64,000 bases of DNA from Gemmatimonadota bacterium (GTDB taxonomy: Bacteria > Latescibacterota > UBA2968 > UBA8231): contig JAYPJE010000018.1 of the NCBI GenBank assembly GCA_038128265.1, positions 12,555-76,554 on the forward strand, read 5' to 3'. The position numbers were made by a program, and so were the translations under genes. Below are positions 1-64,000 of this stretch, in pieces (positions within the stretch are counted from its first letter, which is position 1; every line of letters begins with the position of its first letter). The notes under the pieces are model-generated. The model made no database searches. It had not been told where the DNA came from and was given only the letters and a program-made list of their open reading frames with translations.

Positions 1-2
1 GC

Positions 3-1796
3 TTTCGCGATCCGACCGTGCTGTATCAACCCAGGGGCACCAGCGTGCGCGAGGATACGACCAACGCACCCGGAGAGGCCATCGACTTCAACCACAGGCC
101 GGGGTGGATCAGCTCGCTGTTTTTCGAGACCGATCAAAATATTGCCGCGCGCGCGCTCGAGCGCGACGGACGCGTCTTTTTGGTTAACGCATTTTACGGC
201 GCGACGGAAGCCGAACAGCTGCGCGGCACGGTCAACGGAGATCACGACGTAGCCTTCGAACGCAGGCCTAGCCTAACGGACCCCACACCCAAAATACGCG
301 ACGTGTGGGTCGGACTCGATTTTGCGGAGCTCGTCGGCATACATCGCGTGCGCTTTTACCCGCGCAATACGGTGGAGGCAGCGCCGTTTTTTTCTTTCCA
401 GGACGACTATCTACGCGCCTATGAGCTGTGGATCAATCCCTTTGAAACCGACCTGGCAACGCCCGACGTATTGGTGCGGCGCAACACGGCCAACGAACAT
501 CCCGTCGTCGACATACAGATGGCGCCGCAGTATATACGCCAGCTCAAGCTACGATCGCTGACGGCCGTGCCTTTTGAACTCGACGAAATCGAAGTCTACG
601 GCACCGGCTATATGAATCAGGGTAGGTATCTATCGGACATTATCGATTTGGGCGATCGTGCATCCATTGGACCGCTGCGCTGGGTGGAAGACGCGGTCGG
701 CGACTCGCTCTTTTCCAAGCTGAGCGTGCGCCTGCGCACCGGCCACGACGACACGCCGCTTATCTACCAGCAGTGGTTGCGCGATTCGCAGGGGCGCATT
801 ACCGGACCAACCAACGTCACGCCCGAGCAGTACTACGCGCTGGAGCGCCGCGACCGCGTCGCGCTCGGACCAGAGGACGGCGACAACTGGAGTCCCTGGT
901 TTACCGTCGAGCGCGGTAGACTAGCCGCCGCTCCACTGCCTCGCCGCTACGCGCAACTCGAATTGGCGTTTGAAGGCCGGCTCTTCGACAGCCGATTGGT
1001 CAGAAACATCGAGTTCGAATATCTCGTGCCGCCCATCGCCGACGGACTATGGGCCGAGGTCTATCCGCGTCTGGCCGAGGCCGAGCGACCTGCGAGCTTT
1101 CGCTATGGCGTCCGCCTAAAAAACAGGGGCGACGCGCGCGGCTTCGATCGCTTGGAAGTAGATACTAACGTTGCAGTGACTGCCGTGCGCGAGCTAACAA
1201 TAGACGGCCAGCCGACTGAATTCGAGGTCGAATACGTGCGCGAAGACGGGTTTGCACTGCGCTTTCCGCTGGTTCAGCAAGACGGGGCCGTGCTAGAATT
1301 CACCTTTGATCTGCCCATTTTCCGCTTTGGCACGACCTTCTCGGGGCGCGCCTTCAACGCGCAATTTGCCTCCGTGCCACAGCAGCTACAGGCGGGGGAT
1401 GCCGTCGACTTTGGGCCCGATGATTTCGGCCCACTCTCCGGGCTCTTTGTCGCCATTCCAAAGAAGCAGCTGGGCAAGCTAGTCGGCGAAATTGCGGTCG
1501 ATAGCCGCATATTCACCCCCAACGGCGATGGGATAAATGAGCAGTTTGACCTGTCATTTAACCTGCTGCAGTTAGTCAAACCGGCGCCCGTTACGCTCGA
1601 CCTATTCGACCTGAGCGGTCGACTCGTGCGCCGCGCGTGTAGCCAAGAGTTGGGCATTGGACCAGCCAAATGTGCGTGGGATGGGCTATTAGACGACGGG
1701 CGTTTAGCGGCTCCGGGCACCTACCTATGGGTGCTCACCGTGCGCGCCGACGCATTTGACGAGCAACACACGGGTGCGATTTCACTTGCATACTGA
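3..1796 (+). CDS. Family-A (subtype A2) exported protein: discoidin-like module + Ig-like domains + C-terminal FlgD-Ig/CHU_C-like domain; 5'-truncated by window edge
   Basis: Frame is open from nt 3 (FRDPTV...). Motifs LDF..IHRVRFYPRNTV, DEIEVYG, RTG.D, WSPW, IFTPNGDGINE, WDG...PGTY; ends ISLAY. Collinear with the paralog at 36716-38641. Confidence 0.8.
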   Translation, partial: FRDPTVLYQPRGTSVREDTTNAPGEAIDFNHRPGWISSLFFETDQNIAARALERDGRVFLVNAFYGATEAEQLRGTVNGDHDVAFERRPSLTDPTPKIRDVWVGLDFAELVGIHRVRFYPRNTVEAAPFFSFQDDYLRAYELWINPFETDLATPDVLVRRNTANEHPVVDIQMAPQYIRQLKLRSLTAVPFELDEIEVYGTGYMNQGRYLSDIIDLGDRASIGPLRWVEDAVGDSLFSKLSVRLRTGHDDTPLIYQQWLRDSQGRITGPTNVTPEQYYALERRDRVALGPEDGDNWSPWFTVERGRLAAAPLPRRYAQLELAFEGRLFDSRLVRNIEFEYLVPPIADGLWAEVYPRLAEAERPASFRYGVRLKNRGDARGFDRLEVDTNVAVTAVRELTIDGQPTEFEVEYVREDGFALRFPLVQQDGAVLEFTFDLPIFRFGTTFSGRAFNAQFASVPQQLQAGDAVDFGPDDFGPLSGLFVAIPKKQLGKLVGEIAVDSRIFTPNGDGINEQFDLSFNLLQLVKPAPVTLDLFDLSGRLVRRACSQELGIGPAKCAWDGLLDDGRLAAPGTYLWVLTVRADAFDEQHTGAISLAY

Positions 1797-1819
1797 GAGA
1801 GGAACCTAGCGCCAAAACC

Positions 1820-4474
1820 ATGCTGAATAGAATGCGACTTTACACGCTGGCGGCCTGGGCCGTACTGGCCCTGTCTGGCATACCGCTGAGCGCGCAGGAC
1901 TACGGCACGCGTTTGGGGACCGTCCAGCGCGGCGGCAAGGTCTCGTTTGAACCCGCCGGGCCAGGCGTGCTCTTTGACGCGCTCGACCCGACGCTGCGGC
2001 GCTGGTACGTGCCGCAGGAGCTCTATTCCGAATACCAGTGGAAGCAGTGGGAGTACGCCAACTACGCGCGCGAAAACTACCAGCGCTACGTTTCGACCTC
2101 GTTAGAGGGCAATTTCTTCTACGATCTCTACGGCAACTTCGTCACGCGCGGCTGGCTGATCTACGACTGGCAAGAGCTCAGCCCCGAACCCTTTGGCAGC
2201 TCGCTAACCAAAACCTCACTGTTCGGTCGCTGGTTTAATAATTTGGTGGTGGCATCCGACCACAAGGGGCAGTACCACTACGCCATCACCGTTGGCAACG
2301 AAATACGCACCACGCTGACGCCCATGACTTTTTCCAAACCGCTGTTTAACGGCATACAGTGGGACTTTGCCACCGACAAGTACGAAGCGACGCTGCTGCT
2401 TTCGCGCATTAGCGATCCCAACTCGTTTATGGTTGGCGGCACGGCGCGGCAGTTGACCGACAATACCAACCTAGCCGGTGGACGCATGACCGTACAGGTA
2501 GGCGACTTCGTCCGACTCGGCGGCACCTTTGTCAACGCCCACCACAGCTATACGCGCGCCGAGGCGTTCAGCGATGACATCTTTAAGGGCAACCTGCTCG
2601 GCGTGCAGAACGAAGAGCCCGTTGGCGCTATCTTCGTCCGCATACGCGACGATTCGCCAGAAGACGGCGAGAGCGGTGGAGCGCTTTTCGCCAGCGATAT
2701 CGTGATAGAAAACCTGGCGGGCGAGGAAACGCGCGGTTCCGAAATCGGCTTCCGTGCCTCCATCGAAGGCGGCTTCCAGCGCCGCGGCTTTCTGTCGGCC
2801 GATGGCAGCGAAGAGATCGTCCTGACTTTTGACTTTGCCGATCCCACCTATACCGGGCCCGATGCGAGCCAGATTCGCCGGGTCGTTCTAGAGCTGGTGC
2901 TGGCCAACGACTATGCGGTAGACATGAGCTCCGATCGCCAGACCGCGATCAACGGCGGCCGCGTATACCTCCCCGTGGCTCGAGCTTCGGGCAATGTGCA
3001 GGATGGATCAAACCAGCGCGTGCTCGCCTTTGAATACGGCCTGCCGACAGCCAACCAGATCGTCGGCTTTACGATGGAAATGACCGACCTAGAGGGGGTA
3101 GAAGCGCACCTCGAATACAATATCAACCACCGCTATCGAAAGTATCCCAACCCGCGTCTGAATATGCATAGTGCCGCCAGCACGCGCGCCGACGCGTGGA
3201 CCGCCCAACTGTCCAAGCAAGCATATCCATTCTTTTTTTATGGCGAAGCGTTTGATGTAGATGACCACTACAGCACTTCTATGGATGTAGTTGATGAAAA
3301 CGGCGCCCTAGACTACAACCGCGAGATACAGCGCTACGAATTTGTCGAGGACAACGACGACCAGGACCGGCGGCCGGACTGGAAGCGAAAGGGCTGGAGT
3401 TTTGGCGATTTGGAAATTTTTCCCGGCTGGGATGAAAACAACGACTTTGTCTCTGATTTCAACCAAAACGACAACGAGATTAGCCCGAACCGCGTGCCCG
3501 ACTACGACGAGCCCTTTCTGCGCTTCCGCACCGACCGACCTGAATTCCTCTACGGCATCGACATGAATCACAACGGCACGATCGACCGCTTCGAAAACGA
3601 CGAAGAGGCCGATTTGCCCTATCAACGCAACCGCAGGGGGTTTAATACCTATGCCGGGGCGTACGCACATCCCGACGTGCGCCTGACCTTGGGTTGGACG
3701 CGCACGGGTGAAAAGGCGTCGGCAGGGCGCAGCCGCGCACTATACGCCCTTGCCACGATCGATCACAGTTACCGACGCTTGGGGCGCGTGCAGCTATTCC
3801 AAGACCTGCGCAAAGTGCGCGATACGATTGCCGACGACCTGGTGCAGTGGCTGCAGCCACCCAATTCGCGCGGGGATTTATTCCCGGTGCCCGACGAACT
3901 GCCGGCCCGCGATACAATCGTCAATACGACGTGGGTCGGCTGGCAGATAGAGCCACTAATCGGGCTGCGCTTCGCCCACAAGCTCAAGTGGCAGCGCTAC
4001 CAGCAGTTGGCCAACGACCAGCAGTTAGACCTAGCGGGCCTGCGCCGCACAGCCGCATTTCTCGGCGCGGTCAGCCAGGTCGAATACCAGCTCAGCTTGA
4101 ACAAACTCAGCCTCGTACCCGGCTGGAAAAGCGAGTATATCGACCGCGCACCCGTGCTGCGCAGACGGGCGCGCGAGCGCGAGTGGAGCCAGTTCTTTAT
4201 GCTGCTCATGCGCCTACCTATCATGCGCCGCAGCACGTTAGAAGGAGGCGTAGAGTACGAGATCTTCTCCCAGCTGCGCAATCCGCGTCCTCCGGGCGCC
4301 GAAGACTCGTTTAACGGCCTCGTCGCAGCCATACAGCTCAATAACGTATCGGAATATCTGGGCTATCGGCTGACCACGCTGGCCGGTCTCCAGGTAACGC
4401 GGCGCAACTTTGAAATCGAGGGAACGCAGACCAATACGCGCGGTTTTATGACCGTTTTTGCCGGAGTCGAATAG
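1820..4474 (+). CDS. Family-B large exported/outer-membrane protein (884 aa), putative beta-barrel with Asp-rich loops
   Basis: GAGAGG RBS; signal peptide (…PLSA/Q); DNDDQD, GWDENNDF, DMNHNGTID motifs; amphipathic C-terminal strands ending GFMTVFAGVE; close paralog at 33956-36673. Confidence 0.8.
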   Translation: MLNRMRLYTLAAWAVLALSGIPLSAQDYGTRLGTVQRGGKVSFEPAGPGVLFDALDPTLRRWYVPQELYSEYQWKQWEYANYARENYQRYVSTSLEGNFFYDLYGNFVTRGWLIYDWQELSPEPFGSSLTKTSLFGRWFNNLVVASDHKGQYHYAITVGNEIRTTLTPMTFSKPLFNGIQWDFATDKYEATLLLSRISDPNSFMVGGTARQLTDNTNLAGGRMTVQVGDFVRLGGTFVNAHHSYTRAEAFSDDIFKGNLLGVQNEEPVGAIFVRIRDDSPEDGESGGALFASDIVIENLAGEETRGSEIGFRASIEGGFQRRGFLSADGSEEIVLTFDFADPTYTGPDASQIRRVVLELVLANDYAVDMSSDRQTAINGGRVYLPVARASGNVQDGSNQRVLAFEYGLPTANQIVGFTMEMTDLEGVEAHLEYNINHRYRKYPNPRLNMHSAASTRADAWTAQLSKQAYPFFFYGEAFDVDDHYSTSMDVVDENGALDYNREIQRYEFVEDNDDQDRRPDWKRKGWSFGDLEIFPGWDENNDFVSDFNQNDNEISPNRVPDYDEPFLRFRTDRPEFLYGIDMNHNGTIDRFENDEEADLPYQRNRRGFNTYAGAYAHPDVRLTLGWTRTGEKASAGRSRALYALATIDHSYRRLGRVQLFQDLRKVRDTIADDLVQWLQPPNSRGDLFPVPDELPARDTIVNTTWVGWQIEPLIGLRFAHKLKWQRYQQLANDQQLDLAGLRRTAAFLGAVSQVEYQLSLNKLSLVPGWKSEYIDRAPVLRRRAREREWSQFFMLLMRLPIMRRSTLEGGVEYEIFSQLRNPRPPGAEDSFNGLVAAIQLNNVSEYLGYRLTTLAGLQVTRRNFEIEGTQTNTRGFMTVFAGVE

Positions 4475-4475
4475 C

Positions 4476-6323
4476 GTGATCGCACAACGGTGCATAGGTC
4501 GTGCTCTCCCAATATTCGCCGTTCTGCTGCTGCTGGCCGCATGCAGCGATGAGGGCCGTCGGCTTATTGATACGTCTTCTTCTCAGGACGCAGTAGACCA
4601 TTCGATCTTTGCCGATGCCGGACTAGAGGGAGCCGTGCGCTCGGCGCTACAAACGCCCCGCGGTCCGATCGATCAGACTGCGTTAGAGAACCTTGCATCA
4701 CTAGATGGCAGCAATCGCGGCATTGTCGACCTGCAGGGCATCGAACGGCTGCGCGGCCTGCGGCAGCTGCGCCTGGCACACAACGAAATCCGCGACCCAA
4801 CGCCGCTGAGTGCGCTCGACTCGCTCGCCGTGCTCGACCTGTCGAACAACGCACTTTTTAGTGCAGTAGCGCTTGCTCCGCTCGTTCAGCTAACCCACCT
4901 AAATCTCGATTTCAATCGCATTTTCTCCGTTGTGCCACTGGCGCAGCTAGAACGCTTAGAATTACTCAACCTCCACGCCAATCGCGTTTCCGACATTGCC
5001 GCGCTGGCCGGACTGCAGCGCCTGAAAAGCGTCGAGCTATCGGGCAACCCGCTCAGCGCAGAGGCTATCGCCACCGACTTGCCGGCTCTGGTGCGGCGCG
5101 GCGTCCAGGTCCATTTCTACCGCAGCGAGGGCGTCTTATTAATACCCGACTTGCAGCTAGAAGCGCTGCTGCGACGCGTTACCAACAAGAATCTCGGCAA
5201 CCTGACCCAAGGCGACCTCAACCGCGTCGTGCGACTGAACATAGAGGGCAGCGACCGCATCAGCGATTTGCGCGGCATTGAAAACCTAGTCAACCTTACA
5301 ACGCTGCGCATAAGCGACACGCGCGTTCCCAACGCCTTTCCCATTGCCGGGCTAAACAGGCTGCGCACGCTTGAAATAAACAATACGCGCATTGAAGACG
5401 TGTCTTTTACCGCCGAATTGGTCGAACTGCGCACGCTCGCGCTCAACAACACCGGCGTGGAAGACATCGGACCGCTGGCCAACCTAACCCAGCTGCAAAC
5501 GCTGTCGCTCATCGGCAATAAGATCGACGACCTGCAGCCGCTGGCCGGACTGACGCGGCTTTTGCGCCTCGAGCTGGCGCGCAACCGGATTCGCTCCGTG
5601 CGCCCGCTGAGCGGTCTGGCCCGCCTGAACATTCTCAACGCCGCCGACAACTCCATTGACGACCTGTCGCCGCTCAGTGGCCTCACGTCGCTCGACGCAC
5701 TTGATCTAACGGCCAATTTCGTCGAAGACGTCTCTCCGCTCAGCCCGCTAGACCGCTCGCTCAACCAGCTGATCTTGGCGGAAAACCGCATCGTCGACAT
5801 ACGGGGTTTAGCGGCGCTAAACCGCATCGTCCAACTCGACCTGTCCAACAACGCACTCGTCGATATAAGCACGCTGAGCCGCCTGACGCGCCTGCGCGAA
5901 CTCGACCTGTCTGGCAATCGCATTGAGCGCATTGACGCACTGGCCGAACTGCCCCTTCGCGTGCTCGACCTAGCCAATAACCAGCTAGTAGACATCGGTG
6001 CACTGGCCGATCTAGATCGGCTTACATCCCTCTTTATTTTTAATAATTTGGTAAGCGACATAGCGCCGCTGGCCAACCTGCAAGCGCTTGAAATACTCGA
6101 TCTATCGGTTAATCGCGTGAGCGACCTAACGCCGCTTTCAGGCCTAGTTAGGCTGCGCCAGTTCAGCGCCATTGCCAACCGCATCGAACAGCTAACGCCG
6201 CTGCTCGAATTGGAAGACCTGCAGTTTGTCGCCCTAATCGGCAACCGCCTAAACGCGCAGTCACTGAGCATAGAAGTGGGGCAGCTGCGCGAACGCGGCG
6301 TAGAAGTGGTGCTCGGCGAATGA
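4476..6323 (+). CDS. Family-C internalin-like leucine-rich-repeat lipoprotein
   Basis: GTG start just after the upstream TAG; lipobox LAAC; FAD..LE..VR cap; 22-aa LxxLxLxxNxIxDIxPL repeats in two blocks (about 6 + 16); RGV.V caps. Confidence 0.88.
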   Translation: MIAQRCIGRALPIFAVLLLLAACSDEGRRLIDTSSSQDAVDHSIFADAGLEGAVRSALQTPRGPIDQTALENLASLDGSNRGIVDLQGIERLRGLRQLRLAHNEIRDPTPLSALDSLAVLDLSNNALFSAVALAPLVQLTHLNLDFNRIFSVVPLAQLERLELLNLHANRVSDIAALAGLQRLKSVELSGNPLSAEAIATDLPALVRRGVQVHFYRSEGVLLIPDLQLEALLRRVTNKNLGNLTQGDLNRVVRLNIEGSDRISDLRGIENLVNLTTLRISDTRVPNAFPIAGLNRLRTLEINNTRIEDVSFTAELVELRTLALNNTGVEDIGPLANLTQLQTLSLIGNKIDDLQPLAGLTRLLRLELARNRIRSVRPLSGLARLNILNAADNSIDDLSPLSGLTSLDALDLTANFVEDVSPLSPLDRSLNQLILAENRIVDIRGLAALNRIVQLDLSNNALVDISTLSRLTRLRELDLSGNRIERIDALAELPLRVLDLANNQLVDIGALADLDRLTSLFIFNNLVSDIAPLANLQALEILDLSVNRVSDLTPLSGLVRLRQFSAIANRIEQLTPLLELEDLQFVALIGNRLNAQSLSIEVGQLRERGVEVVLGE

Positions 6324-8158
6324 GATATATAGCTCTCTACGTTGTCTGCGTGCTGCTGGCAGCGCACGCCCCAGTGCAGGCGCTCGATACGCTGCGCGTG
6401 GGGCGCGGTGCCGATGCCATGCGCTGGTCATCCATCGTTGAATCGGCCGCTTTTGTCGGGGTATCGGACGACTCGATTTGGACGTGGCCAACCGAACGCG
6501 GACAAAACCTCATCGCCGGCCTGCGCGAACGCGGCGGCCTCATCGCCGCTCAGATACAGGTGCTGACGCCCGGCGGCTATGTCGACGCGCTGTCCGAGCG
6601 CGAGCAATTGGCGCACTGGATCGACGGCGACGCGTCTACAGCCTGGGGACCGGACAGCGATCTGGAGGTAGGGCGGCGCGCCATTATCTACATCGACTTA
6701 GGCGCGACCTTCCGCATTGACCGCATCCGCTTCTACCCGCGCCTAGACAGCGACAATCGAGGACGGCTGCTCAGCAGCTTTGCGCTGGCCAGCAGCGATG
6801 GGCAGGAGGGCTCGCCGCTCAACGCGCCGTACCGCACGCTGCCAGGCCTGACCTTTTCTTCCTTTAACCCCAACCGCCAGCCCGTTGTCGATGTGCACTT
6901 TGAGCGGCGCGACATCCGCTATATCCGGTTAATTTCGCAAACCGGCGAACCGTGGGAGCTAGCCGAGTTTGAGGTATACGCCGAGGGCACGATGCCGAGC
7001 GGCACATTTACTTCGACCCCGCTTTTTATACGCGGCGGCTATCCCATCTGGGGCGCGATGTCCTACGAAGGCGGCGATTTGCAAACGCTGCCCATCGTCG
7101 TGCAGACGCGCACGGGCCCGGACGACGAGCCCCTGCACTATTTTTTGCAGCGCGGCGACGAGTTGGAGCGCGTTTCCGCCGAGGAATACGCTGCCTTTAA
7201 CCCACTCGACTTTTCCGGCGCCGCCGAAGTCAACCAGGGCCCCATTCAACCCAACCCGGCGTGGAGCCCGTGGCAGACCGTAACGGATGGACTCGTTCCA
7301 TCGCCGGCGCCGAGGCGCTACATTCAGTTCCGCGTCGAAATGACAGAGCCGGGCACCGCCATCGAAAACTTTCTGATTGAGTACGTGCAGCAGCCGTTGG
7401 CCGATGAGCTAGTGGCCGAAGTCAGTCCGCTCGTCGTCGCGGCAGGCGCACTGACCGAATTTACTCTATCTCTACAAGTGCAGCTCAACCACGGGCGCGG
7501 CGATACGGGCTTTCGCTATCTGCAGGTGCGCACACCGGCCGCCATTGACCGCGTGCTAGCGGTGCGCGTCGACGACCGAGATGCCGTATTCACGCCACAG
7601 TACGATGAGAGAGGATTCACCATCGATATATGGGAGCGCATCGCCCAGTCGGGCACGTTTGTCCAGATCGACTTTGCGGCGACGGTACTGCGAGATGGAA
7701 CGACCTTTGAAGTGCGCGCACTAGACGAACGCGCCGAGGATGGACGCGTCGAATCCGTCTACCAAACGGCGCGAGCAGGCGATGTCGATCCGCTATCGGT
7801 GGGGGGCGAATTGAGCGTGCGCTTGCGCGATGAGCGCAGCCCGCTGATTAAAAACTTGGCCGCCCGCTCGACGACCATTACACCCAACGGCGACGGCATA
7901 AACGATGCGCTAGAGGTTTCGTACGACCTCCTCAAGCTAACCGAAAACGCCGCGGTATTCTTCCAAATATTCGATATGAGCGGCGCGCTGGTCGCGCAGG
8001 GAAGGAGCCTAGAGCACAGCGGCCGCTTTGTGCGCGTGTGGCGCGGTGAAGACGGCAGCGGACGGCGCGTGCTGCCGGGCATCTACCTATACCAGGTCGA
8101 GGTCGAGGCCGATGTAGGCACGACGAGACGGCTGGGTTCCGTGCGCGTTACCTACTAA
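6320..8158 (+). CDS. Family-A (subtype A3) exported protein with C-terminal FlgD-Ig/CHU_C-like domain
   Basis: ATGA overlap with the LRR stop; signal peptide (VQA/L); IDGD..TAW, YIDLG..IRFYPR, QTRTGPD, WSPW, ITPNGDGIND; ends VRVTY. Confidence 0.82.
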   Translation: MRYIALYVVCVLLAAHAPVQALDTLRVGRGADAMRWSSIVESAAFVGVSDDSIWTWPTERGQNLIAGLRERGGLIAAQIQVLTPGGYVDALSEREQLAHWIDGDASTAWGPDSDLEVGRRAIIYIDLGATFRIDRIRFYPRLDSDNRGRLLSSFALASSDGQEGSPLNAPYRTLPGLTFSSFNPNRQPVVDVHFERRDIRYIRLISQTGEPWELAEFEVYAEGTMPSGTFTSTPLFIRGGYPIWGAMSYEGGDLQTLPIVVQTRTGPDDEPLHYFLQRGDELERVSAEEYAAFNPLDFSGAAEVNQGPIQPNPAWSPWQTVTDGLVPSPAPRRYIQFRVEMTEPGTAIENFLIEYVQQPLADELVAEVSPLVVAAGALTEFTLSLQVQLNHGRGDTGFRYLQVRTPAAIDRVLAVRVDDRDAVFTPQYDERGFTIDIWERIAQSGTFVQIDFAATVLRDGTTFEVRALDERAEDGRVESVYQTARAGDVDPLSVGGELSVRLRDERSPLIKNLAARSTTITPNGDGINDALEVSYDLLKLTENAAVFFQIFDMSGALVAQGRSLEHSGRFVRVWRGEDGSGRRVLPGIYLYQVEVEADVGTTRRLGSVRVTY

Positions 8159-8259
8159 GCAAATCGAGGGAACAACAACGAAGGCGCGACCGGCACGGTT
8201 GTTTGTCGTCGAATGACCTCCTATCTTGTAGGCCTATTTTTCACCAGCAGGAGCCGCCG

Positions 8260-9738
8260 ATGAGCAAACGCACTGCAGCGCGCGGCTGGGACCGCAACTG
8301 GCCTGCCGCCGCCGCTTTCCTAGCGCCAAACTTCCTCGGATTCCTCTGCTTCACGCTCTTTCCCGTGCTGCTCTCCTTTGCTATGGCCTTTCACCACTGG
8401 ACGTTGCGCCCCAGTGAAAAAGTGCAGTTTGTAGGCCTGCGCAACTTTGCCGACGTAGTGGGCGTCCGCGCAATCGACGCACCGCACTACGACGTGCTGG
8501 CCCTCTACACGACCTGCATATTGGCGCTGGTAGCCGGTCTAATCGGTCTGCTCCTGGCCAGCGTGCATGCTTGGCGCGGAGGGCGCGTTGGGGGCATAGC
8601 GGTGTGCGTGACGGGCTTAGCGTTGGTCTGCGGCGCCGTTGCAAGCGGGGCGGCAGGGCACCGCGGTGCGCTGGCTTTTTGGTTTAGCGAGGGCGGGCAG
8701 GGCCTGTTTTTCGCCGGTCTGCTGCTCCTACTGTGCGGAGCGGCCGTCGCTGCACGCGAAGACAGTGCGTGGGATTGGGGAGCCGGCGCTCTACCGGGCG
8801 TGGCCATCGCCCTAGCGGTCTTGGGCCTATGGCAGTTAGACGGGGCCATGTGGTCGGCCTATGAGCCGCGCGATGCGCGCTTTTGGTACTATTTCTACAA
8901 CACGCTTTTTCTCATGATGGGCCTACCCATCGCCGTAGGAGGCGCGCTCTCGCTGGCCCTGCTGCTCAACGAGGAACTGCCGCTCGGCCCGTGGCGCCAG
9001 CGCCTTCCGGGTGCGCTGGCCTGCCTTGGGCTAGCCCTGTTCTGCGCCGTGCTGGGCTTTGGCCTCGGTTGGAAAAATATCGGCCTGCTCGCCGCGCTGG
9101 TCTGGCTCTTTGCCGGACTGGGCTTTCTATTCAACATCGTCACCTTTCGCACCATCTTCTACCTGCCGCAGTTCACCTCCGGCGTTGCCGTCTTTATTCT
9201 GTGGAAGTCGCTCTACCGGCCCGAGACCGGCCCCATTAACATCGGGTTAGAAGCCGGCTTTGACGCGCTCGGACTAGCGCTATTAGCACCGTCCTGGCTG
9301 GCCGAAATCGCCTGGGCCAAATCGGCTATTTTAGCAATGGGCGTGTGGATTTTTATCGGCGGGCAAAACATGCTGCTCTACCTAGCCGCCCTCTCCAACG
9401 TGCCACAGGAGCTGCTCGAGGCCGCCTCCATCGACGGCGCCAGCCGCTGGCAGCGCTTTCGCCACGTGACCTGGCCGCAGCTAGCCCCGACAACGTTCTT
9501 TATCACCGTCGTCTCCGTAATAGGCGGTCTGCAGGGCGGCTTTGAACAGGCGCGCGTAATGACGGGCGGCGGCCCGGCCGGCTCGACGACGGCGCTCAGT
9601 TACTACATCTATAACAAGATGTTCCAAGACCTCGACATGGGCTATGCCGCGGCCATTTCCTGGGTCCTATTCGCCTTTATCTTCCTAGCGACGGCGCTCA
9701 ACTGGCGCTTTGGGCGCGACCAGGAGGTGGACCTGTGA
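8260..9738 (+). CDS. Carbohydrate ABC transporter permease (MalF/UgpA-like) with extra transmembrane insertions
   Basis: ATG 8260 after CAGGAG; FLAPN…F.GL.NF, FRTIFYLP, EAA loop EAASIDGASRWQRFRHVTWPQL, MGYAAA. Confidence 0.88.
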   Translation: MSKRTAARGWDRNWPAAAAFLAPNFLGFLCFTLFPVLLSFAMAFHHWTLRPSEKVQFVGLRNFADVVGVRAIDAPHYDVLALYTTCILALVAGLIGLLLASVHAWRGGRVGGIAVCVTGLALVCGAVASGAAGHRGALAFWFSEGGQGLFFAGLLLLLCGAAVAAREDSAWDWGAGALPGVAIALAVLGLWQLDGAMWSAYEPRDARFWYYFYNTLFLMMGLPIAVGGALSLALLLNEELPLGPWRQRLPGALACLGLALFCAVLGFGLGWKNIGLLAALVWLFAGLGFLFNIVTFRTIFYLPQFTSGVAVFILWKSLYRPETGPINIGLEAGFDALGLALLAPSWLAEIAWAKSAILAMGVWIFIGGQNMLLYLAALSNVPQELLEAASIDGASRWQRFRHVTWPQLAPTTFFITVVSVIGGLQGGFEQARVMTGGGPAGSTTALSYYIYNKMFQDLDMGYAAAISWVLFAFIFLATALNWRFGRDQEVDL

Positions 9739-10592
9739 GCCGCCTCGACACCTCGGCGCGCACGCGCTTTATCGCACTCGGCCTAGTCGGCTTCCTGCTC
9801 GCCCTGCCCTTTGTGTGGATGACCGGTGCTTCGCTCAAGTCGCGCGCCGAGATCGAGGCCGGCGGCGTGCATATCGTGCCCGAAGAAGTGCATGCGCAAA
9901 ACTATCCCGTGCTCTTTGGCCAAGCACCCGAGCCGGTCACCGGACAAAAGTTAGAGCTCAAATTCGGCCGCTGGTTTTTTAACAGCCTGTTTATTGCCTT
10001 TTCCAATACGCTGATCCAGGTGCTAACCTCTGCGCTGGCCGCCTTTGCCTTTGCCCGGCTCGAGTGGCGCGGACGCGACGGCGTTTTTCTGCTCTACCTG
10101 GCTACGATGATGATTCCCGGCCTGACGCTGATGATTCCCAACTTTCAAATCATGGTCTGGCTCGGCTTTCTCAATAGCTACCACGGCCTCATTATTCCCG
10201 CGTCGTTCAGCGCCTTCGGCACGTTCTTGCTCCGCCAGTTTATGCTCGGCATTCCCCGCGCCCTCGACGAAGCAGCGCACATCGACGGCGCCAGCAAGTG
10301 GACGGTCTTCACCGACGTGACGCTGCCGCTGGCCCGGCCCGGCCTGATCGCCCTAGCCCTGATTACATTTATCTTTCAGTACCAGCAGTTTTTCTGGCCG
10401 CTGATCATGCTCAACGACCAGCAGTACTACCCTCTGCCGGTCGGCTTATTAGAGCTCGATTCGACCTACGGCCAACAAACCGAACTCATCATGGCAGCGG
10501 CCACAATTACCGTGACTCCGCTCATCGTGCTCTTTGTGGTGTTTCAAAAATTCCTCGTCCGCGGCATACAGCTGGGCGGCGTGAAAGGCTAG
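9735..10592 (+). CDS. Carbohydrate ABC transporter permease (MalG/UgpE-like)
   Basis: GTGA overlap; FNSLFIA, AAFAFARL, FLLRQF, EAAHIDGAS, PLPVGL, FQKFLVRGI..GGVKG. Confidence 0.92.
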   Translation: MSRLDTSARTRFIALGLVGFLLALPFVWMTGASLKSRAEIEAGGVHIVPEEVHAQNYPVLFGQAPEPVTGQKLELKFGRWFFNSLFIAFSNTLIQVLTSALAAFAFARLEWRGRDGVFLLYLATMMIPGLTLMIPNFQIMVWLGFLNSYHGLIIPASFSAFGTFLLRQFMLGIPRALDEAAHIDGASKWTVFTDVTLPLARPGLIALALITFIFQYQQFFWPLIMLNDQQYYPLPVGLLELDSTYGQQTELIMAAATITVTPLIVLFVVFQKFLVRGIQLGGVKG

Positions 10593-10596
10593 GCGC

Positions 10597-11997
10597 GTGA
10601 AGTACGTATTTGCCGCTCTCATTGCCCTCTTTGTCGCCCTGTATGCCTACGCCGTTGCCACCCTAGAGCGCACGGGCGACCCCAACAAGACGCAGGTAAT
10701 CTGGGCCAGCGATCCCAACCCAGCGCGCAGCAAGCAGATCGGTATTTTCTCCGAGCTGAATCCCCAGCTAGAAGGCATGGTAGAAAAGCTCGACGGCACG
10801 AAAATCATTGTGCGCTGCGCCACGGGTACCGGCCCCGACGTAGTCGATATTTACGACGTATTTGAGTTAGCCACCTACGCCGAGGCGGGCATTTTGCTCG
10901 ACCTGACTCCCTTTGCCGACAGTTTGGGTTTTGGTCTCGACAACACCTATAGCTCACTGCGGGAAGGCCTCAGCTACGAGGGCAGGCAGTACCGTTTTCC
11001 GTGCAACGTGCACGCCAACGCCATCGTCTACAACAAGAAGGTGCTGGAAGACCACGACGCCCCCCTGCCGCAGCCAGACTGGACGTGGGACGACTTTGTC
11101 GAAAGCGCGCTGGCCGTGCGCAATAACCCATCCCGCAGCGGCGACGAGCACATCCCGCTGGCTAATTGGAACAGCGAGTGGATTTATCGCGACCTATTGG
11201 TCGGCCATGGGGGTGCGCTCTTTACGCCGGATGGACTGCGCTCTCTGCTGGGCGAAGAGGAGGCAATGCAGGCGATGGAGCGCTTTCGCGATATGGCGCT
11301 CACGCACGATATCATGCCCACCTCGGCCGAGGCGCGCTCGCTCTCTTCTCAGGGCGGCTGGGGCTCGGGCGGCATCGCCTGGTTTTTCAACCAGCAGGCT
11401 GCCTATCTGCACATAGGGCGCTGGGCCATCGTGCAAATACCCGTCTACCTGCAGCGCAATCCCGACCTAGTAGAAAACATCGGCGCAGCCCGTTTGCCGC
11501 GCGTGCCCGGTCACCCCTCGCGCGGCATTGTCGGCACGCGCGCCGCCGGCATCAACGCCAAGACAAAAAATCCGCACGCAGCGATGCGCTTTTTGCAGTA
11601 TTTGGCCGGACGCGAGTACAGTGCGCTCATCGTCGAAGACGGCGATGGTCTGCCGCCCAATCCAGGCATGGCAAACGCCGGCGGCGATTTAGCCAACCAG
11701 ATTGTTCCCGATCCAGCTTTTCACCAGCCTTTTATCGATGCGGTTAGAGAGGGGGTAACGCTGCGCATGAGCCCGTTTATCGAAGCACAAATCGTGCGAC
11801 GCTGGATGTTAGAAGCCGTCGAGCAGGTGGAAAATGGCGCCGAGCCGCGCGCGGCCATCGCCCGCGTAGCCGACGAGGTAGACGAGCGCATACGGCAGAA
11901 TTTGCAGCGCCGGCCCATGTTGCAGGAAAAGTTTGAGCAGGTGACGGGCCGGCCCTACAGCGCCGATTGGTGGAAGGAAGAGGTCGCGGCCAAATAG
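10597..11997 (+). CDS. Sugar ABC transporter substrate-binding protein (SBP_bac_1/8-like)
   Basis: N-terminal hydrophobic anchor; PDVV, LLDLTP, YNKK, WTWDDF motifs; follows two permeases. Confidence 0.85.
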   Translation: MKYVFAALIALFVALYAYAVATLERTGDPNKTQVIWASDPNPARSKQIGIFSELNPQLEGMVEKLDGTKIIVRCATGTGPDVVDIYDVFELATYAEAGILLDLTPFADSLGFGLDNTYSSLREGLSYEGRQYRFPCNVHANAIVYNKKVLEDHDAPLPQPDWTWDDFVESALAVRNNPSRSGDEHIPLANWNSEWIYRDLLVGHGGALFTPDGLRSLLGEEEAMQAMERFRDMALTHDIMPTSAEARSLSSQGGWGSGGIAWFFNQQAAYLHIGRWAIVQIPVYLQRNPDLVENIGAARLPRVPGHPSRGIVGTRAAGINAKTKNPHAAMRFLQYLAGREYSALIVEDGDGLPPNPGMANAGGDLANQIVPDPAFHQPFIDAVREGVTLRMSPFIEAQIVRRWMLEAVEQVENGAEPRAAIARVADEVDERIRQNLQRRPMLQEKFEQVTGRPYSADWWKEEVAAK

Positions 11998-12073
11998 GAG
12001 GGCGCGCACGGCCCGGAACTCTTTGCCGTTCTGTAAATTGATCAACTGGAGAAAAGAAGGCGAAACACTGTGG

Positions 12074-12511
12074 TTAGTTGGCCAGAGCGATCATAATCAC
12101 GCCCGCCGTGATTAGCACCGCACCTAGGCCGACTTTCCAGGAAAAACTTTCGCCCAGCACGACAAAGGAGATGATCAGCACCAGCACGACGCTGAGCTTG
12201 TCGATGGGCGCCACGCGGGAGGCCGGTCCAAGCTGCAGCGCCTTGTAATAGCACAGCCACGACAGTCCGGTAGTGATGCCGGAAAGCACCAGAAACGTCA
12301 GCGCCCTCAATGGGAGCTGATCGATGCGCATCCACTGCTCTTTGAAGGTCACGAAAAGCGCGGTGACGCCCAAGATGACCACGGTGCGGATAAAGGTGGC
12401 CAGATCGGAGTGGATTTTCTCGACGCCGATCTTGCCGAGTATAGTAGTCAGCGCGGCAAAGACCGCCGCGCCCAACGCGTAGAACAGCCAGGAACCGTAA
12501 AAGCCCGACAT
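12074..12511 (-). CDS. EamA/DMT family membrane protein (single domain)
   Basis: FAALTTILGKIG, GLSWLCYYKAL..G.AS.VAPIDKLS, LGE; ~5 TM segments; GGAGG RBS. Confidence 0.88.
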   Translation of the reverse strand: MSGFYGSWLFYALGAAVFAALTTILGKIGVEKIHSDLATFIRTVVILGVTALFVTFKEQWMRIDQLPLRALTFLVLSGITTGLSWLCYYKALQLGPASRVAPIDKLSVVLVLIISFVVLGESFSWKVGLGAVLITAGVIMIALAN

Positions 12512-12537
12512 GAGACGGCCCTCCGGGTAATGGCGCG

Positions 12538-13074
12538 CTAGTCCAGCGCGCCGGCCAGTTTGATCAGCGCGTCGGCCAACTGATCGATGCGCTCTTTAAT
12601 TTCCTCGCTCTCCACGCACATATCGGGCTGGCGATCGTTGGCAAAGTCGCCGCCCGTAGCGTAGACAAAGCGCGGCACGATAAGGCAGCGAAAGTCGAGC
12701 ATTAAGCTATTGGCCAGCCCCATAATCGACATATAGCTGGAGCGCCCACCTGCCGCACAGAGAAAGCCCACGGGCTTGTCTGACCAGGCGCGGCCCGTCA
12801 GATCGACAACATTTTTGACGGCGGCGTTGGTATCGTAGACGTAAATCGGCGCGGCCACTGCAATGCCATCGGCTGCCCGCAAACGCTCGGTCAGCGCCAG
12901 CACGTCCGCCGTTTTGCAATCCCCGGTGCCCGTATGCAGCGGCAGGTCGTGCGCGCGCAGGTCGATCAGGTCGGTATCGACACCGCGAGAGCGCACGGCT
13001 TCTTCAACATGCCGCGCCAATATATAGGAGCGGCTCTGGGGATGCAGCGAACCACTTATTATTGCAATATTCAT
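12538..13074 (-). CDS. NAD(P)H-dependent FMN reductase (flavodoxin-like)
   Basis: Start MNIAIISGSL after AGGAG; ADG…PIY…KN..D, KPVG motifs. Confidence 0.85.
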   Translation of the reverse strand: MNIAIISGSLHPQSRSYILARHVEEAVRSRGVDTDLIDLRAHDLPLHTGTGDCKTADVLALTERLRAADGIAVAAPIYVYDTNAAVKNVVDLTGRAWSDKPVGFLCAAGGRSSYMSIMGLANSLMLDFRCLIVPRFVYATGGDFANDRQPDMCVESEEIKERIDQLADALIKLAGALD

Positions 13075-13262
13075 AGCTCTCCTAAATGCGCCCACAATTT
13101 GCAAAGGCCGTGCTAACCCATTAGCTGCGCAGCGTGCACCGAGGTAAAAGCCGGACTGCACGCGTCGTAAAATTGCCAAGAAAGGTGGGCCGCATCAAGG
13201 TGGACGCCACCCGCATAATTTCCTAAGCTCTATGGCCAAACTCATCAAAGGGGACGGTTGGC

Positions 13263-14417
13263 ATGACATACGATGTGCTGTTAAAAGGCGGACGCGTCAT
13301 CGATCCTAAAAACGGCGTTGATGCGCTGGCCAACGTGGCGGTAAAAGACGGTAAAATTGCCGCTGTCGGCAGCGAAGTGGACGGCGAAGCGACCAAGACG
13401 CTCGACGTGACGGGATACTACGTAACGCCAGGTCTCATAGACATTCACCTGCACGCCTACGGTCGATTTTTTGCCTGGCTACACCCCGACCAACAGTGCC
13501 TGCCCTACGGGGTTACAACCTGCGTCGACACGGGCAGTTCGGGCTGGCAGCACTTTGAGGACTTTGTCAATACGATCATCGCCAAGTCGACCACGCGCGT
13601 GCTGGCCTTTATCAACATCGTCGGCGCGGGTATGGCTGGTGCCTGCGAACAGGACGTGAGCGAGATGGTGCCCGAACCGTGTGCCGATATGATCAAACAG
13701 TACCCCGAGCACGCCGTTGGCTCCAAGTCGGCACACTACTACGGGCCGGGATGGGAAGCGGCGCAGGGCGGCATCGACGCAGCGCGCCTGAGCGACACGA
13801 TCACCATGATCGATTTTGCTCCTATGCCCGAGCGCAGCTACGAAGAGCTGCTCATCGACCGCATGGCACCCGGTGATATCCACACCCATCTCTACGCATC
13901 GCATATCCCGCTGATCGACGAAAATAAACGGGTTAACGACTATGTGCGCGCCGCGCGCGACAAGGGCGTGATATTCGATACGGGCCACGGCGGCGGATCG
14001 TTCTGGTTTCGCATTGCCGTGCCGGCCATGGAGCAAGGTTTTCCACCCGACACCATTAGCACCGACCTGCACACCGGCAGCCGCATGCGTCCCAATGCAA
14101 CCATGGTCTCGACGATGGACAAATTTCTCGCCATGGGCATGCCTTTAAACGAGGTGGTCTACCGCTCAACGCAGCGCCCGGCCGAAGTCATCCGCCGACC
14201 CGAACTCGGCCATATTGGCGTTGGCGCCGAAGCCGATGTCGCCGTGCTAGAAATCGAAGAGGGCCAGTTTGGTCTGGTCGATTCCGGGCGAGCGCGCATG
14301 GGTGCCACGCAGAAAACGTCGTGCCGCGCTACGCTGCGCGCCGGACAGATCGTCTGGGACGAATACGGATTGAGCTGTCCGCGCTGGGAAGAGGCGGGCG
14401 ACTATAAGACGCTGTAG
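13263..14417 (+). CDS. Amidohydrolase/deacetylase family metallohydrolase (dihydroorotase-like)
   Basis: GGRVIDP, PGLIDIHLH (HxH), GVTT.VDTGS, DIHTH, FDTGHG, ISTDLH, GAEADV. Confidence 0.88.
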   Translation: MTYDVLLKGGRVIDPKNGVDALANVAVKDGKIAAVGSEVDGEATKTLDVTGYYVTPGLIDIHLHAYGRFFAWLHPDQQCLPYGVTTCVDTGSSGWQHFEDFVNTIIAKSTTRVLAFINIVGAGMAGACEQDVSEMVPEPCADMIKQYPEHAVGSKSAHYYGPGWEAAQGGIDAARLSDTITMIDFAPMPERSYEELLIDRMAPGDIHTHLYASHIPLIDENKRVNDYVRAARDKGVIFDTGHGGGSFWFRIAVPAMEQGFPPDTISTDLHTGSRMRPNATMVSTMDKFLAMGMPLNEVVYRSTQRPAEVIRRPELGHIGVGAEADVAVLEIEEGQFGLVDSGRARMGATQKTSCRATLRAGQIVWDEYGLSCPRWEEAGDYKTL

Positions 14418-14432
14418 TAGGAAGGCGGAACC

Positions 14433-16010
14433 ATGATGCGGCATCGGCCGCTACTCCAATCGGCTCTGCTGGCACTCGCCCTGAGCGCCGGCTGTGCCCT
14501 TCTACAGCCGAAAAAAATGGATCGAGACGCCGACATTCCTCCCATTGAGCGCGAATTTCGCGCCGTCTGGGTCGCCACCGTCGCCAATATCGACTGGCCC
14601 TCCGAGCCTGGATTGGACGGCGAAGTGCAAAAAGCCGAAGCCATTGCCCTGCTCGACACAGCGGTGCAGATGGGGCTCAACGCCGTCGTATTTCAGGTGC
14701 GCCCTCAGTGCGACGCGCTCTATGCCAGCCGCACCGAACCCTGGTCCTATTTCCTGAGCGGCGAGCAGGGTAAGCCGCCCGAGCCCTACTACGATCCACT
14801 GGCCTTCTGGATTGCCGAGGCGCACGCGCGCGGCATGGAGCTGCACGCGTGGTTCAACCCCTATCGAGCCCACCATCCCCAGGGCGGCCCCGTTGGCCCG
14901 CGCTCGCTGGTCAACAGGCGCTCCGACCTGGCGCTGCAGCTGGGCGACGAGGGCTATTGGTGGCTCGACCCGGGCAAACAGGGCACCCAAGATCACGCCT
15001 ATGCGGTCGTCATGGACGTGCTGCGACGCTACGACGTCGACGGCATTCACTTTGACGATTACTTCTACCCCTATCCCTCCTATAACGACGGGCGCGACTT
15101 TCCCGACGACGAAAGTTGGACGGCCTATCGCCGCGACGGCGGTAAGCTCGGCTTGGGAGACTGGCGGCGCGAAAACGTCAATCGCTTTATAGAGCGACTA
15201 TACGAGGGCATAAAAGGGGAGAAGCCACACGTCAAGTTCGGCCTGAGCCCCTTTGGCATATGGCGGCCGGGCCATCCCGAATCCATTCGCGGTCTCGACC
15301 AATACGACGTGCTCTACGCCGACGCGCGCCTGTGGCTGCAGAAGGGCTGGCTCGACTACCTCTCACCGCAGCTCTACTGGCCCATTCGCCAAGTGCCGCA
15401 GAGCTATCCCATGCTCTTGGCTTGGTGGACCCAGCAAAATGCCAAAGGGCGCCACGTGTGGCCGGGACTCTATGCCAGCGGCATCGAGAATGCGCGCGGC
15501 GCCGACGAAATTGTCAACCAGGTGATGGTCGCGCGCGCGCTGGCACCGACGGGAGCCGGCCACGTGCATTTTAGTATGAAAGCGCTGCGCGAAAATCGCG
15601 GCGGCATCGTCGACTCGCTCATCGCGCAACCCTATGCGCAGACGGCTCTGATACCGCCCTCGCCGTGGCTCGACGACCGCGCTCCGGACGTTCCCTCGCT
15701 CAAGGTGGACGTGCAGGGGGAACAGGTGCGCGTGCAGTGGGCGCACGCCAATGTGGAAGACGTTAACCGCTGGATTGTCTATCAGCGGCGCGGCGCGCGC
15801 TGGGATTACGCGCTCTTTCACCGCAGCGTGCGCGAAACGCTCATTCCCGTGGTCGAACTGAGCGCAGCAGGAGATGACTCGTCCTCGCCACAGGTGCTGG
15901 ACGAAATCGCCATATCGGCGCTCGATCGGCTGGGCAACGAAAGCACCAAGGCACGCAGGGCGCTCGGCGAACTACCCGAAGCAACCGCAGCGTTAGACAA
16001 AGGACCGTAG
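14433..16010 (+). CDS. GHL10 (YddW/DigH-like) glycoside hydrolase lipoprotein
   Basis: Lipobox SAGC; EFRAVWVATVANIDWPS, FQVRP..DALY, HAWFNPYR, YDVDGIHFDDYFYPY, PQLYW; C-terminal Fn3-like segment. Confidence 0.88.
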   Translation: MMRHRPLLQSALLALALSAGCALLQPKKMDRDADIPPIEREFRAVWVATVANIDWPSEPGLDGEVQKAEAIALLDTAVQMGLNAVVFQVRPQCDALYASRTEPWSYFLSGEQGKPPEPYYDPLAFWIAEAHARGMELHAWFNPYRAHHPQGGPVGPRSLVNRRSDLALQLGDEGYWWLDPGKQGTQDHAYAVVMDVLRRYDVDGIHFDDYFYPYPSYNDGRDFPDDESWTAYRRDGGKLGLGDWRRENVNRFIERLYEGIKGEKPHVKFGLSPFGIWRPGHPESIRGLDQYDVLYADARLWLQKGWLDYLSPQLYWPIRQVPQSYPMLLAWWTQQNAKGRHVWPGLYASGIENARGADEIVNQVMVARALAPTGAGHVHFSMKALRENRGGIVDSLIAQPYAQTALIPPSPWLDDRAPDVPSLKVDVQGEQVRVQWAHANVEDVNRWIVYQRRGARWDYALFHRSVRETLIPVVELSAAGDDSSSPQVLDEIAISALDRLGNESTKARRALGELPEATAALDKGP

Positions 16011-17306
16011 CGACTCGGCCAGCCTGCGCTGCACCGCCGCGCAGTTTGGCTGCCCGCTCAGATCAGACTCTTCTGTGGGGTCCTCCAGCAGGTCGTACAG
16101 CGCCGCTTGTGACCGATCCGTCCACTCCACCAATTTGTAGCGCCCATCAAAAGCAACGCGCCAATCTCCAAGCGCCGCATGCACGCACGCACGCGTTGCG
16201 CCGGCCTCGCCTTTGAGCAGCGGCCACAGCGAACGGCTGTCCATAGCGGGCAGCGACTCGGCCTGGCCGGCTTCCAGAAATGTGGCCACTAGGTCGAGAA
16301 TCGTCGCCGGTGCGTCGAGCACCCGGCCGGCCTGCACGCCGGGACCGGCCACCGTTAGCGGCACGCCGATGGAAGGCTGGTGCGGCAACGACTTGCCCCA
16401 GCGATCGTGATCGCCGAGCATTTCGCCGTGGTCGCTGCTAAAGACGACGATCGTGTCGTCAAGCTCGCCGCGCTGATCCAACGCCTCCAGATACGCGCCG
16501 ATCCAACGGTCTATATTTTCCACCATCGCCGCGTAGTTGCGCCGCACTTCGAGCAGCGCATCGGGCGGATCATCGCCGGCAGCGCTGGGCTGGGGAAATT
16601 CGTCTTCGGCATAGAGCGCCTTCATGCGCTCGGTAATATCCCATGGATTGTGCGGTCCGGTAAAGTTAACCTGGAGAAACCACGGTCTGTCGGTGGGCGC
16701 GTCCGCCAGCAAATCGAGTCCATTTTGACCGATCCAATTGTCGCAGTAGGCATCGTCGGGCAGCGGCGTGGCAAAGGACGAAAGCTTGGTGCGGCGGGCA
16801 AAATCATCGACATGTGCTTGGCGCAGACCGCGCTCCTCCAAGAACTGCAAATAGGGCCCCTGCGGTTTTTCGCGTCCGCTATTGGCCCCGTCCATCTTGC
16901 CCTCGTTATTTATACCGGCGCTAAAGCCCCACGCGCTGAGATGGGCTCGACCGTCCAAGCCCCACGCCGGACGACGCGCAATGCAGTCGCCCTTGTTGAG
17001 ATCGAGTTTGCCGCAGGCCATGGTGTGATACCCCGCGTCGCGCAGCCGCGCGTAGAGCGTTGGCTGATCGAGCGGCACATTGTCGCCGTTGCCCTGCACC
17101 GGACAGCGGGGGTACTCGCGCCCCGTTGCCAGAACGGCGCGACAGGGTGCGCATAGCGGAGAAGGGCATATGGCGTTGGTGAAGCGCGTCCCGCGCGCGT
17201 CGAGTGCGTCCAGGTAGGGCGTGCGCAGCGGCAGTGCCGGATTGGCGCCGGTCCAGTCGTGGCGCAGCTGATCGGGAAATAGGAACAGAATATTGGGTTG
17301 TTGCAT
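15993..17306 (-). CDS. Sulfatase (formylglycine-dependent, choline-sulfatase-like)
   Basis: PNILFLFPDQ, SPLCAPCR (CxPxR), GYHT..GK, FSSDHGEMLGDH, LYDL..DP.E; no signal peptide. Confidence 0.9.
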   Translation of the reverse strand: MQQPNILFLFPDQLRHDWTGANPALPLRTPYLDALDARGTRFTNAICPSPLCAPCRAVLATGREYPRCPVQGNGDNVPLDQPTLYARLRDAGYHTMACGKLDLNKGDCIARRPAWGLDGRAHLSAWGFSAGINNEGKMDGANSGREKPQGPYLQFLEERGLRQAHVDDFARRTKLSSFATPLPDDAYCDNWIGQNGLDLLADAPTDRPWFLQVNFTGPHNPWDITERMKALYAEDEFPQPSAAGDDPPDALLEVRRNYAAMVENIDRWIGAYLEALDQRGELDDTIVVFSSDHGEMLGDHDRWGKSLPHQPSIGVPLTVAGPGVQAGRVLDAPATILDLVATFLEAGQAESLPAMDSRSLWPLLKGEAGATRACVHAALGDWRVAFDGRYKLVEWTDRSQAALYDLLEDPTEESDLSGQPNCAAVQRRLAESLRSFV

Positions 17307-17394
17307 TGCGCGTCCGCCTAGTTAGTCTGCGTGCATTGTTTGTTAGCGCGCTAAGATAGGCACTGGAAGCGCGTCGTAAAAATGGAGCGCCCAT

Positions 17395-18117
17395 GTGAAG
17401 AGCAAACCCATTCCAACCCTGCGGCTGATGGCCTATAATATCCGCCACGGAGCCGGCATGGACGGGTGCGTGGATCTGCCGCGCATCGCGTCTGCAATCA
17501 GCCGCTACGCGCCCGAAGTCGTCCTGCTGCAAGAAGTAGACGAGCGCTGCGGGCGCACCGATCGCGTCGACCAAATGCAGGTGCTGGGCCAGCTAACGGA
17601 TATGCACCATTTTTTTGGCGCCTTCCGCGCTTTTGATGGCGGCCGCTATGGCATGGGGGTTCTTTGCAAGGCGCCCCTCGCCGAGCCAGCGCAGTATGGC
17701 TGGGAAAGCGGCGATATCGCGCGCTGCTGGATTGCCGTGCAGGGAACATGGGGCACGGACTGGGACGCAGTCGTCTTTACCGGCATTCATCTCTACACAG
17801 ATCCCGAACTGCGCCTGCAACAGGCGGAGCGGGTGCGCGATCTATTCGCCTCCGCATCGCATCCGATTGTTCTGGCCGGCGACTTCAACTGCGAGCCGGG
17901 CGCACCGGCCGCCGAACTGCTCGATGCGCACTGGCAGCGGGCGACCAAAGAAGGCGACCGATACACCTTTCCCGCCGACGTGCCCACCAAGGAAATCGAT
18001 TTTGTCTTTGCGCGACCGGTACATCGGATCCGCGTGCAGCGCTGCTGGGTAGGGTCAGAGGCCATAGCCTCTGACCACCGACCCGTGCTGGCCGACCTCG
18101 CGCTGCAGCCAGCGTAA
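17395..18117 (+). CDS. Endonuclease/exonuclease/phosphatase family protein
   Basis: AYNIRHG, LQEVD, LAGDFN, IDFVF, SDHRPV. Confidence 0.9.
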   Translation: MKSKPIPTLRLMAYNIRHGAGMDGCVDLPRIASAISRYAPEVVLLQEVDERCGRTDRVDQMQVLGQLTDMHHFFGAFRAFDGGRYGMGVLCKAPLAEPAQYGWESGDIARCWIAVQGTWGTDWDAVVFTGIHLYTDPELRLQQAERVRDLFASASHPIVLAGDFNCEPGAPAAELLDAHWQRATKEGDRYTFPADVPTKEIDFVFARPVHRIRVQRCWVGSEAIASDHRPVLADLALQPA

Positions 18118-18209
18118 GCACATGCCGTCCATTGCATGCTACCGCAACCTCGCACACCGCATCCGGCCTACAGCAGCCGCACGGTGCAGCTAATCTCAAG
18201 GAATCTCCC

Positions 18210-19814
18210 ATGAATAGCGGACAAGTGCTCTACTATCCATCGCAGCTCGATCAGACGCTGCAACCCCTGCCCATATGCGCCAGCGCCCACCGCTCTGTAC
18301 CCATGCCGCTGATTCTCGACCTGAGCCCGGGTGCCATTTCCGACCTGGGGCAGTCGGCGCGGCGCTGCGCTGAGTTCGTGCGCTTTGCCGCAGAAGCCGG
18401 TCACCAAGCCGTTATCGCCAAACCATGCGGTCGCGGTCCTGGCAGCGTCTACCAAGGCCCTGGCGAAGTCGACCTTTTTGAAGCTATTGACTTTATCTGC
18501 GCCCACTTTCCCATCGATCGGCAGCGCATCTGCCTAATGGGCGGTTCCATGGGCGGGGCCGCCACCTGGTATATCGCCTCTCACTATCCCGACCGCTTTG
18601 CCGCCGCTGCGCCCTTTTGCGGCTACTGCGATTACACCCTGTGGACCAAGCCAGGCGGACTCATCATGCGGACCATGCCCTGGGAAGAATACTCCTGGCA
18701 GAGCCGCGGGGCGGCGTACCGCGCCGCCAACCTCTCCAATATGGCTGTGTGGATGACGCACGGCGAATGGGATATCGGCATTGGTGGCGGCGTGCCCATC
18801 GAACACTCGCGGCAGATGGCACGGCGATTTGACCAGCTCGGCATGCCCTATGAATTCACCGTCGTGCCCGAATGCGGACACGGCTGCATGGTCGAAGAGC
18901 AGCTGCGCCGCGTCATTCCATGGCTGTGCCAACAGCGTCTTCCGCAGCACCCAGAACGCGTGCAGCTCGTGGCGCATACGCTGCGCCACAGCCAGTCTTT
19001 TTGGCTGTCGATCGACGCCTTTGAAGCGTATGGCACTCCGGCGCGCGTCGACGCCCACGTTGTCGGCGATACGCTCAGCGTGGTAGCCCAAAACGTCCAC
19101 TCCTTTTCCATCGGTCCAATCCCCGAAAAGCGCGCAGTGCGCATCGATCTGCCCGGCGTCGAGTCCCAGCGCTTTGACTGCTCACAGGTGGCTCATTCGC
19201 TCGTGCGCGATGGCCACGGTTGGAGGGCAGAAGAACAGCCAGCGGCGGGCGCGGGCGTAAAAAGGCGCGCTCAGTCCGGCCCCTTTGCCGACCTGTTCTT
19301 CGCTCCGCTATACATCGTCAAGGGCACGCGCGGCAGCGCCCAGGAAAACTTTTTACAGCAGTGGATGGCAGAAAACATTCCCGGCTATTTCAGGCAGACC
19401 AACGGCGGCGTCCATCGGGGGATTTTCAACGGCGAGAGCTACTACGACATTTCCGTCGTCGACGATGAGGCTCTCTCAGACGAGGCCCTACACGGCGCCA
19501 ACCTGCTGCTGTGGGGCACCGATCGCTCCAACTCGGTGCTGGCCCGATTCATCGACCAACTCCCGCTTTCCTTCGCCCCAGATAGCGTGACGGTGGGCGG
19601 CCAAGCGTTTGCCGGGCAGCACGTCGGCCTGGCCGCGTGCTTTCCCCATCCGCTCAACGCACAGCGCTATATGGCCGTCGTTGGCGGCGTATCGCCCGAG
19701 AGCATTACCAACGCGACCCACCTCAATCTACAGCTGCTGCCAGACTACTTGGTATGGGATGCCGAACAAGTACTAGCGCACGGCCATTTCGACGCGTCGT
19801 GGCGCTGCACGTAA
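18210..19814 (+). CDS. Alpha/beta-hydrolase (prolyl-oligopeptidase/esterase-like) with C-terminal extension
   Basis: ATG after AAGGA; ID..RI.L.GGSMGG nucleophile elbow, HG..D, GHG. Confidence 0.8.
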   Translation: MNSGQVLYYPSQLDQTLQPLPICASAHRSVPMPLILDLSPGAISDLGQSARRCAEFVRFAAEAGHQAVIAKPCGRGPGSVYQGPGEVDLFEAIDFICAHFPIDRQRICLMGGSMGGAATWYIASHYPDRFAAAAPFCGYCDYTLWTKPGGLIMRTMPWEEYSWQSRGAAYRAANLSNMAVWMTHGEWDIGIGGGVPIEHSRQMARRFDQLGMPYEFTVVPECGHGCMVEEQLRRVIPWLCQQRLPQHPERVQLVAHTLRHSQSFWLSIDAFEAYGTPARVDAHVVGDTLSVVAQNVHSFSIGPIPEKRAVRIDLPGVESQRFDCSQVAHSLVRDGHGWRAEEQPAAGAGVKRRAQSGPFADLFFAPLYIVKGTRGSAQENFLQQWMAENIPGYFRQTNGGVHRGIFNGESYYDISVVDDEALSDEALHGANLLLWGTDRSNSVLARFIDQLPLSFAPDSVTVGGQAFAGQHVGLAACFPHPLNAQRYMAVVGGVSPESITNATHLNLQLLPDYLVWDAEQVLAHGHFDASWRCT

Positions 19815-19834
19815 CCTCGAACAGCGATGGCGTA

Positions 19835-20614
19835 TCACGCTATGTACAGGTCGGGGCGGCGCGTGGTCAGATGCGAACCGCCCGGCGAATTGCGCAGCGC
19901 ATCGACTTGTGATAGGTCAATATCAGTAACCGAATAGCGGGCTTCTGCGCTGCTTTCATCGCATAGGACATCGCCGTTGGGCGCAGTGACCAACGACTGC
20001 TGGGGATGCGTAAAGGCAATGGCAATTTCGCTCTCGTATGAGCGACAGCGCACGATGTATAGATTCCGTTCGTCGTGCATGCCATAGGTCGGATTAAAAA
20101 TCACCCGCGCTCCTTTCAGCGCCAGCGTGCGCACGGTTTCCGGCCAGCGGCGATCGGCGCAAATCATGACCCCAAATGGGCCAAAATCGGATGAGAACAC
20201 CGGCAGGCGCTGACCGATGGCATATTTGGTATCCTCGGCCATGAGGTGCGTCTTGTCATAGCAATCCACCAGCTCACCGGATCGATTGAGAATCAGTGCG
20301 GTATTGTAGGATCCCTCGGGCGCCAGCCGCGTGCAGCCAAATACGACCCACGCACCGCGCCGGCGCGCCCACGCCGATAGGGCATCTACATAGGGGCTGT
20401 CGTGTGGATCAATCGCATAGGCTCCCAGGTCGGCAGCCGTCACTGCTTTCTCGGTGACAATATAGCCGTCGAGAAAACACTCTGGCGTAATGAGCACGTC
20501 AAATTGCTCATGCTCCATGGAATCCAAAATGGACATCAACGCGTGAAAGTTTTCCTCCAGCTTGCCCTTTTCTGGCACCGCCCGCACCTGGGCAACGCGA
20601 ATGGCATTTTTCAT
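19835..20614 (-). CDS. Carbon-nitrogen hydrolase (nitrilase superfamily)
   Basis: Likely start MKNAIRVAQ after GGAGG; catalytic triad TPE / YDKTH / ICADRRWPE. Confidence 0.88.
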   Translation of the reverse strand: MKNAIRVAQVRAVPEKGKLEENFHALMSILDSMEHEQFDVLITPECFLDGYIVTEKAVTAADLGAYAIDPHDSPYVDALSAWARRRGAWVVFGCTRLAPEGSYNTALILNRSGELVDCYDKTHLMAEDTKYAIGQRLPVFSSDFGPFGVMICADRRWPETVRTLALKGARVIFNPTYGMHDERNLYIVRCRSYESEIAIAFTHPQQSLVTAPNGDVLCDESSAEARYSVTDIDLSQVDALRNSPGGSHLTTRRPDLYIA

Positions 20615-20770
20615 CCGGTTTCGAGCCTCCATTGGCCGCAAATTCAGCCGTCTAAGCGCGCACCGGTCAACGTGCCCCCAACCGATGTGCGCCGTTTTTA
20701 TCGTGCTCCCTAAGATATCGCTTTTGCTGTCAGTGCGTAAAATCGCGACCGTACTTAAGTTATATACCCC

Positions 20771-23347
20771 ATGATTATCCAGACAAAAAATGCGCGTGCC
20801 ATGCTGCTCTTTGCGCTGGTCATGCTCGCCGTTGGCCGCACGCCCATCACGGCTGAAGAACTGATCGTGTGGGGTACGCCCAACGATCGCGGCCTCAAAG
20901 CGGCGCTGCGCCAGTTCGAGGCCGAACACCCTGGATGGGAAGTCGTCACCTCCGCGGGCTCGAGCGGCGGCATGGACCCACAAAAGCTCATGTGCGGCAT
21001 TGCCGGCGGTAGCCCACCCGACATGCTGCAGCAGGATCGCTTTTCCGTGGGCGAATGGGCCGTGCGCGACGCCTTTATTTCGCTCGACGACTACGTGGCC
21101 GAAAGCGTTCGCCAAGAAGAGCGCGCGCGCACCGTTGGCGCGGCGCTGCAGCGCGGCGACCGCGCGGACGCGGCCAACGTGCTGGCTTCCCTTATATCGA
21201 CCCTGCGCCAACGCGGCCCGAGTCGACAGCTAGATGTCGCCCTGCAGCTTCAGGATGACTTGGACGGCGCAGAGCACTCCGCGCTCGTCGGGCGAGCAGG
21301 GGAATTGCTCTCCTTGATGCAGGGCATCCATCCAGAGAAATTTTTTGACGCCTGCTGGCAGGAAGCCAGCTTTGGCCAGGGCGATGGGCGCCGCGTATAT
21401 GCCATTCCCAACAGCACCGATAACCGCGCGCTCTACTACAACGAAGACCTGTTGGAACGCGCCGGATTGGTCGACGCACAGGGACGAGCCAAGCCACCGC
21501 AGAACTGGCAGGAGCTCAAAGAATACGCCGTGCGCCTGACGCAGTACGACGCCGACGGCAATATGACCCAACTCGGCTTTGCTCCCAACTACGGCAATAG
21601 CTGGCTCTACATCTACGGCTGGCTCAACGGCGGCCAGTTTATGAGCAACGATGGACGCACCTGCACGCTGGCCGAACCGCGCATTCAGGAAGCGCTGGCC
21701 TTTATGGTCGAAGTCTACGATGCGCTCGGCGGCATAGAGAAAGTCGACGCCTTTCAGAGCGCCTTTCAATCGGGCGAATTTGATCCGTTTTTCATCGGCA
21801 AGGTAGCGATGAAAATCGACGGCAATTGGGGCCTCAACAACATTGCCGACTACGCGCCCAACCTGCGCTTTGGCGTTGCACCGGCGCCCGCGCCCGAGGG
21901 TAAATCCCCAATCACCTGGTCGGGTGGCTTTTCCTGGGCAATACCAGCCGGCTCGCGCCATCCGGAAATGGCCTTTGAGCTGCTGCGCTTTCTCAACTCC
22001 GATCGCGTGTGGGCGCTGCGCCACGAGGTAGCCGCGCGCTATGCCTCAAGCCGCGGACGCGCCTACGTGCCATCGATGGCGCCGCTGCCGCACATCAACC
22101 AGCACACCTATCAGGCGCTGGTAGCCAACAACGTCGAGCTGCCTGCGCGTATCAAAAACAGCTTTCTGCTCTTCGCCGAACTGATGGGCGTTTCGCGCTT
22201 CCGACCGGTAACACCCGTTGGGCAATTGCTGTGGGACGAGCACGCCCGCGCCTACGAAAAGGCGGTGCGCCATACCTATTCGCCACAGGAGGCGCTGGAG
22301 CGCGGCCAGTTCAGCGTCCAGCGCGAGCTGGATCGCACCTACGGTCAAACGGAGCGCCAACTGGTCAACTGGAATTACGCGCTCGTCGGCGCCGCCGTTC
22401 TGGTAGCCGGCTTACTATTTGCCGCCTACTGGTTTGGCGGCCGGTCGCAGCTGCTTAACGAACTCAAAAAGCACGAGTCGCTGGCCGCCCTGTGCTTTGT
22501 CTCGCCGTGGCTCATCGGGCTGATCTTGCTAACGGCCGGCCCCATACTCGTATCTATTGTCTACAGCTTCTGTCGCTACGACGTGCTGCACGCCGCCGAG
22601 TTTGTCGGCTTCCAAAATTACGCGCGCCTCTTTAGCGACGACCCGCTGTTTTGGAAGTCGTTGGCCAACACGGCCTATATGATGCTCGGCGTGCCGCTGG
22701 GCATGGCCGTCGGGCTGGCCATCGCCATGCTGCTCAATACCGAGGTGCGCGGCATGCGCGTCTACCGCACGCTATTCTATCTGCCGGCCATCGTGCCGAT
22801 GGTTGCCAGCGCCATTTTGTGGATCTGGGTGCTCAACCCAGAGGTCGGCCTGGTCAACTCGCTGCTGCGCATGCTCGGCGTCGGCGATCCGCCCAACTGG
22901 CTGCAGAGCGCATCGTGGGCCTTTGGCTCGAAGAGCGCCATCATACTCATGGGCCTGTGGAGCGCCGGATCGGGCATGATCATCTGGCTGGCCGGCCTCA
23001 AGGGCATTCCCCAGCATCTTTACGAAGCCGCCGAAATCGACGGTGCAGGGCCGTGGGGGCGCTTTTTCAACGTCACCATTCCCATGCTCTCCCCCTACAT
23101 ATTCTTCAACCTGATCATGGGCATTATTGGCACAATGCAGATTTTTACGCAGGCCTTTATAATGACGCAGGGGGGGCCCGACGATTCGACGCTGTTCTAC
23201 GCCTACTACCTCTTCAACAACGCCTTCCGCTACTTCAAGATGGGCTACGCATCGGCACTGGCGTGGATTCTCTTTGTATTCATTCTCGCACTAACCCTTG
23301 TACAGCTCAAGCTGGCGCCGCGCTGGGTGCACTACGAGGCCGACTGA
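20771..23347 (+). CDS. Fused sugar substrate-binding protein + ABC permease (MalF-like)
   Basis: Signal peptide; SBP motifs (GSPPD, LYYNEDL, PQNW.EL, GKVAM.IDG.W, WSGGF) then a TM domain with FVSPW, RTLFYLP, LYEAAEIDGA, FKMGYASA. Start could be ATG 20801. Confidence 0.88.
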   Translation: MIIQTKNARAMLLFALVMLAVGRTPITAEELIVWGTPNDRGLKAALRQFEAEHPGWEVVTSAGSSGGMDPQKLMCGIAGGSPPDMLQQDRFSVGEWAVRDAFISLDDYVAESVRQEERARTVGAALQRGDRADAANVLASLISTLRQRGPSRQLDVALQLQDDLDGAEHSALVGRAGELLSLMQGIHPEKFFDACWQEASFGQGDGRRVYAIPNSTDNRALYYNEDLLERAGLVDAQGRAKPPQNWQELKEYAVRLTQYDADGNMTQLGFAPNYGNSWLYIYGWLNGGQFMSNDGRTCTLAEPRIQEALAFMVEVYDALGGIEKVDAFQSAFQSGEFDPFFIGKVAMKIDGNWGLNNIADYAPNLRFGVAPAPAPEGKSPITWSGGFSWAIPAGSRHPEMAFELLRFLNSDRVWALRHEVAARYASSRGRAYVPSMAPLPHINQHTYQALVANNVELPARIKNSFLLFAELMGVSRFRPVTPVGQLLWDEHARAYEKAVRHTYSPQEALERGQFSVQRELDRTYGQTERQLVNWNYALVGAAVLVAGLLFAAYWFGGRSQLLNELKKHESLAALCFVSPWLIGLILLTAGPILVSIVYSFCRYDVLHAAEFVGFQNYARLFSDDPLFWKSLANTAYMMLGVPLGMAVGLAIAMLLNTEVRGMRVYRTLFYLPAIVPMVASAILWIWVLNPEVGLVNSLLRMLGVGDPPNWLQSASWAFGSKSAIILMGLWSAGSGMIIWLAGLKGIPQHLYEAAEIDGAGPWGRFFNVTIPMLSPYIFFNLIMGIIGTMQIFTQAFIMTQGGPDDSTLFYAYYLFNNAFRYFKMGYASALAWILFVFILALTLVQLKLAPRWVHYEAD

Positions 23348-23348
23348 T

Positions 23349-25160
23349 ATGCCCCGGCTGCTCACCGCGCTGATCTTCTTTTTTGAGTGGTCTATTGCTA
23401 CTACGTTCGTCTTCGCCACGCTCGTTGGCGACCTCGAAGACGAACTGGCGACGCTCTCGCTGATGCTAGTCGCCGTAGCTGCGGCGAGCCTGCTGTTAGC
23501 CTGGAAATTAACGCCGGCAACGGCCTACAAAGTTGGCGTGCAGACGGCCCTCGTAGAAGGCTGCGTGCTCTTTGCCTTCCCCTTTGTTTGGCTGTTGAGC
23601 ACGAGCATGAAGTACGACGAGGAAATTTTCGTCTACCCACCGCGCTGGCTACCCTCCCTGCCGGCCAGCGTGCATTCGTCGCCCTATGCCACCAACGAGT
23701 CGGTGAGCGCCTTTGATCGCCCCGATGCTTTTTCCACTAGCCGATGGAGTACACTACTTGAGCGGGCACGCCCCGCGCTCTACCGGGCGGCACAGCCCTT
23801 CCTAACGGAGACAGAAGACCAACCCTGGCTGGGCGATGCGCTGACGGACGCGCTCTTTGCGGCCAGCGCGCGTGCCATGCCGATAGCACTATGGGAACAG
23901 GACGAAGATACGATCGTCGATGCCATCGAAGGGCGCGTCGACGCAGCCATGGTGCGCGATGCGATATCGATTGTGTATCGAGGCGTTGCCCTGCGCGCAC
24001 CGACGCTGCGCGACATAGCACAAAATAGCTACGCGCTGGAGGGAGCCGTAGACCGCTGGCGCGTAGTGCAGGGCGATGGCATGCTGCGCGCCGCCGATGC
24101 AAGCGGTGCAAGGGAGTGGGTCTACCAGTTTTCTGGAGGCGATGGCTTGGCCATTGAGGGAGATTTCGCACTGCCAGCCGATAGCACTGCGCTACTCGGT
24201 TTTACCCTGCCGCTGCGCCAGGACCGATCGTGGCACGCCTGGCGCATCGTGCTGGAAGTCGACGGCACGCGCTACGAGAGCCGCGACGCGCTCTACTGGG
24301 GCAAGCACCGCTGGCAGGAGGTGAGCTTTAAGCTGGCTTCACTCGACGCGCGCGACGAGCGCGAGTTGGGCGTCTGGCCGCTCTACGAAGCAGCGGATCA
24401 AACCAATGTGCTGGTCGAAGACGGAACGATGCGGGTGCGCATCGAAGTGGAGCGCGGATCGCGCTGGACCGTGCTCTGGCGCAAATATACCGACAACTAC
24501 TACAGCGCCTACATCGCTACCGAACACCGCTGGGCCTATGTCTACAACAGCGTGCTGTTGGCTTTTTTGACCATTCTCGGCCAGGTCTTGAGCTGCTCGC
24601 TAGCCGCCTACGCCTTTGCGCGCCTGCAGTGGCCGGGTCGCGACCTCATCTTTGGCGTGCTGCTCGCCACGATGATGCTACCCGGCCAGGTAACGATGAT
24701 TCCCGTCTTTATGATCTTCCGCACGCTGGGATGGTACAATACGCTCGAGGCGCTGTGGGTGCCCTCGTTCTTCGGGTCGGCCTTCTTTATTTTTATGCTG
24801 CGCCAGTTTATGCGCGCCATACCCGGCGACTTGGAAGACGCGGCCAAGATCGACGGCTGCGGTTTCTTTGGTATTTACTGGCGCATTATATTGCCGCTGA
24901 CGCGCCCGGCCCTAGCCGCCGTGTGTATTTTTACCTTTATGAACACTTGGAACGACTTCATGGGCCCACTGATCTACATCAACGACCAGCGCCTCTACCC
25001 GCTGGCGCTGGGCCTATTCGATTTCCGCTCCGAGCACGGCAGCGAATTCGGCATGCTGATGGCCGCATCGACGCTGATGACGCTGCCCGTCATTGCCATT
25101 TTCTTTGCCGCCCAGCGCTACTTTATCCAAGGCGTGACGCTCACCGGTATGAAGGGCTAG
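23349..25160 (+). CDS. Carbohydrate ABC permease (MalG-like) with ~270-aa inserted soluble domain
   Basis: FPFVWLLSTS.K…PPRWLP, then a long hydrophilic insert, then NS..LA, AAYAFARL, LEDAAKIDG, WNDFMGPL, QRYFIQG..LTGMKG. Confidence 0.87.
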   Translation: MPRLLTALIFFFEWSIATTFVFATLVGDLEDELATLSLMLVAVAAASLLLAWKLTPATAYKVGVQTALVEGCVLFAFPFVWLLSTSMKYDEEIFVYPPRWLPSLPASVHSSPYATNESVSAFDRPDAFSTSRWSTLLERARPALYRAAQPFLTETEDQPWLGDALTDALFAASARAMPIALWEQDEDTIVDAIEGRVDAAMVRDAISIVYRGVALRAPTLRDIAQNSYALEGAVDRWRVVQGDGMLRAADASGAREWVYQFSGGDGLAIEGDFALPADSTALLGFTLPLRQDRSWHAWRIVLEVDGTRYESRDALYWGKHRWQEVSFKLASLDARDERELGVWPLYEAADQTNVLVEDGTMRVRIEVERGSRWTVLWRKYTDNYYSAYIATEHRWAYVYNSVLLAFLTILGQVLSCSLAAYAFARLQWPGRDLIFGVLLATMMLPGQVTMIPVFMIFRTLGWYNTLEALWVPSFFGSAFFIFMLRQFMRAIPGDLEDAAKIDGCGFFGIYWRIILPLTRPALAAVCIFTFMNTWNDFMGPLIYINDQRLYPLALGLFDFRSEHGSEFGMLMAASTLMTLPVIAIFFAAQRYFIQGVTLTGMKG

Positions 25161-26185
25161 CGACCGGGGCCGATCACGCCCTCTTCCAACATAGTTAGCA
25201 GCGCCGAGTCGTCGACGTCGAGCGGCAGCACGACGCGTCCGCGGCGCCGGCTAGACTCATAGGTCGCAAAAATCAGCTCGGTCGCCTGCAGGGCCTTGCG
25301 CCCTGATAGCTCGGGCTCGCGGCCCGTTTCTAGCGCATCGATCAAGTCGAGAACGGAAAGCGCCGTATCGCCGCCCTCGGGCACCGCGCTGGCCAAATCA
25401 TCATCGGAGAAATCTTCCCACGATCCCTTTCCCTTGCGCAGCAGCCGCAGCGGAGCGCGCTGTGGACCGCCCACCTCTAGGATGCCATCGCTACCGCACA
25501 GGCGGTTGCGCGGACCCTGCATCATGGCATGGCCCGTAGCCAGCAACCCCTCTACGCCGTTTTGCCAGCGCACCCAAGACAGGCCGCTCGTCTCCAGCGC
25601 CACGCCAAAGACCTGGCTCTCTTCCTCGGCGGCAATTTGTCCCATGACCCACTCAGCCGGCTCATCGTTGTTATAGTAGAAAAACATATCAAACCAGTGC
25701 GTGCCCCAATCAAATAGGTTAGAGCACGCTCCCTCAACGCGCTGCAGCTGACCAATTGCCCCTTCGTCAAGTAGCTCCTTGGCCCGGACAAACTGAGCGC
25801 CAAACCGCCGCTGGTGGCAGAAGGTCAGGACGACGCCACGGTCAACGCACGCCTGGTATAATGCCTTGGCATCGCCCCACGTTGGCGCCATGGGCTTTTC
25901 GCTGTGAATCGCACGCACGCCGACGTGCGCAGCCGCTTCAATCATTTCGCGATGTTGACCAGTCCACGTGCAAACACTGACCATATCGAGCTCTTCGTTC
26001 TCCAACATCTGGCGATAGTCTTCGTAGGTCCGCTGCACCGAAAACGTCTTTGCAAAGCTGCTGCACGTTGATTCTATGGGATCAGCACAGGCGACGATTT
26101 CAACTTTGGAAGAGAGCGCATAGCCCTCGGCATGCGCGCGACCGCGGCCGCCGCACCCTATAATGCCCGCTCTATACGTAGCCAT
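25157..26185 (-). CDS. Gfo/Idh/MocA family oxidoreductase
   Basis: Start MATYRAGIIGCGGRG after AAGGA; EKPMA, HQRRF, DWGTH. Confidence 0.9.
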   Translation of the reverse strand: MATYRAGIIGCGGRGRAHAEGYALSSKVEIVACADPIESTCSSFAKTFSVQRTYEDYRQMLENEELDMVSVCTWTGQHREMIEAAAHVGVRAIHSEKPMAPTWGDAKALYQACVDRGVVLTFCHQRRFGAQFVRAKELLDEGAIGQLQRVEGACSNLFDWGTHWFDMFFYYNNDEPAEWVMGQIAAEEESQVFGVALETSGLSWVRWQNGVEGLLATGHAMMQGPRNRLCGSDGILEVGGPQRAPLRLLRKGKGSWEDFSDDDLASAVPEGGDTALSVLDLIDALETGREPELSGRKALQATELIFATYESSRRRGRVVLPLDVDDSALLTMLEEGVIGPGR

Positions 26186-26631
26186 CGTTGCTTCCTTTGC
26201 GCAGTAGGTGAAAAGAATCTCGCTGTAACTCGCCGCCAATATACGGCATAACGTGCGCGCGACCTATGCCGCAGTACCGCACGCCTAGTCCAGCGACCTA
26301 GAACCGACCTAGGGACTGAGCCCGAAGAAAATACCTGTGGCGGATGGCTACGCCTTGATAGCCGGCCTTTTGCCAAGAGTCAAACTACAGCAGCATGCCA
26401 CAGAGTACAGCCCGTTTGCCCCCAAAATAGACCCCAAAAACCATCGGCGGCCAACCTGCTTCTCACTCCTATCTGCTAGCTAAGACGAACCTGCCATGCA
26501 GCAAGCCGTTAGAAATAGAGGACCCCTGGATTGCATACCGCGCTCTTGGGTATATTATTGGCGACCAAACGCCGAACACGCATTCCGTGAGCCTGTGCCA
26601 AACGCCCCTACAACGACGATGGAGTTACGAT

Positions 26632-27453
26632 ATGCCCATAACCGATGCCCTGCCCGATATGCAGCGCCAGCTGGAATTCTTTCCCTGCACCAACAAACAT
26701 CCTAAAAAGCTGACGCTGGAACAGGTAGAGCAGTATAACCAGAAGGGCTATATAAGCCCTTTAGACGTTTTTTCTCCTGCCGAAGCCGCATCTAATCGAG
26801 CCTATTTTGACGAGTTAATGGAGAGGGCAAAAGAGGCCGGGCACTCGAGTTATTCGATTAACGGCTGGCACCGTCACTGCCGTGGTCTGTACGATCTGCT
26901 GCATGAAAAGCGCATTCTCGACTATGCCGAAGACCTGTTAGGACCCAACCTGGTCAGCATTATGACGCACTACTTCAGCAAAGAGCCCGGCGATGGCAAA
27001 CAGGTCAGCTGGCACCAGGACGCGTCCTACTGGCCGCTAACGCCAAGTAAAGTCGTCACCGTCTGGCTGGCCATCGACGACGTGGACGCAGATAACGGCC
27101 CTATGACGGTTATTCCCGGCTCGCACTTACACGGGCAAATACCCTTTGAGCGCAGCACGGCCGAGGAAAACAACGTGCTCGGACAGAGCGTGCACGATCC
27201 ACTCCAGTGGGGCGATGCCCCCGTGCCCTTTGTTATGAAGGCCGGACAAATTTCCATGCACACAGATATGCTGCTGCACGGCTCGGAGCCCAATCGCTCC
27301 ACGCGACGGCGCTGTGGCCTAACGCTCCGCTACATGCCGCCCGAGGTGCGAACGCGCGAAGCCGAGCACGCGCACGGCTATATCTGCCGCGGCGAAGACG
27401 AGAGCGGCTATTGGTTGAATTGGCCGGTGCCCGAAGGCGACGCGGTGCCCTGA
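26632..27453 (+). CDS. Phytanoyl-CoA dioxygenase (PhyH) family Fe(II)/2OG dioxygenase
   Basis: GGAG RBS; WHQD, VWLAIDD...NG…IPGSH, G..S.H...LHGS.PN.S..RR. Confidence 0.9.
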   Translation: MPITDALPDMQRQLEFFPCTNKHPKKLTLEQVEQYNQKGYISPLDVFSPAEAASNRAYFDELMERAKEAGHSSYSINGWHRHCRGLYDLLHEKRILDYAEDLLGPNLVSIMTHYFSKEPGDGKQVSWHQDASYWPLTPSKVVTVWLAIDDVDADNGPMTVIPGSHLHGQIPFERSTAEENNVLGQSVHDPLQWGDAPVPFVMKAGQISMHTDMLLHGSEPNRSTRRRCGLTLRYMPPEVRTREAEHAHGYICRGEDESGYWLNWPVPEGDAVP

Positions 27454-27476
27454 GTAAGGTAGGGGGAATCGCCTGT

Positions 27477-29345
27477 TTAGTAGGCGACGTTTACAATGCC
27501 CTGCCGGTAGAACATCCCAGCATCGGCGTCTACTTCAATCTGGTAGAGATACACGCCCTGTGGCACGGTCAGACCATAGCGATCGCGTCCGTCCCAGATA
27601 CGCGCAAAGCGACCGCTCTGATCGGAACCGGCAAATCCGCGCTGCACGCGCTTGCCGGCCAGATCGAATATCTCAAACAGCACCGGCGTCGGCTGATTTA
27701 GACGCAGCAAGTTGTAGGAGACGAGCAGGTAGTCGTTGACCCCGTCGGCGTTGGGCGTAAACACCCGAGTAGAGGCGCGAATATCGTCGACGAGGGGATC
27801 GTTGCGCGACGAGAGACGCACGGCCAGCGTGGCTCCGGGCGTGCGCGGATCGACGTCGCCGGGCTGGGCAAATTGGTAAATCGTTTCGCGCTCGTCAGGC
27901 GTTGCGCGCTCGTCGAGGGCCTGCACGCGAAAGGCCGTGCCGTCGGAAAATACGCGCGCGCGAAAAAAGACTTCGACAAAGCTGGCTTTGGGGTCGATGC
28001 GATCCCACAGATTGATTGAAAAGCCGTCGCCGGGATTGATGCGCGAAGTAAAGAGCGCATCGCGGTCTTTAACTAATACGCGATCGATAGCGACGATCTC
28101 AGCCGCCGTCTGTATCTCCATCTGGCGAAAGCCCGAGGTCGGCACGTTGGAATCTTCCAGCTGCTGCACCTGCAGCGCCAGCACAAAGTCGGTCTCCTGC
28201 CCAGCGTCGACGATTGTCGGGCTGATCTCCGCTTCCATGACCTGCGCCAGCGGCCAGCTGGTGTACTCGAAGTGCATGGTCTCAATCTTAAAGCCGGGCT
28301 CGTTCCACTGCAGGCGAAATTGGATGTATTCCTTGGGAGACGGAGAGATAATTAACCCGTCCGTAACCGCTTCCCAGGCGCTCCATTCGGGGTTCGGCAA
28401 GATCGGCCCGCGCTCGGCTTCGCCGCGCTCGACGTCGCTCAGGTTGACGATATTCTCCCAGCCTTTCCTACCCACCTCGCGCAGCGTCTGCGACTTGGTC
28501 AGACGCAAGAAGTACTGCACCGGCTTGGCATCCGGACCGGTGCGCGTCTGCACGGCGACGGGCAGCTCGTCGGGATCGCGGCCGTTAATGCGCAAACGCC
28601 CCCATACGGGAAAACCGCCAGGCACGGTGAGCGGTCGCGAAATAAACTCCACGGGGGCCACGCTGCCGTTGGCGATGATTTCAATCTCGGCAATTTCCCA
28701 CGGCCGCTCGTTGAGCGTGACCACGCGCACGTGGCGCATCTCCTTGTCGTCGCGCGGTTGATTGGGCAGCGGCCAAATGGCAATGCTCTGCGTATTGGGC
28801 GAGTTGACGTTGGCGTTAATGAGGAATGGGTTGCCGAAGGGCTCGGTGGCAATGGCATCGGGCGACGACAGCACCGACGGATCCTTGCTGTCGGAGCCAA
28901 GGGCGAAGGCCTGCACGTAGAGGTCGCGGTGGTCCGAGTCCAGGCGCGGAAAAAAGCGAATCTGCTGCACGCCAAAGTGACCGCCCAAATCGATGTAGAG
29001 AGACGACTGGCGCGCTATGCCGATCTCATCGGGGTTAAAGGCCGTATTGTCGTCGCCGTCAATTGCCTTGGCCATTGCTGCATTCGAGGCAAAGTCGAGC
29101 GTTGGCGTGCCGAAGGTAGTCGTGCCTTCAACTGTGGCAAAGACGCGACCACCGCGGGCGAGTGCGCGAGGCGCCAGGTTGTCGCCGGCCTGCACGTCCC
29201 AGGTCCAGATCGAGTCGCGTTCGACACCCATCTTGGTCGACTCTTCGATCACGGCCGTCCAGGGCAAGCCCCCCGGACCGATCACCATTTCTTCGACGGC
29301 CCATCCCCGTGCAAATAGAAGCGCGACAAGCAGCAGCGTTTTCAT
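27477..29345 (-). CDS. Family-A (subtype A3) exported protein with C-terminal FlgD-Ig/CHU_C-like domain
   Basis: Signal peptide; DSIWTW, IDGD..TAF, YIDLG..IRFFPRLD, QTRTGPD, WSAW, FTPNADGVND; ends VNVAY. Confidence 0.82.
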   Translation of the reverse strand: MKTLLLVALLFARGWAVEEMVIGPGGLPWTAVIEESTKMGVERDSIWTWDVQAGDNLAPRALARGGRVFATVEGTTTFGTPTLDFASNAAMAKAIDGDDNTAFNPDEIGIARQSSLYIDLGGHFGVQQIRFFPRLDSDHRDLYVQAFALGSDSKDPSVLSSPDAIATEPFGNPFLINANVNSPNTQSIAIWPLPNQPRDDKEMRHVRVVTLNERPWEIAEIEIIANGSVAPVEFISRPLTVPGGFPVWGRLRINGRDPDELPVAVQTRTGPDAKPVQYFLRLTKSQTLREVGRKGWENIVNLSDVERGEAERGPILPNPEWSAWEAVTDGLIISPSPKEYIQFRLQWNEPGFKIETMHFEYTSWPLAQVMEAEISPTIVDAGQETDFVLALQVQQLEDSNVPTSGFRQMEIQTAAEIVAIDRVLVKDRDALFTSRINPGDGFSINLWDRIDPKASFVEVFFRARVFSDGTAFRVQALDERATPDERETIYQFAQPGDVDPRTPGATLAVRLSSRNDPLVDDIRASTRVFTPNADGVNDYLLVSYNLLRLNQPTPVLFEIFDLAGKRVQRGFAGSDQSGRFARIWDGRDRYGLTVPQGVYLYQIEVDADAGMFYRQGIVNVAY

Positions 29346-30634
29346 CGGCCAATCACAAAAGCGCCGCGATCGCGCAGAATCGGAATGACATTTTCGCGCG
29401 AATCGGATGAGAGGTTGTTCCCGCGCACCCAGATGCTTTTGAGGCCGTCCATATCCAACAGCGGCGAGAGGTCAGAGACTTCATTGTCCGTCAGGTTGAG
29501 CGTGGCCAGTTGGTCGAGGTCGCGCAGCGGCGAGAGATCCGTTACGCTGTTTTGCGCCAGGTTGAGGAACTTTAAGCGCGTCAGGTTCGACAGGCTACTC
29601 ACGTCCGAAACGCCCGCGTTCGGCAAGTTGAGCTCCTCGAGCAGAATCAGTCCGCCCAGTGGCACCAAGCTTTCGACCGGCGTGTCGCGCACGGTGAGAA
29701 TTTTGAGTTTTATCAGCGAGGCAAGCGGCGTCAGGTCACTAAACCCCTGTATGTCTTCCGACGCGGAAAAGCGAATAAAGAGGGCCTCTATATTGACCAG
29801 ACGGTTCATGCCGCTGAGCGTTTGGATCGCCCCCGTAGTGTTGAGGAAGAGTAGATCTTCCAATAGATCGTCGGTAACCGGTCCTTTTAGACCGCCCAGA
29901 TGCGCTCGAATATCTTCTTCGAGAGCCGCATCAAATGGGCTTTCGAAAGGCTGGTAGTAGTGTACGTCGACGCCGCGATTGACCAGCGGATCGAGCGCAG
30001 CAACGTCGGCGAGGGGATTGCCCGATAGCTCGAGATCGGTTAGCAGGCGCAGTCCCAGCAGGGGGCTGATATCGCGAATCTGGTTGTTATCGAGGTTGAT
30101 CAGGCGCAGCCGGCGCAAATTGGCCAGCGCAGCAATATCGGCTATGGCGTTGTTTTGCAGGTCGAGATGCGTCAGCTGCAAAAGCGCATCGAGAGCACCA
30201 ATATCGACGATGGCATTGTTGGACAGATTGAGAGCACTGAGGCGCTGCAGCGACGAGAGCGGCCCGATATCGACCAGCTCGTTGTCGGAAAGGTCGAGCT
30301 GCTGCACGTCGGTAAGAGTAGCCAGCGGCGCTACGTCGACTAGAGCATTGGCTCCCAAATCGACCGTGCGCAGCGCGCTCAGGCGTTCGATTCCATCGAG
30401 CGAAGCGATGCCGCGCTGGGCGGCAGACAGCGTCTCGATCGCAACCAACTGGTCGGTTGCGAGTGCGCCGCGCGGCGTGTCGAGCACTTCGCGCACGACG
30501 CGCTCCAAGGCCATATCGGCAAATTCCGTATGGTCGAATACTTCGGACGGATTAACCGCCAGCGGCGGCGTTGGTGCGTCCTGACAGGAGAGGGTAAGTA
30601 GCGCTGCAAGCGCAAGTAAACAATTAGTCATCAT
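29342..30634 (-). CDS. Family-C internalin-like LRR lipoprotein
   Basis: Lipobox TLSC; DHTEFAD.ALE..VR cap; two LRR blocks (about 7 + 7); ends IP.LRDRG. Confidence 0.88.
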   Translation of the reverse strand: MMTNCLLALAALLTLSCQDAPTPPLAVNPSEVFDHTEFADMALERVVREVLDTPRGALATDQLVAIETLSAAQRGIASLDGIERLSALRTVDLGANALVDVAPLATLTDVQQLDLSDNELVDIGPLSSLQRLSALNLSNNAIVDIGALDALLQLTHLDLQNNAIADIAALANLRRLRLINLDNNQIRDISPLLGLRLLTDLELSGNPLADVAALDPLVNRGVDVHYYQPFESPFDAALEEDIRAHLGGLKGPVTDDLLEDLLFLNTTGAIQTLSGMNRLVNIEALFIRFSASEDIQGFSDLTPLASLIKLKILTVRDTPVESLVPLGGLILLEELNLPNAGVSDVSSLSNLTRLKFLNLAQNSVTDLSPLRDLDQLATLNLTDNEVSDLSPLLDMDGLKSIWVRGNNLSSDSRENVIPILRDRGAFVIGR

Positions 30635-30691
30635 GGCAGCTATTTAGTAGGTGAGTAAAGATAGGGTCTGAGTCTCACGCGGCAAAGGTTC

Positions 30692-32527
30692 TCAATAAAC
30701 GACGTTTACCAGTCCATAGCGGGCCGTTTTTTTTGCATCGGCATCAATCTCCAACTGGTAGAAGTAGGTGCCCGGAGCGACGCGCGCACCAGAGGCATCG
30801 CGACCGTCCCAAACGCGTAGATACGAGCCGCTGGGATCGTTCGATGTATAGCCTCGGCGCAGCAGGCGCCCGCTCAGGTCGTAAATCCCAAACGCGATGT
30901 CGGCAGGCTGCGTCAGGCGCAGCACGTTGTAGGTAAGCACCAAATAGTCGTTGCTGCCATCGCCGTTGGGCGTGAAGAGCGCGCTGCGCAGCCGGGGGTC
31001 GTCCAATAGTTTCTCGCGATGCGAAGCCAAACGCACGCGCAACGTGCCGCCCGGCGTGCGCGGGTCTACGTCGGCGGCCGCCGCCGACTGATAGGCATCT
31101 TCATCGCCGGCTCCCGTTGGACGACGGTCGCGCGCACGCACGCGAAAGTCCGTTCCATCGACAAAAACGCGCGCGCGAAAAAATATCTGCACAAACGAGC
31201 CTTGCGGATTGATGCGCTCGCCAAATCGCAGCGAAAAGCCACCGCTCTCCAAACGCTCAACGCTGTAGAATACCGGGCGATCCTGCACGTGGACGCTGTC
31301 GATGGCGACGACCTCGGCGCGCGTTTGCACCTCGACATAGCGAAACCCCGAATCGACGCCACCCGTATCCTCGATGCGTCGCGCACGCAGGTCGATGGCA
31401 AAGGATGTTTCCTCACCGGGATAGACTGCACTCGGATTGATTTCAGCCGATAGCTCCTGGGCCAGGGGACGGCTGGTGTATTCGATGGCCACCTGCTCGA
31501 TGCGCGTGCCGGGCTGTAGAACCTGCACGCGAAACTGAATAACGGCCTGAGGCGGCGACGATATCTGTCCGTCGTTGAGCGATTCCCATGCACTCCACAG
31601 CGGATTTTCGCGCGGTGGCGCTTGAATGCCGGGAATGGCTGTGGTCCAATCACTCTTGCTCACCAGCACCAGGTCGGCCCCTCGCTCGAGAAAGTACTGA
31701 ACCGGTGCCAGGTCGGGTCCACTTCGCGTTTGCACGATGATCGGCAACGCGTCAGGCGACTGGCCGTTTACCAATAGGCGCCCCCATACCGGCCGGGCAT
31801 TGCGCACCTCCAGGGGCACCGACAGGTACTCGCCGGGCGGAGCCGAGCCATCGGCGACAATCTCAATTTCCGCCACTTCCCAGTCGCGCTCGCTGAGCGT
31901 GCGAAGCCGCACGTGGCGCATTGGCCTCGGATCGTGCGGCTCGTTGGGATGCGGCCAAAGCACGATGCTCTGATCGTTCGGTGCGTTAATATGGGCGTTG
32001 ATTAGCGTGGGGCTACCGCAGCACACATCGAATATATCGGTGGCAATTTCCGCCGGATCAAGGGCGTCGGATCCGAGCTGAAATGCCTGCAAATAGCGGT
32101 TGCGGTGGCCGGCATCGAGGCGGGGGAAAAAGCGGATTTGCTCGACGCCATAATGGGCCCCTAGGTCGATGTAGACATCCATCTGGCGCTGGGCACCGTC
32201 GGCGTCCGGGTCAAACGCGGTGCCGGCATCGCCGTCGATCATGCGCCCGATGCTCGGCGTGCGCAGTAGGGCCGGATAGAGGCCGCCCACTGCGTCGGCT
32301 TTTTCAGCAATGGCAAAGATGCGACCTCCGCGCTCTAGGATGCTTGGCGCGATATTTTCACCGCGCACAGCCTGCCAGATCCACAGGGAATCATCGGCTA
32401 CAGAAAGGCGGTTGGATTCCTCGCGCACCTGCGCAAAAGAGAGCCCAGCGCGGCCAATAACCAGCGATTCAACGGCCAAGAGCACAGTCGGCGCCAAGAG
32501 CGCACAGCACAGGACGAGCGATCTCAT
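30692..32527 (-). CDS. Family-A (subtype A3) exported protein with C-terminal FlgD-Ig/CHU_C-like domain
   Basis: Signal peptide; same motif series as 27477-29345; FTPNGDGSND; ends VNVVY. Confidence 0.82.
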   Translation of the reverse strand: MRSLVLCCALLAPTVLLAVESLVIGRAGLSFAQVREESNRLSVADDSLWIWQAVRGENIAPSILERGGRIFAIAEKADAVGGLYPALLRTPSIGRMIDGDAGTAFDPDADGAQRQMDVYIDLGAHYGVEQIRFFPRLDAGHRNRYLQAFQLGSDALDPAEIATDIFDVCCGSPTLINAHINAPNDQSIVLWPHPNEPHDPRPMRHVRLRTLSERDWEVAEIEIVADGSAPPGEYLSVPLEVRNARPVWGRLLVNGQSPDALPIIVQTRSGPDLAPVQYFLERGADLVLVSKSDWTTAIPGIQAPPRENPLWSAWESLNDGQISSPPQAVIQFRVQVLQPGTRIEQVAIEYTSRPLAQELSAEINPSAVYPGEETSFAIDLRARRIEDTGGVDSGFRYVEVQTRAEVVAIDSVHVQDRPVFYSVERLESGGFSLRFGERINPQGSFVQIFFRARVFVDGTDFRVRARDRRPTGAGDEDAYQSAAAADVDPRTPGGTLRVRLASHREKLLDDPRLRSALFTPNGDGSNDYLVLTYNVLRLTQPADIAFGIYDLSGRLLRRGYTSNDPSGSYLRVWDGRDASGARVAPGTYFYQLEIDADAKKTARYGLVNVVY

Positions 32528-33942
32528 CGTATGCCGATAACGGAAATGCCGCGCGCGCGCAGCGCCGGAATGTGCTCTTCAATGGACGCTCTGCTCAGCG
32601 GGTTATTCCCCAGTGAAACAATCTTCAAGTTTTCCAGCGCCAACAGCGGTGCTACGTCGACAATGCGATTAGAGGCCATGCGCACGTCTTCGAGCGAAAC
32701 CATGCGCGAAAGCGGCGCAATATCAACAATATCATTGGACGCAATATTGAGATTGGTGATGCCGCGTAGCGACGTCAGCGCCGAGATATCTTCGATGACA
32801 TTGCTGGCTAAATCAAGCCGCTGCAAGCGCAGCAGGCGGCGCACCTGGTGAATCTCGCGAATTTGGTTACCGGTCAGTATGAGTTCGCGCAGCTCGAGCT
32901 GGTTGCCCAAACCGTTGAGCGTGGTCAGCTGACCTATGCTGACGCGCAGCGAGGTGAGGCGGCGCAGTTCGCGCAGAGGCCGCAGGTCGATAATCGGCGT
33001 GCTGATCACATTGAGCACTCGCAGATTATCCAGCTCGGCGAGCGGCCCTAAATCATTGAGCAGCGCGCGACGGCCGCGAATAAACAGCGCTTCGATATTG
33101 CGCAGATGTTCAATACCGCCGAGCGTTTCGATCGCACCGGTAACGACGAGCTCGCGCACGCGCAGAAAGTCGTCCTCTTCAAGAGGGCCCAGCGGTTTGT
33201 CGAGCTCTGTGCGTATGCTCGTCTCGACGTGTTCGCTGCTGATGGTCAATGCCTCGGCGTAGTACGTCACTTCGACGCCGCGCTGGCGCAGTGCACTCAG
33301 CGTCGAACGCTCCAACGGATTGCCCGATAGTTCGACGCGGCGCAGCAGCGGTAGGCTGGTCAGCGGAGCGATATCGCGCACCATATTGTTGTCAAAGTTG
33401 AGCTGGCGCAGACGACGCAGAACGCGCAGCGGCGCTAAGTCAGATACGGCGTTGTCGTCAAAGTCCAGTGCTTCTAGGTTGGTCAACGAGGCCAGCGGTG
33501 CCAGATCAGTCACGGCATTGTCGGCCAACACCAGCACGCGCAGGGACCGCAGCGGCATTAAGTAGTCGAGCGAATCGAGGCTATTGCTCGCCAAATCGAG
33601 CGTGTCGAGCACCGCCAGGGCGGCGAGCGGTGCCAGCGCACTGCTGCTCAACTTGTTGCCGGCCAAATGCAGGCGGCGCAGATTCGACAGGCGCTCAATT
33701 CCTTCGAGCCGTGCAATGTGCCGCTGCGATAGATCGAGTCGGTAGATCGACTGCAAATCGGCTTCGGCAAGCGCACCGCGTTCCCGAGACAGCGCTTGGC
33801 GCACCGCGCGTTCAAGCGCCCCATCGGCAAATGCCGTATGGTCAAAGAGCACGCTGTCATCCGGGTCGGGCTGCAGCGGCATTTCGCGCGCAGTGCACGC
33901 CGTTAGGACAAGAGCGCATAGCAGTAGTAGACGTTTTTTCAT
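32524..33942 (-). CDS. Family-C internalin-like LRR lipoprotein
   Basis: Likely start MKKRLLL (33942); lipobox LTAC; DHTAFAD.ALE..VR cap; two LRR blocks (about 7 + 9). Confidence 0.88.
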   Translation of the reverse strand: MKKRLLLLCALVLTACTAREMPLQPDPDDSVLFDHTAFADGALERAVRQALSRERGALAEADLQSIYRLDLSQRHIARLEGIERLSNLRRLHLAGNKLSSSALAPLAALAVLDTLDLASNSLDSLDYLMPLRSLRVLVLADNAVTDLAPLASLTNLEALDFDDNAVSDLAPLRVLRRLRQLNFDNNMVRDIAPLTSLPLLRRVELSGNPLERSTLSALRQRGVEVTYYAEALTISSEHVETSIRTELDKPLGPLEEDDFLRVRELVVTGAIETLGGIEHLRNIEALFIRGRRALLNDLGPLAELDNLRVLNVISTPIIDLRPLRELRRLTSLRVSIGQLTTLNGLGNQLELRELILTGNQIREIHQVRRLLRLQRLDLASNVIEDISALTSLRGITNLNIASNDIVDIAPLSRMVSLEDVRMASNRIVDVAPLLALENLKIVSLGNNPLSRASIEEHIPALRARGISVIGIR

Positions 33943-33955
33943 GCGCGCCGCCGCG

Positions 33956-36673
33956 CTAGCGTTCGACCCCAGCATAGACCGTAATAAAACCGCGCGTAGA
34001 CGTGCGCGGTCCTTCAATCTCGAAATCCTGACGGCTAATAGAAAAGCCCAGTACGGTCGTCAGCCGATAGCCCTGATAGTCCGACACATCGGTCATTTGC
34101 AGCAGCGCCGTTAGCTCGGTAAAGCTATCGTCGGCACGCGGCGGCGTCGGATCCTGCAGCTGAAAAAATTGGTGGTATTCTAGCCCGGCTTCTAAATAGG
34201 TGGTGTACATCACGGGGAGACGGGCAATCACCATACCGATTTCGCTCAGCTCGCGCCGCGTTGCCTCCGTTGCATTAAACGAGGAGTAGCGCAGAAACTC
34301 GCTTTTCCATGCCGGAATCAGTGAAAAGGGGCCGGCGCTAATGCGATATTCGGCCTTGTTGACGACGCCGAGAAATGAGGTCTGATCGCTCATGTCGCGC
34401 AGGTCGAGCTGCTTGGCGCTGTCGAGTTGGTGGTAGAGCTGCCAGCGCAGCATGTTCTTCATCTTGAGACCGGGGGTTGGTTCAAAGTCTATACCGATCC
34501 ACGAAGTATTCACCAGCGTATTGCGCGCTGGAAGCGGATCGCGCACCGGGCGCAGTTCGCCGCGCGAATTGGGCGGCTGCACCCACTGGATCAAGTCGTC
34601 GCGAATGGTGTCTTTGACTTTGCGCGCGTCTTGAAAGACGCGTAGTCGTCCCCAGGAAAACGCGTGGGCGCCGTTGAGCATAAAGTAGGTCGCCAGGTTG
34701 CGCCGCTTGTCGGATATCTGCGCAATCCGCTGTTGGCCAACGGTCGTGCGCCAGTTGGGGTGTACATAGCGTCCCAGATAAATATTGTATCCTTCTTGAT
34801 CGCGCCGGTACGGCAGATCAGCCAGTTCGTCGTTTTCAAAGCGATCAATGGTGCCGTTGTGGTTCATATCAACGCCGTAGAGAAACTCCGGACGCTCGGT
34901 GTGGAAGCGCAGAAAAGGCTCTTCGTAGTCAGGTACGCGGTTGGGACTATCGTTGTTGTCGTTTTGATTGAAATCCGAAATAAAGTCGTTGTTTTCATCC
35001 CAGCCGGGAAAGATGCTGATATCGCCGCTGGTGAAGCCGCGTCGACGCCAGTCGGGATCGCGGTCCTGGTCATCGTTATCGTCGACGTATTCGTAGAGTT
35101 TAAGGTCGTCGGCATAGTCGACAATGCCCGTTTCCTGCACCGTGCGAAACGAAGTGGCATAGTCTGGATCGGTGTGAAAAAACTCACCGTAGACAAAGTA
35201 GGGATGCGCCACGCGCGAGACGTTGGCCATCCACGCTAGCGCTTCACGGCCGCTGGCATGGTGCTTTTCGAGGTTGGGATTGGGAAACTTGCCCCACTGG
35301 TTGTTGACATTTATTTCGAAATACCCGTCGAGACCCTCCAAGTCGGTGAGCTCTAAGGTGAAGCCGGCAATCTGGTTGGCCGTCGGCAGACCGTAATCAA
35401 AGACCAGCACGCGTTGGTTAGAAGAGTCCCTGACATTGCCATGTGCGTTGGCTACCGGCACGAAAACCTGGCGCAGAAAAATATCCGTCTGCAGATCTGA
35501 GCTCACTTCAATTGCATAGTCGTTGGCCACGACTAATTCCAGCTGTATGCGCGCAATTTCCGCCGGATCGGGTCCGGAATAGGTGCGGTCGAGTAAGTCG
35601 TAGCGCAGAAGGATTTCTTCGCTGCCGTCGGCCGCCAAAAACCCCTTGCGCTGAAAGCCCCCCTCTATAACGGCTCGATAACCTATCTCCGAACCGCGCG
35701 TCTGATTGCCGTCCAGATCCCACAGCAAGATATCAGAGTCGAATAGAGCGCCGCCGCCTACGCCGTCTTCCGGCGAGTCGTCTTTGATTTTAATCTCGAT
35801 AAAGCTGAGGTTTTCCAAGTTTTGCGAACCCGTCAGACTCCCTTTGAAAAAATTGCCCGACAGTGCGTCGTTTTGCGTCTGCGAGTGGTGCGAGTTGATA
35901 AACGTGCCACCCACTTTGACAAAATCACCGACCTGCACCTCGACGCGACCGCCGACCAAGTTGGTATTGTCGGTGCGCGCGGCGGCCGTAATCTGCCCGG
36001 GGCTGGTCTGCGCACCGTCCGGTTCGCTAATGCGCGAGAGCAGCATGGTGCCCATATACTTGTCGGAGGCAAAGTCGAGCTGAATCCCGTTAAAGCGCGG
36101 CTTGGAAAAGGTCATCGGCGTCAGCGTCGTGCGAATCTGGTTGCCCACTGTTATTGCATAGTGGTACTGCCCTTTGTGATCGGAGGCGATAACGACATTG
36201 TTAAACCACGAGCCAAAACGGCCGTCTTTGAACAGCGTAGAGCCAAAAGGCTGCGGGTTTTCCTGACGCCAGTCGAATATGAGCCAGCCGCGGTTGAGAA
36301 AATTGCCGAATAGATCGTAGAAGTAGAATCCCTCAATAGAGGTAGACACATAGCGCTGATAGGTCTCGCGCGCATAGTTGGAGTACTCCCACTGCTTCCA
36401 ACCGTACTCGGCGTAGAGCTCCTGCGGTATAAACCACTTGCGCACCGTTGGATCGAGGGCGTCAAAGAGCACGCCAGGGCCGGTGGGGTCAAACGAAACT
36501 TTGCCGCCGCGCTTAACGGTGCCCAGCCGGGAGCCATAGGTCTGCGCATGAACGCCCGCCGTTAGCGCCAGGAGGACCACCAGCACCAACCAGCGCGTAG
36601 CCCGGCCACACCAAACGGTTCGCACGGACGAGACGCCGCGCCGCCGGTGCACCATGTTGAACATTCGTATCAT
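33956..36673 (-). CDS. Family-B large exported/outer-membrane protein (~900 aa)
   Basis: Signal peptide (VHA/Q); collinear with 1820-4474 throughout (YG.RLGTV.RGGKVSF, SDHKGQYHYAITVG, DDSPEDG, GLPTANQI, PGWDENNDF); exact start uncertain. Confidence 0.8.
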   Translation of the reverse strand: MIRMFNMVHRRRGVSSVRTVWCGRATRWLVLVVLLALTAGVHAQTYGSRLGTVKRGGKVSFDPTGPGVLFDALDPTVRKWFIPQELYAEYGWKQWEYSNYARETYQRYVSTSIEGFYFYDLFGNFLNRGWLIFDWRQENPQPFGSTLFKDGRFGSWFNNVVIASDHKGQYHYAITVGNQIRTTLTPMTFSKPRFNGIQLDFASDKYMGTMLLSRISEPDGAQTSPGQITAAARTDNTNLVGGRVEVQVGDFVKVGGTFINSHHSQTQNDALSGNFFKGSLTGSQNLENLSFIEIKIKDDSPEDGVGGGALFDSDILLWDLDGNQTRGSEIGYRAVIEGGFQRKGFLAADGSEEILLRYDLLDRTYSGPDPAEIARIQLELVVANDYAIEVSSDLQTDIFLRQVFVPVANAHGNVRDSSNQRVLVFDYGLPTANQIAGFTLELTDLEGLDGYFEINVNNQWGKFPNPNLEKHHASGREALAWMANVSRVAHPYFVYGEFFHTDPDYATSFRTVQETGIVDYADDLKLYEYVDDNDDQDRDPDWRRRGFTSGDISIFPGWDENNDFISDFNQNDNNDSPNRVPDYEEPFLRFHTERPEFLYGVDMNHNGTIDRFENDELADLPYRRDQEGYNIYLGRYVHPNWRTTVGQQRIAQISDKRRNLATYFMLNGAHAFSWGRLRVFQDARKVKDTIRDDLIQWVQPPNSRGELRPVRDPLPARNTLVNTSWIGIDFEPTPGLKMKNMLRWQLYHQLDSAKQLDLRDMSDQTSFLGVVNKAEYRISAGPFSLIPAWKSEFLRYSSFNATEATRRELSEIGMVIARLPVMYTTYLEAGLEYHQFFQLQDPTPPRADDSFTELTALLQMTDVSDYQGYRLTTVLGFSISRQDFEIEGPRTSTRGFITVYAGVER

Positions 36674-36715
36674 TCTTCTACCTTGTCGAAAAGGGCTCTC
36701 GAACCGCAGGCCGCG

Positions 36716-38641
36716 CTAGTACGCTACGGCGATGCTGCCCGAGTGCACTTCTTCAAATGCATCTGACTCGACGCGCAGCACCCATAAATAGGTGCCCGGT
36801 AAGAGCCGCTTTCCATCACCGGCTCGCCCATCCCAGGTGAATTCAACGGGCCCAATGCCGAGTTCAGCGGCAAAGGCGGTATGCACGCGCCGCCCTGCCA
36901 GGTCGTATACCTCAAAGACTACCGGAGCGGGCTCCGTTATTTGCAACACATTGAAAAAGACATTCAACTCGTCGTTGATGCCATCGTCGTTAGGCGTTAA
37001 AAAGCGCGTATTGGCAACGATTTCACCAACCAGCTTACCGATCTGTGGCTTGGGAATGGAGACGGCCAATCCCGATAGCGCATCGTCGTCTCCCGGACCA
37101 AAATTGACGGCGTTGCCGCTGACGACGGCCTGCGGCACGCCCACCGCCGCGCTGTTAAAGGCGCGGCTGCTAAACGTCGTGCCAAAGCGGAAAATCGGCA
37201 GATCAAACGTCAGCTCTAGCAGCGCCTGATCCTGGGTTACCAGCGGGAAGGAAATGCCGAAACTCTCCTCGTTAGCAAAGTCGACGGCGTATTCAATCGG
37301 CTCGCCGTTGAGCTTTACTTCGCGCACGTCAGTCGTAGCGACGTTGGTATCGACGATGAGGCGGTCAAAGCCGTATATAGGCAGCAGGTTGCCCTCGCCA
37401 TCGCTGGCGCGTTCCAGGCGCAGAGCATAGCGAAAAGTAGCCGGCTCTTCGGCCTGCGTCAGACGCGGGAACACTTCGCCGACAATGCGATCGGCCAGCG
37501 GCGGGCTGAGATAGTCAAATTCGAATTGGTCTAATTCACGCGTGCGGAACAGTTCGCCCGTAAACTCGAACTGGAACTGCACGTAGCGGCGCGGCGACGG
37601 CGCGGTAATCAATTCGCCGCTGTCAACCGGTCGCCAGGTGCTCCAGTTGACGTCGTCTTCGCTAATCGGACCGCGATCGAGCGGGTCGAGCGCAAAAAAG
37701 GCGTCTGGGCCAATGTCGACGAGCGTGCGCGTAGGATTGCCCGCCGCATCCGTGCCGCGCTCAACCCGGTTGTAGCGCAGCGGCGTGGGGTCGGTCCCCG
37801 TGCGCACGCGCGCGCTGAGCGAAGAAAACTCCGCTTCGCCAACGGCTTCCTCCAGCCAGCGCACCGGACCAATGGTGGCGCGCTGGCGGAGATCGATGAT
37901 GTCCGTCAGGTAGGTCGCGCGCTGCAAATAGCCCGTGCCGTATACTTCGATTTCGTCGATCTCGAACGGCACGTTGGCCAGCGACTTGAGTCGCAGCACG
38001 CGCACGTACTGCGGCGGCACGGCGATGTCGACGATGGGCTCTTCGTTTTCAACGTCGCGCTCGACGAGTATATCGGGCGAGGCCAGGCTAGGGCGCTCGG
38101 GGTTAACCCACAGCTCAAAGGCGCGTAGAAAATCGTTTTGGTAGGGATGCGTCGGCGTCGGCACAACGGTGTTGCGCGGATAAAAGCGCACGCGCTGCAC
38201 GCCGATGGCCGTGCCGAAGTCGAGAATGACGCGGACGTTGCGCGCGTTGACTTCTGGCTCAAACGCCGTCGGTTTGCGCGTAAAAGCTACCGTTGGGCTG
38301 CCGTTTACCGTGCCGCGTAGCTCGGCCTCAAAACCGCGTCCCACGTCGGGCGACGTAATCGACGCGCCGGGCAGCAACACGCGCGCTGCGACGTTTTCGC
38401 CCTCTTCGAAAAAGAGCGGACTGATCCAGCCCGGGCGCCGATCAAACTCGATCGAATCGTCCGGCGAGTTCGTGGTATCGATCGCCGCGCCGTTGCGCAC
38501 CTTGGGATCAATACCGCTACCGCCCGTGCGCCAAGGCGTAGAAGGCGAACCGATAATAAACGTGCGCGCGCGCTGCGCATGGGCGCCCTCTACGGCAAGC
38601 AGCAAAATAACCAGAGCGCATAGCTCACACAGTCGCCGCAT
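36716..38641 (-). CDS. Family-A (subtype A2) exported protein with C-terminal FlgD-Ig/CHU_C-like domain
   Basis: Start MRRLCEL in TGATG overlap with the upstream stop; signal peptide (AHA/Q); RPGWISPLFF, RVRFYPRNTV, LTPNDDGIND; ends IAVAY. Confidence 0.82.
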   Translation of the reverse strand: MRRLCELCALVILLLAVEGAHAQRARTFIIGSPSTPWRTGGSGIDPKVRNGAAIDTTNSPDDSIEFDRRPGWISPLFFEEGENVAARVLLPGASITSPDVGRGFEAELRGTVNGSPTVAFTRKPTAFEPEVNARNVRVILDFGTAIGVQRVRFYPRNTVVPTPTHPYQNDFLRAFELWVNPERPSLASPDILVERDVENEEPIVDIAVPPQYVRVLRLKSLANVPFEIDEIEVYGTGYLQRATYLTDIIDLRQRATIGPVRWLEEAVGEAEFSSLSARVRTGTDPTPLRYNRVERGTDAAGNPTRTLVDIGPDAFFALDPLDRGPISEDDVNWSTWRPVDSGELITAPSPRRYVQFQFEFTGELFRTRELDQFEFDYLSPPLADRIVGEVFPRLTQAEEPATFRYALRLERASDGEGNLLPIYGFDRLIVDTNVATTDVREVKLNGEPIEYAVDFANEESFGISFPLVTQDQALLELTFDLPIFRFGTTFSSRAFNSAAVGVPQAVVSGNAVNFGPGDDDALSGLAVSIPKPQIGKLVGEIVANTRFLTPNDDGINDELNVFFNVLQITEPAPVVFEVYDLAGRRVHTAFAAELGIGPVEFTWDGRAGDGKRLLPGTYLWVLRVESDAFEEVHSGSIAVAY

Positions 38642-41331
38642 CACTCGCCTAACCCCGCGTTGATAGATAGAAAGAGCATGCTGGCACGCTCCGTCGGACG
38701 CTCGGCAAAATTCTGCCGCTCGACCTGCACACCCAGGCGCGTGACGAGCTGGTAGCCCTGATAGGCCACGCGGTTGGTCAGCTGGGTGAGCAGCGTCCAG
38801 GAGCGAAAATTTTCGGCAATCTCCTCGCGCGCCCCGTCGAGCATCCAAAACCAGGAGCGCTCCAGGCCAATTTGCAGTTGGCTATCGAAGAGCTGCCGTC
38901 CGTAGCGAGGGAAGTAAGATACCCCTGCCGACTCGGCAAAGAGCGGCTGGGTCCACAGCAGAAAAAGCGTCTCCTCAAGACTTTCGGCTCGCCCCAAGCG
39001 CGTCGTAAACGGGCGATCGCGGCGGTACTCGCTCTTCCAGCGCGGCTCGAAGACAGCCAGACCGACGGGCATGCTCCACTCGATCTTGCTGATGGAACCC
39101 AAGAAGCCGCTGCGCTGACGAGCGGGAAAGCCAAAGAGGTCGGTCGTCTCGCTGGCGCGCTGGTGCACCTCCTCCCACTTAACGCGGTGCAGCAGGCGGA
39201 TATCGGGCCCCACGCGCTGGTCCAAGTCGGCGTAGATCGTGCCCTTCCAAGCGTCTTTAAAGGGAAGCTGGTCGAGCGTCTCCCGCATGCGGCCAGGTGA
39301 TCCCATCGGCTGAAACCACATCCATAAATCGTCGGATATATTGTCCTCGACCGAAGCGCCGTGGGCGAATACCCGCAGCGCACTGCCGCCTCTAAAACGA
39401 TAGCGCCACCCCAGCAGCCCGTACCACGACTGCGTGCGTCCGTCGCCGGAAATCAGACGCATATCCTGGCGCCCGAGCGTGAGCGAAAAGCCGGGGCCGA
39501 TATTCGCTTTGGCATGCGCGTTAAAGCCGCGGTGATCGCCCTTGTAGGGATAGTCGGGCAGATCGTCGTTTTCAAAGCGATCGATCGTGCCGTTGTAGTT
39601 CATATCCAGACCAAAGAGAAATTCCGGGCGATCAGAGCGAAAGCGCAGAAACGGCTCCTCGTAGTCGGGGAAAGAGTTGCTGTTCTGGTTGTGGTCATTG
39701 ATGAAGTCGCCGTTTTCGTCGAATCCTGGCCAGGCGACATCGTTCCAACTGCGCGAGCGCACGATATTGCCCGCGCTGCGCTCCAAGTCGGGTCGCTGCC
39801 ATTCAGGCAGTGCGTTGTAGTCGTCGTCGTCGTCGACAAATTCCATGATCTGTGGAATGGGGTCTTTGTAGCGAATGCGTCCTTCTTTATCGACTAGCCA
39901 GTAGTTCGTGGTGTACTCGTCCTCAATGCGAAACCCCTCGAAAAAGAGCGCCCACGGATAGGCGTTCCAATCGGCCTGCACGTAGGATGCCGTGCCGCTC
40001 AAGTCGTGCCGATAGTGCGTTTTTTCCACCGAGTTGGGGTAGGAAAAAAAACGTCGGTTGAGCACGGCCTCACCGCGCACCGACAGGCCGTGCCAATTGC
40101 TCAGCTCCCAGTTGGCACCGAGTAATTCGTTGGCCGTTGGCAGGCCGTAGTCGACCTGAATAAATCCGGTATTGCTGTTATCCTGCACGTTACCGCGCGC
40201 GCGCCGCACGGGTAAAAAGATAATCTCCGGATTAAAGCGCTCGCCGTCCGTCTGCAGGTTAGAGGCCACTTCGATTCGGTAATCATTGGCGACGGACAGT
40301 TCAAACGTGGCGCGCGTAATATCGGCTGAGGTAATGTCTTCATAGCGAAAGCGCGCCAAATCGTACTCGAGCACGATATTTTCCGCATCGCGTGCGACGA
40401 GGCGTCCTCCTTCGTTGCCCCCACCTGAGATTTTGGGCAGCAACCCAACTTCGCGCCCGCGATAGACGTTGCCTTCGCGATCCTCGATGACGATTTCGTA
40501 ATCGGCCAGCACGGCCGCCGCGTCGCCCTGCCCAGGCGAGTCGTCGCGCACGCGCACCCACAGTTTGTCGAGCGTGCGGTTTTGCTGCGTCGAGAGCGTG
40601 CCGCGCAGCGGGTTGCCCTCGTTGACCTCAAGCTCAGTCTGGGCATTGTGGGCGTTGACGTAGCTAAAGCCCAGCGTGCTGAAGCTGCCCAACTGAATCT
40701 CAGCGTGACCGGCCAGCATCTGCGTCACGTCGGTGCGGTCTTCACCATCGGGTGCCGAGGGGCGCGAAGCCAGCAGCGTCGCCATCAACACGTCGTTGGC
40801 GTAGTCCATGCGCACACCGTTAAAGCGCGGCTTATACAGCGTGAGTGGTGTAAAAAACGTGTAGATCTGATCGCCGATCATCAGGCGGTAGTTGCCGCCG
40901 TCGCGACGATCACCGGCCACGACCATCCGGCCAAAAAATCGCCGATAGGCGTTGCCGCCAGTATCTTTGTCTATGCGGCTACCGCGCGGCAGCGGCTGCT
41001 CTTGGCTCCAATTGTAGACCAGCCAACCGCGTCCCAGATGCGTGCCAAAGGTATCGTAAAAATCCGCGCCTTCGAGCAGGTTGTTGACGTAACGCTCGTA
41101 GGGCTGAACAGCATAGCGCGTGTCGGACGCATACCAGGGCTGCATGTAGGTCTCGGGCAAGTGGCGCAATCCGTACCACCTGTGCAGCGCGGGGCGCGCG
41201 TAGTCTATTTCAAAGCGATTGCCGTAGGGATTAACCGTAGCCAAACCCCAGTTGTGTGGATCTTCGAGGCGGCCCTGAGCCAACGCACAGACGGGCAATA
41301 GAAGCAGTAAAAGGGAGCGAGCGCTACGCAT
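38641..41331 (-). CDS. Family-B divergent paralog (B') large exported/outer-membrane protein
   Basis: Start MRSARSLL in TAATG overlap; signal peptide; FTPLTLYKPRFNG, RDDSP, YGLPTANE, PGFDENGDF, DYEEPFLRF, DMNYNGTIDRFEND; ends INAGLGE. Confidence 0.8.
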   Translation of the reverse strand: MRSARSLLLLLLPVCALAQGRLEDPHNWGLATVNPYGNRFEIDYARPALHRWYGLRHLPETYMQPWYASDTRYAVQPYERYVNNLLEGADFYDTFGTHLGRGWLVYNWSQEQPLPRGSRIDKDTGGNAYRRFFGRMVVAGDRRDGGNYRLMIGDQIYTFFTPLTLYKPRFNGVRMDYANDVLMATLLASRPSAPDGEDRTDVTQMLAGHAEIQLGSFSTLGFSYVNAHNAQTELEVNEGNPLRGTLSTQQNRTLDKLWVRVRDDSPGQGDAAAVLADYEIVIEDREGNVYRGREVGLLPKISGGGNEGGRLVARDAENIVLEYDLARFRYEDITSADITRATFELSVANDYRIEVASNLQTDGERFNPEIIFLPVRRARGNVQDNSNTGFIQVDYGLPTANELLGANWELSNWHGLSVRGEAVLNRRFFSYPNSVEKTHYRHDLSGTASYVQADWNAYPWALFFEGFRIEDEYTTNYWLVDKEGRIRYKDPIPQIMEFVDDDDDYNALPEWQRPDLERSAGNIVRSRSWNDVAWPGFDENGDFINDHNQNSNSFPDYEEPFLRFRSDRPEFLFGLDMNYNGTIDRFENDDLPDYPYKGDHRGFNAHAKANIGPGFSLTLGRQDMRLISGDGRTQSWYGLLGWRYRFRGGSALRVFAHGASVEDNISDDLWMWFQPMGSPGRMRETLDQLPFKDAWKGTIYADLDQRVGPDIRLLHRVKWEEVHQRASETTDLFGFPARQRSGFLGSISKIEWSMPVGLAVFEPRWKSEYRRDRPFTTRLGRAESLEETLFLLWTQPLFAESAGVSYFPRYGRQLFDSQLQIGLERSWFWMLDGAREEIAENFRSWTLLTQLTNRVAYQGYQLVTRLGVQVERQNFAERPTERASMLFLSINAGLGE

Positions 41332-43838
41332 TAATACACCAGGTGCAGCAGGCGGATCGTGGCGGTGCCATCGGCGTCGCTGTCCGTTGCCAAGTGAATG
41401 CGCAGCACGTATAGGCCCGGCGGCATGATGCGCCCGCCGTCGTCGCGACCATCCCAAGAAAACACGTGCTCACCGCTGGGAAAGGAGCGCAGCACGCTCA
41501 AGTCGCGCACGCGCTGGCCCGCCAAGTTGAGCACTTCGACGCCGAGCTTTTTCTCTCGCTCTAGGTGGTACACCGTAATCCGAATATCGGTCCGATCGTT
41601 GATGCCGTCGCCGTTGGGCGTAATCACGCTGGGCTCAACCTGCACATTTTCAAGCAGCGAATTGTCCTGCAGGCGCGACGTGACCGACAGGCTCTGCGTG
41701 GCTACAACCTCTGTAGCATCACCGCCAACTACGTCCTGCACCAGTCCTGGCTGCGCGGCGTTTTGCAGCTGTGCGCTAAAGACCGTGCTCTGCAGAAAAA
41801 CGCGCGTGCGGAAGCGGAAGGCGTATACCTGATTGCCGCGCACGACCGGCTCGGGAAAGCGCACCACGACCGAGCCTTCTTCGCCGCGCGACACCTCGAG
41901 ATCCCCATCGGGCCACAGGCGCGTGCCCGCGCCAAAGCGCAGACCGCTATCGCTGCCAACCAGCACCTCACTGAGTTCAAGCGGTTCCGAAGACGTAGAG
42001 CGCAGGACAATCTGATCGAAGCCCGGATTATCGGGCCCAAAGATGGGGCGCACATAGAGGGTGAAGCTCTCGTCGACTCCCGGCTCTACACCGCCGGTGG
42101 GAAAGATTTCACCAAAGGCCGTATCGACCAGCGGCGGCACAAAATGCAAGCGCAGGGAGCGCAGCCAGGCGCGCTGCAGCGGTTCGCGCGACAGCAGGCG
42201 CACCTGCACCTTAACCAGCGGGCGCGGTGCCGGCGATTTAAACGCCTCGCCGGACTCCGTATAGGGCTGACTCCAATTGCTCCAATCCGGACCCGTTATC
42301 TCTTCAAATACGGGCGGTGGACGCGGCGTCTGCTCCGTATCGGGCAGGCGCCGCCACAGATCCTCGGAAATTTCGCGGCCGTTCATCGTGAAGTAGTGCG
42401 GCTCCAGCGTGACCTTCTCACCGGTGCGCGTGCGCACTTCAATGCGCGTATTGGGCGGCGCTTCGCCGTCCCAGGTCACGCGGTTAAACAGGCGCGATCG
42501 GTCCAACTGGATAAAGGGCGATTCCATGGTGATCTCGGAGACGTAGCCCTCTCCGTAGGCTTGGATCTCGCTCAGACGCCCCTTTTCAAAGTTCGAGCCG
42601 CTAAACTCGAGCTGACGAAACTCGATGTAGCGCACCTCTTGGCGCGGAAAGGCCTCTTCGACGTGCAGCAGGCGCTCGAGGTTGCGGCGCTCGTCAAAGG
42701 TCGTCCAGACGAAGTTTCCGTTGGCGTCAACCGAACCATCGGAGATGCGCACCTGATAGGCGAAGGGCGGTCGATCGGGGCTGAGCAGTTTGATGCGATC
42801 CAGCCAGTACTTGGCCCCCAAATCAATCTCAACTTGGTTTTCATCCTGCACCGCATCGTAGAACAGCATGTCTTTGTTGGTGGCAAAGAGACCGTCGGTA
42901 AAGGTGCGAAAGAGCAGAAAGTCGTACTGACCGATGGCCAGCGCCTCGCGCTCGCGCTCGGCCTGCGTAATAGCGATGATATTCTCTCCAAGGGCGAATA
43001 CCTCTACTTCGCTGAGGCGCGGCCGCTCGCGCCGATAGTAGCGCACGGGACCGCGCTCTTCTTCGGCCAAATCGGCGTAGGTATTTTCGCTGACGGCAAT
43101 GAGGCGACCGCTTGAAGTCTGCAAGAAATAGTCAACGTCGCCGCGATCTTCTTCAGGCAGCAGGTCGAACTGTTCGCGAGTTATTTCTTCGGCGCGGCCG
43201 CCGGCCGTAGCCAGCACGTCGATGCGCACCTTTTGCACGATAGCGCCTTCAATGCCGGGCGCCACCTTGCGCTGTGGCGTCAGCTCAAAGGTAAACTCGC
43301 GCTGGCCGGATAGATTGCGCACCAGGCCAACTCGCGCAAAGATCTCGCTAGCGCGACCGGCCGCCGCCAACCCGTCGGAGGTAAGCACGCGAAACTGGCG
43401 AAAGGGATCGCCCTGTCCCTCGTCGACAAAGCGCACGACAATGCGCTCGACGATCAGCGTGCGCTGCAGGTCGACCTCAAAGGTCCACGTAGAGATGTCG
43501 TCCGTCCCATTGGGTTCCCAGTAGGTCTCCGAGTTGCCGTCCACGGCGAGCATGGCCTGTTCTGGATTGCTATTGGCCACCGCCACGGCGATAACAGAGT
43601 CGTCTTCGGCGCTGTAGACGGCGTTGACGTGGCCGCGCAGCAGGCGCGGGATAACCGTGCCGTCCGCCCGTATAATGCGCGCACCCGTGGGCGCCTCCCA
43701 TGCCCGCCAGTGGTCCGGCGTTTCAATGAGCACGCGGTCGTCCAACACGTCGTAGCCGAGCAGCACTTCTTCCTCTTCTTGGGCGCTCAGAGGCAGGGTG
43801 CAGAGGGCGACAAATATGTATGTAAGTAGTTGATTCAA
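41331..43838 (-). CDS. Family-A (subtype A1, 835 aa) exported protein with two discoidin-like modules and C-terminal FlgD-Ig/CHU_C-like domain
   Basis: TTG start; signal peptide (PLSA/Q); AVDGNSETYW…VDL…ERIVVRF and IDLG…DRIKL modules; RTRTG, WSNWS, ITPNGDGIND; ends LHLVY. Confidence 0.8.
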   Translation of the reverse strand: MNQLLTYIFVALCTLPLSAQEEEEVLLGYDVLDDRVLIETPDHWRAWEAPTGARIIRADGTVIPRLLRGHVNAVYSAEDDSVIAVAVANSNPEQAMLAVDGNSETYWEPNGTDDISTWTFEVDLQRTLIVERIVVRFVDEGQGDPFRQFRVLTSDGLAAAGRASEIFARVGLVRNLSGQREFTFELTPQRKVAPGIEGAIVQKVRIDVLATAGGRAEEITREQFDLLPEEDRGDVDYFLQTSSGRLIAVSENTYADLAEEERGPVRYYRRERPRLSEVEVFALGENIIAITQAEREREALAIGQYDFLLFRTFTDGLFATNKDMLFYDAVQDENQVEIDLGAKYWLDRIKLLSPDRPPFAYQVRISDGSVDANGNFVWTTFDERRNLERLLHVEEAFPRQEVRYIEFRQLEFSGSNFEKGRLSEIQAYGEGYVSEITMESPFIQLDRSRLFNRVTWDGEAPPNTRIEVRTRTGEKVTLEPHYFTMNGREISEDLWRRLPDTEQTPRPPPVFEEITGPDWSNWSQPYTESGEAFKSPAPRPLVKVQVRLLSREPLQRAWLRSLRLHFVPPLVDTAFGEIFPTGGVEPGVDESFTLYVRPIFGPDNPGFDQIVLRSTSSEPLELSEVLVGSDSGLRFGAGTRLWPDGDLEVSRGEEGSVVVRFPEPVVRGNQVYAFRFRTRVFLQSTVFSAQLQNAAQPGLVQDVVGGDATEVVATQSLSVTSRLQDNSLLENVQVEPSVITPNGDGINDRTDIRITVYHLEREKKLGVEVLNLAGQRVRDLSVLRSFPSGEHVFSWDGRDDGGRIMPPGLYVLRIHLATDSDADGTATIRLLHLVY

Positions 43839-44017
43839 TGAATTTTACAGTTTTTTCAATTAGGCGATGATCTATAAAAAAAGACACAATATGAACCCGT
43901 GCAAATGCAAAAGGGCTTTTATATAGACGAACGGAAACGTGCGCGGGGGAGCCCTTCAACAGGATGGGCGCACGCGCTGGCTACTTGGGCATGGCCAAAG
44001 ACCGATGGACTACCGCG

Positions 44018-44046
44018 TTGACATGCGCACGACTAGATGCTACCTT
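44018..44046 (+). promoter_or_regulatory. Sigma70-type promoter for the RsmB/F-family gene
   Basis: TTGACA (44018-44023), 17-nt spacer, TACCTT (44041-44046) preceded by extended -10 TGn; ~60 nt upstream of ATG 44108. Confidence 0.6.
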
Positions 44047-44107
44047 GCCCGCCCCGTAGTCCGATCAGTTGTGCTATCCACCGCTCCATCGCACGCAGCA
44101 GAGCACT

Positions 44108-45082
44108 ATGAGCAGTCAAAAGTCCCCAGAGGGTCTGCCGGATGCGTTTGCACAGCGGCTGCGCCGCATCGTGCCGGAGACGCATTTTGCAGCCTGCTGG
44201 GCGAGCTTTGCCCGCCCTATGGCCACCGCCTTCCGCGTCAATCGGCTCAAGGCGAACGTCGATGCGGTGGACGCCGAACTGGCGCGGGCCGGCTTCTCAC
44301 TCCGGCCGCTGAGTTGGAAGGCCGACGCCTTCTCCATTCCAGACGAACAGCGACGCGCGCTGACGGAAAGCGCGGCCTTTGCCGAAGGGCGCCTCTACAT
44401 ACAGAATCCATCCAGCATGATTCCTCCCATCGCGCTCGACCCGCAGCCGGGCGAAGAGGTGCTCGATCTAGCCGCAGCACCGGGTGGCAAAACCCTCCAC
44501 ATGGCGGAGATGATGAATAATCGGGGACGCATCGGCGCGGTGGAAGCCGTGCGCAAGCGCTTTTTCCGCCTGCGCGACAATCTGCAGCGCGGCGGAGCCG
44601 AAATCGTGCAGACCTATCTCAAGGACGGCGCGTCGGTTTGGCGCCAGTGTCCAGAGCGCTTTGATCGCGTGCTATTGGATGCGCCCTGTTCGGGCGAGGG
44701 CCTGTTTCAGCTTGCGAACCCACAGAGCTTTGCCTATTGGAGCGAAAAAAAAATCGCCGAAATGGCGCGCAAACAGCGCAGATTGCTCTACTCGGCCATC
44801 CAGTCGCTCAAACCGGGCGGCGCGCTGGTCTATTCAACCTGCACCTTCGCCCCGGAGGAAAACGAGATGGTCGTCCAGCATGCGCTGGAGCAATTTGGCA
44901 GCGCATTGGAAGTGGCCGATATCGAGGTGGATATCAACGCCATGCAGCCCGGTTTGACGGCGTGGCAGAAAGCGGCATTCGACACGTCGTTGCAGCGCGC
45001 GCGCCGCATCGTCCCGGACGGCGTAATGGAGGGCTTTTTCATCTGCAAACTGCAGAAAAAAACATCGACGCTCGGCGCCTAA
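44108..45082 (+). CDS. RsmB/RsmF/NOP2 family RNA m5C methyltransferase
   Basis: FRVNRLK, YIQNPSSM, VLDLAAAPGGKT, LLDAPCSG, YSTCT..PEENE, EGFFI. Confidence 0.92.
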   Translation: MSSQKSPEGLPDAFAQRLRRIVPETHFAACWASFARPMATAFRVNRLKANVDAVDAELARAGFSLRPLSWKADAFSIPDEQRRALTESAAFAEGRLYIQNPSSMIPPIALDPQPGEEVLDLAAAPGGKTLHMAEMMNNRGRIGAVEAVRKRFFRLRDNLQRGGAEIVQTYLKDGASVWRQCPERFDRVLLDAPCSGEGLFQLANPQSFAYWSEKKIAEMARKQRRLLYSAIQSLKPGGALVYSTCTFAPEENEMVVQHALEQFGSALEVADIEVDINAMQPGLTAWQKAAFDTSLQRARRIVPDGVMEGFFICKLQKKTSTLGA

Positions 45083-45109
45083 CGCACCCCGTACGCAGGA
45101 GGGTTTGAC

Positions 45110-47224
45110 CTACGGGCGCACGACGCCATCCCACTCAACGCCCGCATACAGCGACCGGCCCGCCGCTGGCTCAAAAAAGCGATTGCCAAAGGCATTAGCG
45201 ACAATCGACCCGCTGTAGGCCGTATCAAATGCATTGTCCATACCGAAAAAGAGCCGGGCCGCACCCCGCCGCCAGCCCAGACGTAGATCGACGCGCGCAT
45301 AGCCCTCGTTAATAAAGTCGGCACGGGCAGCGGCGCTGCCGGGCGGCGGTCCGTTGTAGTCGTTGGCAAAGTAATCGGACACCCACTCGAGCTCTACCCC
45401 CAAGAACGCCGAGCGCAGCGGGTAGGTTTGCACGGACAAAAACGCGCGATGTGGCGGCAAACCCGGCACCTGATTGTCAGCCAGCTGCACGCCGTCGAGC
45501 AGGTAGTCTACAAAGCGATAGTGGCTATACGTGTAGGCCAACTGCATATCGACGCGCGCCGATGGGGTGGCGCTCAGCGCGATCTCGACGCCGCGGTTCT
45601 GCGTGCGACCGGCATTGCGAAAGTAGACTTCCTCACTGGCGCTGTCCTCCACCTGAAAGGAGATCAGCATATCGCGTATATCCAGCTGGTAGAGCGCCAG
45701 CTCGACATCAATCGGCCAGCGCGGATGGCGGGCGCGCAGACCGCCTTCTATACTGCCTATGTGCTCGGGATCGAGCGCGGGGTTGAATCCGCCGAGTCCG
45801 TCGGCGCGATTGCTGAGTTCACTGGTCGTCGGCGTTTGAAAAGCGGTAGCCACGTTCGCATATAGGGCCAGCAGGGGATGCGGGCGGTAACGCGCGCCGA
45901 CAAATGGACTAAATTGACCGAACGCACGCGTGCCCGAATCATCGCCGTCATCTAAAAATCGATCGCGCGCCGAAAAGGTGTAGCGATCGTAGCGACCGCT
46001 CGCGCTGACGGTCCACGCGCTCCCCAGCGCGAAGTCCAGCGAGAGAAAAGGTCCGGCGCTGCGCACCTGTTCGAACTGGTCCAACTGACGCGCACCGTAC
46101 TGAATGCGCGCAAATACATCGCCGTCTTTCACTCGCCCAACGTCGCCCTCGGCCAAACCATCGTTTTTAAACTCGTCGCGCTGGTCGCGCTGCCAGTCGG
46201 CATCGAAGCCACCGGTGTAGCGCAGGCGATCCCGGCGGCCGCTGCGCACGTAGCGCAGACCGCCGCCGCTGCGCTCTAATTCGACGATGCGCCCCGGAAT
46301 CGGATTGTGTAACGCCCGGCCAAGACCGTATAGCACTAGCTGCGAACGATCGCCCGATGCGTGCTGGTAGCGCAGCGAAAAACCGCCCTGAGTCTGACGC
46401 ACCTTCTTGGATGCACCCTGGCTAACCACATAGGAGCGCACACTGCGCGGTGCCGCGTTGGCGGTCGCCCGATCCAGCGAACTCGGATTGAATAGGTAGG
46501 GCGCATCGTGCGCGTTGAGCAACAGCCCAAGCTCTAAGCGCATTCCTATTTGGCGATGGACCAGAGCGCTCAGACCGCGCATTTGTCCATAGGCGTGCTC
46601 GCGATAGCCATCGCTTTGCAGGGCGTGCATGCCAATGTAATAGCGATGGGCTGCTCCGCGACCGGCCGCCTGCACCTGCAGACGACTCAGCCCATCGCTG
46701 CCCATCATAAGGCGCGTCGCCATACGCAGCGCCGCATCGGCCGGCTGCCGCGTGCGGATCGACAGCAGGCCGCCGCTGGCGTTGCCGTAGAGCGCCGAGC
46801 TTGGACCACGCAGAATTTCAATCCGTCCAATGGAGCCCATATCGAGGTTGTTGAGCTGCGTCTGACCATCGGCTGTTGTCAGCGGAATCCCATCGAGCAC
46901 GACCTTCATACCGCGCACGCCAAAGGCGGCGCGCACGCCCAGGCCGCGCGCGCTGATGCGGTCGCCCTGCGAAAGGTTGTGGCGATTATCGACGGAAATA
47001 CCGGGCACACCGCGCAGCACGTCTTCGAGCGAAGTTGACGGACGCGGCGCGCCCAGCGTATCGGCGTCGACCACGCTCAGCGCGTAGGGCAGGTCTACGG
47101 CCGGGCGCGCGCTGCGCGTCGCGTTGACGATCGTCGTTGGAAAGGCATAGCGCACCGAGTCGGACTGCGCTAACACCGATGCGCTCCACAGCAGAACAAT
47201 GAGCGGCGTGTACCATACGGACAT
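45110..47224 (-). CDS. TonB-dependent receptor (YncD-like)
   Basis: Signal peptide; VNATR, RG.G…G…DGIP, IEILRGPSSALYGNASGG plug motif, NRGVE, FFEPAAGRSLYAGVEW. Confidence 0.9.
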   Translation of the reverse strand: MSVWYTPLIVLLWSASVLAQSDSVRYAFPTTIVNATRSARPAVDLPYALSVVDADTLGAPRPSTSLEDVLRGVPGISVDNRHNLSQGDRISARGLGVRAAFGVRGMKVVLDGIPLTTADGQTQLNNLDMGSIGRIEILRGPSSALYGNASGGLLSIRTRQPADAALRMATRLMMGSDGLSRLQVQAAGRGAAHRYYIGMHALQSDGYREHAYGQMRGLSALVHRQIGMRLELGLLLNAHDAPYLFNPSSLDRATANAAPRSVRSYVVSQGASKKVRQTQGGFSLRYQHASGDRSQLVLYGLGRALHNPIPGRIVELERSGGGLRYVRSGRRDRLRYTGGFDADWQRDQRDEFKNDGLAEGDVGRVKDGDVFARIQYGARQLDQFEQVRSAGPFLSLDFALGSAWTVSASGRYDRYTFSARDRFLDDGDDSGTRAFGQFSPFVGARYRPHPLLALYANVATAFQTPTTSELSNRADGLGGFNPALDPEHIGSIEGGLRARHPRWPIDVELALYQLDIRDMLISFQVEDSASEEVYFRNAGRTQNRGVEIALSATPSARVDMQLAYTYSHYRFVDYLLDGVQLADNQVPGLPPHRAFLSVQTYPLRSAFLGVELEWVSDYFANDYNGPPPGSAAARADFINEGYARVDLRLGWRRGAARLFFGMDNAFDTAYSGSIVANAFGNRFFEPAAGRSLYAGVEWDGVVRP

Positions 47225-47309
47225 GGAACAGTATCGTTTCGTTTCGGCGCGCATACCTAGCTCGCGCACGCGGTAGAAGAAAGAGCAGGGGCGCGCACAA
47301 GCGCCCCAT

Positions 47310-48002
47310 TTACCTCAGCGAGCCACCGCCGTAAATAAAGTAGTCGGGGCTGCGCTGAAAATCGCAAGAAAAGCCCAGCGCGTGCAGGCGAGCGGCCAGA
47401 TCGTCGGGCTCGTAGTATATTTTGACAATCTGGTAGGTGCGACCGTCGTTGAGTTTGCGCCCCTGCACCGTCGCCTCGCGTCCCCGCAGCACGTGGTTGC
47501 GAGCGGTAGTCGTCGGGTTGTAGAGCGAATCGATAAGAAAGAAGCGACCACCGTCTCTTAGCGCAGAGCGCACCGTGTGCCAAAACGCATCAAAGCGATC
47601 GGCCGGCACGTGCGAAAGCCAAAACGAAAAAAAGACGACGTCGTAGCGGCAGTCGGGGTCCCAGCTAAATATATCGGCCTGCTGGTAGACTACGTGGTCG
47701 GGCGCACCGAGACGCTGGCGATTGATAGCAATAACCTCTTGCGACGAATCGACGGCCAGCAGGCGATCGGCATGGCGCGCTAGATGCTGACTCCACAGGC
47801 CCGTGCCGCAGGCCAGTTCCAGCACGTCGCCGCGCGGTGCAAAAGCGTCGAGCGCACTGCGCACGAGTTCGGCGTCGGCAAACCAACGGTTGTTCAGTTC
47901 GGGACCGTGATCATAGCGCCCCTGGCGCAGAAACCACTCGTCGTACTCACCGGCGCGCGCGCGGTAGTAGTCAACCTGATCGCGTATAATGTCTTCGGAC
48001 AT
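47310..48002 (-). CDS. Class I SAM-dependent methyltransferase
   Basis: YY..RA.EYD, VLELACGTGLW, AVDSS, FFSFWLSHVP. Confidence 0.88.
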   Translation of the reverse strand: MSEDIIRDQVDYYRARAGEYDEWFLRQGRYDHGPELNNRWFADAELVRSALDAFAPRGDVLELACGTGLWSQHLARHADRLLAVDSSQEVIAINRQRLGAPDHVVYQQADIFSWDPDCRYDVVFFSFWLSHVPADRFDAFWHTVRSALRDGGRFFLIDSLYNPTTTARNHVLRGREATVQGRKLNDGRTYQIVKIYYEPDDLAARLHALGFSCDFQRSPDYFIYGGGSLR

Positions 48003-48029
48003 GGGGACAGCCGCCGCAGGGAGCGACGC

Positions 48030-48386
48030 CTACTGCTCTCCGTTCGGAGGTTGAGCGGTGTCGAGCAGCGCTTCGCGCAGTAGCTGCACGTTAGCGACCA
48101 GCAGAGCGAGCACGCCGGCTCCCGTGCACAGCGTTAGCGCGGACACATAGCCGTGCTCTGTAGTGCGCAGCAGCAAACCAACAACCAGCGCTCCAACGAG
48201 CAAAACCATACTCGCGTACAGCCCTAAAACGGCGCTACGACACAGCAGCGCGCGGCGCTGTAGCACAGCGTCGCCTCCGCGTAGGGTATCCTCCAGCGCG
48301 CGGCAGCGCCGACGCGTCGAAACGGTCAGCACGGCCACAGCGGCGGCCAGTAGCAGCGGCGTGAGCCAGATCGTAGCTTCATGCAT
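48030..48386 (-). CDS. Small membrane protein (DUF2721-like)
   Basis: Three hydrophobic segments; LTP.LL..AVA, L.RRA.L..A pattern. Confidence 0.6.
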   Translation of the reverse strand: MHEATIWLTPLLLAAAVAVLTVSTRRRCRALEDTLRGGDAVLQRRALLCRSAVLGLYASMVLLVGALVVGLLLRTTEHGYVSALTLCTGAGVLALLVANVQLLREALLDTAQPPNGEQ

Positions 48387-48434
48387 ATGTCAAAAATGCA
48401 CAGCAGGCATAACCTGCGCAAACGGGAGATTACC

Positions 48435-48914
48435 TTGCGTATAGGAAGAACGGCACGGGCGCTGGCGCGCACATGCGCACTGGGCGCGCTGGCACTGGGC
48501 TGCAGCCTAGCGGGAGACGCTACGCGTCCGCGCGACATCGAGCGCACGAGCGAAGTCAGCTACCAGGAGGTCGAGGCTGGTTTGGAAGGGATCGTGCGCA
48601 TTGACAGCCTAACGTGGGTGCCCCTGCTGCCCTTTCCACTGGCCAATGGGAGCTTTGAAGTGCCCGGTGCCTTTGCCGCCGTCTTTCGCAACGAGGGCAG
48701 CCAGCCCGTTCACGTGCGCTACGACCTGCGCTTCTTCGATGAGGAAGACGCGCTAGTCGATGCCTTTATTCCCTTTGGCCAACCGGTTGCTCTGTCTCCC
48801 GGCGAGCGCCGTGCAGTCCAGGGGGAATTCCTCGTGCGCACGAGCGATATCTATCAGAGCGAACACCTAGCCCTAATGCGACTCGTGGCGCGCGTGCGCC
48901 ATCCAGAAGAATGA
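48435..48914 (+). CDS. Hypothetical lipoprotein (YcfL/FxLYD-like Ig fold)
   Basis: Probable TTG start after GGGAG; lipobox ALGC; RN…V.Y…FFD..D…L.PGE pattern. Confidence 0.6.
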   Translation: MRIGRTARALARTCALGALALGCSLAGDATRPRDIERTSEVSYQEVEAGLEGIVRIDSLTWVPLLPFPLANGSFEVPGAFAAVFRNEGSQPVHVRYDLRFFDEEDALVDAFIPFGQPVALSPGERRAVQGEFLVRTSDIYQSEHLALMRLVARVRHPEE

Positions 48915-48931
48915 CCCCTTGGACGACTGGC

Positions 48932-49786
48932 TCAAGCGGCATTCAGGCGAAAGAGGGGCACGGCCGCTTCCGATCGCTGGCGCAGCACGGCGATTTCCGC
49001 TTCGTCTACTGGGCGAAACTGGGCGGCAATATCGAGCGCCATATCAAAGAATTTGACTTCGCCCGGTGGAATGGCAGCGGTAATCGGCTGCGATAGCGTG
49101 AAGCGCAGCGCCAGATCGGCCAGTTCGCGATCGTCGATCGGGTGGTACCAGCACTTGTTGTATTTCTTCTCTTCGCCCTCGGCTATCTTGCCGTAGGCCA
49201 GCGCCTTCAGCGCCAGGCGGGCCGCGCCCGTCTCTTCGGCTTTGGCGACCACTTGGGGACCGAAATCTGCCTGAAAATAGTGCGTCCAGTTAAGCGGAAA
49301 GAGCACGGAATCAAAGGAGAAATAATCGAGCAGTTGCACGGCGATTTCTGCCGAGTGCGCGGAAAAGCCGATATAGCGGATCAGGCCCTTGTCGCGCGCT
49401 TCAACCAAAAAGGGCAGCGCTCCGTCGGCCGCCGTGGCCGCATCAACATCTTCCTGCGTCGTCATCGCGTGCAGCTGGTATAGATCAAAGTGTTTGCTGC
49501 GCATATGCTCCAGCGACTGCATCATTTCGCGCTCGGCCCCCTCGCGGCTGCGCTCGGTGGTTTTACACGCGAGGAAAACGTCGTTGCGATAGGGTGCCAA
49601 AGCCGGGCCCAAACATTCTTCGGCATTGCCATATGAAGGCGCCACATCAAAGTAGTTGATGCCGTGATCCACAGCTCGTGAGACGAGCCGACTAGCCTCA
49701 TCGGCCTCGGTGTTGGTGACCAGAATGCCGCCAAAGCCAATAATCGAGAGATCGATCCCCGTTTTGCCGTAGGGGCGCTTTTGCAT
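48932..49786 (-). CDS. Aldo/keto reductase
   Basis: Start MQKRPYGKTG after AGGAG; GINYFDVAPSYG, LACKT, DLYQLH, IRYIGFSAH. Confidence 0.9.
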   Translation of the reverse strand: MQKRPYGKTGIDLSIIGFGGILVTNTEADEASRLVSRAVDHGINYFDVAPSYGNAEECLGPALAPYRNDVFLACKTTERSREGAEREMMQSLEHMRSKHFDLYQLHAMTTQEDVDAATAADGALPFLVEARDKGLIRYIGFSAHSAEIAVQLLDYFSFDSVLFPLNWTHYFQADFGPQVVAKAEETGAARLALKALAYGKIAEGEEKKYNKCWYHPIDDRELADLALRFTLSQPITAAIPPGEVKFFDMALDIAAQFRPVDEAEIAVLRQRSEAAVPLFRLNAA

Positions 49787-49892
49787 ATCGCTGCTCCTGT
49801 TGTGGTGTGTGGCCAGAATATATTGATTAGCGCATAGCACACCAAACGGAGCGCGTCCTAGCGCAACGGAGAAAGGCACGTGAGAAAGCCAT

Positions 49893-51263
49893 ATGAGCGA
49901 ACAAGTGGGCGCAATAATTGATGAAGGGCTGAGCGACTGGCAGATCGTCCAACAGAACGCTGAGGGCATCGGCACCGTAGCATTGAAGGGCCGCTGGGTT
50001 GGCAGCACGCAATGCGTCGTAGAAGTGCGCGTTGCCGCCGCGCAAACCGGCGTATCCATCGTCGACTGGCAGCCGACCGAATCGAATGGAAACGGCACCT
50101 GGACCACCGCTCTGCGCGTGCCCGCCGGCGGTCTCTACCGCCTGGAGACGCGCCTGCGCGGCCCGGACAACGCGGCCGGCGAATGGTCACCGCGCGGCGA
50201 CATGCGCCATTTCTGGGGCGTCGGCGACCTGTGGGTTATCGCTGGACAGAGCAACTCGGCCGGCTACGGTCGCGGTCCCTATGAAGACCCGCCGGAGCTG
50301 GGCGTACACCTATTCCGCAATAGCGAAACATGGGCACTGGCCAGCCATCCGATGAACGAGTCGACCGATACACGGCACCCCGTTAACCGCGAGGGGGGCA
50401 ACCCCGGGCACTCGCCCTACCTGCAGTTTGGCCGCCTGCTGCAGCGCGCGCTGCACTACCCCATAGGCTTGGTGCAGACTTCGCTGGGCGGTTCGCCGCT
50501 AACGCGCTGGAATCCGCGCGAGGAGGGACCGGCCGACCTGTTCGACAATATGGTTCAGTGCGTAGAGAAAACGGGCGGCGCGCGCGGCATTCTCTGGTAT
50601 CAGGGCGAAAGCGATGCCGGTGCGCAGGCGGTGGCCGAATCCTACGCTCGGCGCTTTGCCGACGCCGTATCCGCCTGGCGAGAAGCGCTGCACGACGCGC
50701 AGCTGCCCGTGCTCACCGTGCAGCTCAACCGCGTCTTCGGCCGAGCCGAGCCGGGACCAGACCGCTGGTGGACGCAGGTGCGCCAAGCCCAGCGCCAGGT
50801 GGCCCAAACGGTCGAAGGCGTCGCCGTGGTATCTACGCTCGACCTGCCGCTATCCGATCTGATTCACACGAGTCCGGCCGGTAATATGCTGCTCGGCGAA
50901 CGGCTGGCGCGCGCGGCCCTGGACGCGGTCTACCGCTGTGCGCCCAACCACCAGGCGCCCGACCTCGAGCGCGCCGAGCGGGCAGAAGCCCAGCGCGTTG
51001 TCCTGCACTTTGCCAACGTGCACAGCCGTATGGACTGCATCGATGAGGGAGCCAACTGCTTTCGCGTGGAAGACGACGGGGGCGAAGTCGCCATCGAAGC
51101 CGTGCGCAGACCAATGGACGCCACCATCGAACTCATCCTGGGCAGACCGCTGCAGGGCCGTGCCCGCGTGCACGGGGGCTGGGGCACCAATCCCCAAATC
51201 GCGCCCATGGACATGGAGCGCTTTGTTCCCATGCTGGGATTTTACGGCGCAGAAATCGAATAA
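49893..51263 (+). CDS. Sialate O-acetylesterase / SASA (SGNH) carbohydrate esterase
   Basis: WVIAGQSNS, LWYQGESD, VQL, DLIH motifs; no signal peptide. Confidence 0.85.
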   Translation: MSEQVGAIIDEGLSDWQIVQQNAEGIGTVALKGRWVGSTQCVVEVRVAAAQTGVSIVDWQPTESNGNGTWTTALRVPAGGLYRLETRLRGPDNAAGEWSPRGDMRHFWGVGDLWVIAGQSNSAGYGRGPYEDPPELGVHLFRNSETWALASHPMNESTDTRHPVNREGGNPGHSPYLQFGRLLQRALHYPIGLVQTSLGGSPLTRWNPREEGPADLFDNMVQCVEKTGGARGILWYQGESDAGAQAVAESYARRFADAVSAWREALHDAQLPVLTVQLNRVFGRAEPGPDRWWTQVRQAQRQVAQTVEGVAVVSTLDLPLSDLIHTSPAGNMLLGERLARAALDAVYRCAPNHQAPDLERAERAEAQRVVLHFANVHSRMDCIDEGANCFRVEDDGGEVAIEAVRRPMDATIELILGRPLQGRARVHGGWGTNPQIAPMDMERFVPMLGFYGAEIE

Positions 51264-51293
51264 TAACGCAGCTGGTCGAGGGAAGATACCGCC

Positions 51294-51677
51294 ATGTTCT
51301 ACGCGCTGTTGGTCACGACATTCCTGCTCGCTTCGCTGGTATCGTTTCTCGCGGTGCGTTTTTTCGATCGGCCGATTGGCGCCATTCTCGAACGCATCAT
51401 CGGCGATGATATCAGTTCGGCCTGGCATCGCTACATCAAATTCGCAGCCTACGTCGTCGGCGTGTCCGGCGGCGTGCGCATATACAGCCTCGAGCGCTAT
51501 ATCAATGCGCCGGATGTGCGTGGAGAAGAGAGCACTATACTCGAGCTAACCGGCGAGCGCTGGGTGCTAGAAATTTACCGCACGATCATCGAAACGCTGC
51601 AGAGCATCGCCTGGATGCTGCTCGTCGTATTTATCGCCACACTGATCGCCTACGTGCTGGTGCGCCGCCGCACTTAG
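51294..51677 (+). CDS. Hypothetical membrane protein
   Basis: 127 aa, three hydrophobic segments, RBS GAGGGA; fills the gap between convergent genes. Confidence 0.7.
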   Translation: MFYALLVTTFLLASLVSFLAVRFFDRPIGAILERIIGDDISSAWHRYIKFAAYVVGVSGGVRIYSLERYINAPDVRGEESTILELTGERWVLEIYRTIIETLQSIAWMLLVVFIATLIAYVLVRRRT

Positions 51678-53116
51678 AGTGCGCTTGGGTAGGGGCGCTG
51701 CCAGCCGCTGCGACCAAAGTCGATGTCGCCAGACAGGTCGGTATGGTAAACGAGCTTGTCGTGATGCGATGCCACCGTCGAACGCATAATCTCGCTGGTC
51801 AGCGCCCGATCTAAGCGCAGGTACACGTCTCCGCAGTCTCCTCCCTTGAGCAGGTTGCGCTGCTCGGTGGGGTCTTCGCATAGATCAAATAGCATGTGTT
51901 CACCCGTGCCGTATTTGCACAGCTTCCAGCGCCCGTCAAAGCACATCCACCCACCGCCCATCATGCCAAATAGGTAGTCGCGCTCGGCGCTCGGTAGCCC
52001 CAGCCCGGGCAGCGGAGTAAAATCCATATAGCTGGGTATATCCGCCCCCGCCAGCGCGAGCATCGTCGGCGTCACATCGGCCAGAGCGACCAGCGCATCG
52101 CTGCACTGGCCCTGTGGCCCGCCGGGTAGCCGCGCAATCAGCGGAACGTGACAGCTTGCCTCAAAAAACTGCCCCTTGCCGATTAGATTGTGATCGCCCA
52201 GATAATCTCCGTGGTCGGACGAAAAGAGAATCACCGTATTATCCAACTGACCGCGATCGCGCAGCGCCTGTAAAATATGCCCGACCATATCGTCGATTTG
52301 CTTAACTAGCGCCGCGTAGTGTGCGCGAATCTTCCCCTTGTGCGCATCTGTAAACTCGCCGTAGTCGACGCCGTTCCACGGCCGCCTATTGCCCTCAATA
52401 TTCTGTCGGCGCAGCAGCGGGTGCTCGCCCTCGACTTCGGGAACGGCAGCGGGCATATCTTCGGGCCGGTAGCGCTCGGCGTATTCGGGCGAAGGGTCGT
52501 ATGGACAGTGCGGTCCGGGAAAACCCACCATCATGGCAAAGGGCCGCTCATCGTCATAGTCGCGGATATACTGAGCGGCCGCATCGCCCACAAAATAGTC
52601 CCACGAGTGTTCAAAGGCGTGCTCATGGACAATGGCACCGCGGTGCTCGTAATAGCCCTCGTGCTCGTTGCCGTGCAGCTTGCGCAACCCGCGCTCGGCT
52701 AGAAAGTCGGCGTAATCATCCTGAATGTGCAGCCAGCGCTTGTCTTCGCAGATTACCCGATCATCAAAGCCCATCCGCGCATCCCAAGGATAGAAGTGCA
52801 TCTTGCCAATAGCCGCACTGCGATAGCCCGCCCGGGCGATCAGCTCAGGCCACGTGTGGATACCACAGGCCGCGTAGTCGGGGCGCAAAAATTGCCCGTT
52901 GCCCAGCACGCCCGTGCGGATCGAGTTGAGCCCGGTCAGCAGGTTGTGCCGCGCTGCCACACAGACGGGCGAGGTGCTGTAGGCGCAGTCGTAGCGCGTG
53001 CCCTCGACGGCCAGCGAATCGATATGTGGTGTATCGATAAAAGACGCACCGTAGCAAGAGAGGAAATCGTGGCGCAGCTGGTCGGGCATAAGAAAGAGTA
53101 TGTTGGGCTTGGACAT
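51674..53116 (-). CDS. Sulfatase (variant CxAxR motif)
   Basis: Start MSKPNILFLMPDQ after GAGG; SPVCVAARHNLLTG, IGKMH, FSSDHGDYLGDH, LFDL..DP.E. Confidence 0.9.
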   Translation of the reverse strand: MSKPNILFLMPDQLRHDFLSCYGASFIDTPHIDSLAVEGTRYDCAYSTSPVCVAARHNLLTGLNSIRTGVLGNGQFLRPDYAACGIHTWPELIARAGYRSAAIGKMHFYPWDARMGFDDRVICEDKRWLHIQDDYADFLAERGLRKLHGNEHEGYYEHRGAIVHEHAFEHSWDYFVGDAAAQYIRDYDDERPFAMMVGFPGPHCPYDPSPEYAERYRPEDMPAAVPEVEGEHPLLRRQNIEGNRRPWNGVDYGEFTDAHKGKIRAHYAALVKQIDDMVGHILQALRDRGQLDNTVILFSSDHGDYLGDHNLIGKGQFFEASCHVPLIARLPGGPQGQCSDALVALADVTPTMLALAGADIPSYMDFTPLPGLGLPSAERDYLFGMMGGGWMCFDGRWKLCKYGTGEHMLFDLCEDPTEQRNLLKGGDCGDVYLRLDRALTSEIMRSTVASHHDKLVYHTDLSGDIDFGRSGWQRPYPSAL

Positions 53117-53280
53117 GGGCACCTCGCAGGATGGAACAGTGGAAGGAAGGCTAAACAGATAATCGAGAGCGGACACAGTCGACGCCGCGTCGCTTAGGAT
53201 ACAACATCACGGCCGCCAACACCAGCGCACAGTCGCTGCAACCGATTGTCCCTGCTCGCACCGAATCGTACATTCACCGC

Positions 53281-54111
53281 ATGCCTGCCCCACACACTGA
53301 AACTAGGAGCGCGCACTGGCTACTGCTGGTGCTGCTGATTGGCTGCGCCGGCGACCCTCTTCCACCGGCCGAACATGCCGCAGCACCCGCCGATTTCCTA
53401 CAGCCGGCGGTAGACGACCTACGCCCCTTCGCCGACTTGGGTGGTCGCGTGCACCTGGTCGACCAGTTGGGTAACGCTGCGTTGCTCGGCGATATCAGCG
53501 ACCGCACTTCGCTGCTGTTTTTCGGCTATACCTACTGTCCCGACTTCTGTCCAACCACCCTATCGCGGCTAGTGCGCGTAAAAGAGCTGTTGGGCGTAGG
53601 CGCCGACAGCGTTGCCATCACCTTTGTAAGCGTCGACCCACAGCGCGACCTTCCCGAAGTTCTGCGCACCTATCTCGACTACTTTCCCGTCGCCGTGCGC
53701 GGCCTGACCGGTTCCACTTCGGCTATAGACAGCGCAGTGGCTGCCTACCGGGCCGAGTATCGCCTGGGCACGCCCAACGAACGAGGCGCGTACGCCGTCG
53801 ATCACAGCACGTCCATCTATTTGTTGGACACGCTCGGTCGCGTGCGCCACGTATTTTCCCACGACGCCATGCCCGAGCACATAGTCGACGTGCTGCGCCT
53901 GCTGTGGTATAGCCAGATAGACGAGTTCGAACGCCTCGTCGACGACGACCCACTCATTGCCGCACGCGATTTGGGCACCTACGGCTGCAGCATACTGGGC
54001 GCACAAACAGACGACGGCTATCGCATTTGGGGAGCACGCGCTGCACGCGACAGCAGCAGGGCAAATGACCGATCGCTACAGCCCACCTATGAATACGGCT
54101 TAGACCGCTGA
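53281..54111 (+). CDS. SCO1/SenC copper chaperone lipoprotein with C-terminal extension
   Basis: Lipobox LIGC; FFGYTYCPDFCP (CxxxC), VSVDP.RD, VDHS. Confidence 0.88.
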   Translation: MPAPHTETRSAHWLLLVLLIGCAGDPLPPAEHAAAPADFLQPAVDDLRPFADLGGRVHLVDQLGNAALLGDISDRTSLLFFGYTYCPDFCPTTLSRLVRVKELLGVGADSVAITFVSVDPQRDLPEVLRTYLDYFPVAVRGLTGSTSAIDSAVAAYRAEYRLGTPNERGAYAVDHSTSIYLLDTLGRVRHVFSHDAMPEHIVDVLRLLWYSQIDEFERLVDDDPLIAARDLGTYGCSILGAQTDDGYRIWGARAARDSSRANDRSLQPTYEYGLDR

Positions 54112-54122
54112 GGAGAGACCCC

Positions 54123-54932
54123 ATGGCCCAGACCAACGCCTATCCCGAACTGGCGCGCGAGTTGCGCTTTTTTCCTGCAGAAGTCCCAACGCCGCACGCG
54201 CTCGACCCCGCGCAGGTGACGCAGTTCAATGAGAAGGGCTATATAGCACCGCTCGATGTGTTCTCCGCCGAAGAAATGGCCGTTCATCGCGCCGCCTTTG
54301 ACCAACTCATGGAAGAAGCCGGCGCCAACGGCGGCAATAGCTACTCGATTAACGGCTGGCACAAGACGCATACCGCCGTCTACGACCTAGTCACCGAAGC
54401 GCGGATTCTCGATTATCTGCAGGATCTATTGGGCGAAAACCTAGTGTGCTGGGGCACGCACTACTTTTGCAAAATGCCGGGTGACGGCAAGCAGGTCAGC
54501 TGGCATCAGGATGCTTCTTACTGGCCGCTCACACCGAGTAAAACCGTCACGGTGTGGCTGGCCATTGACGATGCCGACGCGGAAAACGGCGCGATGCAAA
54601 TTATTCCCGGCTCACACCTACACGGACAAATTGCCTTTAAAGAGAGCCGCGCCGAAGAAAACAACGTCCTCAACCAAACGGCGGTCGGCCCACTCGACTA
54701 CGGCGACGCGCCCGTGCTGCTGGCCCTGCGCGCCGGACAGATCTCCCTCCACACCGACCTACTGCTGCACGGCTCCGAGCCCAATGCATCGGACCGACGG
54801 CGCTGCGGCCTAACGATGCGCTATGTGCCGGCGGAGGTGCGCGCACTCAACGGATGGAATGGCAATGCGGTGATCTGCCGCGGTGCCGATGCGGCCGGAC
54901 ACTGGCAGCACTGGCCGCGGCCGCAGGCCTAA
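54123..54932 (+). CDS. PhyH family Fe(II)/2OG dioxygenase (paralog of 26632-27453)
   Basis: GAGGAG RBS; WHQDASYWP, IPGSH, LHGSEPN..RR. Confidence 0.9.
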   Translation: MAQTNAYPELARELRFFPAEVPTPHALDPAQVTQFNEKGYIAPLDVFSAEEMAVHRAAFDQLMEEAGANGGNSYSINGWHKTHTAVYDLVTEARILDYLQDLLGENLVCWGTHYFCKMPGDGKQVSWHQDASYWPLTPSKTVTVWLAIDDADAENGAMQIIPGSHLHGQIAFKESRAEENNVLNQTAVGPLDYGDAPVLLALRAGQISLHTDLLLHGSEPNASDRRRCGLTMRYVPAEVRALNGWNGNAVICRGADAAGHWQHWPRPQA

Positions 54933-54933
54933 T

Positions 54934-55449
54934 TCAAGGTCGGAATGCCGCGCGTTTGTCGCGCAGAAAACGCCCCCAATAGGCGTCGTAGGGATGGACG
55001 GTATCGACCTGTGCCTGGCCAAAGAGCGGTCGATCTTCGTTGTACCAGCGAAAAATGCCGCCGCGTAAATTAGCTACGGAGCGCGCCCCCGCCTCTTCGG
55101 CCGCGCCGCGCACGCGCTCAATCACGATCGACGAGCGGTAGCCCACCGAGCAGTAGAATACCAGATCGCACCCAGCCAAGCGGTCGCCGTACGCAGCCAC
55201 AAAAGCCTCGGCACCCATATCCGGATCGATGCGCAGCGCGCCGCGCAAATGGCTTACGTCGTATTCCTCAGCCGGCCGCGTATCAAACACCAGCAGCGAC
55301 GAATCGCCGCGCGCCATGCGCGCCGCCAGGCTATCACCGCTCAGCTGCGGCAGCGGATACTTGAGAGCGATGGCCTTTTCCAACGTCCACATACCCGGCT
55401 GCGCGCGCGCACTAGCCGGCAGCAGTGCCAATAGCAGGATCCAGTTCAT
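54934..55449 (-). CDS. Exported rhodanese-like domain protein
   Basis: Start MNWILLL with signal peptide (ARA/Q); DTR...EY..SHL.GA, FYCSVGYRS, NLRGGIF.W. Confidence 0.85.
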   Translation of the reverse strand: MNWILLLALLPASARAQPGMWTLEKAIALKYPLPQLSGDSLAARMARGDSSLLVFDTRPAEEYDVSHLRGALRIDPDMGAEAFVAAYGDRLAGCDLVFYCSVGYRSSIVIERVRGAAEEAGARSVANLRGGIFRWYNEDRPLFGQAQVDTVHPYDAYWGRFLRDKRAAFRP

Positions 55450-55450
55450 C

Positions 55451-56257
55451 TCACTTCCAAAACGGATAGAGAAAGCGGCCCAGCAGGCCGCGCGGAAAGT
55501 GCCGCATATCGGCAAAGCCCAACCGCTCCGGCCCTTCGCGATCGGCGGGCAGGTAGGCCGTGCCAAAGAGCCAGTCCCAAACGCTAAACACTACGCCAAA
55601 GTTTTGGCCGTGATGTCCGTGTAACACGACGTCGTGATGCCAGACGTGCATGCGCGGTGAGTTGAGCACGTATTTGAGCGGCCCCCAGTCAATGCGCACA
55701 TTGGCGTGGTTGAGGTGGCCAATTAGCGTGCCGACAATGGCCACCCACAGCACCACGCGCCCATCTACTCCCAGCGCAATCAGCGGGAAGTACGTCAGCC
55801 CTTTGTAGAGGGCGATTTCCATCCAGTGAAAGCGGAAGTTGCCGATCCAATCGAGCTCTTCAATGCTGTGGTGCAGCTTGTGAAATTGCCACAGCGACGG
55901 CACGGCGTGCAGCAGATGGTGCACCAGCCACTCCAACAAATCCTTCACCACCAAAAAGGCTACAAACTGCACCCATAGGGGTTCGCGCAACAGCCACTGC
56001 AGCGCAGCGGGCGAGGCAGCTGGCCAACCGCCGATCATTCCCTCTATATGCGCAAAAAACCAGGCGGCCGCACTGGCTACCAATATGCCGGCATAGTGGC
56101 CGTTGAAAACAAGCCAAAACAGGTCTTGGCCGATGCCAACGCGCAGCGCCCGCTGCTCGCCGCGCCAGGGCACCACGCGCTCTAGGACAAAGCACAGCAG
56201 CGATACGAGAACAAGCCAGAAAAAATAGTTGCGCGTGTCCCACAGCACGCTGAGCAT
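55451..56257 (-). CDS. Sterol desaturase / fatty acid hydroxylase family membrane enzyme
   Basis: His boxes HHLLH, HKLHH, RFHW.E, HAN, HVWHH; NFG…WDWLFGT. Confidence 0.9.
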   Translation of the reverse strand: MLSVLWDTRNYFFWLVLVSLLCFVLERVVPWRGEQRALRVGIGQDLFWLVFNGHYAGILVASAAAWFFAHIEGMIGGWPAASPAALQWLLREPLWVQFVAFLVVKDLLEWLVHHLLHAVPSLWQFHKLHHSIEELDWIGNFRFHWMEIALYKGLTYFPLIALGVDGRVVLWVAIVGTLIGHLNHANVRIDWGPLKYVLNSPRMHVWHHDVVLHGHHGQNFGVVFSVWDWLFGTAYLPADREGPERLGFADMRHFPRGLLGRFLYPFWK

Positions 56258-56451
56258 AGCGCTTTCCCGTTTGGTAAATTGACAGGCAGATAATCCTATC
56301 AGAACATAACGCTTTTCTCTGCCTGTAAAAGCGCGGCACGCGAGATCGTCTCGCCATACTAGCGCAGTTTTATCCACCCAATACCCATTGACATACAGGC
56401 GCTAATTGCGAACGTTTTCCTTTAGATGACGTTCACAATAGGCGGTGTCTC

Positions 56452-56592
56452 ATGGCCGACAAAATTTTCGTCATTTTTCTCCTTCTGAGCCTGATCGCCG
56501 TATACGGCCTCTCCCACGGCATCCCCATCTTCGCCGCCATGCCCTTTGGCGTCGCCCTCTTCGCACTCTACTCTCATCTGCATCACCTGTAG
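56452..56592 (+). CDS. Small 46-aa hydrophobic (two-TM) protein, absent from the ORF track
   Basis: MADKIFVIFLLLSLIAVYGLSHGIPIFAAMPFGVALFALYSHLHHL*; AGGCGG RBS-like sequence; mostly C/G third positions; lies in an otherwise empty gap. Confidence 0.6.
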   Translation: MADKIFVIFLLLSLIAVYGLSHGIPIFAAMPFGVALFALYSHLHHL

Positions 56593-56664
56593 GGCAGCTA
56601 GCCCCTTTGTATATTCGCCGATATCTGCGTATTAATACCGTGTCACGTTTGCAAGAAGGGCATT

Positions 56665-57627
56665 ATGCGCAGGGCATTCTACATCGCATGGCTCGTTCTG
56701 GTAGCCTGTTCGGGCGAAAGGGGGACGGGGCCTCAATCCACATCGCTCGAGGTAGCCGTCGAGTACTGGCCCAACGGCTACCTGCGCAGCGCCTATCAGT
56801 TCTACGTCGACGCGCAGGGCCAGCGCGTTATGCACGGCTATTATCGCACGTACTCGCAGCGCGTTGAAAACCTGCTGTGGAGCGAGCGCCTATTTTTTTC
56901 CGGCCGTTCTACCCAACTTTCCTACGAACGCTGTAGCGAAAGCACGGAGCGCACGGCCAACGGCAATTTTGAGCAGGGTGATTTTACGCATTGGCGCTTG
57001 GAAGGAGCGCGGCCGACATCCATCCTGCTCGTTGCGGATGACGATCCGCAGCGCGGCGCCCATTCGGCCAAGCTGACGCTGCATCCCGGCGATATCGTGC
57101 GCGGCGGCAACCGCGTAGAGCTCGTGCGTCCCGACTCGGGTAGCTACGCTGAAGAGCGCATCTACGGCTGGAGCTTTAAAATTCCAGAAGACTACGCGGA
57201 AGAGCCCTATTGGCAGGCCCTGTGCCAGTTCCATAGCCAGCCCGACTTTGCCGCCGGCGAAGACTGGGACACCTACCCCGAGCACAAACCGCCCCTTTCC
57301 ATACTCTACCACCAGGGCCGCTGTCGCCTAATCTACCACGACTTTGATCAGGTACAGCACGAAATCGGCTCGTTCCCCACTAGCAAGGGCGCGTGGTCGG
57401 ACGTGTTCTTTCAGATCAAGTGGTCAATGGAAGGCGATGGATATATCGAGATGTATGCCGATGGGCTACCGGTAACGCCCTTTAACGGCACGGACTACAA
57501 GTTTTATGGATCCAATGTGTATAACGAAACGGGAAACTACCTAAAAATAGGCCTCTACCGAGACAAGCGAGCAGAGGCCATCAATTCGGTCTACGTCGAC
57601 GACGCCTATATCGAAGCGTGTCGCTAA
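56665..57627 (+). CDS. Lipoprotein with MORN-like segment and polysaccharide-lyase-like (heparin lyase I/Polysacc_lyase) jelly-roll domain
   Basis: Lipobox LVAC; EYWPNG…HGYYRTY; NRVEL, YGWSF.IP, QFH, PPLSI, IKWS..GDGYIE…DG, YLKIGLYR, VYVDD. Confidence 0.75.
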   Translation: MRRAFYIAWLVLVACSGERGTGPQSTSLEVAVEYWPNGYLRSAYQFYVDAQGQRVMHGYYRTYSQRVENLLWSERLFFSGRSTQLSYERCSESTERTANGNFEQGDFTHWRLEGARPTSILLVADDDPQRGAHSAKLTLHPGDIVRGGNRVELVRPDSGSYAEERIYGWSFKIPEDYAEEPYWQALCQFHSQPDFAAGEDWDTYPEHKPPLSILYHQGRCRLIYHDFDQVQHEIGSFPTSKGAWSDVFFQIKWSMEGDGYIEMYADGLPVTPFNGTDYKFYGSNVYNETGNYLKIGLYRDKRAEAINSVYVDDAYIEACR

Positions 57628-57639
57628 GGGGTGTGTTAT

Positions 57640-58704
57640 TTAAAGAAAATGTAGATGGCAATCGTCCCGCCGCTCCTCAACGGTGCCGATCAAGCGCGCC
57701 CCTTCCACACCGCGTTCGCGCAGTGCCGCCAACGCCTCGGCAGCTTCTGCTTCGGGCAGCGCTACCAGCAGACCGCCGCTGGTCTGCGGATCAACGAGCA
57801 GTTCGCGCTGCGCCGCGTCCAGCCCATCGGCAACGCGCATGCTCTCTTCGACCAGAGCACGGTTGGCGGCATTGACTCCCGTGCTCACGCCGCGCTCGTA
57901 CATGGCCAGTGCCTCGGGCAATTGGGGCACATCGGCTGCGGCAATATGAAAACAACAATCGGCTCCGCGCGCCATTTCAAAGGCGTGACCGGCCAGGCCA
58001 AAGCCCGTTACATCCGTCGCCGCGTGCACGCTAAAGCGCTGCAGCACATCGCAGGCCGTCTTGTTGAGCGCGACCAGTGTATCAATGCACGCGCGCATCG
58101 ACTCCGGCGAAACCCAGCCGCGCAGATTGGCGTTGAACAAGACGCCGCTGCCGATTGGCTTGGTGAGCAGCAACACGTCGCCGACCTGCGCCCCGCTGTT
58201 GCGCCAGTGGCGCTCGGGATGGACGATACCGGTAACCGATAGACCAAACTTGGGCTCGTCGTCTTCCGTCGTATGTCCACCGGCCAGCACGGCGCCGGCC
58301 TCCGTTATCTTGTTTAGGGCGCCCTCGACAATTCCGTGTAGCACCTCTGCACCTAGATGCTGCCCCGGAAAGGCGATCAGGTTGAGACAGGTGAGCGGTC
58401 GTCCCCCCATGGCGTAGACGTCGCTCAGCGAATTGGCGGCACCTATCTGACCAAACACAAAGGGATCGTCTACCGGTGGCGTTATAAAGTCAGCCGTAAC
58501 GACGATAGCCTGTTCGTCGTTGAGCCGATATACCCCGGCATCGTCGCTGGTTTCAAAGCCAACCAGTAAATTGGCGTCCCTGTTCTGAGGTAGCCCCGCC
58601 AGCAGTTTCTCCAGTCCGACCGGACTGGCTTTAGCCGCTCACCCGCAGGTTTTGGCCAAGCTGGTCAGACTTTTGTCGCGCGCGAAAATGCTCTTTATAT
58701 CCAT
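57640..58704 (-). CDS. selD: Selenide,water dikinase (selenophosphate synthetase), selenocysteine-containing, 354 aa
   Basis: Manual translation from ATG 58704: MDIKSIFARDKSLTSLAKTCG-[TGA]-AAKASP…DDAGVY…DFITP.VDDP..FG.I.AANSLSDVYAMGG; GGHT, LTKPIG, TDVTGFGLAGH, DPQTSGGLL. The TGA is at the catalytic Cys/Sec position. Confidence 0.95.
58611..58628 (-). promoter_or_regulatory. Bacterial SECIS element of selD
   Basis: 10 nt after the UGA (58641-58639): perfect 7-bp stem CCAGUCC/GGACUGG with GGUC loop; first loop G is 18 nt from the UGA. Confidence 0.8.
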
Positions 58705-58882
58705 GGTCCACAATGAGCGTTAAACGAGATCACACTGCCGTTTAAGTATAGGGACAACCGCGGCTGTGCAACACCGCTACAGCGCCTATAGCGTCGCAAA
58801 AAATCGCTGCTCTGTCCTATATGTATTACCTTACAGGCCGTGATGACTGCACGTTAACGGCCATTAAAGGGAGAGGACTTCT

Positions 58883-59485
58883 ATGAAAACCATTCGCTCT
58901 TATCTACTCGTTCTCACCTGTGCGCTCGTCGCCGCCCCAAACAGCGGCGAAGCCGCGCAGAACAAAATGGAGAGGTGGTACACCTATTGGGGCTTGGGAG
59001 GAGCCAACACAACCTATCCCAGCGAAATCGGCGACCTGCTCGACCTATTGGAAGCCCTGCCGGGCATCGACCGCACGCGCATAAGCATGGACCTCTTTGG
59101 ACTCTACATTCCACTCAGCGAAAAGACCCTTGCCGGCTTCGTACTCAATGCGGGAGCCGATCGCTTGGACTACGGAGAGGACGACTGGATGCAGGTCAAC
59201 CTCTACACCTATGCTGCCAGCGCCCAATACTACCCGCGCCAAATTGGCCAAGGTGTATTCGGACGCCTCGATGTCGGCCTGGCTGCAGCCAACGTCTCCT
59301 ACGACATCGAAGGCGATTCAGAAGACGAGACCTCCGACTCGGGCATTGGCATGCTGGTGGGCGTGGGCTACGCATACCCCATCATGTCCGGCTCCCGCAT
59401 CGTGTTCAACCTCAATTACGCTATGCGAACAATCGAGGAAGAATCTTACAGCACCGTGGGCTTTTCCATCGGCGGACTCTTCTAA
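58883..59485 (+). CDS. Small outer-membrane beta-barrel protein
   Basis: GAGAGG RBS; signal peptide; alternating amphipathic strands; C-terminal Phe (GFSIGGLF). Confidence 0.8.
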   Translation: MKTIRSYLLVLTCALVAAPNSGEAAQNKMERWYTYWGLGGANTTYPSEIGDLLDLLEALPGIDRTRISMDLFGLYIPLSEKTLAGFVLNAGADRLDYGEDDWMQVNLYTYAASAQYYPRQIGQGVFGRLDVGLAAANVSYDIEGDSEDETSDSGIGMLVGVGYAYPIMSGSRIVFNLNYAMRTIEEESYSTVGFSIGGLF

Positions 59486-59499
59486 GGACAGCAGCGCGC

Positions 59500-61470
59500 A
59501 TGAATGATCAACAGTGGCTCAATCACCTGCTGCCCCTGCCCAAGGAAATAGCGGTCGATGGCAGCGTAGAAGTCCACCCTGCTCGCGTCGTCATCGAGGT
59601 CGACGATGGAGCTGGTCCGCAGGCCGCACAGGCCGCCAGCCAACTCCGCGACCTGCTGGCACAGCCGTCGAGTCCACATGCAGGCGAAGCAGCTTTCACG
59701 ATTGCGTTGGATCTGATCGATAGCCGAGAGCACCCAGCCGCTCCGTCCGTCGACGTCGACTTTCTGCGCTCGTGTCCCAATGCTGAACAGGCCTATATCG
59801 TGCAAGCAGACGGCGACGATACCCGCTTGCTCGTCAGCGCCCTAGACGGACGCGGCCTCTACTACGGCGCCTCCACGCTGTGCCAGCTGCTGGGTGCAAC
59901 CCTCACCGCCGAGCGCGTGCTCATACCGCTGGTGCATATACGCGACTGGCCCGATCTGGCCGAGCGCGGCCTGTGGAACTTCCCCGACGAAAAAAACTGG
60001 ATTCCCTGGCTGGCCGATATGAAGCTCAATTTTGGCAAGATGGCCACCACGCAGCTAGCGTCCGTGCAGCGCGGCCAGCCCAACTCGGCGACGATCGATA
60101 GAGATCTCATGCTCGAAAGCCAGCGGCGCGCCTTTAACTACTCGCCGTTTATTCTGCACCTCAACTTCCTGCACGGCTACGGCCTCTACCAGGCCTACCC
60201 AGAGCTGGCCGGCCGCGGCGATAGCGCGCTGACGGGCCGCTACTTTGCCCACAAAGAGGGCAACCAGCACCGCGCCCCGTGCGCTTCGCAGCCGGTGCTC
60301 ATAGACATTCTCTGCGAGTGGATGGAATCCATTGCCGCCCAAGACGGGCTCGATATCAGCTGCTGGCTCAGCGAACGACCGGGCCAGTGCGCCTGCGATG
60401 CGTGCACCGCCGAGGGCCAGTTCGTCCTCGAAGCGCGCGCCTTTGTGCGCGCCTGGCAGCGCGCGCGCCAAACCTACCCAGACCTGCAGATCCGCATGTT
60501 CCTTTCGACCACCACGCTCGAGCGCGACTGGCGCGTGCTGGCCGAACTCCCGCCCGAAGTAAAAATTGAGCGGGCCTGCGCCATGGGGCTCGAGCGCGTC
60601 ACGCACGCCCCCCGCGACCTCTTTGCCAACCCGCTCTACGACCGCTACGCGGGCCAGGGACGCTGGATTGCCAGCTACGACGTGCCCGTTGGCGTCAACG
60701 GCGACGTCGACACGCCGGAGTTCAAGCTACCCCAGCACGCAGCCCACCGGGTACACGACTACGTAGAACAAATGCACGAGCGCGGCTATCAGGGCGCCTA
60801 CGGCATGATAGCCTGGGCCCACTTTGCACGCGAAACGGACGGATTTAATATCGCCGCGCTGGCCGAGTGGTCGTGGAACCGGCGCGGCCGCACCACGCGC
60901 CAGCTAGCGGTAGCATGGGCCACGCGCATCGGCCTACAAAACCCCGACGCCTTTGCCGAGTGGTCCGAAATCGTAGGCCCCATCGCCTTTGACGTATACG
61001 ACTCGGACTTTCCCGTCGCCTATTCGCAAAATCGCATGATCGAGCTAGTGCAACAGCGCCAGCGGCCCTATTTGGGCGAAGGCCTCTTTCGCTACTACGC
61101 CACGCCGGACGCATTCAGAGAGAAGCGCGCCCATCTGGCGCAGGCAGCGCAGCGCGCAGCCGACCTGCCCGAAGCCTACGGGCTGGAGACAGCGATCTTA
61201 GCCAGCTATGTCGATCTGGCCGAACGCATCTGGCACATAGCCGAATGGGTGGCTACCAAGAGATTAGAAGATGTTGAAGAACAGCGCGTGTTGGCAGAGT
61301 ATGTAGTGTCTCTCAAGACAAGCGGAGCGCGCAACGTAGAAGCCATCCGTGCCTGGCGTCTGCACCTGGGCCCCGAGCCCTGGCACCAGCGCGTATACGA
61401 TGCTATTGGCGGCACCGAGCGCACCGTGCGCGAAATCGCGCGCTTTGTCGAAGAGCGCTACACGTATTAA
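59500..61470 (+). CDS. Putative glycoside hydrolase-like protein with N-terminal GH20b (zincin-like) domain
   Basis: Start MNDQQW after AAGGA; LLPLPKE, EQAY, GLYYG..TL.QL, IRDWP...RG; CACDAC motif in the downstream domain. Confidence 0.7.
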   Translation: MNDQQWLNHLLPLPKEIAVDGSVEVHPARVVIEVDDGAGPQAAQAASQLRDLLAQPSSPHAGEAAFTIALDLIDSREHPAAPSVDVDFLRSCPNAEQAYIVQADGDDTRLLVSALDGRGLYYGASTLCQLLGATLTAERVLIPLVHIRDWPDLAERGLWNFPDEKNWIPWLADMKLNFGKMATTQLASVQRGQPNSATIDRDLMLESQRRAFNYSPFILHLNFLHGYGLYQAYPELAGRGDSALTGRYFAHKEGNQHRAPCASQPVLIDILCEWMESIAAQDGLDISCWLSERPGQCACDACTAEGQFVLEARAFVRAWQRARQTYPDLQIRMFLSTTTLERDWRVLAELPPEVKIERACAMGLERVTHAPRDLFANPLYDRYAGQGRWIASYDVPVGVNGDVDTPEFKLPQHAAHRVHDYVEQMHERGYQGAYGMIAWAHFARETDGFNIAALAEWSWNRRGRTTRQLAVAWATRIGLQNPDAFAEWSEIVGPIAFDVYDSDFPVAYSQNRMIELVQQRQRPYLGEGLFRYYATPDAFREKRAHLAQAAQRAADLPEAYGLETAILASYVDLAERIWHIAEWVATKRLEDVEEQRVLAEYVVSLKTSGARNVEAIRAWRLHLGPEPWHQRVYDAIGGTERTVREIARFVEERYTY

Positions 61471-61553
61471 AAAAGCTGGCACGCCTGTAAAATCGCAGTA
61501 GATTGATTCGAATCAGATCCACTGTTACACAATCCGTTAGCAAGGGGGACCAA

Positions 61554-63578
61554 GTGGCCCAAGACAGCAAGTCAAGTGCGGTGCTGGCAGAGATTGATCT
61601 GTCAGCATGTCCGGTGGGCAAAATACTGGACTATAGAGAGCCAGATAAGCGCGTGGAAGAGCAGGTTTTCAAGGGCTGGAACAATGCGCTGGAATGGGGC
61701 CCCAAGCAGGGGAAGCGGGCAAGCTCGTATCGGGTGGTGCGCGACGGAGATGTGCAGGTGCTGGAGCATCACAACAAAACGGGCCGATGCCTCATAACAG
61801 GGGAGCCGCTGTGGGGCGACTATACCATGGAGGCCACTGTTCGACAGTTGAACGCGTTCACGCAGCCCAATAATGACGAACCACACGCCATTGTGGGCCT
61901 CTCAGGCGTGATGGTGCGCTATCAGGACCTGCGGCGCTATTATATCTTTGGCATAGAAGGCCATGACCGCTTCGTGCTGTATCGCCGGGAAGATGAGTCA
62001 TGGACCATGCTCGCCGACCACCGCAATGGGGTAGACCGCGGCAGGTATTATCACCTGAGGGTGGTGTGCGAAGGAGAGCGGTTGGCGTGCTACGTGGATG
62101 GGCAACAAGCCTTGGTCGCCTATGACGACAAGTTCCAGACGGGTAAGGTAGGCGTCCGCACGAATACGCGTAGCCGGATGCATGGAATACGGGTTACCGC
62201 GTCGGAGCCTGCCCGGGCGGCCTACGTAAGCCGTCAGAGTGCGTATGACCGAGAGGTGGCAGAGGTATCGGAAAAATACCCGAAGCCGGTGCTGTGGAAG
62301 CGGATCGACATCAGCGCATACTGGCCCTGCCAGGTGCGGTTGGGAGATTTTCGTGGAGCAGGCAAGAAGGAGATCGTGCTGCAGCAGGAGACGGAAGCGG
62401 GCCCGCGCGTGGTGTGCGTGGATATGGAGGGGGAGACGCAGTGGGACAAGGTGTATCCTGCCGCATCGGGTTTACATACAAAGCACAAGGTAATGCACGA
62501 TCTGGATGCGGACGGCGTGGAGGAGTTCATCGGGGTAGAAGGCGATCTGCTGAAGATGATTAGTGGACGGACAGGGGAAGTGACAGCAGAGACCGAACTG
62601 CCAAAGACCGGACCGTATCGCGGGTATCGGGGAGAGAGCGTGTCCCGGTATTTGCACAAGCTAGGGGCCTTGTGGCCGTGCCGAATTCGCAAGACAGAGA
62701 AGGCACAGGACCTTATCCTGAGAGACGGCGACGGCGCGGGAACCGGGTACTCCATCTGGGCGTACGATGACCAATTGAATCTGCGGTGGCGTCAGGATGC
62801 ACACGACTCGTGGTATGGGATGTACATGTGGTTCTACGACGTAGATGGAGATGGGCGCGATGAGATCCTGCCGGGGTATCAGCTGTACGATGGAGATGGC
62901 AACCTGCTGTGGCTGATGGAAGGCGCCGAATACATCGAAGATTCAGGGGGGGCCGGGCACGTCGATCACGCCGCATTTGGAGAATTAGACGGAGATGAAA
63001 GCAACGGTCCCGAAATAGGGATTGCCGGCAGCGATCCGGGTTTTTTCCTAGTGGATGCGCGCACCGGGGCTCTATTGAGGCACCACCGGTTCGGTCATGT
63101 GCAGGGGATCTATGCGGGGAATTTCCGACCCGACTTACCGGGCTTGGAAATGTGGATGGGAAATCGCTGGGAAAACTACGGGATCATGAATCTGGTGAGT
63201 GGTCAGGGCGATCCGCTGATGCGGTTCGAGCCGGACACGATCAGTCAAGGAGGGCCGCCCGTCAACTGGTCTGGCGACGGCGAGGAACTGCTGTTCCTCT
63301 ATTCTTCAGAGGAAGCGTTCGGTTTCTATGATGCGCAAGGCAGAAAGGTGGTGCGCCCGGTATGTGAAGGACTGCCATTCAAGTGGGCATATGGATTTAA
63401 CGAGGATGTGGTGGGCGACGCTCGAGATGAAATTGTCTATGTGTACGAGGGGTCTGTTTATATCGTAACTCAAGACCGTCCCTATCCTACTGGCGAACAG
63501 ATTTATGCGCCAGAGCGCAAGTTTGATATTTCGTTGCCGGGCTGGAAATTGAATGAGGGTGAGGCATCATCTGGATGA
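61554..63578 (+). CDS. Hypothetical protein: DUF1080-like jelly-roll + FG-GAP-like Ca-binding beta-propeller (PL11-like)
   Basis: Probable GTG start after AAGGGGG; W.DY…GVMVRYQD..YY, YHLRV…YVDG, GKVG; DLDADGVEE, DVDGDGRDE, GNFRPDLPGLE, DVVGDARDE. Confidence 0.7.
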   Translation: MAQDSKSSAVLAEIDLSACPVGKILDYREPDKRVEEQVFKGWNNALEWGPKQGKRASSYRVVRDGDVQVLEHHNKTGRCLITGEPLWGDYTMEATVRQLNAFTQPNNDEPHAIVGLSGVMVRYQDLRRYYIFGIEGHDRFVLYRREDESWTMLADHRNGVDRGRYYHLRVVCEGERLACYVDGQQALVAYDDKFQTGKVGVRTNTRSRMHGIRVTASEPARAAYVSRQSAYDREVAEVSEKYPKPVLWKRIDISAYWPCQVRLGDFRGAGKKEIVLQQETEAGPRVVCVDMEGETQWDKVYPAASGLHTKHKVMHDLDADGVEEFIGVEGDLLKMISGRTGEVTAETELPKTGPYRGYRGESVSRYLHKLGALWPCRIRKTEKAQDLILRDGDGAGTGYSIWAYDDQLNLRWRQDAHDSWYGMYMWFYDVDGDGRDEILPGYQLYDGDGNLLWLMEGAEYIEDSGGAGHVDHAAFGELDGDESNGPEIGIAGSDPGFFLVDARTGALLRHHRFGHVQGIYAGNFRPDLPGLEMWMGNRWENYGIMNLVSGQGDPLMRFEPDTISQGGPPVNWSGDGEELLFLYSSEEAFGFYDAQGRKVVRPVCEGLPFKWAYGFNEDVVGDARDEIVYVYEGSVYIVTQDRPYPTGEQIYAPERKFDISLPGWKLNEGEASSG

Positions 63579-63820
63579 TTGCTGACCCAGCAAAACGACT
63601 ATAGGTGCTGAGAGATCACATCAGAAACCATTACCTAACCACTACTTGAGAATGTCATTGGCAAGAGAGTCTTGGTTGTAGGACGAAGGAGAATGGTATT
63701 TTTTGTCTGTTCGCTACACTCTATAAAGTTCTATGAAAACATAAGTCGGTCTATGGGTGAATACCGATTATGCTTTTATAGCTATAAGTGAAAGAGTGGT
63801 TAGAAGAGAAGGAAATTAGT

Positions 63821-64000
63821 TTAGTCTTCTTCCTCATCTCCATCACACATCTCAACACATTTACCCTCTTTATAGATGTCAGTGTCGATTATGTTTCCAG
63901 CTTTATCATACCAAGTCCACTTACCCTCTTGTTTCCCATCCTTGTAGAATTCTTCTTTTCTTATCTGACCATGCTCATAGTAGTAAACTGACTTACCCTC
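63821..64000 (-). CDS. 3' end of a MORN-variant repeat / YwqK-antitoxin-like protein (partial, start outside window)
   Basis: Open frame from the window edge: EGKSVYYYEHGQIRKEEFYKDGKQEGKWTWYDKAGNIIDTDIYKEGKCVEMCDGDEEED*; typical G....YY..G......Y..GK..G.W..Y repeat. Confidence 0.8.
   Translation of the reverse strand, partial: EGKSVYYYEHGQIRKEEFYKDGKQEGKWTWYDKAGNIIDTDIYKEGKCVEMCDGDEEED

Follow-up and report, generated by a model that had tools for sequence, protein, structure and literature searches.

A Latescibacterota cell-surface module of type-B-like T9SS-tailed proteins and large predicted outer-membrane barrels

The window analysed here, a stretch of 64,000 nucleotides, belongs to a MAG of an uncultured Latescibacterota bacterium (genome completeness 84%) and carries two gene clusters that are copies of one Latescibacterota cell-surface module. 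In this module, Sec-exported proteins ending in a type-B-like T9SS domain (family A) are associated with a large predicted beta-barrel of the outer membrane whose family is undescribed (family B) and with LRR lipoproteins (family C), and across the phylum an A gene immediately precedes B. Literature searches yielded no description of the module. At a probability of roughly 0.5, we consider that it may be a lineage-specific apparatus for docking A on the cell surface, in which B would do the work of PorP/SprF, to which it is not homologous, by shuttling or anchoring A.

Organization and copies of the module

Six A, three B and three C genes form two tight clusters in the window. The 12 genes, three families and two clusters announced in a preliminary description were all recovered, each ORF at its place, and BLASTP sorts them into three groups. 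On the forward strand, cluster 1 includes an A2 gene (3..1796; CHU_C 29.3 bits) whose 5' end is cut by the window (full gene C18:12440-14350, 636 aa), a B gene (1820..4474) coding for an 884-aa outer-membrane beta-barrel according to its AF2 model and lacking any Pfam or NCBIfam match, a C gene (4458..6323; LRR_4 198 bits, LRR_8 110 bits, lipobox LLLAAC read by eye, start codon uncertain) and an A3 gene (6320..8158; CHU_C 36.2 bits, F5_F8_type_C 29.1 bits). Genes for a sugar-type ABC transporter follow on the same strand 45 nt downstream (8203..11997), namely two permeases and a solute-binding protein (BPD_transp_1 twice, SBP_bac_1), whose membership of the module is uncertain. The arrangement (…)A2-B-C-A3 first given for cluster 1 is correct within the window, but the cluster is not biologically truncated: A1 (C18:7207-9702) and B' (9702-12443) precede it on the contig, before the start of the window, and the complete cluster reads A1-B'-A2-B-C-A3.

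Cluster 2 lies on the reverse strand as an operon-like array and is composed of the following genes: A1 (41331..43838; F5_F8_type_C_2 44.4 bits, FlgD_ig 32.7 bits, CHU_C 25.2 bits), B' (38641..41331; real start at Met43 of an ORF extending to 41457, then a signal peptide), A2 (36716..38641; 641 aa from Met70 of an ORF extending to 38848, an identical 641-aa protein being on record as P0271), B (33956..36673; no Pfam match), the LRR lipoprotein C1 (32524..33942; likely start MKKRLLLL, ORF to 34017, LRR_4 124 bits, lipobox LTAC), A3a (30692..32527; CHU_C 36.9 bits), the LRR lipoprotein C2 (29342..30634; LRR_4 119 bits, lipobox LTLSC) and, at its end, A3b (27477..29345; CHU_C 32.7 bits). The tight packing noted earlier is confirmed by overlapping stop and start codons, with 4 nt shared by C and A3 in all three pairs and, counted from the real starts, 1 nt each by A1 and B' and by B' and A2. 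Reading the sequences by eye likewise shows signal peptides for families A and B and lipoboxes for family C.

The module is not limited to two copies, as had been thought: it was found three times (two on contig C18, one on C40), with a partial fourth copy on C11, and elsewhere in the genome lie some 15 more A/B clusters that differ in composition. In total, this 84%-complete genome encodes 60 A, 24 B and five C paralogs.

The three protein families

Family A consists of all-beta proteins of lectin or adhesin type, comprising a pair of jelly-roll (discoidin-like) domains, one domain of Ig-like type and the C-terminal type-B-like T9SS domain. The AF2 model of the cluster 2 A2 protein (pLDDT 86) shows beta structure throughout, with a sandwich domain at the C-terminus, galactose oxidase and the b1b2 discoidin pair of neuropilin are among the Foldseek rows for A, and F5_F8_type_C is detected in only two of the six window genes (A1 and the A3 of cluster 1). 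In BLASTP comparisons the two A2 proteins share 53% identity and the three A3 copies 40-49% (A3a and A3b 49%), and A1 shares 24-26% (E 1e-18 to 1e-22) with the remaining A proteins. The variable binding specificity proposed in the preliminary description is unsupported: A orthologs are conserved well and evenly over their domains. Between A subfamilies, the tail is the best-conserved part (A2 and A3 are 35-42% identical there, 20-28% in the other domains).

The earlier assignment of these tails to type-B-like T9SS domains stands. CHU_C exceeds its 27-bit Pfam cut-off in five of the six window A genes (29.3-36.9 bits), the exception being A1, in which FlgD_ig scores higher than CHU_C. Two tail classes were distinguished genome-wide: CHU_C is above cut-off in 52 ORFs, 48 of them among the 60 A members, and the type-A model TIGR04183 is above cut-off in 46 ORFs, 42 of which code for other proteins and four for A-family members. 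The motif [ST]PN[GN]DG occurs in 51 of the 60 A members and in none of the 36 other tail-bearing ORFs; PNGDGxN[DE], present in 45 of the 60, probably resembles type-B tails, whose CTDs have five conserved motifs, A-E (PMC12618676). Furthermore, three of the 120 listed A2 homologs bear the database names 'T9SS type B sorting domain-containing' or 'gliding motility-associated C-terminal domain-containing'. Unlike the type-B tails of Bacteroidota, those of A, in a Latescibacterota host, remain below the NCBIfam type-B cut-off (TIGR04131; 17.8-25.7 bits in five window A genes and no row for A1, against a cut-off of 35).

Family B is predicted to be a large outer-membrane beta-barrel distinct from PorP/SprF, as had been proposed and as the AF2 model, the absent profile matches and hhalign now support. 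Its members measure 870-980 aa, typically about 880 aa; the B proteins of clusters 1 and 2 are 60% identical across 865 aa, and B' is 35% identical to both across about 900 aa (BLASTP, E 1e-165 or lower). In the AF2 model of cluster 1 B the barrel occupies residues 180 (approximately) to 884, and some 26 long strands are seen within residues 188-882. The approximately 150 N-terminal residues ahead of the barrel, a region without confident modelling, are the best-conserved part (majority fraction 0.83), and an invariant EF-hand-like acidic loop is also present. No Pfam or NCBIfam family was found for the three window B genes, nor any Pfam hit at E up to 10 among 30 B members; all 1044 B homologs are unnamed or 'hypothetical', and the structure-search matches are generic outer-membrane barrels only, none being a specific structural relative. 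No homology of B with PorP/SprF was detected: Pfam (PF11751) and NCBIfam (TIGR03519) give no row, and hhalign against seven PorP-like barrels of Latescibacterota gives a probability of 0.4%.

The C proteins share 34-39% identity with each other (BLASTP), carry LRR_4 (119-198 bits) and LRR_8 in all three cases (Pfam), and show a lipobox Cys after a hydrophobic stretch (LLAAC, LTAC and LSC, by eye). Internalin models (NF033189 and related) are their best NCBIfam rows and internalins also contain tandem LRR_4/LRR_8 repeats, but the C proteins are Gram-negative lipoproteins with a lipobox and without LPXTG or GW module, and their scores (131-247 bits) are far below the curated InlA cut-off of 1600 bits. 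Among the loci compared, C follows B in 18 of 30 in one set and in 17 of 73 in another. The place given to C in the system at the outset therefore holds for an LRR lipoprotein linked to the module, but one that is an accessory of a single module subtype. C would be translationally coupled to A3 and probably its partner at the membrane.

Linkage of A and B and the secretion background

In this genome, 16 of the 24 B genes have a full-length A gene at most 300 nt upstream, and a single B, on contig C14, is without an A in its vicinity. Beyond this genome, B is immediately preceded by an A gene in all 30 top loci (one being the window's own), in 19 of 20 wider regions and in 70 of 76 assessable loci in genome contigs, these three sets sharing genomes, being kin and hence not independent. 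The preliminary description had regarded a lack of such linkage in other genomes as its refutation; the linkage is in fact conserved. The opposite position, that A, B and C are expanded envelope families that merely share a location without functional coupling, could draw on the 44 of 60 A genes without B directly downstream and on the presence of C in a minority of loci. It is highly improbable, since the A-to-B order, with gaps of 0-60 nt or overlapping stop and start codons, is kept across genera and across the taxonomic families f1, f5 and f6, and strong CHU_C matches and B co-occur at the genome level.

Translocon and attachment parts of the T9SS are encoded in this genome: SprA_N is matched on a 2163-aa frame (and in 160 of the 168 genomes of the phylum), PorU reaches 657 bits against a cut-off of 420, and PorV (69.9 bits) adjoins PorU. 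No match was obtained for the motor and ring components GldM and GldN in the 84%-complete genome (TIGR03517, TIGR03523, PF12081) or for GldM_1st (PF12081) in any of the 168 phylum genomes; since these searches had no matching positive control, a complete T9SS is not demonstrated. PorP/SprF (PF11751) is not detectable in the taxonomic family of this organism, with no match in this genome or in any of 75 genomes of that family, and B is found in 75 of those 75. The PorP-like hits behind the apparent complementary distribution are marginal (20-28 bits) and also PorV-like.

Comparison with known systems and possible roles of the barrel

In Bacteroidota, type-B cargo proteins bind or need adjacent PorP/SprF-like barrels, and one shuttle can be common to three orphan substrates, according to two papers whose examples are SprB-SprF, Fjoh_3952-Fjoh_3951 and the orphans with Fjoh_1677 in Flavobacterium johnsoniae, and PG1035-PorP-PorE in Porphyromonas gingivalis (PMC9143113, PMC12618676). 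The module described here is similar in that a CHU_C-type cargo gene adjoins an outer-membrane barrel gene, that many cargo/barrel paralog pairs occur in one genome along with some cargo lacking its own barrel, and that SprA, PorU and PorV are present. It differs in that a PorE-like partner was not seen in these clusters, and in B itself, with its size, its strand number, its conserved N-terminal region and its acidic loop; B, a putative partner of A, shows no sequence or profile similarity to PorP/SprF. The PorP/SprF profile covers 273 positions and the PorP-like ORFs found here measure 265-485 aa, apart from one 1047-aa frame; B being about 2.5 times larger, the analogy is one of position and absence only. 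Under the docking reading, A would cross the outer membrane via SprA and then be taken over and held at the surface by its cognate B barrel, B thereby fulfilling the shuttle or anchor role of the PorP/SprF-like barrels. The A genes without their own B (A3 in the window; 44 in the whole genome, as mentioned above) would share a barrel, like the orphan type-B substrates of F. johnsoniae. The likely purpose of the module would be glycan or surface binding.

SusC/SusD complexes serve Bacteroidota for the capture and import of glycans at the outer membrane, and they resemble the module as multi-copy units in which a large barrel gene stands beside genes for surface carbohydrate-binding-type proteins and lipoproteins. 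The main alternative to the docking reading, possible though doubtful, is that B is mainly an oligosaccharide channel or importer with a SusC-like role without homology, that A proteins are its surface glycan-binding partners and that ABC transporters complete the uptake. The lectin-type fold of A would suit this, as would the transporter genes following cluster 1, a solute-binding protein and a permease downstream of B on contig C16, and the abundance in the window of CAZyme and sulfatase genes, including GHL10, a polysaccharide lyase, SASA and a GH20-like gene. Moreover, the conserved N-terminal region of B precedes the barrel, as in plugged transporters, and the nearest named cluster to B in the ESM Atlas is the TonB-receptor-like DUF6029 (0.89), a lead only. 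Yet no B locus is matched by DUF6029, which hits another ORF of the genome, and Plug and TonB_dep_Rec (PF07715, PF00593) give no row for B, whose N-terminal region has no confident model, whereas both match a true TonB-dependent transporter in the window (45110-47269). In fold searches of B, TonB-dependent transporters (Z 10-12.6, with BT1762-1763 at 12.6) are on par with many other barrels and no better than porins, Omp85 or LptD. The partners also differ, being T9SS-tailed beta-sandwich proteins and not SusD-fold lipoproteins. In a neighbour survey covering 54 of 112 flanking ORFs, ABC transporter genes adjoin only two of about 15 A/B clusters examined, most other clusters are flanked by PPIase, TPR or FG-GAP/ASPIC genes, and most other A/B copies have no CAZyme context. 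An importer role of B is also compatible with docking of A on B.

Chaperone-usher pili offer another comparison, as the usher FimD, a barrel similar in size to B, is likewise encoded together with a number of secreted beta-sandwich proteins that are paralogs of one another. B as a dedicated usher-like or two-partner-like pore, assembling A without SprA into a fibre or coat on the cell surface with the help of periplasmic PPIase chaperones in other subtypes, is nevertheless quite unlikely. Several paralogous subunits with a single barrel of about 880 aa are indeed what the module contains, SurA-like PPIase genes flank four of the 14 A/B regions examined, and GldM and GldN are undetected in the phylum; but the A proteins bear a T9SS-type tail in a genome with SprA, PorU and PorV, no chaperone gene occurs in the modules of the window, and Usher or PapD matches are absent. 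FimD is found among the Foldseek hits of B (E 5.5e-5, TM 0.19-0.21), a generic match; the matches to LptD, MtrB and porins are at least as good.

A more far-reaching version of the docking reading is that in the type IX secretion of Latescibacterota the shuttle step of PorP/SprF has been replaced by a new family of calcium-binding barrels of about 26 strands, which would both dock lectin-like type-B cargo and serve as glycan entry ports. This is unlikely on the evidence at hand. If true, the phylum, which has no recognisable GldM-type motor, would possess a modular analogue of SusCD for capture and import made from T9SS parts, and the giant B-like barrels that are linked to ExbBD at other places in the genome would then point to another energising route.

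Organization and genomic context of the A/B/C gene clusters

The 12 genes that the preliminary description had assigned to three families were recovered, with the same positions and groupings, by ORF listing, Pfam and all-against-all BLASTP. These families are lectin-like secreted proteins with a type IX secretion system (T9SS)-type tail (A, with subfamilies A1, A2 and A3), outer-membrane barrels of ~880 aa (B and B') and LRR lipoproteins (C). Cluster 1, on the forward strand, encodes an A2 protein cut at the window edge (3-1796), a B protein (1820-4474), a C protein (4458-6323) and an A3 protein (6320-8158), and cluster 2, on the reverse strand, encodes A1, B', A2, B, C, A3, C and A3 between 43838 and 27477. 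Among the window copies compared by BLASTP, the two B proteins share 60% identity and B' shares 35% with B; the A2 proteins share 53%, the A3 copies 40-49%, A1 and the other A proteins 24-26%, and the C copies 34-39%, the E-values of all family groupings being far beyond chance. The signal peptides reported at the N-terminus of A and B and the lipoboxes on C are present when the sequences are read by eye. With likely start codons applied, neighbouring genes either adjoin directly or share 1-4 nt, and this gene spacing is the sole basis for the operon boundaries: a sigma-70 promoter scan of both clusters returned 1 and 0 promoter-like sites, below shuffled sequences, and an intrinsic-terminator scan returned only weak, intragenic sites. 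Near-identical DNA to window:33901-43900 (at least half of sampled words) occurs in eight DNA runs from five studies, which carry the labels estuary, marine, biofilm, seawater and aquatic metagenomes; no RNA run is among those listed, and the best-matching runs may derive from the source sample itself.

HMMs built from the six A, three B and three C sequences of the window were run against every ORF of 100 aa or more from the source genome (4.29 Mb, 102 contigs, 84% complete), in which the window corresponds to G000:C18:12555-76554. They gave 96 matches for A (60 full length at >= 100 bits, the other 36 tail-only), 24 for B and five for C. The order A2-B-C-A3 described for cluster 1 was confirmed, but A1 and B' precede it upstream of the window; the six-gene order A1-B'-A2-B-C-A3 is therefore found three times, in two copies on contig C18 and one on C40, and a fourth, partial copy lies on C11, so that the system is not, as had been proposed, merely present twice. 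About 15 further A/B clusters of other make-up (A-A-A-B, A-B-B, or arrays of four to five A) are encoded in this genome. Divergent B-like barrels of ~900-1050 aa (HMM scores 201-366) are encoded at G000:C7:54000-74000 (locus L083) and G000:C35:1-20000 (locus L082), accompanied by a short A-like protein, CBM9-like proteins, small proteins of no assigned family and TPR/YfiO-like proteins of ~1070-1095 aa. An ankyrin-repeat protein of 546 aa (G000:C35:2069-3709) lies just upstream of the A/B-like cluster of L082.

Sugar-type ABC transporter genes start 45 nt past cluster 1, and sulfatases and enzymes of glycan degradation abound in the wider window. Positions 12538-64000 encode two sulfatases, a GHL10 protein, a SASA esterase, a polysaccharide lyase, a GH20b-containing protein, an RGL11_C/3-keto-disaccharide-hydrolase protein, two PhyH dioxygenases and a TonB-dependent receptor, which is a dense context of glycan and sulfate-ester use. 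The ABC permeases at 8203-9738 (+) and 23298-25160 (+), of 511 and 620 aa, have long N-terminal extensions, BPD_transp_1 being confined to the last ~185 residues. A single ORF at 20771-23347 (+), carrying SBP_bac_1 (residues 201-411) and BPD_transp_1 (residues 644-852), could represent either a genuine fusion or a read-through of two genes; a CN_hydrolase ORF on the opposite strand overlaps its 5' part. The end of the window (62001-64000) has a G+C of 0.534 and a GC skew of +0.18, versus ~0.60 and ~0 elsewhere. Beside the remaining A/B clusters, where 54 of the 112 flanking ORFs were scanned, a second sugar ABC transporter was found (contig C16), TPR and FG-GAP/ASPIC proteins are recurrent, SurA-like PPIases adjoin 4 of the 14 A/B regions, and no universal extra partner was identified among the ORFs scanned.

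Family B and its association with family A in Latescibacterota

No Pfam or NCBIfam family was found for B, and 30 members had no Pfam match even at E up to 10; hhalign of B against Latescibacterota PorP-like barrels shows no relation, in agreement with the earlier statement that B is unlike SprF/PorP. At least 1044 homologs at 90% clustering (7999 candidates scored), forming 797 clusters at 50% identity, are all unnamed or 'hypothetical', as are the 30 nearest clusters of the ESM Atlas, all unnamed. DUF6029, an ESM Atlas lead (0.89), was discarded as the identity of B, as in the source genome it matches another ORF. The AF2 model of B (pLDDT 65.6) is a barrel of ~26 long strands spanning residues ~188 to 882. 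Foldseek against the PDB gave TM values of 0.12-0.24 to SlpA, MtrB, LptD, FimD, porins and SprA, and in a wide VIA-align search porins, Omp85, TonB-dependent transporters and LptD all scored alike, at Z 10-15, so that among the families listed only generic outer-membrane barrels were found and no specific structural relative stands out. The best-conserved stretches, residues 26-175 (majority fraction 0.83) and 511-600 (0.86), versus 0.65-0.70 in the barrel, are both poorly modelled. The second includes an invariant loop, D-x-N-x-N-G-x-x-D-R-F-E (residues 581-592), which fits the EF-hand loop pattern.

B is encoded in 107 of 168 Latescibacterota genomes: in 75/75 of the window's own taxonomic family (f1), in 0/56 of the sister families f2-f4 and in 31/36 of families f5-f14. 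Homologs of B bearing a taxon name are labelled Latescibacteria or Latescibacterota. Some B-bearing MAGs carry the submitter labels 'Gemmatimonadetes' or 'Planctomycetota', but these labels were not counted as a sign of B outside the phylum: three such contigs (20462, 7926 and 13094 bases) agree in number and length with contigs of genomes retrieved for Latescibacterota. Strong matches to CHU_C (best E 1e-9 to 1e-14) occur mostly in genomes with strong B, whereas in families f2-f4, which are negative for B, the best CHU_C matches are no stronger than 1.6e-6 to 5e-4.

The conserved linkage of A and B suggested from the window holds in other genomes: A lies directly upstream of B in 30/30 top loci (one being cluster 2 of the window), in 19/20 wider regions, families f5 and f6 included, and in 70/76 assessable loci of the genome contigs, these counts not being independent because the sets share genomes and kin. 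C follows B in 18/30 and 17/73 loci, which makes it a conserved accessory of a single module subtype and not a core component.

Tails of family A and components of type IX secretion

The AF2 model of A2 (pLDDT 86) is all-beta, with two jelly rolls and an Ig-like domain, then a short linker of low confidence and a sandwich at the C-terminus; its Foldseek matches are multi-domain beta-sandwich proteins only, with no enzyme among them. Pfam detected F5_F8_type_C in two of the six A genes of the window. Two clearly separate classes of tail are encoded in the source genome: TIGR04183 (type A) is above its cut-off in 46 ORFs, of which only four belong to family A, and CHU_C in 52 ORFs, of which 48 do. 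The motif [ST]PN[GN]DG is present in 51/60 A-family tails versus 0/36 other tails; in the examples listed, A-family tails end in ..[AV]Y, and other tails begin with an NPFNP-type sequence and end in ..LL[KR]. The proposed resemblance of A tails to type-B T9SS tails is borne out by CHU_C, but the type-B model of NCBIfam stays below its cut-off in the A genes of the window; NCBI already annotates some A2 homologs as 'T9SS type B sorting domain-containing protein'.

Among the T9SS core genes looked for in the source genome, SprA_N is present on a 2163-aa frame, PorU is well above its cut-off and PorV adjoins PorU; SprA_N is near-universal in the phylum (160/168 genomes). GldM and GldN models had no match in this genome, and GldM_1st (PF12081) matched 0/168 Latescibacterota genomes; as no control genome matched these models, absence and divergence are not separable here, and the energising part of T9SS in this phylum is either very diverged or different.

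The PorP_SprF profile matched neither the source genome nor any of the 75 genomes of f1, and it matched 26/31 genomes of family f4. The latter matches are marginal and also PorV-like, and they follow the 718-aa tail-bearing protein in the locus of a Plug-bearing barrel, which softens a clean complementarity of PorP and B by distribution. This three-gene locus, conserved in B-negative f4 genomes (L166-L168, L170, L171), encodes a Plug-bearing barrel of ~1070 aa, a tail-bearing protein of 718-765 aa ending in ..VV[R]/..VIR (no Pfam family in the L166 protein scanned) and a PorP/PorV-like barrel of 372-374 aa.

Proposed role of the A/B modules

In the reading with the best support, A proteins belong to a type-B-like class of T9SS cargo and B would be their dedicated outer-membrane partner, replacing PorP/SprF. 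A proteins would be exported through SprA and bind B at the outer membrane, and barrels would be shared among A proteins; A may bind glycans, and C presumably contributes to the module. This reading agrees with what PMC9143113 and PMC12618676 describe for type-B cargo: such cargo requires a neighbouring PorP/SprF-like barrel and remains attached to it, and orphan cargo makes use of a shared one. A complex prediction for B (residues 26-884) and the A2 tail (residues 470-597) scored 0.00 without controls and gave no answer, so that it weighs on binding in neither direction. As the leading alternative, B may serve chiefly as a glycan channel; this view draws on the ABC transporter and CAZyme genes nearby and on the plug-like region at the N-terminus of B, and such a function is compatible with that of a cargo partner. 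A weaker alternative is an assembly pore of the usher type.

T9SS type-B cargo with a cognate barrel is already known as a kind of system. In the literature searched, no description was found of the B family, of the size of its barrels, of their acidic calcium-type loop or of their host phylum, nor any published account of Latescibacteria/Latescibacterota with type IX secretion; relevant passages of PMC4454575 mention only non-specific porins and TonB import, and a passage of PMC11285876 lists other FCB phyla with T9SS, Latescibacterota not being among them.

B is thus a large family without a name, a Pfam family or a structural relative beyond 'outer-membrane barrel', with 24 copies in one 4.3-Mb genome, and alongside ~60 A paralogs per genome it makes up a considerable part of the envelope proteome in an uncultured phylum that is widespread. 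The A-B interaction is open to co-evolution analysis thanks to hundreds of natural neighbour pairs, B loci numbering at least 571 in the genome contigs and thousands in metagenomes. If B is a shuttle or anchor for type-B-like cargo, the sorting of T9SS cargo would have been invented anew outside Bacteroidota, with a barrel of unrelated origin, which would widen the definition of type IX secretion and offer a way into the question of how polysaccharides are bound or harvested by Latescibacterota.
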